A DNA stretch of 64,000 nt from Botryllus schlosseri (GCA_051294905.1 CM119383.1:11842001-11906000), one strand, 5' to 3'; counted from the stretch's first letter, positions 1 through 64,000 are shown. A program made the numbers and translations. Notes: generated by a model from the sequence alone, not told the origin.

Positions 1-480
1 ACTTCGAAAAAGTAGAAGTACTTCGTTACTGACCACATCTGTAAATCAGGAGAGACATTCGCTTATGACATCACAAGAGGAATGTAATTTACCACCGGCG
101 TACAGTTGATATAAACATTGTACGATATTGCACATCCGGTCAACCTGTTATGAAGCATAAACCTGCGTATTTATTGTGATAGCTTGTATTGTAAATGTAA
201 CGTAGCATTACGGATCTGGTACATCCCAGTACACCATGTCCGAGTGGTATGCCCCGGTTGAAGAGCCCTGCTCTATTCAACCTAACGATTTAATCACTAT
301 GCCAATAAAATTTGGAAGAAGATTTTCTAAACACCACTGCATCTCGTAATGAATGTCAAACTTCGGCAATTGTCAATCAGCATCGCGCTCCCTGAATGCA
401 AAGCTATTGACGAAATGTTCCTGTATATGCCAATTGCCAGGCATATCGTTTACCATTGCGGCTTTTTCATCGTTGTACAG

Positions 481-3400
481 ATTTCACATCAACCTAAAAG
501 CAGGTCTGGAAGCCGACGCAGACATCGCTCTCCATTTCAATCCGAGATTTTCCCCAGAAAAGATCATCGTCAGGAATACTTATAGTAAAGGGCGATGGGG
601 TGTTGAAGAAAGGCGGATTTCGTCGTTTCCATTTAGCCTTGGGGAACACTTCGAGATGGTTATTTTGTGCCAGGAACATCAATTCAAGGTTTGTAAATAC
701 TACAGGTTTTCGACAATGTTATTGTTGCTGTAGAATTGAAGTAAGCCCTACACATCCACTAATTTGCGTTTTCGTTTCGCAGTCTATCAGTCATTGGATT
801 CATTTTCTCAGCACTGTGAATTTCTCAACGACCCACGTAAAAAAATAAACCGCATTGTCGTCAAATGTTTCCCACATGTAGAACTATCTCAAGTAGCACT
901 AATGTCGTCAATTTCTATTCAGTTCCAAGTAGAAGTAGTGATTCTCATCTCACGCTAAAACTGCTTCACCAACCAGCAAATGACGTACTCAAATAAGTAA
1001 TTTTAAAGAAGTAGATTGGGACGAGTATAGTCGCAGACTTTTTTGCATCGCCCAGTTGCCATTGGAATTTCTTCCGTGAAAGTGATGCTAAAATATCCAA
1101 ATACTACTTTCTACTTGACAAAATGTAAAACATAAAAGGTAAGCTTCAAACATTGTTGAAGTAAAAGTATAGTGTAGGCCCAAGTCATGTAGTTATACGA
1201 TAACCCGCATGAATACTTCAACTGTTTTATTGTCCCCCTCTGGTGATTTGGCATTCCTCAATTCAAGTCTTGTCACCGAAGTATAGGATTGATATATCCG
1301 ATTCTAAATCAATGTCTTGAATTCAGTTGACATCCGTATATACCATTCCTTAACAAACTCGGTTGGTGTACAAATTTCAAGTTCTTATTCAAACCAATGC
1401 CTGGCGCGATATTTCAGAGTGGTCCAATACCTGGCACGCGACTGGTAGTTACGAGGTGGCGAAGTCTTGTGACGTCAAAATTGTTCCCTATCGATGACGT
1501 CATCGTCGCACTAAAACGCACTTTACTACATGCCGCGTGCACGTACAGCGTTAAACCATTTGTGTGACGTTATAATACCGGCCCTGCCCTCATTGCCCTT
1601 ATTAAATGGAATCTTAAAACGGTACGACGGACCATCCGTCCGTCCGACGGAATGCATCGAACAAAAATCAGAATTTACGTCGCTGAGAATTTGGAGTTGC
1701 GTAAATGTTATTAACGCGCAATGAGCCGTGTGAGTAACGAAATACACCACGCACTCTGGCAAGTAGCACACGACAACTCTCGAATATGAGGTTTCAAGCA
1801 GACAATAATGATGATTACAAACGCGAAATCGCGCAGCCAATCAGCAATTGTCTCTTGCGGTTTCTGGCTTCGGGTTGAGTAGCTCGCATCGCGGCAATTG
1901 TTTGCAGATTAAAACAGCGATTTTGGCAGCACTATGGTGCATTTCCCGATTTACGTTCGCTAAGCATTTTTGGAGTACAGTGGTGTATATGCCGCAAATA
2001 GATATAGGAACAATATATAACGTCCTATTCGTATTTAATGTATCGACTATGGGCTAGAACAGAGATGGCCAACCTTTTTGCAATTCACGGCCGCATTCCT
2101 GGGCAGGGCATATTAGACGCCAAATATCCATATTAAACTGTCCTTGCCCATAACCGGTGAACTCCGGACTAATATACGTTTTCATATCGGCTTATTATAC
2201 GCACCAAAATCGACGACCGCCAGTACATACTAATTGAATTACGTGTTGACGGCCGCGCAAATTTCATTTCCACGACAGCAGGTTGGCCACCCCTGGGCTA
2301 CAATTAATTCCAGTTCCATCCACATGCCGCGATTTTATCAATAGAAATCGACTGTCCGCCAAATGATCAATAGTTTAAAATTCGATATTGTTGTTCTCGA
2401 AACGAGTACGTCCAGCAATCAAGTTTATCGGAATATAGAAGGTTCCCTGTTCAAACGAATCGAATAAATTCAGAGTTTGTGCCACCCAGAATCTCGTGAT
2501 GCATCAATATCTGACAATTGCATGGCATACTGCACGTTAATAACGAAAATAACACTTTGAAAATGACATTGTGGGACAATTCCAGAGTACGAATGTATCG
2601 AGCAGACAACAAGAAATATAGATGACGTCAAACGAGAAGCGTGTATTCTAATCAGTATCGCCATGAATGGGTTTTGAGTCTGACTCCGTATTAGTAGCTT
2701 TCGTCTCGACAATCGTTATCTCATTATATCGGTGTTTAAGCTGTATTGCTGCATTTCCCGAGTAATGTTACTGGCAAAGCCTTGTTAGAGAAACAAATAT
2801 GCGTAGTACTGAATTCCAATTTGCAGGTACTCACCAACACACCTTCCAATTTCGCGCTCCTAGTACCAAGACTATCACGAAGCTAGCTAGCTCAATAATG
2901 GTTTTGTAAACGAATATGGACGCACATAATTTTGATTTTAGAAAAGCAGAACGTCTATTTGAACGCGTGGTCGGGAGAGGAGATCTATGATGGTGCCGAG
3001 CGAGATAGTGTAATGGTTATGCGTCCGGCTTCTCGAGCGGTAGGTCGTGGGTTCGATCCCCGGCCGGGTCATACCAAAGACTCGAAAAATGGTATCCGCA
3101 GCTATCCTGCTAGGCGCTCAGCAATCACGGATAGCATGGAGGAGAAAAAAAAACGGGGGCGCAGACTAGATGACCTCATGGGGCCGTATCGCAACTCCGT
3201 CGCCAAAGCATCTCGATGGTGCAGGCGAGAAAGAATATCATATCTCTCTCTCTCTCTCTTCTCAGCACACCCTAGGCGCGTAGCCAGTCGAAAAATGAGC
3301 GGGATATGGATTTTTTTTCAAATTTACCAATATCGCAGCAATTCAATTCGGGTTAAGTACAAGTGTAAATGACGATCATATAATCTCTTCATGTTGACGA

Positions 3401-6400
3401 TTTTAGGCGTATGATAAGCTTGCTAAAGAGTCCGGAAGTGCTGTCAATTAGCGAGTACCTGATCTCTGGTGAACAATTAAATACGAGCGCGTATTCCGCA
3501 TCCTCGGCGACAGTTTTCCCAAATCAAAATGTTCGAACCTGATGGCACCGATTTCGAATGGTTCAGACCAGACATGGGGTGATTACTTCACGAATGTAAT
3601 CGATTGCGATTACTTGTGAATCCCGCGATTACGATTACGATTACAGCAAAATCAGGAAGTAGTCGATTACGATTACATTTCAAAAGTAATCGCGATTACT
3701 CACGATTACATTTGTTTTGCTTCTTAGAACTAATATATTGGAGATATTGGAAGACAATATAAGACTTGCGATGAAAATAAGGTCTATTGAGATAACAACT
3801 TTCTTTATAAATCATACGTCATTTGCTTGCTACGTCATAATGCACCCATTGCCCAACTCTATACAGGACCATTCGCCGCACCCAACAATTTGCATTCTTG
3901 CCAGGTCCGTAACTGCCACACCCCAAACTCCCCAATAGGACCGGGAGCGAGCTCTAAGGGGACTCAAAAGTAATTCGTAAATCAACATAAATTATAATAG
4001 AGTATTTTCATGAGAGTTAATTAACTTGAAAATTTTCTTCGAGCTTCGGGATTTAATGTCTTCTAAATCAATACTAGCCAGTTTTCAGGATTACCGGACC
4101 ACGACCTAACATCGACCTCGCCCTCCGCCACATGCCACCCCATTTTGTCGCTTGCATCTTATATTCTCTGCATTACTTTTCATTCAGTGTGCATGCCTCT
4201 TATTTACTTCGCCTAGGCTAAGGTGAGTGTCTGATCTTAATGGCTACTCCAAGTTGTTTCGACACCTTCCTATCTTTTCATTGTATCGCAGTCTTGTGAT
4301 GTTTTGAAACGATGAAAATATTAATAAACCTGACTGACTGACTGTCTCTAAATAGCTTGATTTTGAAATGCATACCTCTCCCCCTCAAGAAAAAAAGAAT
4401 GCATAATTTATAGGAATATGCATTTCGGTGGCCGTCATTACCCCGCCACGACAAGCTAAAAGACGTCTGCAATTTCGGCCAACATGCCACTCCACAAAGT
4501 GTGCTACCAAAGAATGACCTTAGCTCAAACTTTGGGTATGTGTCCATTGTCAGTAGCCGCGCTCTGTGGGCGTGACGAATAATCCAGTCCCTCCAATCTT
4601 AGCCCCAACAATGCAACTGCTATAGCAGGGGCACTCACAGAAGAATGAAGACATGACAATTTGTGTGTGCGTCTCACGAAAATTCTCTTTTAGTCTGCTA
4701 CGTTTGGGCGACTACAGTATCTTTTGATTATATAAAAGGCGGGAGGTCACGAATTAACAACATACTATAAAGTAATTATAACAACATACCAGATGCTATA
4801 ATTATGAATTACGTGCCCCCAGCTCTACCGGTAAATCTGAATGAATAACAATATAATGCAATTACCAATATTATGACGAAATTCACAACTTGAACTGACC
4901 ACCATGGGGCCCCAATACCCAGGGTTGTAATGACTCGAGTCGCGATTTTGTATTGACTCGACTTTAGCTCGAGTCATTTTGCATGACTCGAACCAAGCCA
5001 TATGACTCGATACTAGAACGGCCAAGACAGACATTCCATGTAACTTCGAAGAATAGTAAAGTTACCACATTATCTGTCTTTCGTCTATCATCATGCAGTC
5101 CTGGTACATGGAAATAGGGTCGTAAACTGTGAAAACTGATAAAAATTACTATATTATGAATACGATCTATTCTATGTCACTCGAGCAGAGTTGAAAAAAT
5201 TGGGTTGAACCAGATTGATCTGAAAACTGATCTTTGAACATAAAGACTTGGACTCGTAGTCGAGTCAAACACTATGACTTGGACTCGACCCTAGCTGACT
5301 TGGACTCGGACTTGACTCGGGGTGAATTGAAAATGACTTGACCTGACTCGAGTCAAAACTATAAGAGTGATATTGACTTGTGACTCGTAACATTGTGACA
5401 TGGTTACAACCCTACCAATACCAACGTTTGGAGTGGGGGACGAATTGCTGTTTTGGTCCTGATTGTACCTACAACCCACGCTAACATGGTGTATAAGCGA
5501 ATGGCTATGGCGACAGGTATAAATGTCGAGTGAAGAATTGTGAAATAACGATTGGCGCCCGTTTCAAGTAGAGTCATATGAGAATAAGGTAAAGTGAACC
5601 TAAAATTCTACCTTCCACTTAATACAGTCACTGCAAGGTGCCGTTACGAGAAACGGCAAAGAACGGCTCGGTTATGATATATATAAGCAGCTGTTGATTT
5701 TAGCCATCGTAATGTTTTATTTGACGAGTACAATATTTCAAATCTTCGTCCGGTGTACGTACAATACATACGTATGTAACAGTTATTTTAGACGATTGGA
5801 GTCGATTGTAGACTGCTACATTATTGTAAGGCTGCTCAGCGGTCTTGATGCACATCTTCCCAATTGCCGTGATATTTTGTTGGCAGTCGACATGATAACT
5901 TCACAATATTATCAAAGGTATTCAAATCTTGAACCCGATTCAAGTGTAGTGGAACGAGATAACACTCTTTCATCTTGTTCGCAAGGTCATTTAATGCACC
6001 AGCATCATCATATTTAATAGGAGGTGCTCTGATTAATTCATCAAGAAATTTTCGTGAAATAACAATCGGGTTACCATATTGTTCGTCCAAAATTTCCATC
6101 GCTTTAGCGTAGCCTTCAGTTAGTGGGTACATGGAACAATGCTGAATCAATTCTTTTGGTTTTCCGTCACAGTATTGTTGCAACAATGCTAGACGTTTTC
6201 CATTGTCAAATATCTTCTCTACAACATTTACTTGAAATGACTCTCTGAACTGCGCATATTGGGTGATGGAACCACTGAATTTCATAATTTCAATTTTTGG
6301 AACATTCATAGCAGAGGCTATTGCATTTGCCAAGTCAGTAGCAAAACATGTATTATTTACTGACATTGAAACTTGTGGTTGTACTGCAGGAGCAGATAGA

Positions 6401-9400
6401 ATAGGGATATCGTATTCTTTCGAGGCACATGCTTTGGACGGTGAACTGTTCATGATATAACTTCCAACTTCATGGTCCTCCTTTTGAGGAATTAAGCTCA
6501 TAGGATCGATTGGTGGAATGTCACTACTCATTGGAATGAAGGAATGTTTGATGTTACCTTCAGCTGTACTCTTGGATTTCGCAGTGGTATTCATCGGCAT
6601 CGACACTCCCCTAGTTTCTCTACTAATATATTCTTCATCAGCGTTTTCCCATATCTCTGCCTGCAAACATGCTGCTTCATATTTGTGTTGTAATTCCACA
6701 GCCCTTTGTTCGGCTTCTAATTCTCTTTGCTTGGTTTCTAATTCTCTTCGCCTGGTTTCTAGTTCAACCTTTTTTCGTAATTGGGATAATTCCAATTTTG
6801 CAAGTTCTCTCAAGGCAATAGCTTCTATCCGTCTTGTTGCAGTAGATGAATAACATAGTGATGAAAGACTAGATCCGTGTGATCTGTCAGATCTTTTGAT
6901 ATTAGTTGATCTCTTACACCATTCCTGAACGTCATCCTTCATATCTCCATACATCCAATCATTGATATGTAATTTGGCTTCTTGAAATGCCTTGACTTCA
7001 TTTTCATACTCAAGTTTGATCTTCACTGTCTGATCTCCATCTTCATGGAGAAGACTGACACGAATGTTCTTTGTACATGAATACTCATCAAAGACTTTGT
7101 CAATTAATCTTGATTTCGATATCACCAAGCTTCTATTTTCTTTATTAAGCATGAGATACTCCACTTCTAAATATAGCTGCTGTAGGTTCTTGACCATCAT
7201 TTGCAGCTTCATGATATCTGCATTGACATCTTGAGTCATCATGTGTTCTTGTTGCAAATTCATTGCACTTGTATTGGCAGCATGTGCCATCATGGGTTCT
7301 TTTTGCAAATTCATTGCACTTGTATTGGCAGCATGTGCCATCATGGTTTCTTGTTGCAAATTCATTGCACTTGTATTGGCAGCATGTGCCATCATGGGTT
7401 CTTGTTGCAAATTCATTGCACTTGTATTGGCAGCATGTGCCATCATGAGTTCTTGTTGCAAATTCATTGCACTTGCATTGACATCATGTGCCATCATGGG
7501 TTGTTGTTGCAAATTCATTGCACTTATATTGGCAGCATGTGTCATCATGTATTCTTCTTGGTCGAAAGTTGTTATTGTTAACTTTAATGTAACAGTTATT
7601 TTAGACGATTGGAGTCGATTGTAGACTGCTACATTATTGTAAGGCTGCTCAGTGGTCTTGATGCTAACACGTCCCTCTTGGCATCTTTATATCAGTCATT
7701 AAACGGTTTATGATATTTATTGGAAACGGTTAACAATAATTTAACTCGCTCTAAACGAAAAGAATATAAACAAATTAAAACACGATCCTTCGGGAACCAC
7801 ACATTTCCTGGGCCCCGACACCGAAAACATGTGCGGGGAAAACCCCGGCACGTGACTGCAGTTATTCACCCGTTACAACGTATACTACATAGATAGGCCT
7901 ACTGCTCGCCAAGCAGCAACGGTCAAACTGCGTTTAAATAAGCATAACCAAACATCAATACATAAGTTACTATTAGAAACTAGGCAGAGTGGTGATTATT
8001 ATCTTGCTGCGAGGTAGTGGCGTCTGGGGCGTATTGATAACCTGATATACGTCATGGCTTTTACACTGTTCTAACCATAGTGTCCTATATGGTGTCGACA
8101 CAGGCAAATCTCACGCCTCAGTGAAATTGTATCACGTCACAATTTCCATTTGGCTACAGGCAATTTGACGGTCATTTTTGACCGGCTTGCCGAGCATTAA
8201 ATTTGGTAAAACAGGTATCAATCGAAAGCTGACTCTGCACTGATTACGAAAATATAAATTTTATTCCGCTCGTGGTACTGGAACTCCCACAATCAGCCTC
8301 GAATTTTTGATTGTTATGGAGAGTGGCATTGGGACGCAACAATGCTGTCTGGCGAAACGAGAGAGTAGCTCAAGAGAAAAAGAGCCAGACAGCATTGTTC
8401 AGCATTGTTGCGTCCCAATGCCAATCTCCATAACAATCAAAAATTCGAGGCTGATTGTGGGAGTTCCAGGGCCACGAGCGGAATAAAATTTATATTTTCG
8501 TAATCAGTACAGAGTCAGCTTTCGATTGATACCCGTTTTACCAAATTTAATGCTCGGCAAGCCGGTCAAAAATGACCGTCAAATTGCCTGTAGCCAAATG
8601 GAAATTTTGACGTGATACAATTTCACTGAGACGTGAGATTTGCCTGTGTCGACACCATATAGGACACTATGGTTCTAACAATCACACAACAATGTCCATC
8701 GAATATATATTTACTACGTGTGGATACTTTATACGCAAGGACGAGCAAAGCTAATACTTCTGACGTAATAATAAGCAGTGGTGCTTGATAATCAACCGTT
8801 TGCGCTATCAATAACCTGGTAGAATATCTCTTCCTTGTTCACGAATGTTCGGTTATGTCATATTCATTGTACAAATAAAAAGTAATCGTTCTTTCACAAA
8901 GAAATCGATTACATATGTGAAGTAGTCGATTACGATTACGATTACTTTGGATTTTTTTCGAATGTAATCGATTGCGATTACGATTACTCGAAAATGCTGT
9001 AATCGTCGTAATCGATTACGATTACTAATCGCGATTACCCCATGTCTGGTTCAGACGTTTTACCTCTTTTAGAAGTCAAGCCATGATACACTTCTTCTGA
9101 TCGTTACGTTCAAGTATTAGCGGAAATCAATTACGCACGTTACAGTCTGTTTTCAGCGATTCGATGTTATTTAGTTTGGCGATGTCGCTCTTTAATCAAT
9201 ATGACAATCAGTGTAAACTCGACCGCATTGTCTTCAAACCAGCGAGAGATACGAGATCGAGACGCGATAGTTAGGCCAGTAATGATATATTTCGCACCAG
9301 GCCTATTAGCAGGGTTGCCATCGCCATGGACCCAAAAATAAGGACAGTCGAAAAATAAGATTAGCATTAATAGCGGTTTTGTACATACTTAGTATTTATA

Positions 9401-12400
9401 CGAGCTGTGGCATATCGCATTCCATACTTTTCGCAAGAAACAACCTGCTTTTGCAACTCCTTGTTAATAGAAAGTGCTTCATGGATCTCACGACAGCTGT
9501 GGTCTAAGTTTACCTTTACTCAGGGCCGAAACAGCACTTCGTTAGCCCCCCACAAAACACGTTGGTCTGGGGCCCTCATAGGGTGATAAACCGAACTTCT
9601 TCACCTCGTTTTGATTAGAGGCGTCAACCTAAATGGAAAATGGCTGTACATCAAGTTTAGGCAAAATCATTTTTTGAGCGTATGGAGCAAAAACTCCAGT
9701 AACAAACTCATTTGCGATGTTGGAATCGGGGATTATTGCTTTGAACAATTGCGATGTGCAATCGTTGTAGAGAAATGATTGCTGGTGTTTGACAGTATGG
9801 AATGCCCAGACATCCTCAGCAGCAGCTGCCTTGTAGCCTGTGGTCGTCGGTGCTGATCGACTTGTGAAAAATAATGCATCGACTGGCTCGAATTAATCAT
9901 TATGACACACGTCTTGTGTTTTGGGGTATCAATGCTAGTTGAAATAGCGATCTTTCCTACGGCCTCCAGGTTAATGTCACAATTGCAGATATTGCTATGT
10001 GCGAAACACTCGCCCTTCAAGCCTCATTTGATAGCTATGAATTCTCTCTCACAATCGTCACGAAAAACATTTTTACGGCTGCTCATTTTAACTAATGAGA
10101 TTTAGCCTTATTAGTAGTTAAAACTATATGTGCAATATAATTTAGATAAATTTATCAGTGATATATAACTTTACTACTTTTTAACCCACGTGTCGACTGC
10201 ACTGCGCCCTTTTCCAGTACGCTATAAATGCTGCCTTCCCACAGCTTATTCTGCTGTAGACTAGACAGCAGAAACCTAGTGTTGCTGTTTACTGCTAAAA
10301 TGACGTCCGCTGCGATAGCTTGGAACAGCCGAAACTGCTATACCGCCCACTGCCACAGCTATCTCATCACTTAGAAGTCAAATCCTGCGGTGTGTACGCC
10401 ACGGGAGTTCCTTTCATTTATGATGTCATAAAATCTCGACGCAAAAGCATAATTTTAGAATATTATGCAACACAGATACCAGAGCAATACGATCGAAGTT
10501 CTGCAGTTGTTGAAAGTAAGACAAAATAAGGACGCAAGTCGAAAAGAAGGACAATTCTTAGAAATAAGGACGGTTGAGTTTTCTAAGACGAGACCCTTAA
10601 AAATAAGGAGAAATCTTAGAAATAAGGACGGTATGGCAACCCTGCCTATTAGAGATGCTATCGTGTAGGCCAGCGATGATATCGTGCACAACAGGCAGAA
10701 GCCGCCAATGAAGATGCGATTGTGCAGTGCATGTTCAGTGTTCAGTCAAGCGATGATATCGTGTGAACTGGGCCTATTGCAAATGCGATTGTTAATAATG
10801 TTCAAGCCTGCGGAATCAGGCCTGTTCGAGATGCGATAAATCAGGCTAGCGACGATTGCCACGCGCACGGGAATGACTGACCTAATTTCGTGACCATCTC
10901 AGCGGGATATCATCATACGCGCGCTAATTGGCACACGCGCGTATCGAAAACGAAGACGTCTCCAACGAGGTCGCGTCGATTCGCCTGATTACTAATTACT
11001 GGTCAGTGGTCACAAATCACTTGAGCATTTGAGCATTTCGTACGAGGTGGCCGCCACCTCGTAAATATTGTGACGCGTAAGTCGGCGCCTTTCCACTCTT
11101 GCCGCGTAAGTCGGCGCCTTATTTCCACTCTTGGCGAATCACGACAAATTCGGTAATTCATCAACGCTTGTTAACTTATTCCTATCGGTACTCATGGAAT
11201 CAAGTTTCCAATCTATCTGTGTGATTTTATAAAGCAATGTTGGCTAATATACGAATTCGAGTGCCACTGTGGTGTAGGTATTGGTAATAGCTAATAGGTA
11301 TATGCGGGGAGAATTAGGCTACCCAACGGTTACAGGACCGTATCTAAAACAGCATATTCCTCCCTCAAGCGAGATAGTGTAATGGTGATGCTCCCGGCTT
11401 CTCGATCGGCAGGTTGTGGGTTCGATCCGCGGGGACGGGTCGTATCAAAGACTCGTAAATTGGTATCCGCTGCTATCCTGCTAGGCGAATAGCAACCACA
11501 GATAGCGTGGAGGAGGAAAATGGGGGTACAGACTAGGTGACCTTACGGTCCTATCGCATCTCCGTCGTCAAATCATCTCAATGGTGCAGGCGAAAAAGAA
11601 TATCATCTCTCCCTCTCTCTCTCTCTCTCTCTCTCATATATTTCGAAGTTCCAGCAAAGTGATCCGTAAGTTTTCGAATACAATCGAGCCATAGCTCAAA
11701 ATTATTCTAGCACTGGCTTGATAACCCGATATAGTATAGGCCCTCTCTCTACCAAATTGGTCGCAATTCGTTTGTGTATTCACGATTCCAACAATTCGTC
11801 AATCAAGTCTATGCCAAGAGAAAGCATTTGTGTATCATTTGAATATCGCATATCAATACTTGTTCTCCCGCCCGCCATGCTCATAGTTTTGGACCACCCT
11901 GAGATACTTGGACGCACGTATGATGAGCGTGAGCTAATTGTACCGATCATTATCGTGAGTAAAGGTTACTGTGAACGGATGCCATGTACTGGAGTATGAA
12001 CATCGGATACCTGTTCGATCGGTGAAGTATCTGATAGTTGAAGACGCTGTCGTTTTGACGACGGTGCGCAGAAGTGTGGAATTTCCATCGAAGGTATTCT
12101 ATTTCCCATTAGACCAGTGGTTCCCAACCTGTGGTACGCGTACTGGTGGTACGCACTGGTGGTACGCGAAGGTCTTCCAGGTGGTACGCGAGTAGATTAT
12201 GTTTTTTTTTCGACCGAGGGAAGTTATTAGTTCAGGTGGGGTTGATTTTGAATTTTTTGAAGTTTTTTGACTAGTGGTGAAAAACAATTCCATGCATCTC
12301 ATCAACCCGGGCTGATAGTGCCTATAGTTTAATAGAATTTGTTATTGCTAGGACGATTTTCTTTTACAAAATTGAAGCCTTAAGTCAAAAAATAGTCAAA

Positions 12401-15400
12401 ATTGTTTACAAACTCAAAATTTTTTTGATCCCACCATTGCGTTCGTATCGTAGATTTTGATATTTTACAGCTTATAGCCTACTTTATAGGCCTACCGTTA
12501 TAGACGGCTGGCCCATTGTCTGCTCATCTTGGATCATAAACTGTCAAACGAAACAAATAGGTTGACAATTGAATTGGTGTTACGCTCAACGTACCGCAAA
12601 ATCCTTACTGAAGCAAGACTGCTTGGGCATTGCATGGTTCTTTTATCAAGAAGCGCATGATGAAAAATTGTGATATGACAACATTGTCAGAATGAAGCAA
12701 CATGGTGTATCACCAGCAGTGTACGCACAACTTCAGTGTTGTCAGACAACAACTAATGCTGTTGAACGGTCTTTCTCCATTCTTGGCAAGCTACTTAGTA
12801 AGGACGGACGCTTTCTACCCAAGAATGTAGGAAAGTATCTTAGGTGGTACTACAACAAGTTTTAATTAACTCCACCATATTACGTGCTGTAACTACTGGC
12901 CCAGATATCGTTAAAATAAAGTTTTTTCGTGTCGACGTTTGTCAGTTTTTAAGCCAAAAACGCTTTTTCAGGCCTAACTTCTTCGTAAGGACGGACAGTC
13001 TCAACCAGAAATGAATATAAGTAGCCTAAAACAACTTTAAAGTTATGTGCGAAAACACCTAATTTGCGTACGTGAGGTTAAAATTTCGTCAAAATTAAGT
13101 TTTTTTAGGTCAAAATCCTCTGATTTTAAGGTAAAAGACGCCCTAGTTATTACACCCCACGGCCCACATAAGTCAAATACGTGATTATTACGTCATGAAT
13201 GGTGAAAATATTTTGACCGCCTACGCCCTATACGCCCTACGGCGTGCGTAAACTATGTGGTACGCGAGCACTGCGTAAAACCTCGAAGTGGTACGTGGGT
13301 GGAAAAAGGTTGGGAACCACTGCATTAGACCTTCTATAATTCTATGTGCATCCATTTTGCTTTCCCTATATATTTGCGCATGTGCATAGGCTACATATAA
13401 ATATACTACATATAGATGGGTGGTGCGAATAAACATATACGTCATGAATTCGCGTCACAACAAGTGAAATTCCGGATGCCATGCATAGTTCTTGAAGTAA
13501 GCCTGTTGGAAGGAATTTAATGTTCTACTTCGCATACATTGTGAATATCTTAAATTAGGAATGTTTGCAAAACTTTCTGGATTTCAAGCTGTCACTGTGA
13601 TTAACTTAGGGAACATTCACAGTCGCTTGAAAAAGAATACCCGAAGGAATTTCCTAACCTATCTCAATTAGTTGAAAGTCCAGGAGTTTGGAGCAGGCGT
13701 AAATGTCAAATTGCTCCAACTCCATAAAATTTCCGAGTGAAAACCATCAGATTGGTCAGTCAGTGCCCTCGGTTGCAGCTGTGAACATGTGACTGATGCC
13801 CTACTGTCAAATCCCATGCGGTGTTAGATAGAAAAGGGGGCAACAATTCTTAATTTTGTGCAGAGTTGCTGTTAAATTATGTGAATTCAGCCATTATAGT
13901 TGGGACGGCTCCAGCTCGATATGAATTTCACGTAGAGTTCCAGCTCTAGCCCCGGCTCCATTCAAAATGCGCGGCTAAGGGGCTCCGGCTCCAATGCCCT
14001 GGTTGAAACCTCTCCGCCCAATTCATTTTCTGTTGTCGACATAACCACTATATTCCAGAAGAAATTCAAGACGGGCTTCCGGATGGACATGAATAGGCTG
14101 AACGTGATATGTTCGTTGGAAAAATTTTTCATATGGTCGGTCATACCCAAAGGCATTGTCGAAAGATTTACGCGTTATTATTTCATTCGCCTCTCCCTGA
14201 CATTGCGAAAATATATTTTCGTCTCTCATTCATATCAAATCGATTCGCAGACTTTCAAAACACGACAAATAATTTTGCTTCTGACATGCAGCTGCAGAAA
14301 TCCCATTAAGTGATTCCCCTATGAAACTTTGAAAATAAATTTCGCATAGCTTATATGCCTATCATTTTCAAAAAAAGCGCAATTTCTACAATTTACACTA
14401 GCTTAACATTTGCACAAGGATAATTGAGCTAAATGTGAACTAAAACTTACGGGGTCCGCGGGGGCCTTGACAGACAAAAAGTGGTCCGCGGACACAAAAA
14501 GATTGAGAACCACTGCGTATAGCATCAATTTAATTTCCTTCTACTATCCAACGTATAAGCCAAACTCTATTTTTTTCGCAGGCACGTCCTCCAAAGCTTT
14601 TTAAAAATCCGGTAAGCACTTCTATCAAATTTTCTTGTGGTACAACTATATAAATCCCAGCTACTATCGATGAATAGATTGTCGTATTTGCCGTTTTTTC
14701 TACATCGCATCTCCAGCGAAGATTCTATAGGCTAGGCCTACTTACTGCTCCAGTGTCCATATATTTCCAGGGTGTACCGTTGTCCGCAACCGTGCCTTTC
14801 AGCAACCTCAAGGGACATAAGATTGTCATAAATGGCATACCACTCGATCAGGAACCACGCAAGTAATCACATACCTCTTACGCGTCTTTTTATATTCATA
14901 GTCAAAATTTAAGAGTTGAAACTCAATAATGATGTTCGAATAATAGCCTAAGAGTTTCTTTTCTATATTTTCGAACTTGTTTCCAGACCAAACCCCAAAA
15001 TACCTGCTTCTAGTGGAGGCATAAACAAAACATTTGAACCGGGGCCTACGATAACCTAAGTTATCGTAGGCCCCGATTTGAACAGTGTATGAAACTTCAC
15101 ATCCGAGACTATATACTAGGGATGGTGTGAACGTGAGGTTCACGTTCGCGTTCTGTGTGTGAACCTCGGAAATTTGGAGGTTCGCGTTCACAACAGAACC
15201 TTGGTAGGTTCTGCACAGTGAACTTTTTTCATATATACTATTACAATTTTCACTCCATTATGACATCTTTGGTTCGAATTTATTGCATTTTAACTGCGGG
15301 TCACTCTATGTATAGAAAAATCAACACAAAACGAGCATGCAACTTGACAATCCTAAAAATTTTACTTGCTTCGTTACAAAAGTTTGCTCGAAATATCCAT

Positions 15401-18400
15401 CATTCCGTTTGTGAATATTTAGTGACTCTCTGCTGTGAACTTAACCCGCAATCACACAACATCACGAGCAAAATACACTACATGTAGTCAGCGAATGATG
15501 CTTATTCAACCAATCAATGAGATTGATATCGTTTTTTGATGTAACAAACCTAGCAGGCGTACGGGGTCAATCTTGACTTCATATGTTAACTGTAGGCCTA
15601 TCATTGAAACCAAATCCGTGCGATTGAGGTATTGGCTGCAGCTGTATAACTTGTGGGGTAGTCTAATATCGGTAGCAAGTATAGAAACCTGTTCTACACT
15701 CTGCTCAATATCAATGCAGCAACACTCAGACGCCGAATACATTGTCCGGTATGGCCAAGACCGTTAAGGCGTAAGCTTATATTCCCTGGATAAGTCCTCG
15801 TCGAAATTGTTGGCAAAGCGACGGATGATATTGATTTTATGGGAGTATTGTATCATGTGATTGCCTATAGGTTGATACATTTAACGACCTAAAACGCCAA
15901 TATGTACTTCAGCATTGTCGCCTTATGTGGCCCGAGTCGTCGCTGGGTATCGTGCACATTAATATAGGCTTTTTAGCTATCACTTCACTGAAAGATAGGG
16001 TTGGAATTAGCAACCCTATCTTTCAATTAGCAACGTCACGTGACGTCATGAGGTTCACGTTTGCGTTCACACAGAACCTTTCAAAAAGGTTCGCGTTCAC
16101 ACGAACCTGAACCTTTCAGAGGTTCACACCATCCCTACTATATACATTTCATACAGGCACAGGGGTCCGTGAATACATTTTGCTGCGGCCCACAAGGTCA
16201 CAAATAATTAATTTAAACGCCAGCAACCTAAATAAACACAATTGAATGATTGATTGCTATTTCCTTGCACAAAATAGTGTGTAACTTGTCATTTACCGCA
16301 TTAACAAAAAAATTTATATTCTATGTTTCGTAATATGTGTGATTACACATGAAAGTAGGAAGTGGGCTCTGTTGTTTGAAAGGTTGTTGCCTTTGCAGCA
16401 GTAAAAGAGTGTCTATTATCTATTTTACCTACATAAAGCCCACCACGCCCCTGTTGACATGGTTACATTCCACTCAATTGCCCAAACTGATTTTTGTACC
16501 TGAAAGTATATCGCTGACTTGATTTGCACTCGGTGGAAGTCTTGAAAATCTTCGCTTTTCGGTCACAGCGAACACTTGATAATCTCGCGGGTTTGGTGTA
16601 GAATTACTTGAAATGGCCGTATCCCACAAAAAAAAATCCCGCACACTTTAAATGATGAAATATTCGAAAATATAGTTACCGCGTGATACGGGGGACACTC
16701 ACGTCATTCTCACGACAATTTCACTCGTAAAACTACTTTCTACTTTTCCAAATACATATGTAAAAAGTGTAGTTTAGTATATATGTATAGTATGGAAAAA
16801 AATCAGGCAAAACCTATTACTACGTAAAAGTAGAAGCACTTCCTTATTGACCACCTTTGCTAAGAAGTAAGTATTTAGTAATAATAATAACGTAATTATC
16901 ACACATTATCCGTTACTGACCATCTCCGATGCGATTTTCAGATTCACCTTCGACTTGAGAGGAGCCCCTCCGGACAACGACATCTACATGCACATGGACT
17001 CACGTTTCGCGCAGCGTCGAATCGTCCGCAACTCCATGCTGCGCGGGAAATGGGGCGGCGAAGAGCGTCAGCTCGCTATACCCTTTCCTTTCTACCCCGG
17101 CGTGCCGTACAAGGTATATATTTGCTGCAGGGTTAACCAAGTCACAAGTTTCAAGTAAAATCTTACTTTAATAGTTTTGACTTGAGTCAAGTCTAGTCAT
17201 TTTCAATTCATCAACGAGTCAAGTCCGAGTATACAAGTGAGGGAGAAAAGTGTCGAGTCAGAGTCCGGGTCCAAGTCATTGTGTTCACTGTTCAGTATCG
17301 AGTTCAGTCAGGCTCAACTCCTTTATCTGTATAACTCCTGGGTGGTATCGAATGCATCGCATTCATAATATACTCATTTTCTCACTCTTGACATTATTCA
17401 AATAGATGAAAGGCATTTTCTGGGTCGATTTTTCAAGTGCCGGTACTGATAGACGAGACTTAATCACATTATGTATGGAATGTATGAAGTCATATGACTT
17501 GGTACACGCAATTACTCGGGTACAAGTTGTGTCAATACAAAAGGGGACTAAAGTCGCGTCGAGTCATTTTCCATCGTTACCAGAATGATTCGAGTCAAGT
17601 CAAATTATAGATAACTAACCTACGGATAGATACGCAACACCCGTCGTCACGCTTGCTTGCACGGAGGTAATTACTGCTCAGCAATCTGAACGCAACATAA
17701 TTGCTGATCCCATAGCTGACCTGACCACCCGCGTGCTTAAATTCAATAAAGTTGATCTTATTAGAAAGCTACTGTCGCACTGATTCCGAAAATATACATT
17801 AAAATCTAACCAGCGCTATGGAACCTCCTTGAAATACACCTCAAAGTTTGAAAATCGGCATTGTACTGAACAATCGCAACCACGCAAGGGCCATTGTTAT
17901 GGTCATTGTGCTGCGTCGCTGCGATTGTTTAGAACAATGCCGAATTTTACACTTTGAGGTGTATTTCAAGGGAGTTCCATTGTCCTGATTGGATTTTAAT
18001 GTATATATTCGGAATCAGTGCGACTGTAGCTTTCAAATAAGATCAACTTTATTGAATTTAAGCGCGCGGGTCGTCAGCTATGGGATTAGCAATTATGTTG
18101 CGTTCTGATTGCTGAGCAGTAATTTACTCCGGGCAAGCAAGCGTGACTACGGGTGTTTCGTATATATCCGTAGGTTAGTTATCTACAGTCTAATCAACGA
18201 GATGTTGCGACTCGAGTCGGATTTGCTGACGATTTCGTGTCTGCAAAAAAGTCGATGCTCACCACCGTTTCGTTGGCAGATCACGATTCACGTGGAAGAG
18301 CAATCGTTTCGCGTGGTTCTGAACGGAATGGAGATCTTCCGCTTCAACCACAGGAAGCGTCCTCTCACTCTCATCGGCCAGGTGGATTTCCACGGGTCGA

Positions 18401-18429
18401 CAGACATATCTTGCGTGAAATTCAAGTAA
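481..18429 (+). CDS. Tandem-repeat (bi-CRD) galectin, paralog A, 5'-partial. Exons in window: 481-688, 11965-12093, 14771-14862, 16942-17113, 18280-18429 (stop). Earlier exons presumably lie upstream of the window.
   Basis: All modelled introns are GT-AG with consistent phases. N-CRD: FHINLKAG..IALHFNPRF..IVRNT..GRWGVEERR..ILCQEHQFK|VTVNGCHVLEYEHRIP. C-CRD: GVPLSATVPF..KIVINGIP..|FTFDL..YMHMDSRF..IVRNS..KWGGEERQ..|ITIHVEEQSFRVVLNG..FNHR..*. Exon sizes 208 and 92 equal those of paralog B. Confidence 0.88.
2060..2295. mobile_element. Small hAT-type MITE
   Basis: CAGAGATGGCCAACC / GGTTGGCCACCCCTG. Flanks GGCTAGAA / GGCTACAA (7/8). Confidence 0.8.
2995..3260 (+). mobile_element. tRNA-derived SINE, family 1 (central domain resembles the MetaSINE Meta domain), (CT)n tail
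   Basis: A-box-like TAGTGTAATGG, B-box GGGTTCGATCCC, then GGTCATACCAAAGACTCGAAAAATGGTA...CCTGCTAGGCGCTCAGCA, ending in TCTC repeats. Second copy at 11367-11636. Confidence 0.8.
4920..5414. mobile_element. hAT-type MITE (GACTCGAG-rich family) nested in 3569-9048
   Basis: TIR CAGGGTTGTAA / TTACAACCCTA. Perfect TSD CCAATACC at 4912-4919 and 5415-5422. Related GACTCGAGTC-rich sequence occurs near 17130-17600, 34940-35000 and 35230-35290. Confidence 0.88.
5836..7548 (-). CDS. Bel/Pao gag-like ORF (DUF1759-type domain) with N-terminal 17-aa repeats, 570 aa, C-terminally truncated into the LTR remnant
   Basis: PKIEIMKFSGSITQYAQFRESF..KRLALLQQYCDGKPKELIQHC..GYAKAMEILDEQYGNP..ALNDLANKMKEC..DLNTFDNIVKLSCRLP, typical of Bel/Pao gag, preceded by a coiled-coil-like segment. 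Confidence 0.85.
   Translation of the reverse strand: MMTHAANISAMNLQQQPMMAHDVNASAMNLQQELMMAHAANTSAMNLQQEPMMAHAANTSAMNLQQETMMAHAANTSAMNLQKEPMMAHAANTSAMNLQQEHMMTQDVNADIMKLQMMVKNLQQLYLEVEYLMLNKENRSLVISKSRLIDKVFDEYSCTKNIRVSLLHEDGDQTVKIKLEYENEVKAFQEAKLHINDWMYGDMKDDVQEWCKRSTNIKRSDRSHGSSLSSLCYSSTATRRIEAIALRELAKLELSQLRKKVELETRRRELETKQRELEAEQRAVELQHKYEAACLQAEIWENADEEYISRETRGVSMPMNTTAKSKSTAEGNIKHSFIPMSSDIPPIDPMSLIPQKEDHEVGSYIMNSSPSKACASKEYDIPILSAPAVQPQVSMSVNNTCFATDLANAIASAMNVPKIEIMKFSGSITQYAQFRESFQVNVVEKIFDNGKRLALLQQYCDGKPKELIQHCSMYPLTEGYAKAMEILDEQYGNPIVISRKFLDELIRAPPIKYDDAGALNDLANKMKECYLVPLHLNRVQDLNTFDNIVKLSCRLPTKYHGNWEDVHQDR
7237..7548 (-). repeat. 51-bp tandem repeat, about 6 copies, encoding MMAHAANTSAMNLQQEP-like units
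   Basis: Unit catcatgggttcttgttgcaaattcattgcacttgtattggcagcatgtgc. The 51-nt period was checked (7288 to 7339). Confidence 0.95.
8076..8671. mobile_element. Foldback-like MITE (long near-perfect inverted arms) nested in 3569-9048
   Basis: CATAGTGTCCTATATGGTGTCGACAC... mirrored at the right end, arms about 270 bp. TSD GTTCTAAC at 8068-8075 and 8672-8679. A diverged single arm lies at about 52985-53227. Confidence 0.9.
9310..10644 (-). mobile_element. hAT element derivative carrying a decayed transposase fragment (about 9600-10020, minus strand)
   Basis: TIR CAGGGTTGCCAT / ATGGCAACCCTG. Perfect TSD CCTATTAG at 9302-9309 and 10645-10652. The minus strand reads ICNCDINL..KH (BED-like) and AAAEDVWAFHTVKHQQSFLYNDCTSQLFK..PDSNIA..FSI*VDASN, with stops and frameshifts. 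Confidence 0.8.
11367..11636 (+). mobile_element. tRNA-derived SINE, family 1, second copy
   Basis: Colinear with 2995-3260 over its whole length, including the CT tail. Confidence 0.8.
12115..13322. mobile_element. hAT (Charlie/Buster-like) MITE containing a second nested element
   Basis: CAGTGGTTCCCAACC / GGTTGGGAACCACTG. Perfect TSD CATTAGAC at 12107-12114 and 13323-13330. Confidence 0.9.
12349..13145 (+). mobile_element. Nested hAT derivative with a transposase C-terminal remnant (12692-12865)
   Basis: TAGGACG..CTTTTAC / GTAAAAGACGCCCTA. Flanks GTTATTGC / GTTATTAC (7/8). The 57-codon frame MKQHGVSPAVYAQLQCCQTTTNAVERSFSILGKLLSKDGRFLPKNVGKYLRWYYNKF* contains the hAT dimerisation-type VERSFS motif. 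Confidence 0.75.
15117..16137. mobile_element. hAT-type non-autonomous element with GTGAAC/GTTCAC subterminal repeats
   Basis: TAGGGATGGTGTGAAC / GTTCACACCATCCCTA. Perfect TSD CTATATAC at 15109-15116 and 16138-16145. Confidence 0.9.
17608..18185. mobile_element. Foldback/MITE palindrome (about 580 bp) in the last intron of galectin A
   Basis: TAGATAACTAACCTACGGATA... mirrored by ...TATCCGTAGGTTAGTTATCTA. Arms are about 270 bp and diverged. The terminal TA could be a TA TSD. Confidence 0.85.
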
Positions 18430-21400
18430 CGATCGCACAGGCCGCAGGACTTATCTGTCTCGCATGATTTTGGTGATAGTCAACGTGTATTGAACTTGTT
18501 TCCGTTCCTACATACCCACTGATATCGTTGCAAGCTATACTTCATTCGAACAACGCAGTTTATGTGACGTGGTTCTGTTCCCCATACTTCCGACAACGTA
18601 TACCGAGGCGGTCACAGTTGTTCGTACTCACTATCTCATGCCATTACAATTTATGTCGTTATTTTTTTCAATCAAATTCAATCAGAAGCAGATGTGGTCA
18701 AAGTGGTCATCGTTGCTATGCTCAATTAGAAGTAGAAGAAACGATGTAAATTTCTATACTCAATTTCGAGTAGAAGTAGTAAGTTCAAAGGCGGCTACTT
18801 TCGGAATTGCAACATATCTCTTAGCGACTATCCCTCATTCGCCTCAAGTCGGTCAATCGCCACACTCAAGTCATCCAGTCTCCGCTGACAGTTTTCGAAT
18901 TTCATAATAGGCGCAATTTCCAACAGTATAATCTGTTACCGTCTTACATTATTTGCATCGCCCTGTTGCTTATGGCGATTTCACTCGATGATGATCATCT
19001 GTCTCTTTATATATTACTTTATGCTTGGCAAGAATTAAAACTTAACAAATAAGCTTCGAAAACAGCTCAAGTGGAAAAAGTAAAATAGCCTGAAGACGTA
19101 GCCACTTAATTGAGTTTGAGTATGTACTGGAAGAATAGGCCAATCCTGCTTGCATACTGTAAAAAATGTTTCAGTTCTTCGTTACTGACCAGTGACCCCC
19201 TCGATAGGCCTACATATCTGATCTTTTATGTTTTTAGCTTCCGCTAATGTGTAAACTGTACATTTTCGTAATCGCTTTCCACATATGCGCGGATATCACT
19301 CATACGCAGTAAACCGATATTTCTGTCATCTGATGAATGGAGATTGCTACTACTGCTGATGGAGATTGCATTCGGCAGTGAAATAGGCGGTTGATTGCGA
19401 GTAGGCTATTCGCAAAAGGGCAGGCACTATAAAATGGGATGAAATGAAGTCGTGATATCAGAAATGCAAATCACACTCCAAAGAAGTTTGGCACTAGACC
19501 GGTGCCATATTCCTCTCTGTTGGATATCCTGTCTGCCGAGTTTCCATATTGATGTCAAAGATCTAGCTAGATTGAAAAATAACCCTGTGCGAGTTTACAT
19601 ACTAACTTCTCGTATAAGTTAGCTTAGCCTACACGACATTTGTAGGTTACTATGCGAAGGCATCAGGCGCATCATATCCCTTAGTATTAGCGGTCAGGAT
19701 TCGGTGTCGCATGTATTTCAAAACCCGGTAGTCGATACAAATTGCTGCTAATACGCGAGTTTTGGTCGCTTGGTGTCAGCTGGGACATGCTCAAGCTCAC
19801 GGGTGTTTGGTATTTGGTTATTTACGTGAGTGAGATCACCGCCGCGCATGTTTACTTTAGTCTGGGTGAGCTCTGGTTCGTTTCAGTGGTGAGGAAGCAA
19901 CATAATTTATTCTCGTTAGCAGGCAAGATAGGTCTTCAGCGCTAAAACAATTCGCTATGTGCGTAGTAGGAAGTTCGAACTGATTTGACGGTACCGCCCT
20001 GACTGAAGTACTAATAACGCCGCTACTCTACTATTGGTCACCGTACTTATCGGATTGTTACGATTCATATTCCCAATTCATGTGTACTGTGTAGCCTTTG
20101 TCAGCTCGAATTGTGTAGCACTAGAGCTCTCATATTCACAGAACTCCTACTCCATGCACAATACACATATATAGCCTAATCTCTATCTGTTGCACGTGGA
20201 CGTTTTCAGTAAATATTTGTTACTGAGCGTCGTACCACAAATTTATGGATCACCAATCACGCAGTCTTGTAAATTGTCAGCTGAATGAGTGGATGGTGAT
20301 TGGTGATAGCTCGCACATGGAAATGTGAACTGAACAATGTAGACTTCAGAAAATGCGAAAAGCATTATTGGACCGGGCTCTACATGGTATATGCGGTGTA
20401 CGATTTATTTTATAATAGGCTACATACAGCATACAGAGCGGAAGTATAGCCATAGCCGAGCGATTTTCCAAAGCAATTGATCCTGATCAGTAACATATAG
20501 GCCCAAATGCTATTCAGTGCCTTCTGGCTATTCCTTGCTCACTGTGACTACTTAATCATGCGAATCGCTGTCGTCCTATAGAAACCGCGGTGACGCTGTA
20601 TAATATCAATAATTACATGTACGGTCGAATCCGCTTGATTCGAGAATGGAGCAAAAGTAAAAATTGCTCGTAGAAAAACGTACGTTATTCGGACAATTCC
20701 CCGCTTAATTCGGACACAGGTTCGCAATTCCTATATTACTAGATTATGACACAGTAAACAGTACTTCGTTCGTTTTAACGCCATATACAACCGCATTATG
20801 AGTGATTATGATTGTGAAACTGTGACGATTAATGCTGCAGCAACCGACAATGAACTCATATAAGGCCGTGCCAGCCTCAGTCGCTTTTACTTTAGCACAA
20901 CTATGTCCATCACATTCTAAAACAGAATGGTAGAGAAAAGTTTAGCAAAAAAAGTAAAATTATTCACTAAAGTAAACGAATAAAATTGTAGACTTTTGGC
21001 GTCTACTGTTGAAGAAAATGCGGCATCATCAGTTTTTCAAACTTGACTCTGCGCATTCTTTCAGCCATGGCCATTTCGCAAACGTACGGGTACACAGAAG
21101 CATTGTATTTTGTGGATTTAGCCTTCAGTTAGCGTTGTTCGCTTTACTTAGGGTTACCAATTACCATCAATGTTTCCTCTAATTTTTCACGAGTCTGCGC
21201 GCAGTCACCAACGCACTGCGCGGTCCCTTGAACAACAGTGCGTAACGACTAGAGAAGAAAAGAAAAAGATCATCACTTCGGCTTATTTGTGTGCAGATAC
21301 CGTGTCAGCACGCAGCTTACCCTTAGAGGTAACAGTGCTTACCACACGTCCTCCTTTAGGAAGATTTTCCCTCATTTTTCAGGTTTTTGAAAATGTACTC

Positions 21401-22090
21401 CGAGGACGCCTAAATGTCCTCCTTTTTGGCAATTCGTCTGCCTATACAGCTGTTACAGCTAGGATAATGGACAGATTCGACTGAAAATGGGCATAAATGA
21501 CGCTAAATAGAAAACGCGGGCGTTGGAGCGGGAAATTCGGCTACCTTGCTTTTAATTCATACTGTTTCGTCGTGGTGCTTTTATCTAGTGGACATACCGT
21601 TTCAGCCCAGGCTTAGCATTGTTTTTGAAGAATTACTGTAGAATTTTAACCGTATATATGTGTGTGCGATACACAGTAATACAGTGTCTGCGGAATTGTT
21701 CGGTATCGAAATACCATACAACAACAACAACCCGATGGTGCAACTCTTGTGAGTTTTATGCGATAAGTGCTAATTACTGCAGTATCGCAGCTGCAACGGC
21801 ACGAAGTGTATTTTTGATGCGTTATCTGCATTTACGCATAACAATGAAATGAACAATTAATTTTCTACTCAATTTGGACGAAGCCGATTCTGCGTTTAAT
21901 GTAGCCAAAAGCGAGCTGAATCAAGTGAAAGTGTCAGAATGATGCGGAGTCGACTATCTACAGAACAATATAATTAAAATCGACTACCTGTCGTCTATGC
22001 AATGGGACTGCTCGCAGTAATACATGCACTCCAAAATTTAGATATATATAATTATATAGATATAGATCAGTCGGTGTGATATCGAAGAAT

Positions 22091-25000
22091 ATGAATAGTC
22101 CGATCTACAACCCGGTACAGTATAATGTTTCTATCTCAATGTATATGTTCGTAGCAATGCATATGGGATGATTGAATATCATAGAGATCATATAGATAGA
22201 GGCTTCATTTGTGTGACATGACGCTTAAAAGATCTGTTTCCATGTCCATACTTTCCTATACCTCAGCTCAGATTGCAACCGGAAGCGTCATCATTTTGTT
22301 CTAGGTCGTGATTCCATCACATATCATCAGAGGCGTTCAGTTCAGTAACGAAGTTGGCTACTTCTATTTTTTGGTGTACTCGTAGGTTGTGTTTTACGAC
22401 TACTTCCACTTCTGCTTTCTTTTTGAAAATCTACTTACTTTTTATCCGTTGTAAGTAGATAGTAGGTTCGGGGAACGTTTCCATCCGTTTTATGGGTCTA
22501 ATTATATCGGTAGAGTGTCATATTGCGGTATAGTCCCGAAGATGCACCCGTCAATTCCTACAAGCCACCTCCGGATAACCGCTAAAATATGTGACTGCTT
22601 GACCAATGACCATGCCTGTAATTTCAAACTACTTGCTTGAGTAATTTTTAAACCTTCCTTTTCTAATTTACACATGTTACAACAGGCTACACAGAGATCT
22701 ACTAGTATCGTAAATATCGTTATTTCAACGTACAGGACGTTTAATACTTATTCGTGATCCCGAGCATGCAACTTTAACCATTGAGATTGCGTTGTGAGGT
22801 CAAATATATCTTGTTTCGTGAGAGAGAGAGAGAGAGTGAGTGAGAGAGTCTAAATTTTCATCCAACCAAAATAGATAAAAAACAGGCGACAATGATGGTG
22901 GTTCAGAAAATATGCATGCACATCTGCACAGTATTCGGTATCAGATAGGATCAATACAACCGTGAAGGTCAACTAGTCTGATCACACCCACATCAAATAT
23001 GTATACTTGACTCTATACAGTCTGGTTGTAAAAATGTTAGTTAAAAAGGAAAATAAAAAAGAAAGGAAACAATGGTGGCTAATGATCAATGAAGCAATGT
23101 CTGGGTAAGGTAGGACAACAATGTTAATATAACATTGTCGGCTAACATTTTGGAAACATAAACCATGCATCGTATCATGTTCAATGTTTCGTTTTTCACA
23201 ACACCATTTTCACAATAGGTGGTGCCATTCACTACTGGACTCACTGCCATGCAGCCACAACTCATGATATGCGTGGATGGGACACCTACCGGGGCAAGGT
23301 GCGTACAACAGGACTATTTCAATAGTAGTCGCTTCAAAGCAATATGCAAATACAGCAATGCAGAACCGTTTAACTTTCTCTTCCATTTCTGTATTGCAGA
23401 TTTCACATCAATTTTCATACTGGTCCAAGCGAACACGACGATGTGGCGTTTCACTTCAACCCCAGATTTAATCCCCGAAAGGAAGTTGTGCGAAATACGA
23501 GAACTAGTGGAACGTGGCAAGCTTGGGATAAACACCCCGTTGGCTTCCCATTCCAAATGGGAAAACCGTTCAAAGTTATCATTCTTTGTCAACCTCATCA
23601 ATTCAAGGCACGTATAAACGCAGATAGTTTTTCACAGTCGTTCGTACAATACGTCGGCGTGAATCTGTTCAGTTTCAACTTTCAAGCGTCCTGCTCACAA
23701 CAAACTCCTTCAAAATCTACACGAAGCTGCGACTTCGTAATATAGATGTATCATCCGCTGAGATTGCTAGATTGGATGGACATTCCATAGATTTGGTGGA
23801 GAATATTTCTGTCACTTCATTTTGCAATTAAATGTTCACAGGTAGCAGTCAACGGCCGTCATCTTCTCGAATACCAGCACCGCCTGAGTTATCAATCGAT
23901 TCGATATATGCGCATAGAGGGAGATGTAGCTCTGTCTCTGGTGCGCACCGATTTCGAATCAATTCCACCACCAGCGCCTGTCCCAACCCCGGTATGCTAC
24001 TGAATCACATTTATATTTGTTTATTGAGCAAATAATTTAATTTACCAGTATTCGACGGTGACATAATATATATTAGCCGATGGTCCATTTGTATGGTTTC
24101 ATAAGCCATAATAGTCGTCCATATTCAAGACAAAATTACAACGGGATAATGTAACTCTCAGGTAGCACTGTACCACCGGAAAGGTAAATTAATTCAAGAG
24201 GTTGGCGATAACGTATTGATGAAAACTCTGAAGTATCTGCATTATGTAGAAGTATTAGTCCCAGCTGGGGAAAATCAAATTTGGTTTAGCATGAAGATCG
24301 TTTACATTTATGGCGTAACTGATAAATTGGAACCTGAATCCGTGCAGTAGGCTACGACATAAATTATGATCCACCATAAGGGCCTCTTTTTTACTGAAGT
24401 GCATGTACCACAAGACCATGTAAATACAGACATATTTGAACATCCAAACTTTTGTTCTGTACAGTACACGGTTGATCGTGGAAACACAGAAAGCCGGTGC
24501 TGGCGAAGTTAATATTTAACTATTCTTTCTAAACAACTCCTCGCTACGATTCTCTACCACCGGCTAACAAATTAATCAATCATTAATCGACGGGAAAATA
24601 AATCAATACGATTCGCCAGAGGAATATATAGGAGTCATGAAAAGCAAATATCATATAATATTTTGTGAAGACAACAGCCGAAAGCTTTATTCTCGTTTCG
24701 TGAAATTGGCGCGATTAAAGATACCTCCAGAGATACTGAATCACCTGGGAAACATAATTACATTCCTGTATTAGTGTAAATTGGAAAAGAATTCTGTGAA
24801 ACATCGCTATTCTGTACAGCAGTGGCGGGCAACATAAGGCCCGTAACGTGATTTTGAGCTGTTCCCAGCCTGTTTCCGGTCTTACAGGATAATGTGAGCC
24901 GCGGCCGCAGTCTGTCGCAATCCCCACCACTTTATTAGGCCTACTTCTCAAATTATAGTGACTGTGGGTTATTCTTTAGTTCCTTGTCTTCTTTGATTCA

Positions 25001-28000
25001 TTGTTTCGGTTTTAGTCACGTGACAATCATGACTTCCCATTTTTCCTACGGCGTCTTATGCCTTAATGCCTCAAGCCGGAAACATAGATCAAAGATTCAA
25101 AGTGAAATTTGGGCTGGTGGAATTTTTAAAGGCAAAACGGAGACAAATAATAGTTTTTGATCGGTATTCTAGTTTAGGTCTTTGATTTCTTTAAGTTTAC
25201 ACCAAATACGATATATTCCTTCTATACGTGGATAGATAGAATTCCGGAATCCGGCCCGCCAAATCGTTTTCGTACAGTGAACACTATGTACAATTGTACA
25301 TTGTACAGTGTGCACGATATCTACAGCAGTTCGCGTTTGTTTGCGCCCGGCCTGAGTAAGCAATTTAAGAATGGCTTAAGGCTTAATGCTTGCCGACTAG
25401 GAAATAGTCGAGAAAACTCGTGCGATCTTCGGGAATCCCCTAACTAATGACCATCCTCCGCATGAACTTTTGTGACTTGTGATCAGCTTCAATATGCCAG
25501 TCAGTGATCCGCGACCATGGAGAGATGCGTCACTGTTGAATGATTATTGATATCCATATGGATAATTTATTTAGATATGGATACTTTCACCATCCTGGTC
25601 GTACCCCAAGAGTCGAAATTGGGTCCATGTTTAGCCCAGTTTCATGGTAAAGCATATAGCAACAAAACAGATTTGGGTCGAGTTATCTTTATCGCCACCG
25701 CGTTTCCAAAATGAAGTGGAACTACCCCATTATATACCGAGAGATTTTTTTATTTAGGATTTAGTGCAAACCCTTAACGTGCCATTCCCAAACATCCGAG
25801 GTCGCAAGATAACCGTGACAGGAATACCGCAAAATCGACGTCCTCACAGGTATGCATTTACCAGTATAGTCTCTAAATCGTTTGCTGTGCTAGCAATGAC
25901 AAGCAGGACCGAAACAGCACTTCATCAGCCCCCCCCCCAAAAAAAACGTCGGTCTTGGGCCCCCCATTAAGAGGAAAACTTTCACCAACTTATATAAGTT
26001 AGTTGACCCTAATTGATAAAAACATATTTTGATATATTTACCGGAAATGTTCGTGTTGACAAAATGACAAAAACAAGTCATCACTAATAATTTTAGGGCC
26101 CTTCGAGCTCGCCCTCCCAATTGAGGGGTTTGGGGTGCGGCAGTTACGGCCCCGATGACAAGTATTTATGTTATAGGCTAATTATTTGCATGATAATTTG
26201 GTATCATAATTTAGGGTAATTATGATTAGATTCGAGCAGCTATGCAACGATTTCCACATCTTTGATACTTTCCCATCGTAAGATTATCGTGCCAGACCAC
26301 AAAAAAAGCAACGATCATAACTAATAGGTGCTCTCTCGTCACCTAACTGTGTATAAGGATAATTTAACACCGTCCGTAAATTTCTACTCGATTACAAGTA
26401 TAGGAGTACCACTTTTAAAGACATGTCAAAACTTCTTCGAGAGGAAAAAGAAAATGAAGGTCAGAAAAGCACTAATGCAAGTGACTTTGTTGATGGGTCG
26501 CATAGTTGTAGAAGTTGATCGCAGGTGACTACATCTGAAAATACGGGGTTCATCTTACGCAAAATGATCGATGACAATGAAAAGAGGCGCAATATATTTG
26601 AAAATATATTCAGTTGCCATGATACAGGGGTTCTTTTGGCCAGTTTCCATGGCATTTAAACTCGTGCAAGTGATGCAAGCATATGCCAAAAATATTTTCT
26701 ATACTATACAAAATCCAAATTGTAAAAAGCAAGTAGTTTACCCTAGAAATGCGTTAAGTAAAAATGGAAGTAGTCTAAAAACATCGACACTAGAGTAAGT
26801 GGTATAAGTGAGCAAAACGTACTTGAGTACTCCGCAGAAGAACAAGTACTGATACACGACTATAATCTATAAGCTAATAAAGCACATAGATTTTACTCTT
26901 TTTAACATGAATATGATTCTTACTTATAGAATCGGCAGGCTACATCCCACTCATGCCTACAATATTTTACGTCGAAAGTTCCACTGACTGAATTTTTGTT
27001 CAGGTTTTCAATCAACTTCAGAACTGGACCAGGGGGCGATATATTCTTCCATTTTAACGTCCGTTTCGATGAGAGACAGATCGTGCGGAACGCCCAGTTC
27101 AGTGGTGCATGGGGACATGAGGAAAGGGGATTGTCAGTCCCGTTTCCGTTCCAATACGGCGTGCCATACCAGGTTCAATTTTTTATATTGATTTTCGGAA
27201 TTAGATCTTTGAAATCGCCATTTTCTACTATCAAACGTCTTGCTCATATTACAAATGATGGGTATCAAATATAGTAATCTGACGTGGAACAGATACTTTA
27301 ATCCAGCGATTCCTCACCTATGTTCGACCGAACCCCGGAGATTCAGTTAGTCAGTTTTAGGGGCTCGGTGATATTGTTCACCCAACTACTAAGATTCGTG
27401 ATGTCACGCTCTAGCAAGACGCATTGTTCACCAAAATTCTATATTCGACATCAACGCCTCGTTATTTTCCGCCACGGCCCTAGTTCTGAACAATGCCAAT
27501 TTACATAGTTGATGGCGATTTTCAGGAAGTTCCCCAATGCCATGGTCGGATTATAATTTACATTTTCGAAATCAGTCCGATTAGTGTTATCAGATCGTTT
27601 TATGACACTAATCAGTGAATGCCACGTCATATATATATTCAAATTTCTTGTCTCGTATCATTAACTTTCGTAGGCTGCACCGCAACTGGCTGGTTCGGTA
27701 CATAAGGGCTCTCGACTAAGACTGGTGTTAGTAAGTAGTTCCACGAAGTAGATTTGGTAGAGGAGTCGCATATACTTTTAGCAGTTATTATGATCTGTCC
27801 TATGTCCAAATTGCAGGGGGCCGTTTCGCCACTTGCACCAAATGACTAATTACATTGTGCAATTACCGAGCATATGTCAAGTAGCCTACCCGTGATACAG
27901 GGGTTATACATCGCCAAGTTGTCATGACAATTTCACTCATAAAAAGTTTTGCTAACATATCACAAAATCTTTTTCTACTTTACAAAATGCAAGTTGTACG

Positions 28001-28315
28001 TATATTTGCTGGAAATATCTTTAAAGTAGAATTAGAAGTAGTCTGAGTAAGTAGGCAAGACCTACTTCAGTATTTTTTTAAATGGAATTACTTCGATTTA
28101 CTTGCTCTCATGTACGTACCTAATGAAACGAACTTGCAGAATTCATAATTCTTTCCATCTTCTCTCAGATAACGATTCACGTTGACCCAGGAGTATTCCG
28201 AGCGGAACTCAACGGAATGGCTATATGCGCGTTCTCCCACCGAAAGAGACCGCTGACGTTGATACGCCAGATTGAGGTCGTTGGGGCCACTTCCGTGACA
28301 AGCTCTTCATTTTAA
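22091..28315 (+). CDS. Tandem-repeat (bi-CRD) galectin, paralog B, 289 aa. Exons 22091-22114, 23219-23298, 23400-23607, 23842-23991, 25758-25849, 27004-27172, 28169-28315.
   Basis: The 870-nt spliced ORF reads MNSPIYNP|VVPFTTG..|FHINF..VAFHFNPRF..VVRNT..TWQAWDK..|VAVNGRHLLEYQHRL..PPPAPVPTP|DLVQTLNVPF..|FSINF..FFHFNVRF..IVRNA..AWGHEER..|ITIHVD..NG..FSHRK..*. One donor is GC (23608). The start exon is inferred from the typical galectin PIYNP motif. Confidence 0.9.
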
Positions 28316-30273
28316 TTATTGTCAGGAAGACAATAATATTCTCGTGGAATATATCCCTAAATCTCCACTGAAGTTCCAGTAATTAAAGTGCCCATTTTTA
28401 AGTCATACAATCACCGTCTCACTTTTAGGAATAGAAATAGAAACTGAAAGGTCTGTGAAGTACTTTGCTAATTATCCCTGGGCGAAGCATTTCTGGCGAC
28501 AACATCTGAAGCTGCAAAATCCATCTACATGGTGCAGAATCACTGTCATGGTGCCACAAACTGCTGTAATTCAGCATTTTCCATCTGCCTAGTACCTATC
28601 CATCCCGTGATGTACGGCGTTTTCCCCAGTTTGACGATTTGGCCCCTGGAAATGATTCAATCTATCCGAAAAATCTCCATAACTGACAAAATTTGATAAA
28701 CAAAAGCCAAGTATATTTGCTATTCAAAGGACGAAGACGAAATTTACATTTTATTATTAGGCCTACCTGAATATTTAAATAGGTCGTTACTGATTGTCGT
28801 GATATCGTGTCAATTGTATACTCTTTTACATTCAGTCAATTACCAATTATTGATTGATCACTACTCCGCTATATAGCTTATTGTGATTTTGTTTAACTGT
28901 TTAACAAAACGGACGATAGATGATAAAACAGGACTCAAGCAAATTACAAATTCGTATGGATCACTGCAATTGATATCGGAGAGATCTAGCAAGCTTGACG
29001 AAAATAAACATTGCCCTTATCAGCATTGAACAGTGAGCATGAGCAGTGCACGTACGATTTACGATGATTAAAATCTAGCACGTATGAATAGCTGTTACCC
29101 TGGGGTACCCAACCTTTTTTACATTGTGCCAGCCATTACCGCGACATGCACGACACATCAACATCCGACTGCTCGAAGTGTGTTGTTAAAGTGATCGGCA
29201 GCGCGTAACTTGACCGAAAATGACCATCGTAAATTGGCCCATACCTTCGATACATACAGTACATCCTCAATCGTCCATATGCTTCCAAATAGCCGACCTC
29301 GAATAGTTCAGTCCTGGCAATCTGAACCCCACAAATTCCACCCACAGCAGAAAGGGCCCTGTGATGAAATGCCACTGTGGAATCGTGTGCGTTTCGCAAA
29401 AAAAGTTTTTTTCAGTTTAGTCTGGTACGTTTGGGCGATTCCAATATCTTTTGACTATTTAGGAGACGGAATAATAGCGCGCAATAAAGAAATTTATAAC
29501 AACTGGTCTGAGGGAAGATGCTTTTGAAAATGATGATTTTCATGTTACATGAGACATTGTTAAACTGTTGTATATATTGTGCATGCTTTGTTTACTGCAT
29601 ACTAGTATTTGGAATATTCTGGAACTTAACAGCATAAGTGAGGATGACTCATATTGAAAGTGTTTTGGTATCTCGTGTACGTTCGAGTTAATGTTTTGAT
29701 ACTCGCGGGTATAATTCATGGTTTGATTCTGACTCCTCTCCAGGTAGTACGATACGTCGCTCGCTGTTTGAAGAGGTACGCTGTAATATACTCTGCTGTG
29801 TGTTGGGCTGGTGTTTGTCAAGTGTAAGAAATAAGAATCTCAAGCCGCAGGTAGAACGGTGTAGATTCTGAATTTCTTCAGATGCGGGGTGCCCTAAATA
29901 AATTTTAAAGGCACCACATATCCTCCTGCTGACCTGCTCTACCGGTATCACGTGGGTTTCACGCTCGGTGAGCACGTGGTGGGCTAGCCTGAGGGAGGAT
30001 CACAAATATTAGTGGTTTTACAACTAGCCAACCATCACACTCTGACTATACTCACATACCCAATACCCATATCAATTTACAACGTAGGCTACCAACAATT
30101 TACGACGATGTAAATTGCTTACGCTCATATATTAAAAATCGCTGTTGCGATTAAGTGGGCTCAAATTTAACACGTTTTCCGACGCTTTTTAATATTAGAT
30201 ACTGCCCCTTGCTATCATTTTCAGAAATTTCAATTCATGAGTGTTTTAATAAGTAGGCTATGTTAAAAATTGA

Positions 30274-30500
30274 GCGATAGCTAGACAGAGAAAGTGTCAT
30301 GATGACCTAGATTTGTTTTGCTACATATGTTACGAGAACACGTTGAAGATGAAGCGATTCAATGTGCGAAATGTCACCAAGTGCATTTACAACGAGTACT
30401 TTGGCATGACGTTGACAGATCAAGATATAAACGCCGGACACCGCAAACGGTCCGCCAGCTAAAACTTCGCTCTTATGGACTCAAGGTAAATTCTAAATGA
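30274..30500 (+). pseudogene. Relic of a DNA-transposon transposase N-terminus (Chapaev/CMC-like zinc-finger region)
   Basis: Frame reads ARQRKCHDDLDLFCYICYENTLKMKRFNVRNVTKCIYNEYFGMTLTDQD, then after a frameshift KRRTPQTV. This resembles the RKC..PDxFCYICGEYT..Y..YFG..LGDQDK.W.PH.VC pattern I recall for Chapaev3-type transposases. The family assignment is from memory. Confidence 0.55.
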
Positions 30501-30941
30501 TGCGAGTCGAGCGTGACCCTTCTGACGAAAGAATAATACTAAAGAACCACCGTGAAAAGTAGTACAAGTAGACCAAAGTCACTCAACTCATAGTTAGTGA
30601 CTTTGAAGTAGACATACTACGTGAATAGGCCGACTCCTAAAAGTAGCAGTATAGACTCATCATCATTATCATTTTACTATTTTTTTTCAAATCCAAACAG
30701 CCGGATAGCCTACTATAGATACTATTTCCCACTAGAGGCCCGGCATACTAGACCTCCTTTGACCTCGACCCCAACTCTAATCGGTATTATCGCCAACATT
30801 GCTTCGGTAGCACCCTCGCAGGGTCCCGTGGATATATACTCAGCTATCGCAGCTATCACTACTGTGGATATGCTCAGCTATCGCAGCTATCACCAAAAAT
30901 CGGAGACATACAGGTCATTTAAAGGTCACGTATCGTTTAGG

Positions 30942-31476
30942 GCGCAGCTATATCAGCTCCAGAGCACGTCCGGGTTGAAATAGTGCGAAGCTATCAGCTC
31001 CGGAGCACGTCCGGGTTCAAATAGTGCGCAGCTATCAGCTCCGGAGCACGTCCGGGTTCAAATAGTGCGCAGCTATCAGCTCCGCATCACGTCCGGGTTC
31101 AAATAGTGCGCAGCTATCAGCTCCGGAGCACGTCTGGGTTCAAATATTGCGCAGCTTTCAGCCCAGGAGCACGTCCGGGTTGAAATAGTGCGCAGCTATC
31201 AGCTCCGGAGCACGTCTGGGTTCAAATATTGCGCAGCTATCAGCGACGGAGCACGTCCGGGTTGAAATAGTGCGCAGCTATCAGCTCAGGAGCACGTCCG
31301 GGCTGAAATAGTGCGCAGCTATCAGCTCCGGAGCACGCCCGGATGCAAATAGTGCGCAGCTATCAGCTCAGGAGCAAGTCCTGATGCAAATAGTGCGCAG
31401 CTATCAGCTCAGGAGCACGTCTGGGTTGAAATAGTGCGCAGCTATCAGCTCAGGAGCACGTCCGGGTTGAAATAGT
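30942..31476. repeat. 41-bp GC-rich tandem array, about 13 copies
   Basis: Unit GCGCAGCTATCAGCTCCGGAGCACGTCCGGGTTGAAATAGT. Period checked (31026 to 31067). An inverted copy of about 1.3 units lies at 35006-35057. Confidence 0.95.
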
Positions 31477-31972
31477 TGCAATGCACATCGCGTTATTGAA
31501 AGGACTATCGTGTGCATAACATATTCTATGCTTCAATCACCTGAAATTTTTTTAACAAATCACTCAATTAAGGTTGGGGCAAGTGAGTCTATTCGGAGGG
31601 TATAATTGAGTGCGTAACGAGTCTACTGGAGTCATCGTGCCTCGCTACGTTTTCGTCACGAGAGGATAATTTAAAGAGTTATTGCGAGACAAATTGTCCG
31701 CAGATATTGCCATATCTAAACCACAGATTCCTCGAGAAGGCTCGCTGTAAGGTCTGGGGACCAAACAAGACACTGCGCTCGCGCAATGCCGCTACAGACA
31801 GATTTTTCATCGCAAATAACGCCGAAACCGTTAATTTTATGATCAAAATTGAAACCAAGTGACAAACCATTCAAAAGTGTTAGACTTGATCGTCGTATTG
31901 TAGGATTTACTGACAAGCATGTTCATTGACCTTCAACGATCACTTTATAAAACTGGATTGTATCGCCTTAAG

Positions 31973-33329
31973 CAGTGCTTCTCAACCTTTTTCATTTCGC
32001 GACCCACTTTTCATCCAAATTTCATTGCGCGACCCAATAGACGCCCTTTCGCGATTAAACCACTGCTAGTGGGTGCCAGTTTTTATGTTGTCAGTGTGTT
32101 ACAGTTATCTGGTCGCGCCTATAGTGTGAATATTTTCTGGAATTCATGTATGGCATTCGGCAATGATATTTCCAATGACATATACTACTATGAATTTTTG
32201 GCGACAGCGATATTTGGAGACAGTCATTTAGGCGCGTACCGCATATAGTCCATGGACAATTCGACATATATATACCGAAGGTTTCGATCCTTTTCGGCAG
32301 AGGTTTTCTCACTGTCGACCTTTTTGGCTGCATAATTCGGGGAGTCGCATGTTGGCCAAAGCTTCTTATGTCTTGGTGTGTCGTGGCGCGGTAATGGCCG
32401 ACACCGAAAGGCCTATTTCTATAAATTATGCGTATTATTCTATTAGGGAGATGTGTAAACCTCTATGGAAACCAAGACACCATCGATGCCAATTCGTGCC
32501 ATGCGCGAAGAAAATTTGAAAGAAGTTCAATAACTCTCCAAACAAATACTTCATAATGTATGTTGAAATGTTGATTCATGAGATAATTGTGGCCCATCTT
32601 CAAGCTCGATGCACCAATTGCGGGATTAGGGTGGGGCAGTTAAAAGTCCTGCATGTAACAGAGATGATTACGGGCGTGAAACGTTAATGTAGGCTCCTTG
32701 CCATCCGATCTGCTTTAGCGGTGTTTTAAAAAAGCCTGGAAGTGAACCGTGCTCCAAGTCGTCAGATGTGGAATCATAATAAAGAATATCGGCCCGGTGT
32801 AAATGACCGTTGTAGTAGAAACACACCATGACTACCACAAACAGAAACAGACGAGCAAGCCCGTATCCAATCAGCCATTCGTCTTTACGTCGAACACAAA
32901 GGGGTTATGAGTAACTTGCGTTGCGGCAATTGTTTGCTGATTGTAACGACAAATTGGGCTGGATTGCTGCATCTCTCGATCAACGTTCGCAAAGCCTTTT
33001 GGGGAAAGAATGAATTTCAATCTCAAGCATAGGCTACACAATAACGTACTGTCGGATTTCACGCTGCAATCAATATGACTGTGACGAAAATCTGGTTCAC
33101 GAATTATTGTGAGCTCGGCAACGTGGCTTGTGGTGCTTATGGGCGCAAAACAATTTAATTTGGAGGAGAAGAATATGTGCATTAACTATTTTAATCTTGA
33201 GAATATAAAGTGTCTAGAATAGTTGGAAAATTGAATACGAAAGTATAACAGTTAGAACGTCTTTGCCGCCCACCTTAAATATCTTCGCGGCACACTGGTG
33301 GGTCGCGACCCACCGGTTGAGAAGCACTG
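31973..33329. mobile_element. hAT (Charlie-like) MITE nested in the 5.7-kb element, containing a SINE 3' fragment at about 32700-32850
   Basis: CAGTGCTTCTCAACC / GGTTGAGAAGCACTG. Flanks GCCTTAAG / GCTTTGAG (6/8). Confidence 0.8.
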
Positions 33330-33832
33330 GCTTTGAGAGGGGATTTTCAAAGTATTGAAATGGACCTGTATGAATGGAATGATAAACCTGAAAAAGACAG
33401 GAGATTGATATTCGATATATTCCTATCAGAGCCCATCATGCATCATAACAAAAGCCAGATATCATCCGATGGAAAATTGCTGGTAACAGTCCCTGAGAAC
33501 AAATTTATATGGAACATTAATAGCCTACACCACCCAGCTACACTTCCGTGAGAATATAAACGGACAGACTATAGTTGTTCGATTTAAATCATACAAAAGG
33601 GTCGGTAAAGGTGAGCACTGCGCAACTTAAGCATTGAACCGTCTAAGAAACAGAGACACATTGTTATTAGATTAATCTACTACTACTACTACATCATCAT
33701 CGCCATTAGTTTATTAGCAATTTTATCAGTTCGATACACCACAAAAATGAGATGCGATGAAAAGAAAAGACAGGAAAGTGTCGAAGCTACTTGGAGTAGT
33801 CTATGGAATTAGACACTCACCTTGGCCTAGGT

Positions 33833-34826
33833 CAGTGGTTCCCAACCGGCGAGGGGGGGGATTCCCCTATTGGGGGAAATTTTGAAATTTTTAGGAGGTA
33901 ATGTGGCTTTGGCGTTGTATCGGAAGATACACATGGTTCACAATGTGTGGCGAAATAGCGCAGCGGTAAACTACACAGCTGCAACACCAATGGGTTCTGG
34001 GTTCGAGTCCGACCGAGGTCGACTCCAGGATTCCTACCTGAGTGTTGGGGTTTATCTAGGCTCCTCCTTGCCATCTCATCCGTTTGAGAGGTGTCTTATA
34101 AAAGCCTAGAGAAGTTGGCCTTTCTATAAGTCGGCCGCTACGGAATATAAAAAGTGCAGGAAATTGGCCTGGTGTAAATGACCATAGTAGTCAACACACA
34201 CCATGAACACCTCAAAACAAACCAACTGGGTGCACAAGGTTTTTAGATTTTTATGGTAGAACTGTTACGTAGAAACTAATTCTTTACAATTGTATGTTTC
34301 TTTGGCGGATTTTCAGCTGCGTGTATGTTTAAATGCCTTCCGTAGATATATACACCCCCTGATAAAGTGAGGCTCGCGACACGATTTCGTTGGACCCGCG
34401 ACAGCCTCCCGACTAAATTGCTACTAAGCAGGAAAAAGTCAAGCCGAATTCAGCACAAGGCCACTGGTGAAATCTGTTTACCTTTTTTAAGTCAACATAT
34501 GAGCTAATGTGAAAAACATATCAATTTCATCGATTCGACTCAAGGCCATAGCAAGCGGGCTTATAGTGATTTATGTTTCGTCAGCGGCTACCTGACCGGT
34601 TAAAAACAAGTCAAGTTTAGCTGTATACTTTACCACAGTGTAGTGCGGTCCGCATTCGACATAGTTCGGACATATCTGAATATGATTGTCCAGCAATTGC
34701 TCAATCAACAATGGCTGTGCGTTAAAAAGCACATCTTTAGTCACAGGCAAATTTTTCATAGGGGGGAATTTCAGCTCAATTATCGGCCAAAGGGGGCCAC
34801 GAGACGAAAAAGGTTGGGAACCACTG
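33833..34826. mobile_element. hAT (Charlie-like) MITE nested in the 5.7-kb element
   Basis: CAGTGGTTCCCAACC / GGTTGGGAACCACTG. Flanks GCCTAGGT / GCCTAGGC (7/8). Confidence 0.85.
33949..34223 (+). mobile_element. tRNA-derived SINE, family 2
   Basis: GGCGAAATAGCGCAGCGGTAA (A box) ... GGGTTCGAGTCC (B box), followed by a non-tRNA body. The 3' part (GGTGTAAATGACC..TAGTA..ACACACCATGA..AAAC) recurs at about 32790-32850. Confidence 0.7.
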
Positions 34827-35339
34827 GCCTAGGCGATGTAAAGAGGAGGCATGAACACTGTACAAAAAGTAAAGAAGATAGTAGGCCTATAGAAAAAAGA
34901 AAGAGTGATTTAATCGACAGCGATTACTTGATGACTTGAAATTGACTCGTAAATTTTGCTTCGAGTCACGAGTCAAGTCATGACCCGAGTCATCCCAACA
35001 CTGGTCCAGACGTGCTCATGAGATGATAGCTGCGCACTATTTGAAACCCGAGTGCTCGTGATTAGTTATATGATATTAACATTGATAAAGACATTTATTC
35101 AATTCAACGTAGGCCTAATAATGTAAATAATATGATTAGTTATAAATAATTTGCGTTTGTGGCCATGCAATCTTCAGGTCTTCCCGTCAAGAATCGCGTA
35201 GTATGTAGCGAGATAGTCGAAGTATACTTGAGTAGCCGAGTGCAGGTCAAGTCAATACCAAGATTGATTCAAGTCGAGTCGAGTCACCAAAAATCCTTAC
35301 TGGAGTCATTACAGTATCCTAGTTCCGGTCCCCGAGCGG

Positions 35340-35485
35340 CATCGTCGGCAATGTCGGCATTGGCGACATTGGTGACATAGCCGACATTGGTGACATTGGT
35401 GACATTGGTGACATTGGCGACATTGGTGACATTGGCGACATTGACAAAATAGATAGACGTCGACATTGGCGACATTGGTGACATA
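35340..35485. repeat. 9-bp tandem repeat (GACATTGGC/GACATTGGT)
   Basis: About 12 copies directly visible, with a short interruption. They produce the MSPMSPMSP and CRQCHQ pseudo-ORFs. Confidence 0.9.
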
Positions 35486-36776
35486 TGTACAAATCAAAGA
35501 CACCCAAGGAAGGACATCTTTATTGTCACACCCCGTTAGAGTGGTAAACCCTTTAAAAAAGTATGGAACACCTTCGGTTGCGAGATACACCCATTGATCA
35601 GACTTGGACAACTAGAAAATTTTCAGCATTTCCTAATTGGATTAGAATTAGATTATTGGCATTTCGATCCAATTTATTGAAATTAGACAACTAGAATTAC
35701 AACTAGAATTATCTAGTTGTCCACGCATATACTTGGACAACTAGAAAATTATCGGCTTTTCCTAATTAGATTAGAATTAGATTACTGGCATTTCGCTCTA
35801 ATTTAGTAATTTATAGTAATCTAGACTGCCATTGATAAGCACTGATGGCAGCTAGTCTAGACTATCTCCATCTCCTACTTCAACCACCTTCGTTTTATGG
35901 CGTAACATAGACTAATTATCGTTAATGCGAGTGTTACATTGGTTTCATAATACGGGCATACGATACAATACGATGTAGGCTACTATTATATCGTAGCAAT
36001 GCCGCATTTTTTCATGCAGTGCTGCACTGCAGATTCAAACTCATTATGAAACGGCGGGACGTATTCTTGTGATAACTAATTATTATGTCGCGGGCCGGAC
36101 GATTTCGCTTGGCGGGCCGGATCCGGCCCGCGGTCCGTAGGTTGCCGACCCTTGTTCCGGGAGATTGAAATGTCGTGTGGCGAATGGCGACAAACTTTAT
36201 TCAGATCAATTATTAATGTAATTATGGTTACTAAGTTATCTTGAATCAAGTGAATCGTTGGTTGTGAAAGAAAATTTTCGAAATCCTCCATTGCATAGTA
36301 TTTTTTCTGAACTTCCAGTTGGAATCGGATTAGGATTGGACATGGACTTGAATGTGAAAAAGTTATGGATTAGGATTTGGATGATTTGGATTTGAAGGTT
36401 CGGATTTGGATTGGATTAGGACATAGAAATTTCAAATCCGCTCATCTCTGGATAGCTGCGATAGCTGTGATAGCTGAGTATATCCAGAAGTGATAGCTCC
36501 AATAGCTGCGATAGCTGAGTATATCCACGGGGCCCCCTCGCAGAGCCTCCATCCGAATTTGCTACTTAGCAGAACATCTGGCCAATATGTTCGTCGGCAC
36601 GGTTGAGTAGGCCTGAATGAAAACACGTGTCCTTGCCACTTACTGAAGTAAACCAGCTGAGCGGTTGCTAAGTACTAAGTAGTATAAATTCGTTTGATTG
36701 CTTAGTAAGATTATTATTTTACAGTACCTTCTTTGGTTAGAGATTTTGCTGGACGTACATTACTGTTAATATCAGC

Positions 36777-37784
36777 ATGATGTCAAGAAAAGCTCCGTTT
36801 TTATCTACCACTTTGATGAAAGCAGTTGTGGTATCGAAATTCGGTGGAACCGAGGTCTTGGAAGTGAAGCGAAATGTTCCAATTCCTCAAGTTCAAAACG
36901 ATGAGGTTCTAGTGAGAGTAGCCGCTGCCGGCGTTAATCCCGTCGATACCTACATACGTTCCGGAAATTACGGTAATCTGCCTATACTTCCATATATACC
37001 CGGAAACGACATGTGCGGTACTGTTGTCCAGTGTGGTAATTCCGTGGAAAATTTCCGAGAGGGCGATCGTGTCTGTTCGTTCAGAACAGTAGGGGGGGCC
37101 TATGCTGAATACACCACTGTAAAAGAACAACACCTGCTAAAACTCGTTGAGACATATGATTTTGTCAAGGGGGCGGCCGTTGGAACGCCATTTCTTACCG
37201 CGTACAGAGCCCTTTTTCATGACACAAGTATTAAGCCAGGTCAAAAAATTCTTGTGCATGGTGCAAGTGGAGGAGTAGGCGTTCCTGCTGTGCAGATGGC
37301 TGCCGCTCATGGCTTGGAAGTATATGGTACTGCTGGGACTGAAGAAGGTATGGAGATGGTTAAAAAGCTGGGCGCAAAGTATGTTTTTAACCACCGAAAG
37401 GAAGGGTATGCAAGTGAAATCAAGCTGGCCGCTAATAATGAAGGAATCGACGTCATCGTAGAAATGCTTTCTAACGTGAATCTGGCAAGAGATTTAGACC
37501 TGGTTGCGAAAAATGGTACTGTGCTTGTTGTAGGCTGCAGAGATATGATTGAAATCAACCCTAGGTTATTAATGACCAAAGAATCCAGAATTCAAGGTGT
37601 TATGGTGAATGCAGCAACTGATAAGGAACTGCACGAATCGGTGTCATTCATTGAAGCCGGACTGCGCAATGGTGTTCTTGATCCTGTGCTTGGCCCAAAA
37701 TATTCATTGAGTGATGTACAACAGGCGCACGAAGATATCATCCACAGCTATGGCTCTAAAGGGAAAATGGTGCTCATCCTTTGA
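36777..37784 (+). CDS. CRYZ: Quinone oxidoreductase / zeta-crystallin (MDR superfamily), single exon, 335 aa
   Basis: Uninterrupted ORF with GVNPVDTYIRSG, LPxLPYIPG, PFLTAYRAL, the Rossmann motif VLVHGASGGVG, VIVEMLSNVNL, and C-terminal GKMVL, all characteristic of CRYZ. Confidence 0.93.
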   Translation: MMSRKAPFLSTTLMKAVVVSKFGGTEVLEVKRNVPIPQVQNDEVLVRVAAAGVNPVDTYIRSGNYGNLPILPYIPGNDMCGTVVQCGNSVENFREGDRVCSFRTVGGAYAEYTTVKEQHLLKLVETYDFVKGAAVGTPFLTAYRALFHDTSIKPGQKILVHGASGGVGVPAVQMAAAHGLEVYGTAGTEEGMEMVKKLGAKYVFNHRKEGYASEIKLAANNEGIDVIVEMLSNVNLARDLDLVAKNGTVLVVGCRDMIEINPRLLMTKESRIQGVMVNAATDKELHESVSFIEAGLRNGVLDPVLGPKYSLSDVQQAHEDIIHSYGSKGKMVLIL

Positions 37785-38463
37785 GGTTCTGCAGTGTGCT
37801 TCAGTTTTAACATCTTAAATCAATGTCATTTTAAAGATGCTTTCAAACATGAATCCAATGGGCGTTTAAGAACTGCAGGATACCATGATTAATTGGAGTC
37901 GGACTGCCGAATTGCACCACCGTTATATGTTGGTTCTATTTATTCATCTCTAAATGAGATCCACAGGCAAATGGAGACATTATCCACTGTTATTGTGTTG
38001 TAGAGATGATTATTCTCTTGATGTTGTTTTCAATTTCAATAAGCAGGTTTTCATTTAGAAGGGAATGTCATTGTGTCCTAAATGCTTTTTAGTGTGAACC
38101 CGGTTAGACATTCGGTCATGGTGATGTGATTGAAATCAACCTCGGATTGTTGCTGACCAAACTATCTGTCGATTGAGGGTTTATGATCCACCTTAATAAA
38201 TATGCTCCCTTTTACATATCACAATGTAGCCTACTCTTCCAATTTGAAGGCCTCCTATTTTTGCGCTGCCTGGCGATACATTGACATTTTGTGCAATATC
38301 CCAACATTTTAGTGTTCTAAATTTGTGTGGAATGTTTGCATAGCCATCATTTGGTACATCATGCTTGCAATTTTTTACTAATCATTTCGTTTTTAGATCA
38401 ATGTCTATTAGGTAGAGTAGAAACTGATGTCTGCCAGTCCCTAATTCTAGTATTCACCTCAAG

Positions 38464-41400
38464 ATGAGCAGACACGAAAGTTCCCGAAGAAATGTGAATA
38501 ACGCAAATACCCATGCAAATGAGATGCGTCAAAACGATGTGGAATCAACGGCTAATGGCGTCGATTCCGACAGAGCCAAGAAGGACCGCGGAGTAGGGTG
38601 GTGGCATGAAGACAGATCTAGTGTGCTGCTGCTGTTATTTCTTTACGTCTTACAAGGATTACCTCTTGGACTTGCAGGAAGCATCCCGATGATTTTAGCG
38701 GTAAGTAAAAGTGTGGTATATTATATACATAGCTGTGATCATACACGAGTCTGGTTACAGACATGGGGTGATTACGTCATGAATGTAATCGATTGCGATT
38801 ACGATTACTTCGGAATCACGCGATTACGATTACGATTACAGCAAAATCAGGAAGTAGTCGATTACGATTACATTGGAAAAGTAATCACGATTACTCACAA
38901 TTACATTTATTTTGCATCTCAGTAGTTATATTGGAAGACAATACATGGATTCCGCTGAAAATGCCTAATGAGATAACATATTTCTTTAAAACAGATGCGA
39001 CATTTGCTTGTTACGTCATAATGTACATATTGCCCATTTTATAAAGGACGATTTATCGCACCCAATGATTTGCATTATTGCCAGGTCCATAACTGCTGCA
39101 CCCCAAATTCCCCAATAGGGTGGGGAGAGTGCTCGGAGGGGACTCAAGTATTTCGTGAACCAACATAAATTATAGAGTATTCTCGACAGATTTCATTAAC
39201 TTGAAAATTCTCTTTGAGCTTTGCCATTTAAATGTCACTAGATAGCTTGATTTCGAAATGCAAACGTCTCCCCTCAAGAATTAAAGGATGCATATCTCAT
39301 AGTAATAGGCATTTTTGTGCCAGTCAATACCGCGCCCCGACACACCAAAAGACATATGCAGTTTCGGCCAACATGCGACGGCACGAAGTGTGCTATCAAA
39401 GAAAGACGTTGGCCGAAATTTGGGGTATGTGTCCATTGCCAATAGCCGCGCTGGGTGGGTGTGACTAACAGTCCGGTCCTTCCAATCTGAGCCCACGATG
39501 CAAATGCCACGCAGGCACCCACAGAGCATTAGACATGACAATTTGTGTGTGCGTCTCACGAAAGTTTTTCTTTTAGTCTGCTAAGTTTGGGGCACTACAA
39601 TATCTTTTGACTATATAACAGACCGCAGGTCACGAATTAACAACATGCACTACAGTAATTATTGCAATATACCAGATGTTATAATTATGGATTACGCGCC
39701 CCCTGCTCTTCAGCTATGTCTGACCATCTGTGTCTGAGATAGGATTAATAATGCAATATAATGCAATTAACAATGTTATTGACGAAATTAAATCTTCAAG
39801 TTAAAAATTGACTACCCTTTGGGAGCCCAAGACCAACGTTTGGAGTGGAGGACGATTTTGCTGTTTTGATCCTGATTCTAGCTACAACCCACGCTAACAT
39901 GGTATATAAGCCGATGGCTATGGCGGCAGGTCCAAATCTTCAGTAAAAAATTGTGAAATAGCAATTGACACCCGTTTTGAGTAGAATAATATGAGAATAA
40001 GAGAAGGTGAAAATAAAATTCTGCCTTCAACTTAATACAGATAATGTAATGCAAGCTGCCATTACGAGAAACGGCAAAAAACGGGGCGGTTATGATATAT
40101 ATCAGCAGCTGTTGATTTTTAAAGCTTCTTGTGGAAACCGTAATATTTTATTTGACGAGTACAAAATTTCAAACCTATGTCTGGTGTACGTTCGTACCAG
40201 CACATAGGCCTACCGCTCGCCAAGCAGCAACGGTCAAATTGCGTTTACCTAAGCATAACCAAACATCAATACAAAAGTTGCTGTTCTAAACTAGGCAGAG
40301 AGGTGATTAATTATCCTGCAGCGAGGTAGTGGTGTCTGAAATGTATTGATGACCCGATATACTGAACGGTGGGTGTTTTACAATCACACTAATGTACATC
40401 GAATATCTATTTATTATAAGTGTGGTATGTGGATACTTCTTACGCAAAGACGAGCAAAGCTAATAGGCTACTTCTGACGTAATAATGAGCAATGGCATTT
40501 GAAAATCAGACGTTTGTGACTCAATACTTGGTATAATATCTCTTGCTTGTTAACGAATGTTCAGTTTATGTCACAGTCGTCGTACAAATAAAAAGTAATC
40601 GTTCTTTCACAAAGAAATCGATTAAATATGCGAAGTAGTCGATTACGATTACGATTACTTCGGAATTTTTTCGAATGTAATCGATTGCGATTACGATTAC
40701 TTGAAAATGCTGTAATTGTCGTAATCGATTACGATTACTAATCGCGATTACCACATGTCTGGATGGTTATGCTGCAAAAAGTGATACCTATTAATATTTA
40801 GTTTTGCATAATCATGTCTCAGGCTGACTTGCCGAGAACCTGCCTTAAATTTGAATGCCAATGGTTGATAGTGTGATATAGAGGGGTAATTTCCAATCTG
40901 TAGCACACTCGGAATACAGGAACTGTGCACTTGAATAGAACTTCCATGCTCCACACGCTGAACACAGTAATCTATGAAGTGTAACGGCCATAACGCATCT
41001 TATTAATTTAATAGACCTAGTGCAAATCTCACCGTGACAGTTGAAACATTGTAATCCACAGCATAAGCACTCTAATATTGATTGGGATGTTTGTTAACAG
41101 GGAAAGAATGTCGACTACGAGAAGCAAGCTTTGTTCAGCTTCGTGTTCTGGCCGTTCAGCATAAAGCTGTTATGGGCGCCAATCGTGGACGGCGCGTTTT
41201 TCAAGCGGTTTGGCAGACGAAAAACCTGGCTCGTTCCAACCCAGTATGCGATCGCTTTGGTTATGTATATTCTGTCCTGGAACATGGATAAGATTTTGGA
41301 TAACGAAGATCCCGATGTTTGGACTCTTACTGTGTCCTTCTTTGTGTTGAACTTCTGCGCCGCGACGCAAGACATTGCCGTAGACGGGTGGGCGTTGACT

Positions 41401-44400
41401 ATGTTATCGAAGAAAAATGTTGGTCTTGCATCTACATGCAATTCAGTCGGGCAGGTGAATTATGTTGATGAGTTGTTTTCAGTAATTTGCTAAATCACTA
41501 TTCTTTTTGGTTTTTTTTTCAAATTTGTGTCGTGCCGTTTCAGGATTTATCTTTTAAACTTTATTTGGAAATTTGAGTTGTGTCGCCACATGTTTCAGTC
41601 TCGACATCATTTTAAGCTAGATTTAGAGTCATTTGGCCTTCAATTAGGAGCAAGCGTGATGTGAAATGTTTTAAGTACTTCACAACATAACTTAGCTTAT
41701 ACAATAAACCGGCAAATCCAGAATTTGGAGTGATATGCCTATTCTATTATCGTTTCTTAACCATAACAGTACCGGTGTTCCACGTGATTCAGTATTCTTA
41801 TTTGTTTAATGACTAGTTTGTTTGATCAGTTGAGGCGCATCAAATAGCAAGATATAGTCTCAAGGTATAAATATACCCAGTTGGGCAAATTTTTCTGGCC
41901 AATTGGAATATACTGCCTCACTGGTTATCACAACATGAAAGAAAGCAACAATATGTGATATGAACCGTGTGATTGAATGAATCCTTGACAGTTTCTGCTG
42001 CACTCAGGTGTTATAAAAAGTCTTGCATTCCAATGTCTTGACTTGACTTCTGATTTAATATCGGCATGCTGCTTTACTTGAACTCACCAGCTCTAGCTAC
42101 ACCGTTTTTATTAGGCTTATTGCTTCTTCAAAACATTGTCACACTACGTCAACAGTTATCCAGTGAAATTTAACAATTCCCCTATTAGGCCTAATAAGAG
42201 AAATTGTGCCGGAGTAGCCTAATTAGTAGGCTCCAACTACAATCAAAACTATTTTTTAGTGAAATCTACACTATGTCACTACAGACCATAGACAAATAGG
42301 TTCATGGTTTGTGATCCAAGTCCGAATTCAGATTTTACTCTGTATCATATCCAAGTCCATATACATCATCCGGAAATGACAAATTATTTCCAAAAGTCGC
42401 ATGAAAATTGTAAATTATTGGATACCCGCTGTCCAAATCCTGCTTCAAAAAATCTGAAATCCTAATGTCAAAGTTCCAAACCCATGCTCTTTCTCATCTC
42501 TGCTACAGACTGCCGGTTATTTTCTCGGATATGTTGTATACATGGCGTTGGACTCTAAAGATTTTTGCAACCGGTTTTTGAGAAGTGTACCTCAAGAAAC
42601 TGGTTTGGTATCTTTATCAGGTGTGTTAGACGGGTTGTTCGGTAACTTTAATATCGATTAAATCATTCAAATTGCGCTTTCAGGGTTTATGTTCTTCTGG
42701 GCGATTGTATTTGTTGTCACAACTACGCTGGTGATGATTTTCAAACAAGAGTCTGATGACGACGGCACAGAGGATCACAGCGGTGTATACGACACTTACA
42801 AATTATTGTTGAAAATCTTGTGGTTGCCGTCGGTCTTTCAGTATGTGATTATACTGTTAACTTGCAAGGTAAGATTTGTCCATATATATAGAGAAGGGTT
42901 ATGTCTGATTCTCGTAATTTGCATTCTTCGCAATTAGAAAAAAATGCCTATGAGGAAATCTTTCTTTTATTCAATGTACTGGTACTCCTTCTCTTTTGTC
43001 AATGACATGAAGCGTTATTTCTTGAATCATGTCATGGAAAGGGGATCGAATGCTATTGGATAGAATTGACCGTCCATTCTTTTTCCCTTGCCGATTTTGA
43101 ACGTGCCGTCGAGAAGTAGTTCGTCAGTGTTGGACTTCACTCCATCGGCAAAGTAATTCAAAACTGCCGCACGTCTCGGATTGTCGGATCTGAAACGATT
43201 TGTCATCGATTACTTGAAACCATTTTATGTATTTCGTGCTAGTCATTTTCTTATATATCGTTACTCTTACTTTTACGGTAATTGAAATTGTGAACAATTA
43301 AATGCCAGATATTGCAGGCAGACATTTCGGACATTCACTTAGTATTATTGTTGCACGGAATGAAGTAGTCTTAGATTACAGTTCTAACTCCCTAATCTGC
43401 TGTTCATAACCTTTCATAACTCGCACCCAAATTCCTATCTCCTGGCCTAGACTGACACTGACTCTCCTTACTGCCACACTCCCTCATTGTATCCTTAACC
43501 AGTTGTTTTCAACAGCCAATCTGGGAACCGGTGCCCGTCTGTAGCAGGTTTAATGACGGATACATTAGAATATTTTATGTCTGAATTCCAAAATGAGAAG
43601 TTGGACACGCGTCCTACCGCGACCACTAATTAGATGAACAAGATATCATGTTCTAAATTTATTTAAAAGAGTCGAACATATTTTTTTATGGTGTCGCAAT
43701 AAAGAGGTCATGGTCTACTTTAGGTGTATGTCTCAACGGTGTAAAGTGTTATACAAAACCGTTTAAAACTAGCCTACAATTCGTCTTGGACATGTTACAT
43801 GTGAAAGCTATGGAGACTTCTAATTAAACTTCGTGTAATTAAGTGACATTTGGCAGTAGGCTATAATATAGGCCATGGCAAATAGCAAACATTTCTTTCA
43901 AAGAATACCGAATCACAATCATAGTTTAGGAGTCGTTAACAGGACTTCCCGAGCTTGCAGAAACTTCAATATAACCACATATAAATATCTATTATCACAA
44001 ATGCATTATTATATGAAATTTCCAGCATTAAAATAGAGTTTCATACATGTTACATAACTAATGTTAGGTGGATTTTGATTTGTGACGGTTCGCCGGTCCG
44101 CAACATTTGTTATGAAGTTTTACCGATCCGTGAGGTCGAAAAGGTTGAGAACCACTGTCCTAAACCTGAACCCCCATATCTCTTAAACTACAGGCACCTC
44201 GCTGATTGTGACCTAACCCTTTCTGAAGGGACAAATGTCGAAATCCACAATTGCAAAGTCCGAAACGGCTTGTCCGAGATGACTGTTGTCCGAAATTCGA
44301 ATTGCCTGTATCGTTCCAGAGTATTCCAGTGCACTGCCAAAACTGAAGATAGGACATAAAGTCGCAAACCTATTTTGATAAGATCCGTGTACTGTCAGCG

Positions 44401-47400
44401 GGTGGTGGATTGCCACTTCTCCCTTCTTTAGTAGACATGGCTTGGGCTTGAAATTGGCTTTTTCTTCGTCAGTCAAGATGGTCTGAATTGAATGGATTAT
44501 CTGTAGTCATTAAAAGTAGGTGCATGAAATTGAGTACGGTATTGCAATATAAAATATGGAATTCACTGTTGGTATTGCAAAAATGATTTTGAGTTTCACA
44601 TCCATTCACTACATCACACTGCAAACAAATCTGCACAGGAACTTCGAAGGTTTTCGTGAATATCTTTGAAATATCATCAATATCTTTTTGAATTCCGTGT
44701 TTTCATAGTCATTTTGGCTTATAATGTTGTACATCGAAATTGTTGTTTCCGTATAGCATCTGCTAAGTAGATCCAGGGTATTGAGGATCAATAGCAATTC
44801 AATAAAAGCTGGTACAATGGTAGAAAAGTTATCACACCTTGATCGACTCCATGTCGCCGAAATTGAAATCTGTCACTGGAAGAGGTTCACCGTCTCGGTT
44901 CCAATTATGAGAACCCGGTATGTAGTGAATGCAGCCGTTTTCCAGTGTCTGGTCTTCCAGTGCTATGTGGACCTGAGCATTGGTGTAGGGATGTAGCAAT
45001 AACCAAAGATTATGGGGCCAAGCTAATTGAGTGATGTCGCTATTATGGCATTTCTAGTACAACAGAGAATATGTCTGACATCTAGAATTTTGAAGGCAGC
45101 ATTGAGAAAACGTGAACCTGAACTTATCTCTGCGCCATAGCAGAAGCAAGAATTTATGTAATCATTTGTGTGATTTTACAATACCGTCAAGTGACGCATT
45201 GGCACCGTTCTTGTCCAATAACTGTAGTCTTGATGCCAGGCGACAACGCCTCCGTGTTTTGCCGGTTTCGCAAACAGTTGATCGTGCCAGAAACGAACCT
45301 TGCACAGTTCCTCTCCAACTCCAGCTAAAAGCTGCGATGCGGCCACCTGTGTTGATTTATAGTCGTAACTCGTAAGATTAAAGATTTAGATAAAGATGTC
45401 TTGAATGCTAGGAGCTGATGGGCGATGACACTTTTCCCATGTCTCAGTAGAGTACCTTATCTTTTAATTCAACTGTCTGTGGTACTTTTTGGGTATAATC
45501 GTTTCAAGCCTGAGATATAACTGTAGATCACGCTGCATTCTGGAATGATTACCGTAACTTTCGGGTGAAAGATGAGATCGTGGAATAAACGAGACACCCG
45601 CCAATGTCCCAGAGCGTGCATCAACACGTTATCCGGATCGTTCGATTGGTTGCGATGATATTCATAAAAAAGCGACATTTCCGGACTGTCACTGCGTAAC
45701 GCCTATAAAAATGAAACTGTTATTGAACTCGATGACAACCTACTTTCTAGGTATTATTTGTTACCAGTATTTTCTCGTATTCTGACAAGATAGCGTCACA
45801 TTGTTTAGCGGTCAGTACCTCTTTGTTTGCAATGTATCCTGATCTATGATAAATATTGCATAGAATAAATAGTTCATATAAAATGTCATGGATTTAGTGT
45901 ATCATCTGAGAGCAGATGGTTGAACCCTTGTTTATCATTAGACAATCCTGGTAATTCCTTGTCGCTTCAAGTAATAATTACTGCAGAACCGGCTGTTTCC
46001 CACTTTGTAAACCACATATCCCTTGTTGCCGTTCACAGCTACACCTTAACGAATGTCACACTTCAACATATGGCATTTTAATTTGCAGTGACTGGTCTGA
46101 ATGGTCAGTTTACTTACGATAGACAAGGCCGCAATGTTGTGTTTCTCTTCATATGTGCAGTGCACGAACCAATTCTCTCATATCACAGGTAGCTCACGGC
46201 AGTCAAATTACCTGTTAAACTCGTTTAATTCTCTGTCAGTGAGCTTGAAGGAATTCCATTCTTCCTTTGAGTTTGGCCCCGACCCCAACGACCCAGTGTC
46301 GCTGTGAACTGTACTCCAGTCCGGTATTCCACAATCCTTGTACTCATAAGGCTGTTTGTTCCCAAGCAATTGCTTTTATCAAAAGAGATTTCAGCAGGAT
46401 TATACTGAATACTGGTCTAGTTTGTCTATTATTGGACTAACTTGTGCACTGTGCTGCTCCATAGCTTTGACTGTTTATTCGGCTTGGCGCTGTTACTTCT
46501 TAACTGCTGCAAGTGCTTCAATATTTGTATTGCGTTGTTTTACCAGCAAACTGGAGTCCTGCAATAGGCTCTTTGCATTGGCTGCTTTCTTTTCTTGTTT
46601 ACGCCACAAAGAACTGTCGTTCAAACCAAACATAATATCTAGTTTGGCATTGCTGTAGGCTGTACTCACATAAACAGTACGTATACCAGAAAATATGAGT
46701 CAAGTGTGACGATCGTTTGAATTGTGAGTTTACCGGTACGGATGATAAGTTAGACATTCTGAAATTCTTAAATACAAATTCACTCTCAAAGAGATGCATG
46801 TTCTTATAGGAATGGTGAATTTGAATTCTTTAAATGCTTTATTTAACTCTATTCGCCATACACACTAGAATGTTATGTCTTGTAATTACAAATCTTTTTT
46901 GATCTCGGATCGGGTGCGAGTCTTATTAAGTGATTGCCGGATGGCGGTAATTTGATACTAACTCTTTGGAAGAGGCCGAAGAGAATATATTGATTACTTT
47001 TCGTTCAATGTAGATTACCGTATTGTTCTATTACCAAAAAACTTGAAATCTTCAACTAATTTCTGTGTTAACTTTGCAGGTAGGATTCGCGTACGAGAAC
47101 GCAGTCGGTTTGAAGTTGATTGCTGCCGGCGTCCCGAAAGAGAGCCTCGCCCTTTTGGCCATTCCAATGACGCCGTTGCAAATTTTACTTCCTTTGTTGA
47201 TCGCTAAATATACTTCCGGACCTCGGCCACTCGATACTTTCTTGAAAGTTATACCTTTAAGGTGCGTGATTATAAAATCACTTTTCTTGTGCGAGTGACG
47301 GACATTGTGGTCCCTTTCGGTCGAGTTTTCAAAATTGACCTGACTTTGATTTTCCAGATTAACATTCACAATCATATATTCTCTCCTTGTGTACTACACG

Positions 47401-48846
47401 CCGCATTTGAAACAAGCGGACGGTTCCTATTCCTACATGTACTTTACCGTCATACTGCTGGTTTATGCTGTTCACCAGGTGAGCTCGATTGATGTTAGAA
47501 TAGACTTGCTAAGTAATATTGCCAGTTGCTGCGAAAAAAAAACTTATGATACCAAATCTTTTTCATCACATTATAAAGTTTGTTGCTGTAGTTCCTCAAA
47601 TCTGTCTTATGTCAAATACACCGGTCCTGTTATGTCAATGTGTCTGCCTATTAGCTGTCTCCGTATGCCAATACTTGAGACTTGCTCTTGGAATGAACTG
47701 GTTGCATATAAAACTTTATTCCTACTTCAGGTGTCTCTGTACAGCATGTTTGTAGCCACCATGGCGTTCAATGCTAAAATTAGCGATCCGAAAATTGGAG
47801 GTACTTACATGACACTTCTGAATACGGTGTCGAATTTGGGAGGTAAGAACCAGTTTGGTGTCCATTTCAAAACTACTCCAACATTATAAATTTATTAGGG
47901 TCTACTTTGCGCTACATGAATTTTCACTACCGTCACCTCCTAATGTCTTGTGGTTTTAAATGAATAATCGTAATAGCTTTTGATGCTAGTTAAGCATGAG
48001 TTCATTCAGTCATATTCTGAATTAATTTAAAAGTACTTACGTCATGTCTCCTGTGTACATGTCCGATACTATAGTGATGCAGGCATTTTGTGTAGGCTAA
48101 TGAATGTTGAATGTTGATCAAATTCTAGGAAATTGGCCTGCTACTACAGCACTGTGGTTTGTTGATCGACTGACTTGGACATACTGTGAAGGCGGATCGT
48201 CTGATTTAGAATTTTGCACCAAAGATTCAAAAGAGGTAGCTTTTGTAAATTTCTATTTCCACGGCACCTGAATCGTTTTGAACAGTTTTTGGAACCGTTG
48301 TCAAGTAAGATTTTGTGGATGCTGTCGAATTCAGTTTGCCACCTAAACAAATCGTCAATGGCCCCATGTGCTTATAGAGGCAGACTCTTACTACTGCACT
48401 CCAATACTCGGATCAGATTTGAGTACTTGAAACGTCCCCAGCCCCAGTAACCATATATTTTTGTTGTATCTCATCTCAACGTTCTGTTATATTTCATCTG
48501 ATCAAATGAGAATTATTGGAAACACGTTAAATTTTTCCTACACTGGCAAAAAAACAATTTTGATATAACTCAGGTCTGTTGATGTCTGCATTAGCCTATA
48601 TGAGCTATGTCTGTAATTGCTGAATAACTAAAAAAAGAAGTAAAAAATGAAGTTGTGTTGTTTGAGACGCTTTCGTTTTCACAGACTTGCACTTCGAAAG
48701 GGGGTTCTTGCATCACGCACGTGGATGGCTTCTACGTTGAAGCTGTCATTTGCTTGGCACTTGGTGTGATGTGGCTGTTGTGGAAGAGAAGGGCGATGCG
48801 GCGTTTGCAAAGTTACCCCGACGAAAGTTGGAGATGTCCCACATAG
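38464..48846 (+). CDS. SLC33A1: Acetyl-CoA transporter 1 (AT-1), 523 aa. Exons 38464-38700, 41101-41454, 42509-42620, 42684-42868, 47080-47261, 47358-47478, 47731-47842, 48129-48235, 48685-48846.
   Basis: Nine GT-AG exons join in frame (1572 nt). Motifs: [100 protein letters not shown]. Confidence 0.95.
38758..40761. mobile_element. Second, uninterrupted copy (2.0 kb) of the CAGACATGG hAT-type element, in SLC33A1 intron 1
   Basis: Same TIRs and GATTAC repeats. Flanks TCTGGTTA / GATGGTTA (6/8 TSD match). Colinear with 3569-4919, 5423-5774, 7883-8067 and 8680-9048. Confidence 0.88.
43027..46757 (-). CDS. Phytanoyl-CoA dioxygenase (PhyH)-family Fe(II)/2-oxoglutarate dioxygenase of about 321 aa, nested antisense in SLC33A1 intron 4. 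Exons from the 5' end: 46757-46734 (tentative), 46351-46212, 45843-45765, 45702-45553, 45346-45185, 44972-44838, 44482-44370, 43189-43027.
   Basis: GT-AG exons join in frame: ..[18 protein letters not shown]..|[11 protein letters not shown]..|..[25 protein letters not shown]..|[45 protein letters not shown]|[19 protein letters not shown]..|..[17 protein letters not shown]|[17 protein letters not shown]. The HxD...H iron triad and the 2OG-binding Arg are present. The first exon is uncertain. Confidence 0.9.
43500..44157. mobile_element. hAT MITE in the last intron of the nested dioxygenase (itself inside SLC33A1 intron 4)
   Basis: CAGTTGTTTTCAAC / GTTGAGAACCACTG. Flanks TCCTTAAC / TCCTAAAC (7/8). 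Confidence 0.75.
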
Positions 48847-50541
48847 ATAGCGGTGCAGTGTTATGTGAACATTGGCAATGCATTTGCCGTGCAACTGCCT
48901 TTGTGATCAACTGCCTTTGTGATGCACTAAAATCTATCTCGGTGAATGATGATGTGTGAGGGGTCCACACTGTTCTTTACGGTTAGACTGCTATTTGTTT
49001 ACATGCTACTAGGCAAGGTTGTTTGAATTTGTTGCTGTCTTGAAAATGCCATTGAATCAAATCTTATGCGGATATGTGTGGTGTTGAAAAGGTATTTTAG
49101 CGCCTGGACGATATTCAAATAGGACGTTGGTGATGATAAATATTCAATTGTTTGAAATATAGAATAAAGTTGGAGTTTTGAATGATCAGGGTGCCTTGAC
49201 CGGCAACTGCAGTTTCATGCCGGTTGTGTAAATTAATTTTCTTCCGTGCATTATTTGGTGTTGGTGCAAGTGTTGTCAAAGTGTGGGCCTAATGTGCGCA
49301 ATACGAATATATCATTTCCGTTCCACGTTTTACAATGCAGTAAATGGCAAACCTGTGCACTTGTTGCAAATGAGTTGCTTCCGGTAACACTTAATTCCTT
49401 GACTTATTCATTATGTGGAAAAGAGAATGTTGCTTGTGCAATCGAATCGGATTACATACTGCTATTTCGATTAGAGACATGTACAAATCACTGTACTTCC
49501 CTACATGGTATGTCAATTTGCGAACCTGGAGTTGAATGGTGGGGATTAATCTCTTCCAATGCCAATTGGTTGTTAAAAGTTTGTATAGCTAGTAAGCTTC
49601 GCAATATTCTCATGCACCCATAATGTCACTGAATTCGGTAGGAAGCAATAAATGAGGCATGCATCTTGTGTTGCTTCTAGAACTTAATACCCTCTGATTT
49701 CTATCCTGGAGTAGAGCCTTTACTAGTCTGATATTAGTTCACAAGCAGAATGATATTAGCTCCTCCTTCATGAAAGAACAATAAATCTGAAAGAATTGTA
49801 ACTCATGTCAAGAATTTAAATCGTTGGCATTTTTCTGCGGCCTAATTATACTTAAAGTAAAATATTTTTATCAAAGTTCATGAGTGTGACATTGTAAACC
49901 TGCCATGGCCTAATATGATGGGTGTGATCATATTAACTGCAGTCAGTGCTGCGTATAATTATATTAGATGCTGGACGCCGACTGTTTTATTACTTAATTT
50001 CTTGGAGTGCTGAGCCTGGATCACAGATTTGATTTCATATTTTACTGATGTAAAACCAGTGATTTTGTGCAGCACGTTTGTTGTTCATGGTGTCTGTTGT
50101 ACTACTTGGATTTATCAATAACACCTGGTTGAAGCATAAAAAACAATATGGTGGAAGTGGACACATTACGTTTCATGCGAATTCTGTCCAACATACACCC
50201 CATCAAAACCATTCTTTGATAATCTAAATTTGGATTTCATGTCATATATTCAGTGTTGGCCCCTAAAATTCCATTCCTGTAGCTAGCCATTTGGCAACTA
50301 TGATGACAGGCCATATGCATGCATTTATTGCAATGTCTGCATTCTTTCATTTCGTTGACTGAGGATATCAAATATTTTGTCTACAGAATTAGAATATTTG
50401 CTTCTAATGTATTTTTGTTATAGGCTCTGGATACGATTGAATATATATATATGAAGTGCATAATTGTTTTTCTTTCAGATTTTCAGATAGTAGCTAGCTT
50501 TTAATCGGCCATATGTAGAACCAGGTTCCTTTGATCGAAAT

Positions 50542-51918
50542 ATGACAAGAAATGCGGCAATCGTTCTGCTGTCTGCAATTTTTGCAGGGGCCGTAGCAAG
50601 CCAAAACTTTATGTCACATTTCGGAACAAAAACGGTCTACTTCCACCGTCCACCCATTAAAGACGCGTTGCCTTGGACACATGAAAATGTCCCGCGTGAT
50701 TTAGAAGTGCTCAGAATCGACGCCACACTGAGGCACGGCACGCGGTATCCAAGTCAGAAGAGAGCTGAGAAATTTGAGAAAGTTGCTCCGAAATTTGCAG
50801 AGCTCATCTCCAATGTTTCAGACACTCTGCACCGGTCGGTTAAAAATTGGATGTCAAAGTTTACAAGCGGCAAATACAACCTTCTGTCGAAACTCGGCTG
50901 GGAAGAGCATCTCCATTTGGGGAAGAAATTTTACTCAATGGCGCCGGAATTTTGGCGAGAGAGTGCAAGCCGCGGCCGAGTGAACGTGCAGTCGAGTATC
51001 AAAGTGCGGGCACTGACAAGTGCAAGGGCATTTCTTACTGCTGTTAAATCTATGGCAGAAGACGGCGATGTAGACCTTAATCATCCCGATATTGCGTTTG
51101 ATCCACAAAAAATGACTAACGAGTCCAATATGCTCGATGAATCAGACGAGATCCAATATTTTGGGTTTAAAGTTAAAATCGCAAACGACCTACTGCGTTT
51201 TTTCGAGACTTGTAGAAAATATTCAGAAATGGTGACAAAGAACAAGACATCGAAGATTGAGTATAAGAAATATTTCAAGACCGACACCTACAGAAATATC
51301 GCCCGCGAGATTATAGGAGACATCGATGATCCAAAGGAAGTTTATCATATCTATTTATTATGCGCTTTCGAAATGGTCAACTTCAATGATTCCGTTTGGT
51401 GCCAGCTATTTCAAGAAAAGCACATTCTGTACTTTGAGTATGCGGCGGATTTAAAGCATTTTTACAAAACAGGCAACGGATACGGAATCAATTATGAACA
51501 GTCCTGTGTATTACTACGGGACGTAATCCATCAGCTTGAGAATGAAAGTAATGCAATCACGTTGCGGTTCGCCCATGCAGAAACACTCATTCCGTTGGTA
51601 AGCCTTCTAGGATTTTTCAATGAATCCACCAATTTGCGCTCTGACAATTTCCTTCAGATGACGCATCGAAATTTCCGAACTAGCGTCATTGGTCCATTTT
51701 CGGGTAACCTTGCAATCATTTTGTATTCGTCTCGCAGTACACCGTCTGCAAAGTTTATTTCGTTTGTTCTGAATGAGTATATTGTCAAGCCATTCGGGCT
51801 TGATTGCTTTTTTTGTGAATATCATCCGAAATCTGCTGCCTATGAGGAGTTGCGCAAGAAAATCGTAAACTGTGATGCGAAGTGTCATTACAATGATAAT
51901 ATTAAAGATGAGTTGTAG
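50542..51918 (+). CDS. MINPP1: Multiple inositol polyphosphate phosphatase 1 (histidine acid phosphatase), single coding exon, 458 aa
   Basis: N-terminal hydrophobic signal peptide, catalytic RHGTRYP, EYAADLKHFYKTGNG, the RFAHAET motif typical of MINPP, FRTSVIGPFSGN, and C-terminal ER-retention KDEL. Confidence 0.93.
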   Translation: MTRNAAIVLLSAIFAGAVASQNFMSHFGTKTVYFHRPPIKDALPWTHENVPRDLEVLRIDATLRHGTRYPSQKRAEKFEKVAPKFAELISNVSDTLHRSVKNWMSKFTSGKYNLLSKLGWEEHLHLGKKFYSMAPEFWRESASRGRVNVQSSIKVRALTSARAFLTAVKSMAEDGDVDLNHPDIAFDPQKMTNESNMLDESDEIQYFGFKVKIANDLLRFFETCRKYSEMVTKNKTSKIEYKKYFKTDTYRNIAREIIGDIDDPKEVYHIYLLCAFEMVNFNDSVWCQLFQEKHILYFEYAADLKHFYKTGNGYGINYEQSCVLLRDVIHQLENESNAITLRFAHAETLIPLVSLLGFFNESTNLRSDNFLQMTHRNFRTSVIGPFSGNLAIILYSSRSTPSAKFISFVLNEYIVKPFGLDCFFCEYHPKSAAYEELRKKIVNCDAKCHYNDNIKDEL

Positions 51919-52695
51919 CTATGCATTCCGTTGGTAAAGAATATATTTTTATATAGTACCGTAGTTCACTGCAGCAAACTGAATTTATATGTTTGATTAC
52001 CTTCGATAAGTACATTTGTGTTTTATCCTGCAGTACTGGATAATAAATGTTTTGCATGCTATCAATCTGTTTGTTCGGACAAGTTTAAATTGCCAAGAGG
52101 TGCAGCAGAGGTCACGCAAGGAGATGAAGTGATTGTGAAAGTCGGGATTTCAGGATGGCTCTCTCATTCAGGGGTGGTCAGTGACGTAGTACTTTTACTT
52201 TTCGAAGTACTTGAAGTAGATTTGGCCCACTCGCACTACTTCCTTAAGTAATTATGATTTTAGGCTACTTCTACCTGACAGTTTTCAGTTTTTTAGGCCA
52301 CAATAGACTCAAAATACTTATTTACTTGTGAACGGCCACTTCTACTTGAGTAGACATTTCGGCGTTGTTCTGGTTCTACTGGAGTAGCAACGGTGACTAC
52401 TTTGACCGCCTCTGCTCTCATTGAGGTTGTATTGTTAGCTAAGTCGGCCTCATCACTCCTTCGTGAAACATAAATCGCCAACTTCTGCGCATCCGTGACG
52501 AGATCCCTACTTTCAGTAACTTTACCATCGTTAGTCGCCGCTGGACAGACTAGTGGCAAAATGCACCATCTTCAACTAGTTGCGCACTCGGCAAAGATTT
52601 TGTCTAATGATATTGTTAATTGTTATGCTATACAGTCATATTGCTCTTGCTTCAGTTACACAAAAACTTCGACTGTACGTCTTGAAAGATTACCA

Positions 52696-52753
52696 GTGAA
52701 CCCAGCCCTCGGTAAACCCAGCCCTGGCTGGGTTTACCGAGGGCTGGGTTCAC
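52696..52753. repeat. Perfect 28-bp inverted repeat with a 2-nt spacer
   Basis: GTGAACCCAGCCCTCGGTAAACCCAGCC-CT-GGCTGGGTTTACCGAGGGCTGGGTTCAC. A direct repeat CTTGAAAG lies at 52681-52688 and 52763-52770. Confidence 0.9.
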
Positions 52754-53752
52754 CGGCAACCTCTTGAAAGTATAAGTAGTGGGTTACCATATTTTGAGAT
52801 CCGAAAAAGAGGGCACGTTTTACAATAGTTACAAAAGCTATAATATCGGAGAAAAAATCGGGTAAATAGGCAATTTTTCCCCACAATATTTTTGAGTTGA
52901 CTAAAAAAGGTCACTTTCCGGACTCGACTCCCGAAATACCCGTTTGTTCGGATAATATGCATTGTTGCGTCACAATACCAAACTCCTCTACACTGCAACA
53001 TTCGAGGCTGGTTTTGGGGGTTCCAGGCCGACGAGCAGAATAAAAGTTATATTTTCGCAATCAGTACCACGGTAGCTACCAATTGACACCAGTTTGAGCG
53101 CTCGGCAAGCCGGTCAAAAGTTACTGTTAAATTGCCTTTGGCGAAATGAAAAGTGTGACGTAAACTAATCGCAGTGAGCCGTGAGATTTGCTTGTGTCCA
53201 CAGCCACACCATTGTAGGATACTATGCATAAACAGACCAAAATATCTTTAACCAGGACTTCACCGTTATGCACCATGTTTACGGTCGGCGGTCATCATCA
53301 TCAGGACCAGGGATATCTAGAAACTAGTTCTATCTAGAACAGAGGTCTCAAACACGCGGGCCGCATACAGCCCGCGAGAGCATTTTGTGCGGCCCGCGAC
53401 GGCATTTTGGAATTTCAAGTATTCAACAATATATTCAAGTGACCTATCTTTTTTAGATATAAGAACTTGAAGTTCATCCCAAAACTACTATAAAAATCAC
53501 TGAAATCTCAACAATTGTGTTGAAAATGGACAGATGCTACGAGAAATCTGATTAAAAGCACAATCGCTAAAAAGGTTAGGAAGCACTGCTATTATTATTA
53601 TGGCTCAATAATTATTACACTTGAGTTGTTATTGATATGTTCCAATAATAATCGAAAGCAAAATCGAACGCTAATTTAATTTGACTTTGGCAATAACAGT
53701 AACAATAGCCTATACTCATCACGACTATATCAAAACCAGAATTAGGCTACAC

Positions 53753-54879
53753 CAGGGGTGGGCAAACTTTTGAGCTCGCGGGCCGCATTCCACATCTGAA
53801 TCCATTCGTGGGCCGCACTATATAAAATTGGGATTATTAACCAAAACGCAATATTGATATTTGATTATATAGTGAGGACATGGAGATAATATACGTAAGT
53901 GCTTATTTAAAACATGCCAAACATTGCTTTGATGATATCGTACACGCGTCAGAAACATGTAGTGGCGAGATTTCATAGGCTGGCGGACCTCAATAACCAA
54001 ATTGTCAAAACTATAGAGATGAGATGAAAGTCGGTTGGCCCGATTCTTAGAACAAGATTGAAATTTAAATCTGTGAGCAGCGATCTGTACATAGATTTAC
54101 TAATTCCACTTTTGGTTCAGTTCCAGGACACACAATGCTGACATCATCATAACCATGTTAGCTTCAAACACGGTTCTACTATGTGTAGATAAAATGTAAA
54201 TACCCCAATTCTACGCATACAAACGAATCTACCTAAGACACGCCCGAATCGTTTTTTATAAGCACAACACTGAAATAATTAAAAATGGAGTGGTCAATCT
54301 GAAATCCCACTCGTGCTCCAAATTATGTCAATCTCGTTGCAGCTATCCCGCTGTGATATTAAGTATTTACCTTAGATCAGTGATTCTCAAACTTTTTAAG
54401 ACACGCCCCCCCCCCCCCCCTTATGATGGTAAAAGATTTCGCGCCCCCTTATATCGTCATATCACAAAACGCAACCAGGATGCTAGCAAACCTAACGGAT
54501 AGTTTGATGGCATGGAAGGTTACGACTGTGGATGAGAGATTTTTAATATATGTAATTCAGACTAAATACAGAGCAAAAACTTTGAATTCGATGTAAATCG
54601 CGCGGAGCGCGAAAATTTTTCAGTTGCGCTCAGGTTCGCGTCCCCCTTCAGATGCTTTCACGCCCCCAAGGGGAGCGAGCCCACCAGTTTGAGAACCACT
54701 GTCTTAGAATTATCATGGTGAAATATACTAAGAAATAGTTAATCAAGTCCCTGCATTAATTCGATTTTTAGTACGCATTTTATCAATATTTAAAAAAAGT
54801 TTCTTTAGACTCTCGCGGGCCGCACAGAACGGTGTTGCGGGCCGCATGCGGCCCGCGGGCCGTAGTTTGCCCACCCCTG
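53753..54879. mobile_element. Level-3 hAT MITE of the nest
   Basis: CAGGGGTGGGCAAAC / GTTTGCCCACCCCTG. Perfect TSD GGCTACAC at 53745-53752 and 54880-54887. Confidence 0.9.
54378..54701. mobile_element. Level-4 hAT MITE of the nest
   Basis: CAGTGATTCTCAAAC / GTTTGAGAACCACTG. Flanks CCTTAGAT / TCTTAGAA (6/8). Confidence 0.8.
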
Positions 54880-56299
54880 GGCTACACCATCATTTAAATG
54901 CTCCGATATCAGATCGACCTTCAGTAGATTTTATAATATTCTATATAAAATTGTGGCACGTCAAAGGTCCACTAGCTGCAATATTATAACCCGACAGTTT
55001 TAAGATGTCATGATGCATCCTCTCGTATGGTGTCTATAACTCGTTAATTAAAAAAATTATGCCCTGCACAAAATCAATTTTATTTATATTTTTATAAATA
55101 TTTGAAAACATTGTTTTTTTTCGTGTCAAGAGTGAATAATACAATAATAAATTACACCAACACGTTGTTTGTGAAATTCCTGTCGGCAGGGTCCCGTCGA
55201 ATAAGGCCTACTTGGAATTATACACTGAATATCCTCATTTTTATTGATGCTGCGGCCCGCGGTGTCATCAAAAACTCGGAAATTGGCCCGCGGGCACATT
55301 TGAGTTTGAGACCTCTGATCTAGAAACTAGTTCTAGATATCCCTGATCAGGACACCCATTCAGTACCAATTATTATCTAGGCCTATATCTACTTGCTATA
55401 ACTCGAACGACAATTTAGCGGGTTCCAGCCACCCCACAACGTACATCGACTATCTTGGGTGCAAATCGCCCGTAGGGTCATGCTACACGTTTTTAGAAAG
55501 TATTTAAACAATTATGGCATAATTATACAACGTTTGGAAAAATTTGTTTTTCAAAAAATACATTTTTAAATCACTTTTTAAAACATGTTTTAAACAAAGT
55601 GTTTTAAACACGTTTATTTTAAATGCAACCATAGTTATGGTGCATATTTAAATAATCTTTTAACTCCACATCGAACTGTGACTTTGTGAAGGAATAAATT
55701 GCTGATACCAAAATATTTTTGCCAATTTTACCTTCAATTTGAGATCACGTCATATTTAGTATGCAGTAGTGTCCCGTACATTCGTCGCTCATAAGTGATT
55801 ATCTGGTGTTACTTAATACAACATAATGTAAATGCTGTAATTTGCTTCTCGCGACTTGAATGGATGCACGCTCTTCTTGCTCACAGTTGTCTAAAGGACC
55901 GCGCAGGACGTTGGCGCGTTTGCGAATTCTCATGAAAAATTAGAGGGATCATTGGGATGAAAAGTATAGAAGCGTGCTGTTACCCGATTGCTAGGGTCGT
56001 AAGACTGAATTCCACACCGGCGGTCACTTGCGTCTACTCTACACTTTTTAACAATGGCATCGGATGGAATAGTTCCGCGTAAGTTCTTGCCTGGCAGCTT
56101 CAATGTATGGTTACCATACGTCCTTCTGTAGGAGAGGATTTGTCCTCCTTTTTGAAGAAATGCCCTCCCTTATCCCAAATGTTCTCCTTTTGGGCAATTT
56201 GTCCTCCTTTATAGCCTAAAATGCCCCAAAAGACCACGAAAGTCGCTATAGATATATTGGCTTAAAAGTTAGACGACGGGTTGCGCGGGTCTGAAAAAC

Positions 56300-56530
56300 A
56301 GAGGTGGTCAGTAACGAAGTAGCCTACTTCTACTTTTTCGGAGTACCCAAGTATTTCTCGTCTACTTCTGGTACTTACTCTAGTAGATCCTTTTTTCGCT
56401 ACTTCTACTTCGTAATATTTTGTGAACTACTTACTTACCTTTCGCTATTTTCAGTTTGTCAAGTAGAAGTAGTTTAATCCCCCAATAAGAAAGATAGCTT
56501 AAGGAATTTCGAGGCTGTTTTCAAGTAGTA
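56300..56530. repeat. Representative of a dispersed AGTAGAAGTAG-rich MITE-like family (terminus CAGAGGTGGTCAGTAACGAAGTA)
   Basis: Related pieces at 1-41, about 925-1200, 16720-16860, 18760-19195, 22330-22460, 52170-52400 and 63310-63450. Boundaries are approximate. Confidence 0.6.
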
Positions 56531-57103
56531 GGCCTACCAACATTTAATTTTCATAAAAGTCATGTAATACCCAGAATTTTCGTTGCGCTTCGCGTACAAT
56601 AGATATGAAGTGACATATATTTTTTAAAGAGAGTATCGCTGAATATAATTTAGATACCGGGTTGCGTGGCTCCGTTTACACCGCATTGTCGCCTGATATG
56701 ATAACCCTATGATAACCCTACTTCAATGTATATGTAGGCAGCGAGTAACACTTTGGATAACTATTAACCTACCTAGGTTGGCTATCTATACAGTAGCACG
56801 TGTACCTGTACAGTACACGTATGCGTCGTACATTTGTACAAATACAATAGTATTGCGACGGCGGTTTGCATCAAATATTATGTATTGGTCGAATGAATAT
56901 ACAGTAGAATAGCGTATGCTAGTAACACGCGATATTTGATATACATTATACTGCATGATTCCATGCGCGTTGCATTATGGGTTGAGAATAAGATATGATA
57001 ATTGATCCTGGATCTACAACAGTGATAAGTCATAGTTAGATGTCCCTTTTTCGTCATCGGCTATCCAAGCCTTGAACTCAGGATACTTAGGTGACTTGGA
57101 GTC

Positions 57104-57109
57104 ATTTTA
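57104..57109 (-). terminator. Candidate polyadenylation signal of the RSPH4/6 gene
   Basis: AATAAA on the minus strand about 470 nt after the stop codon. Not verified by transcripts. Confidence 0.35.
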
Positions 57110-57574
57110 TTCAAATTTGCAAGAGATCAAAACACCGCAATATTGCGATATAATGAAAAGTGGGAGGGGTCAAAACGAATTGGATTCAATATGGTTGGCG
57201 GGAACTATTTTTCCTCTTGAGGCTGTGGGGGCGATCAAAAATGTTGTCGTCATCCCAACGGCCTCAGGCGACATTATGAATATATCGTTTTCTCATAACT
57301 GCGAGTACATAGTCGGACTCATTGCAGTAAATTATGAGTATTGTCAATTTTTTCATCATATATTTTATGGGGAAGGAAATACCTGTAATAAAATCTTGAG
57401 ACAAGAAGCGAGAAGGAAGATTTAGAAAAAAAACACTCTACTATGGGGTTATCTTGATTTACCAAATAATATCGGGCGTCCTTCGAACTTGAGCCTCCAA
57501 TCGAGGAGTTTATAATAGGACAGTTCCGGGCCTGCAAACAGGCTTCACAACTAGGCCTACTTGGAGGCGAAAAC

Positions 57575-59131
57575 TTAGGTCTCCTCGTCCTCATCTTCTT
57601 CGTCCATCTCATCCGAATCCTCCGCTTGTTGCATGGCTTCTTGTGCCGCTTTAAGCGCCGCTTCCTCCTCAACAGTGGGGTCGTCGGCTTCCGTGATATC
57701 GGATCCACTCGGGTATTCCATCTGCATCTCGGGGGGAGGGGGTGGGCTGTACTTGCTTGCTCCGTACTTGTGTCCGTAGCCAAGATAAACGTTCTCAAAT
57801 TTTCTGCCATTCGAAAAAGCAAACGAGCCCGGCCACAAGTTGGATCGTAAGATAGCGATGGCGTGCTGTGGCACTAAATGCGACGTGATCGACGCAGACC
57901 ACGGTGGTATCCCGTCGAATTCAACATCTTCCGACAAAGGCGTTAAAAGAGGAGGGCCGGTTTCAGGTTCCGGTTCATCCGGTTCTTCTTGTTCCTCCGA
58001 TAGAGCATCTTCTTCCTCGTTCTTTTGACCCAGATTAAACCACATGCATCGCCCTTGCGGCAAGATGTGTTGAACGTGGTGGACCCAACTAGATAGGGAG
58101 GGATCGATAAGTTCACGCAGCGTCATCCCCTCAAAGTCTGGATTTTCCACGAAATCAGTACTGTCTTCCCACTCGGAACCGTCCTCCTCGTCGAATTGGT
58201 AATAACCGTTCGGGCTGACTTGCGTCCCAGCGCTTATCCTGGCGATTTGAACCCTCAAATAGTTGGCTTCGTTGCCGGGAAACGGAGGGTAGCTGACCAC
58301 CGGGTTCTCCAGAACTCCAGTGAAGAACTTCTTGATCGTGCGACCGCACGTTATCTGCGCTGGCGTGACGGGTGGGAGTTTGGTCCATGGTTTACCCGGC
58401 TCATTGCAAACGAAGTAGACATATTTGTTTGTGCCAGTTCGGTTGTCTTCTTTAGGAATTACAGGAGGAGGCTTATAATCTGGCTTTGGGACTTCATCCT
58501 CTTCTCCGTCCCCAACTTCTTCCTCGTCCTCATCATTATCGTCTTCCTCCTCCTCATCTTCATCTTCTTCTTCCTCTCCTTCGCGATACTGGACCTCGGC
58601 GATGAAGTAATTGGCCTCCGTTCCTAAGATCTTTCCCCAAAATCGGACTGTTTGAAGAGGGTACGTGTCTACGAGTTGTTTCAGCGCAAGATACACTCGA
58701 TACGTTTCTTCCGTTCCGAGGCCGACTCCGGCTTGCTCGAAATAATACGAAAGCTCCATGAGATTCGGCAATGGTGTTTCGACCTCCTCTTCCGCTGCTG
58801 ACATGGTATCTTCGGAATCGCCCGATTTTGAAAACAGCTCCTTCTGCACGTCAGCAAGCGCAAATTCGGCGGTAGGTTCGAATTCGTCTCGTACGATGTC
58901 AACGTCTAAAACATTATTTTCCCTCTTTACCTTTTTAGAAACGTCTTCGAATATGTCGACGACATGTTCTGGTCGTTCGTCCAAGACTTTTGTTAAAACT
59001 CTCGCGAGATGATCGTACAGATTTGTATTCGATTTCGAGCTGACTTTTACCAGATAGGCTTTCGCGTTTTGGATTTGAAGCTCTCTTTGATTGTTGGTAA
59101 CAACGGGCTCAGAATTAGCCGTCTCTGCCAT
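57575..59131 (-). CDS. RSPH4A: Radial spoke head protein 4/6 homolog (RSPH4A/RSPH6A-like), single coding exon, 518 aa from the first ATG
   Basis: [135 protein letters not shown], plus acidic tracts. The ORF track begins at an upstream TTG (59140). RSPH4A versus RSPH6A cannot be resolved here. Confidence 0.92.
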
Positions 59132-59960
59132 GGCTGACAATTAACTACACTGGAAAAAGAATGGCAGCCCTAATATGCTGGCGTCACAGATGATGACATT
59201 GAGATGCAGCTAATCCATCACATAATAGCTCTTTGTTATGCAAAAGCTCTTGTACCCAAATGACTTGTTCAAATCAAAAAGAATAGAAATACTTTTTAGG
59301 TTTTCACCGCTATTTATATTTCTTTATATGCACAAACGCACACACCACTTAATCATAGGTCTATACGAAATAATAAGCTGGAGCACGCAATTGTATGAAC
59401 CTTCGTAGGGGATCAATTGAAGATCGGAATGCTTACTGTTTTGTATGTAGGCTATCTTAATCGTTATATTTCTTAATAATGTTTACAACAATATAACATG
59501 AAGATTGCAAGAAACGTACAAAGGTATATAGCCTATTTACACTGTCTTTATTCTGCAGTAAATTATTTCTACCTTGTCCCCTGCTGCAGGGCGAGATTTA
59601 CTGAATTAGAGTTAACGACCTACAACAACGTAATTTCCACGATATGTCCCTGCTCGTCACCATTCCGACATATCTCCCCACAGAGACCGGTAAACCACCA
59701 TAGGTAGCTGGAAGCGCTTCTTCCGATCCACATCTTACACCTGTATGTATAATAATCACTATCGATCGCTCCGTGAAAATTCCATTGTCACAAAAAATAC
59801 GATAAAATATGTCTGGCGCTTGCCATCCAGCAATACAGCTTCAAGATCTATTCAAGGATTCGAAATAAGCCGATTTATTCGATTTATAGAGGTAGCCTTG
59901 GAAATCATAACATAATATGAATGAATGACAAGCAAACTCTCTGAAAAAACAAGGCTTATG

Positions 59961-59974
59961 GTTGCCGGGGATAC
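59961..59974. promoter_or_regulatory. Candidate RFX X-box about 830 bp upstream of the RSPH4/6 start codon
   Basis: GTTGCCGGGGATAC has one perfect GTTGCC half-site and a GTATCC-type second half. RFX control of motile-cilia genes is established. Motif match only. Confidence 0.3.
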
Positions 59975-62099
59975 GGGTTCCTCTTTTTTAATGTTGTTGG
60001 TTTATGGGGTTTATGTTGCCAAATCCACGTCAGGACTTCACAATGGAAATTCATCGTCCAGGCAACATTTTACTAATCATCAAAGTCCGATTGGTACATC
60101 ACTTATTCGATCGTATCGCAGTTGATAGACTTGCTGTACCCGAAGTAATAAGGTAGCTAACCAAATATTATAAGTTGAGCTGTATAAGTATAGGCCTAAT
60201 TACCCTGCATCATGCTATAGCCTACTGAGGCTGCTTAACAGGTTAATCCAGATATTCACTCAGCTACGCAGTGTAGGCCTACGTTTCAGCTTAAAATTAG
60301 TCTCGAATGACAGCTAGAACTGCAGACTTGTACAAACTCTACTACATTTTCAAAAAGCGCATCTAAGATCTAGAACTAGAACTAGTCAATTTTTAAAATT
60401 CGTCGCAACTATATCCAGAAGTAGGGGAGCCGGGGACCATCGTAACTAGGGTTACATATAAAACAAAAATCAATTTAAAACAAACATGTTTAAAACAAGG
60501 CCCTAATTCAAAACATGTCTCTTATTTTTTTCAAGACATGACGTCACGAATATTCAATTGTGACGTCATAGTGAATTGTCATTGACAATTGAAAATATAG
60601 GGTAAATATATAGCTATCCTTTGACGAAATATCTGTACTATTAATGTTGAACCGACTATTTTGAGGGTTCTAACCATCTCATATGGATATACGTCGGCTA
60701 TATCGGGTGGTAATTGTCCGTAGGCTCATACAACATGTTTTTTGGGAAGTATTTACACAATTATGGCATAATTTTACGACTAAAAAAAAACACATTTTTA
60801 TTTTATTTTAAAAGCCTTTATTTAAAACATTGTTTAAAACATGTTTTGAACAGAGTGTTTCAAAACACTGTTTGTTTTAAATATAACCCTTATTGTAAAA
60901 CTTTTTGTATTTTCTAACATTACGTGTTTTTCTCGTGGATATTTCATGTCCAAACTTTTATATAAAGAAGCCAACAACTCGATAGTTGATACAAAAACTA
61001 AAAGGGAACTCAATGAACATGAACAATCAATCATGGAAATTTTGGGTTGCGAAAATTGTCTCTCAAATGTTACAATCGCCCCGTACCCAGGCAATTATAG
61101 CAGTTCCGGGGTTTCGCGTCGTAGCTCAACGTAACTTCAGGTATGTTAGGAGACATAACTACCGCATGTGCACTCAAAATATGAAGGCGATTTCTCCATC
61201 CTACTATAGCGGTGAGGTCGATTGTTACATTTGTCCCCGGTCTCCCCTACCCAATTTTCGAAATCTGCAACTAGAACAAAGGGCGAAGCCAGAAAAAAGA
61301 TTTGGGGAGGCCTAAAAATTTGATGAGATAAAAGACGCCCTCTTTTAAAGATATGAAAATAATATAGTAAATGATTATGGTCTTGGGTCCTGATTGGATA
61401 TTATTGACGAAACTGTCATGATGATCTTTCATCACCCACAGACATAATGTTAAGGGGATCGTTGCCCCTAATTACGCGCCAGTCGCGAAAATATTCCGAA
61501 GTTAATGGTTGAATTTGGCAATAATATTGTTTCTTGCACTGGTGTTGGGCACTCCACATAGGGCAATCAACCGAACTCCTGGGGGTGGTGTCTTCGAAAG
61601 TTTAGGGCACGTTAATGATTGGGGGTTTTGTGGTGCGACTCTCTTACGGTCCTGCATATACGTTATCATAATAAGATTTATCGGTAGAGCTGATAAGAGA
61701 GGTGTCTTCAAAGATCTAGAAGACGCGCAATTATTGATCTCGAGCTATACGTCTATGCCACACGGTAAGACTATGGATGAGTTTCCGGAGGGTGAGCCTT
61801 GGGCGGGCCACATGTAATTACTTACTTAGTTGAAGAATGCTGTTATTTCGTGACCTCCGGAAGTTCGCTCACACGTAGGCCTACCACAATCAAATAAAAG
61901 AGAAATGTCTTTGGTGAGATGCGCACGATTCTCAATTTTCATTTACTCACGATGCGCCACATTTATTGCCTCTGCTCGTCGCATCCGCACCGCGAGAATA
62001 CGGTTGCAAGGACAGGGCCATCCCGCGCAATCTTCGGCCAAAGTCTATTCCAAGTCTTCACTTGACTTGTAGTGACTTGTTCGCAATGCTATAGGCCTA

Positions 62100-62475
62100 A
62101 CCCATCGTTTTTGTTAACGAATCTAATGCAATCATGCACACCGCGGCTCGGCCCTGCAGAAACGCTCATTCCGTCGGTATGATAAAGTCTTCTATAAAAA
62201 GTGTCAATTAAACCACCAGTCTGATTTCTGGCAACTTCCATAAGATGACTATCGAAATTTCCGTACTGGTATCATTGATTCTTTTCAAGGCAACCTTGCA
62301 ATCGTATTGTATTCGTCTTACTCTATTCTCAAAGTTTATTTAGTGTGTTCTGAATCAACATTGCTACGCCGTTCGGGCTTGATTGCTTTTTGTGTGTTGA
62401 GAATATCATCCGAAATATGCATGCTACCAACAAGGAGTTGCACCGAAGACCGTAGTGCAAAGTGTGTTTACAATC
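62100..62475 (+). pseudogene. Degenerate duplicate of the 3' part of MINPP1 (about 51525-51900)
   Basis: Colinear nucleotide matches, e.g. taatgcaatc / tgcagaaacgctcattccgt / atcgaaatttccg / aaccttgcaatc..ttgtattcgtct / caaagtttattt / ttcgggcttgattgcttttt / gaatatcatccgaaat / aggagttgc, with indels that break the frame. Confidence 0.85.
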
Positions 62476-62530
62476 ACACAGTTATAAAGATGCATCTCAT
62501 GAGTTGCAGCTGTACGTGTACAGTGTACTC

Positions 62531-63187
62531 TAGGGCTCTTCAAAAATGACTTTTTTTCTCAAATCGCACTGGCTACTTGATAAAATTGTTAGGTTACCTA
62601 ATTTAACCTACACACAAAATTTAGTTCAATTCCAGCAAGTAACTGCTTTGCTACAGGAGAAGCAAGTTTCTATTCATTATGTAAAAATAAATAATAAAAA
62701 ATTTAAAAATTTTCTGTTCACCCCATGAAAGTTCTATAGAAGCTATATACTCACCAAATTTGGTTCAATTCCAACCAGTGGAAGCGTAGTTATTACCGTC
62801 GAAAAATTTGGATTTGAATAAAATAGTATTTACGGTGACCAATTCTTTGTTTATTTATAACAGTTCTGCTCACCGTAAATACTATTTTATTCAAATCAAA
62901 ATTTTTCGACGGCAATAACTCCGCTTCCACTGGTTGGAATTGAACCAAATTAGGTGAGGATCGTTTCAATAGACAGCCTAACACTTTCATGGGGTGAACT
63001 GAAAATTTTAAAAAATTTTATTATTTATTTTTATATAATAAATAGAAACTTTCTTCTCCTGTAGCAAAGCGGTTACTGGCTGGGATTGAACCAAATTTTG
63101 TGTGTAGGCCTAAATTAGGTAACCTAACAATTTTATCAAGTAACCAGTATACAATTTGAGAAAAAAAGTCATTTTTGAAGGGCCCTA
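62531..63187. mobile_element. Foldback-like hAT MITE, a 657-bp near-palindrome
   Basis: TAGGGCTCTTCAAAAATGAC... mirrored by ...GTCATTTTTGAAGGGCCCTA. Arms about 310 bp. Flanks GTGTACTC / GTGTACAC (7/8). Confidence 0.9.
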
Positions 63188-64000
63188 GTGTACACTGTGA
63201 GATATCTTTAGGCACCATCGATAAGTACATTTATTAGGTGATAATGGTATTCAGCGTTGCATTAAATTCCCGGTTGATAAACGTTTTGCTTGTTATGAAT
63301 CTGTTTGTCCAGAGAAAAAGAGGTGGTCAAAGTAGTCAAGCTACTCAAGTAGAAGTATAAGTAGCGACGCAAAAAATACTCAAGTACGAGTAGAAGTAGT
63401 CATTTTAAATGCAGCGTGAAACTACTTGAAGAAGAAGTAGAATTGTAAAAACGATCATAATTCATTCGCATCAAAAGCTGCGAATTGAGCTATGCGAAAG
63501 GTGCAGAGCTTGATTCATATTGATGCATTCCAGGAGGTTTAAATGTTCGACAGCATAAGCATTCGTCCACATCATGGGATGAAAATGATAGCATCGATAT
63601 GGGAATGCGATACTAATCCTCTGTTTATTCGAGCACCCCAATTTAGAAAATATCGTGGTGTGGGCCCTTCTCCATGTTATAAGGCTCGTAGTTTGGTCGA
63701 AGAGCAGCGCGGAGAAGTGGTGGCGGATACGGTGTTAACTTTGCGCGATTAGTAAACGTTAGTAATAAATACGGCAGATCGTAAAAATGCCATACAGAGT
63801 GTAGTTTTATTTTCGGAAAACATAGGCATTTCTACACTTGCTTTTATACTTCAACATAAGTTATTCAGAAAAAAGAATGGAAACTAATTAGAACTCAAAG
63901 TATGCTACTGGGAACCAAATACAACTACTAAAAAGCGGAAATATATTTCATGTCTTTTGTCCAATGGTCTTCTAAAACATGTGGGCAAGAAAAAGTCGCA

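Follow-up and report, generated by a model that had tools for sequence, protein, structure and literature searches.

The question raised by this locus is whether two neighboring galectin genes, each encoding a protein with two CRDs, have kept only one classical sugar-binding domain apiece, and what became of the other domain. Ascidian galectins are innate-immune lectins, and ascidians are the closest invertebrate relatives of vertebrates. We studied the pair in a window of 64,000 nucleotides (the whole stretch of DNA that was analyzed). On the + strand lie two intact and adjacent ascidian tandem-repeat galectin genes of seven exons each, A and B, with products of 284 and 289 aa; the coding span of gene B is 22091-28315. 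Four + strand matches to PF00337 (Gal-bind_lectin), all above the curated cut-off of 22.1 bits, mark the CRDs, and a genome-wide scan pointed to the same places. In both gene models the reading frame is complete, and the introns are GT-AG except for a single GC-AG intron. The original prediction had placed the pair at 481-28315: the right limit is the last base of the B stop codon, whereas 481 is the start of A coding exon 3 and not of the gene, whose exons 1 and 2 precede the window by 7.8-9.7 kb. The exons are as follows (bit scores are those of the middle exons alone; P0057 is an ascidian relative, see below):

A exons 1 and 2, L002:307-333 and L002:2090-2166, outside the window (profile scan, sequence)
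A exon 3, 481..688, + strand, long middle exon of the N-CRD, 208 nt, with HFNPR, VRNT and WGVEER (PF00337 74.3 bits, splice sites, translation)
A exon 4, 11965..12093, + strand, last exon of the N-CRD and very short linker, VTVNGCHVLEYEHR...RRSVEFPSK (tblastn with B exon 4 and P0057; boundaries)
A exon 5, 14771..14862, + strand, first exon of the C-CRD, GVPLSATVPFSNLKGHKIVINGIPLDQEPR (tblastn with P0057; boundaries)
A exon 6, 16942..17113, + strand, short middle exon of the C-CRD, 172 nt, with HMDSR; VRNS and WGGEER kept (PF00337 43.7 bits)
A exon 7, 18280..18429, + strand, last exon of the C-CRD; stop TAA at 18427-18429
B exon 1, 22091..22114, + strand, ATG exon, MNSPIYNP (profile scan, sequence, RNA joint)
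B exon 2, 23219..23298, + strand, first strands of the N-CRD, VVPFTTGLTAMQPQLMICVDGTPTGA (RNA joint)
B exon 3, 23400..23607, + strand, long middle exon of the N-CRD, 208 nt, HFNPR and VRNT kept, with WQAWDK; GC donor (PF00337 57.2 bits)
B exon 4, 23842..23991, + strand, last exon of the N-CRD and proline-rich linker (RNA joints)
B exon 5, 25758..25849, + strand, first exon of the C-CRD, DLVQTLNVPFPNIRGRKITVTGIPQNRRPH (tblastn with P0057; boundaries)
B exon 6, 27004..27172, + strand, short middle exon of the C-CRD, 169 nt, with HFNVR, VRNA and WGHEER (PF00337 61 bits)
B exon 7, 28169..28315, + strand, last exon of the C-CRD; stop TAA at 28313-28315

Chordate tandem-repeat galectins have three exons per CRD, with a middle exon longer in CRD1 than in CRD2 (PMC10343441). 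Genes A and B match this layout, the middle exon measuring 208 nt in each N-CRD versus 172 nt in the C-CRD of A and 169 nt in that of B. In both proteins the N-terminus is already the first CRD strand (MTTPPIYNPVIPF and MNSPIYNPVVPF), the same as in their relatives. The introns of gene A are very long, and one of them holds a retrotransposon gag-like ORF; the acceptor of A exon 4 is without a pyrimidine tract. Two other readings of the exon limits were discarded. An in-frame upstream extension of A exon 3 (ORF from 353) was judged a chance one, given a strong acceptor at 479-480 and a homologous, phase-matched exon 2 upstream; and an alternative GT donor at 23612 in B intron 3 does not agree with the RNA joint, which fits the GC donor at 23608 only.

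Both genes are expressed, spliced and separately transcribed. For gene B, RNA joints connect exons 1-2 (22113/4 to 23218/9, in X15), 2-3 (23298 to 23400, six reads in X23, and also in X15), 3-4 (fitting 23607 to 23842) and 4-5, where an RNA loose end at 23992 corresponds to the exon 5 start. In gene A the junction seen directly in RNA is that of exons 6 and 7, while exons 1-5 rest on the gene model: an RNA contig carries the 3' end of exon 6 spliced to exon 7, a loose end in X16 is the end of exon 6, and X15 and X16 contigs start at the exon 7 acceptor. One RNA contig reaches 712 nt upstream of A exon 7 against 705 nt expected, although a transcript starting inside the window fits too. RNA depth at 18200-19399 places a 3'UTR of ~1 kb after gene A, to roughly 19300, and no RNA cover was found at 19400-20999. 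The predicted tandem pair of two-CRD galectins is thus borne out as two separate genes by Pfam matches, gene models and RNA. The frames of the altered domains are open, as had been proposed, and both genes are spliced and expressed; spliced RNA rules out gene A as an unexpressed pseudogene, and neither gene is a dead one.

To compare the sugar contacts, the CRDs were aligned to a CRD profile and read at seven positions, His, Asn, Arg, Asn, Trp, Glu and Arg (44, 46, 48, 61, 68, 71 and 73 of galectin-1). All seven canonical contacts (HNRNWER) are present in the A N-CRD, with HFNPR at 533-547 and WGVEER at 596-613, and in the B C-CRD, with HFNVR at 27050-27064 and WGHEER at 27110-27127. The full set is absent from the other two domains. 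The A C-CRD reads HMDSR at 16991-17005, with Asp for Asn at the galectin-1 N46 position, and keeps WGGEER, so that its signature is HDRNWER (six of seven); the B N-CRD has HFNPR at 23452-23466 followed by WQAWDK at 23515-23532, with Trp for Glu (E71) and Lys for Arg (R73), a signature of HNRNWWK (five of seven). In the translated window, all four motif readings are exactly those given beforehand. An assembly error or a private allele was rejected as the origin of WQAWDK, since the motif was found in three other data sets: a raw RNA-seq run, a contig set presumed to derive from RNA, and contigs from the DNA of a different sample. Among the differences listed, 23520 A>G is the sole change inside the motif and is synonymous; the listing leaves out one difference in the X15 contig and some in the X5 contig, so the agreement may be less than complete. 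The assembly has a single copy of HMDSR, and as three residues separate it from HFNPR, an error in base calling is unlikely.

The closest relatives, all of them ascidian, are the protein P0151 (Styela clava galectin-9-like, 292 aa) and the products of the transcripts P0204, P0057 and P0152. They share with A and B a length of 284-292 aa, the two-CRD layout with a short linker, and a match from the N-terminal NP-VP strand through the C-terminus, and form with them one clade within tunicate galectins; the linker of A is ~11-14 residues shorter than that of P0204. Over the full length the relatives are 42-55% identical to A or B, with no single CRD exceeding 59%, and whole-domain identity to the relatives is about equal for altered and canonical CRDs. 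All four relatives have HNRNWER in both CRDs, unlike A with its Asp in the C-CRD and B with its Trp and Lys in the N-CRD. The changes in A and B are hence derived, and the sequence comparison shows an ancestor of the group with the complete set of seven contacts in both CRDs. P0204 falls into one clade with A and B (support 92/91), and it is without a locus of its own in the source genome, of which A and B are the only co-orthologs of the Styela clava galectin-9-like protein. In the best tree P0204, canonical and from another species (source SRR32906209), adjoins A, which would date the duplication before that species split; a sister relationship of A and B is compatible with the AU test. One representative search and word-index searches found no closer orthologues in which to follow conservation of the Asp and Trp.

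At ~50% protein identity synonymous sites would saturate, and relative-rate counts and polymorphism were therefore used instead of dN/dS per domain. Ten of the 12 differences listed in B exons 2-4 are synonymous (P ~4e-5 by our own arithmetic, if three quarters of random changes are non-synonymous), from which it follows that the altered N-CRD of B is under purifying selection. In A exon 7, one of two differences listed is non-synonymous. Unique changes number 24-27 in the A C-CRD versus 6-9 in the B C-CRD, i.e., 3-4 times more, and 19-20 in the B N-CRD versus 9-12 in the N-CRD of P0204. Over the whole protein, A has 40-45 versus 19-21 in P0204, about twice as many (p 0.003-0.006); its acceleration affects both domains and not the altered C-CRD alone.

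How unusual the altered domains are was judged in a survey of 1,034 CRDs. The full seven-residue signature occurs in only 500 of them, about half departing from it, so the signature defines the classical site and not the family. Lys at the last position is frequent (158/1,034). Asp at the Asn position was found in 37 CRDs, 18 of them reading HDRNWER like the A C-CRD, and in two-CRD proteins HxDxR falls in the C-CRD in 21 of 22 cases. Trp in the Glu column was seen in the B N-CRD only. Nothing relevant was found in the literature on the natural HFDVR/HFDAR motif. Given that a third of the 297 two-CRD galectins surveyed have exactly one canonical CRD, and that 8 of 12 other CRD exons in the source genome are non-canonical, the mirror image formed by A and B is, on these sequence counts, not statistically remarkable: one altered CRD is a common state in galectins, and the locus in itself exemplifies the usual diversification of the family. 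The recurrence of HxDxR and its bias to the C-CRD favor a site that is maintained and possibly shifted over one that has been retired. The proposal that each copy retired a different CRD is partly supported, in that both changes are derived and the genes intact; it is weakened by the commonness of the mirror image and the recurrence of HxDxR, and a loss of binding would be an extrapolation from galectin-1 mutants.

We consider it rather probable, from the combined analysis, that each protein pairs one classical site with a repurposed second domain, the altered C-CRD in A and the altered N-CRD in B. The changes in this lineage are Asn to Asp in the A C-CRD, and Glu to Trp with Arg to Lys in the B N-CRD. 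In solved galectin structures the residues at these positions form hydrogen bonds with galactose or GlcNAc. Since these contacts are changed and galectin-1 N46D is non-binding (see below), each protein would probably have one classical lactose/LacNAc site, A via its N-CRD and B via its C-CRD. The second domain would probably be retained to bind either a different glycan or a partner that is not a glycan, and A and B may act as hetero-functional adaptors, not as symmetric beta-galactoside cross-linkers. A possible account, to be held only tentatively, is that both altered CRDs still bind glycans with a shifted fine specificity, the proteins staying bivalent and the changes being ordinary tuning in fast-evolving immune lectins. 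It agrees with the maintenance of HxDxR in many invertebrate C-CRDs (and in the C-CRD in nearly all two-CRD cases, see above), with purifying selection on the B N-CRD, with the His, Asn, Arg, Asn and Trp still present in that domain and six of seven contacts in the A C-CRD, and with the half of surveyed CRDs that are off-signature; the natural recurrence of Asp in C-CRDs (37/1,034) suggests that this residue may be compatible with binding in the domains where it occurs naturally. However, N46D abolishes lactose binding in galectin-1, and a bulky Trp for a sugar-contacting Glu, absent from the remaining 1,033 CRDs, is without binding precedent.

It seems unlikely that the duplication was followed by a domain-level split in which A kept the N-site only, B the C-site only, and the freed domains gained new selected ligands; with its Trp, the B N-CRD would then have an aromatic site that accepts a protein partner or a ligand other than lactose, and no copy of the subfamily with both sites canonical would be left in the source genome. 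We regard it as quite improbable that, once duplicated, gene A came under relaxed constraint and is now drifting toward loss as a copy redundant with B, with Asn to Asp as a symptom: its twofold excess of unique changes over P0204 in both domains, very long introns with a gag-like ORF, weak exon 4 acceptor, shortened linker and non-synonymous difference in exon 7 (one of two listed) are set against a 284-codon frame open across seven exons, a fully canonical N-CRD, and spliced transcripts of polyadenylation length in three RNA data sets. That the four CRDs form one gene, like the four-CRD galectins of some bivalves, is scarcely credible. All four CRDs do lie on one strand within 28 kb, but a stop codon directly follows CRD2, after which come ~1 kb of 3'UTR and 1.6 kb without RNA; B has its own ATG exon, RNA-spliced to exon 2; and full-length proteins of 289-292 aa align with each half from end to end.

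The pair is a clean natural experiment: expressed paralogues with complementary single-domain changes and canonical relatives for comparison. The four domains could be compared directly for how far the seven textbook residues predict binding. The survey, in which half of the 1,034 CRDs are non-canonical and Asp recurs in C-CRDs, gives context for motif reading in any genome.

Other galectins show parallels to the altered domains. The Ciona intestinalis proteins CiLgals-a/-b (P0341 and P0149) are also ascidian two-CRD galectins, and some tandem-repeat galectins of this species lie in tandem on one chromosome (PMC10343441). They, too, have altered signatures, P0341 in both CRDs (HNRNWDR and HNQNWER) and P0149 in one (HNRNWEK, next to HNRNWER), but they form a separate, distant tree branch and other residues are affected. 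Human galectin-1 N46D, which is without glycan or lactose binding (10.1101/2024.01.03.574113), has the identical Asn to Asp change at the identical contact position as the A C-CRD; galectin-1, however, is a single-CRD prototype and its N46D was engineered, not selected, whereas natural HxDxR recurs in C-CRDs. In mammalian GRIFIN and the galectin-related proteins LGALSL and LGALSL2 the galectin fold is kept under selection with a changed galactose-binding motif (PMC10343441). The A C-CRD and B N-CRD resemble them in keeping the fold though the motif has changed, with the difference that those proteins are single-domain, whereas in A and B the altered domain is still fused to a canonical one.

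The window, C13:11842001-11906000 of the source assembly, contains two tandem-repeat galectin genes on the positive strand, called here A and B, each with a first and a second carbohydrate-recognition domain (N-CRD and C-CRD). Matches to the Pfam profile Gal-bind_lectin, every one above the curated cut-off, were located on that strand near 480, 16950, 23450 and 27000 and in their downstream exons, and a motif scan of the window found exactly four HxxxR...RN...W stretches, on the positive strand only. The closest proteins in public collections were from ascidians: Styela clava 'galectin-9-like' (P0151) and the unnamed transcripts P0057, P0152 and P0204. Gene models based on homology, splice signals and reading frame gave predicted products of 284 aa for A and 289 aa for B.

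Exons of galectin genes A and B (L002, the stretch upstream of the window)
L002:307-333, A exon 1 (MTTPPIYNP), 27 nt
L002:2090-2166, A exon 2, 77 nt
481-688, +, A exon 3, 208 nt
11965-12093, +, A exon 4, 129 nt
14771-14862, +, A exon 5, 92 nt
16942-17113, +, A exon 6, 172 nt
18280-18429, +, A exon 7, 150 nt
22091-22114, +, B exon 1, 24 nt
23219-23298, +, B exon 2, 80 nt
23400-23607, +, B exon 3, 208 nt
23842-23991, +, B exon 4, 150 nt
25758-25849, +, B exon 5, 92 nt
27004-27172, +, B exon 6, 169 nt
28169-28315, +, B exon 7, 147 nt

Position 481, originally predicted as the gene start, is instead the start of A exon 3; exon 1 lies 9.7 kb and exon 2 7.8 kb before the window begins. The genes share one exon plan and one set of intron phases, and in both the middle exon is long in the N-CRD (208 nt) and short in the C-CRD (169-172 nt), a feature by which chordate tandem-repeat galectins are recognised according to a review on the evolution of the family (PMC10343441). 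The introns are GT-AG throughout with the sole exception of B intron 3 (GC-AG), and those of A include two long ones of 8.3 and 11.3 kb. The 11-kb intron holds a 570-aa ORF (5836-7548, negative strand) matching DUF1759, a gag-like domain found in retrotransposons of the BEL/Pao type; in its 5' part the ORF consists of 6.4 copies of a 51-bp tandem repeat (array at 7237-7560), which encodes a 17-aa repeat. The frame of A exon 3 is open upstream of the acceptor to an ATG at 353 (353-480) and reads LPGISFTIAAFSSLY, at a spacing equal to that of the PGFMVFINGTPNGG strand of the relatives; this open frame was judged to be chance. The inter-domain linker of A has ~10 residues (RRSVEFPSKG, 12070-12093 plus 14771-14790), 11-14 fewer than that of P0204 and also fewer than that of B, and would restrict the reach between A's two CRDs.

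The seven sugar-contact residues (galectin-1 H44/N46/R48/N61/W68/E71/R73; canonical signature HNRNWER) were read from an alignment to the CRD profile.

Contact residues of the four CRDs
A N-CRD, HNRNWER, 7/7 canonical
A C-CRD, HDRNWER, 6/7 canonical
B N-CRD, HNRNWWK, 5/7 canonical
B C-CRD, HNRNWER, 7/7 canonical

The four motifs are exactly those of the original prediction, with one canonical CRD per protein. HMDSR, of the A C-CRD, is single-copy in the 495.5-Mb source assembly. WQAWDK, of the B N-CRD, was checked as a possible assembly error or private allele and held in other samples, where the single listed difference in its codons, 23520 A>G, is synonymous.

Expression was inspected over 18000-23999 in X23, a run of raw RNA-seq reads, and in the contig sets X15 and X16, both tentatively taken as RNA. 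All three covered the last exon of A and ~1 kb of 3'UTR (18280 to ~19300), and none of them showed RNA over 19400-20999. Contigs of X15 and X16 start at the exon 7 acceptor of A, and the loose end of an X16 contig is identical at every base to the last stretch of exon 6; A is therefore expressed and spliced from exon 6 to exon 7, which rules out the unexpressed pseudogene considered with the original prediction. Joints were observed in B from 22114 to 23219, 23298 to 23400 and 23607 to 23842, and the letters past 23991 agree with the first bases of exon 5. The end of A's 3'UTR, the RNA gap and B's own joints indicate two transcription units, so a single four-CRD gene was rejected. The GC donor of B intron 3 (23608-23841; aag/gcacgt) was supported by 13 X23 reads and an X15 contig, and a GT at 23612 was discarded as donor since the RNA joints fit the GC only. 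Upstream of B exon 2, the letters of the X23 loose end at 23218 match the assembly's exon 1 only in the last ~10 bases (agreement 0.72) and could stem from another first exon, from allelic divergence or from a mixture; an X15 contig carries the assembly's exon 1. Coverage by a further set, X5, is even across introns and intergenic sequence, and X5 was thus read as DNA from another sample. Its contig depth is very high (50,000 to >200,000) at 18000-18200 (A intron 6), 21000-21600 (A-B spacer) and 22800-23200 (B intron 1), where the RNA runs are also high; these segments look like high-copy repeats.

None of the eight CRDs in the four nearest relatives departs from the canonical signature, so the changes in A and B are derived in this lineage. 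A and B group with P0204 in a clade (support 92/91) whose sister is the Styela group; in the best tree A pairs with P0204 (93/90), and A and B as sisters were not rejected (AU test, p = 0.12). No separate P0204 locus was found in this genome, where it has no co-orthologues other than A and B; a subfamily copy with both sites canonical is therefore absent from it. Only two of the 12 best-supported differences listed for B exons 2-4, an incomplete census, alter the protein (Ser to Gly, Ala to Thr), against 10 synonymous ones, which points strongly to purifying selection on B's altered N-CRD (P ~4e-5 by our own arithmetic, assuming that 3/4 of random changes are non-synonymous). In relative-rate counts A had 40-45 unique changes versus 19-21 in P0204, about twice as fast and in both domains. 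The altered C-CRD of A had 24-27 versus 6-9 in the canonical one of B, the slowest domain of all, and the altered N-CRD of B 19-20 versus 9-12 in the N-CRD of P0204. The asymmetry between altered and canonical domains is modest and in the expected direction; when whole domains are compared, the two classes differ little in identity to the relatives.

The two tandem-repeat galectin genes are thus intact and expressed, the changes at their contact residues are derived and complementary, and the altered domain of B is constrained. The first observation is confirmed, and is extended by gene models, by expression data and by the polarity of the changes. In galectins of known structure, the sugar is contacted by Glu and Arg of the WGxExR motif. 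The galectin-1 mutant N46D is without glycan binding (10.1101/2024.01.03.574113). It is plausible that each protein would keep one classical lactose/LacNAc site and that its other CRD would have a different ligand, or none.

In a survey of 1,034 aligned CRDs from ~400 fetched galectins, a biased sample with many vertebrate galectin-4 and -9 sequences, the complete signature was present in only 500. The Asn position was occupied by Asp in 37, HDRNWER (usual motif HFDVR) being the fifth commonest signature, and 21 of the 22 Asp cases in two-CRD proteins belonged to the C-CRD, chiefly of molluscs, brachiopods and animals like them. This recurrence of HxDxR in natural C-CRDs suggests a maintained variant site in the A C-CRD, against its simple reading as retired. 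Lys at the last Arg position was present in 158 CRDs and Trp at the Glu position in the B N-CRD only; the sole real oddity is this Trp. Four other loci of this genome (C2:29.27 Mb, C4:24.05 Mb, C7:21.6-21.86 Mb and C14:2.23 Mb; L003-L012) carry at least 12 more middle exons of galectin CRDs, the C2 cluster seemingly with long-middle-exon CRDs only; 8 of 12 are non-canonical, e.g., HARKWPT, FNRNWEH and HNIYCER. Both CRDs were canonical in 149 of 297 two-CRD proteins, one in 99 and none in 49, and both fetched Ciona proteins likewise depart from the signature. Two-CRD galectins with a single canonical CRD are therefore common; given two paralogues of that kind, the mirror arrangement has a roughly even chance, and one canonical CRD per protein is an ordinary pattern, of a known kind, for the galectin family.
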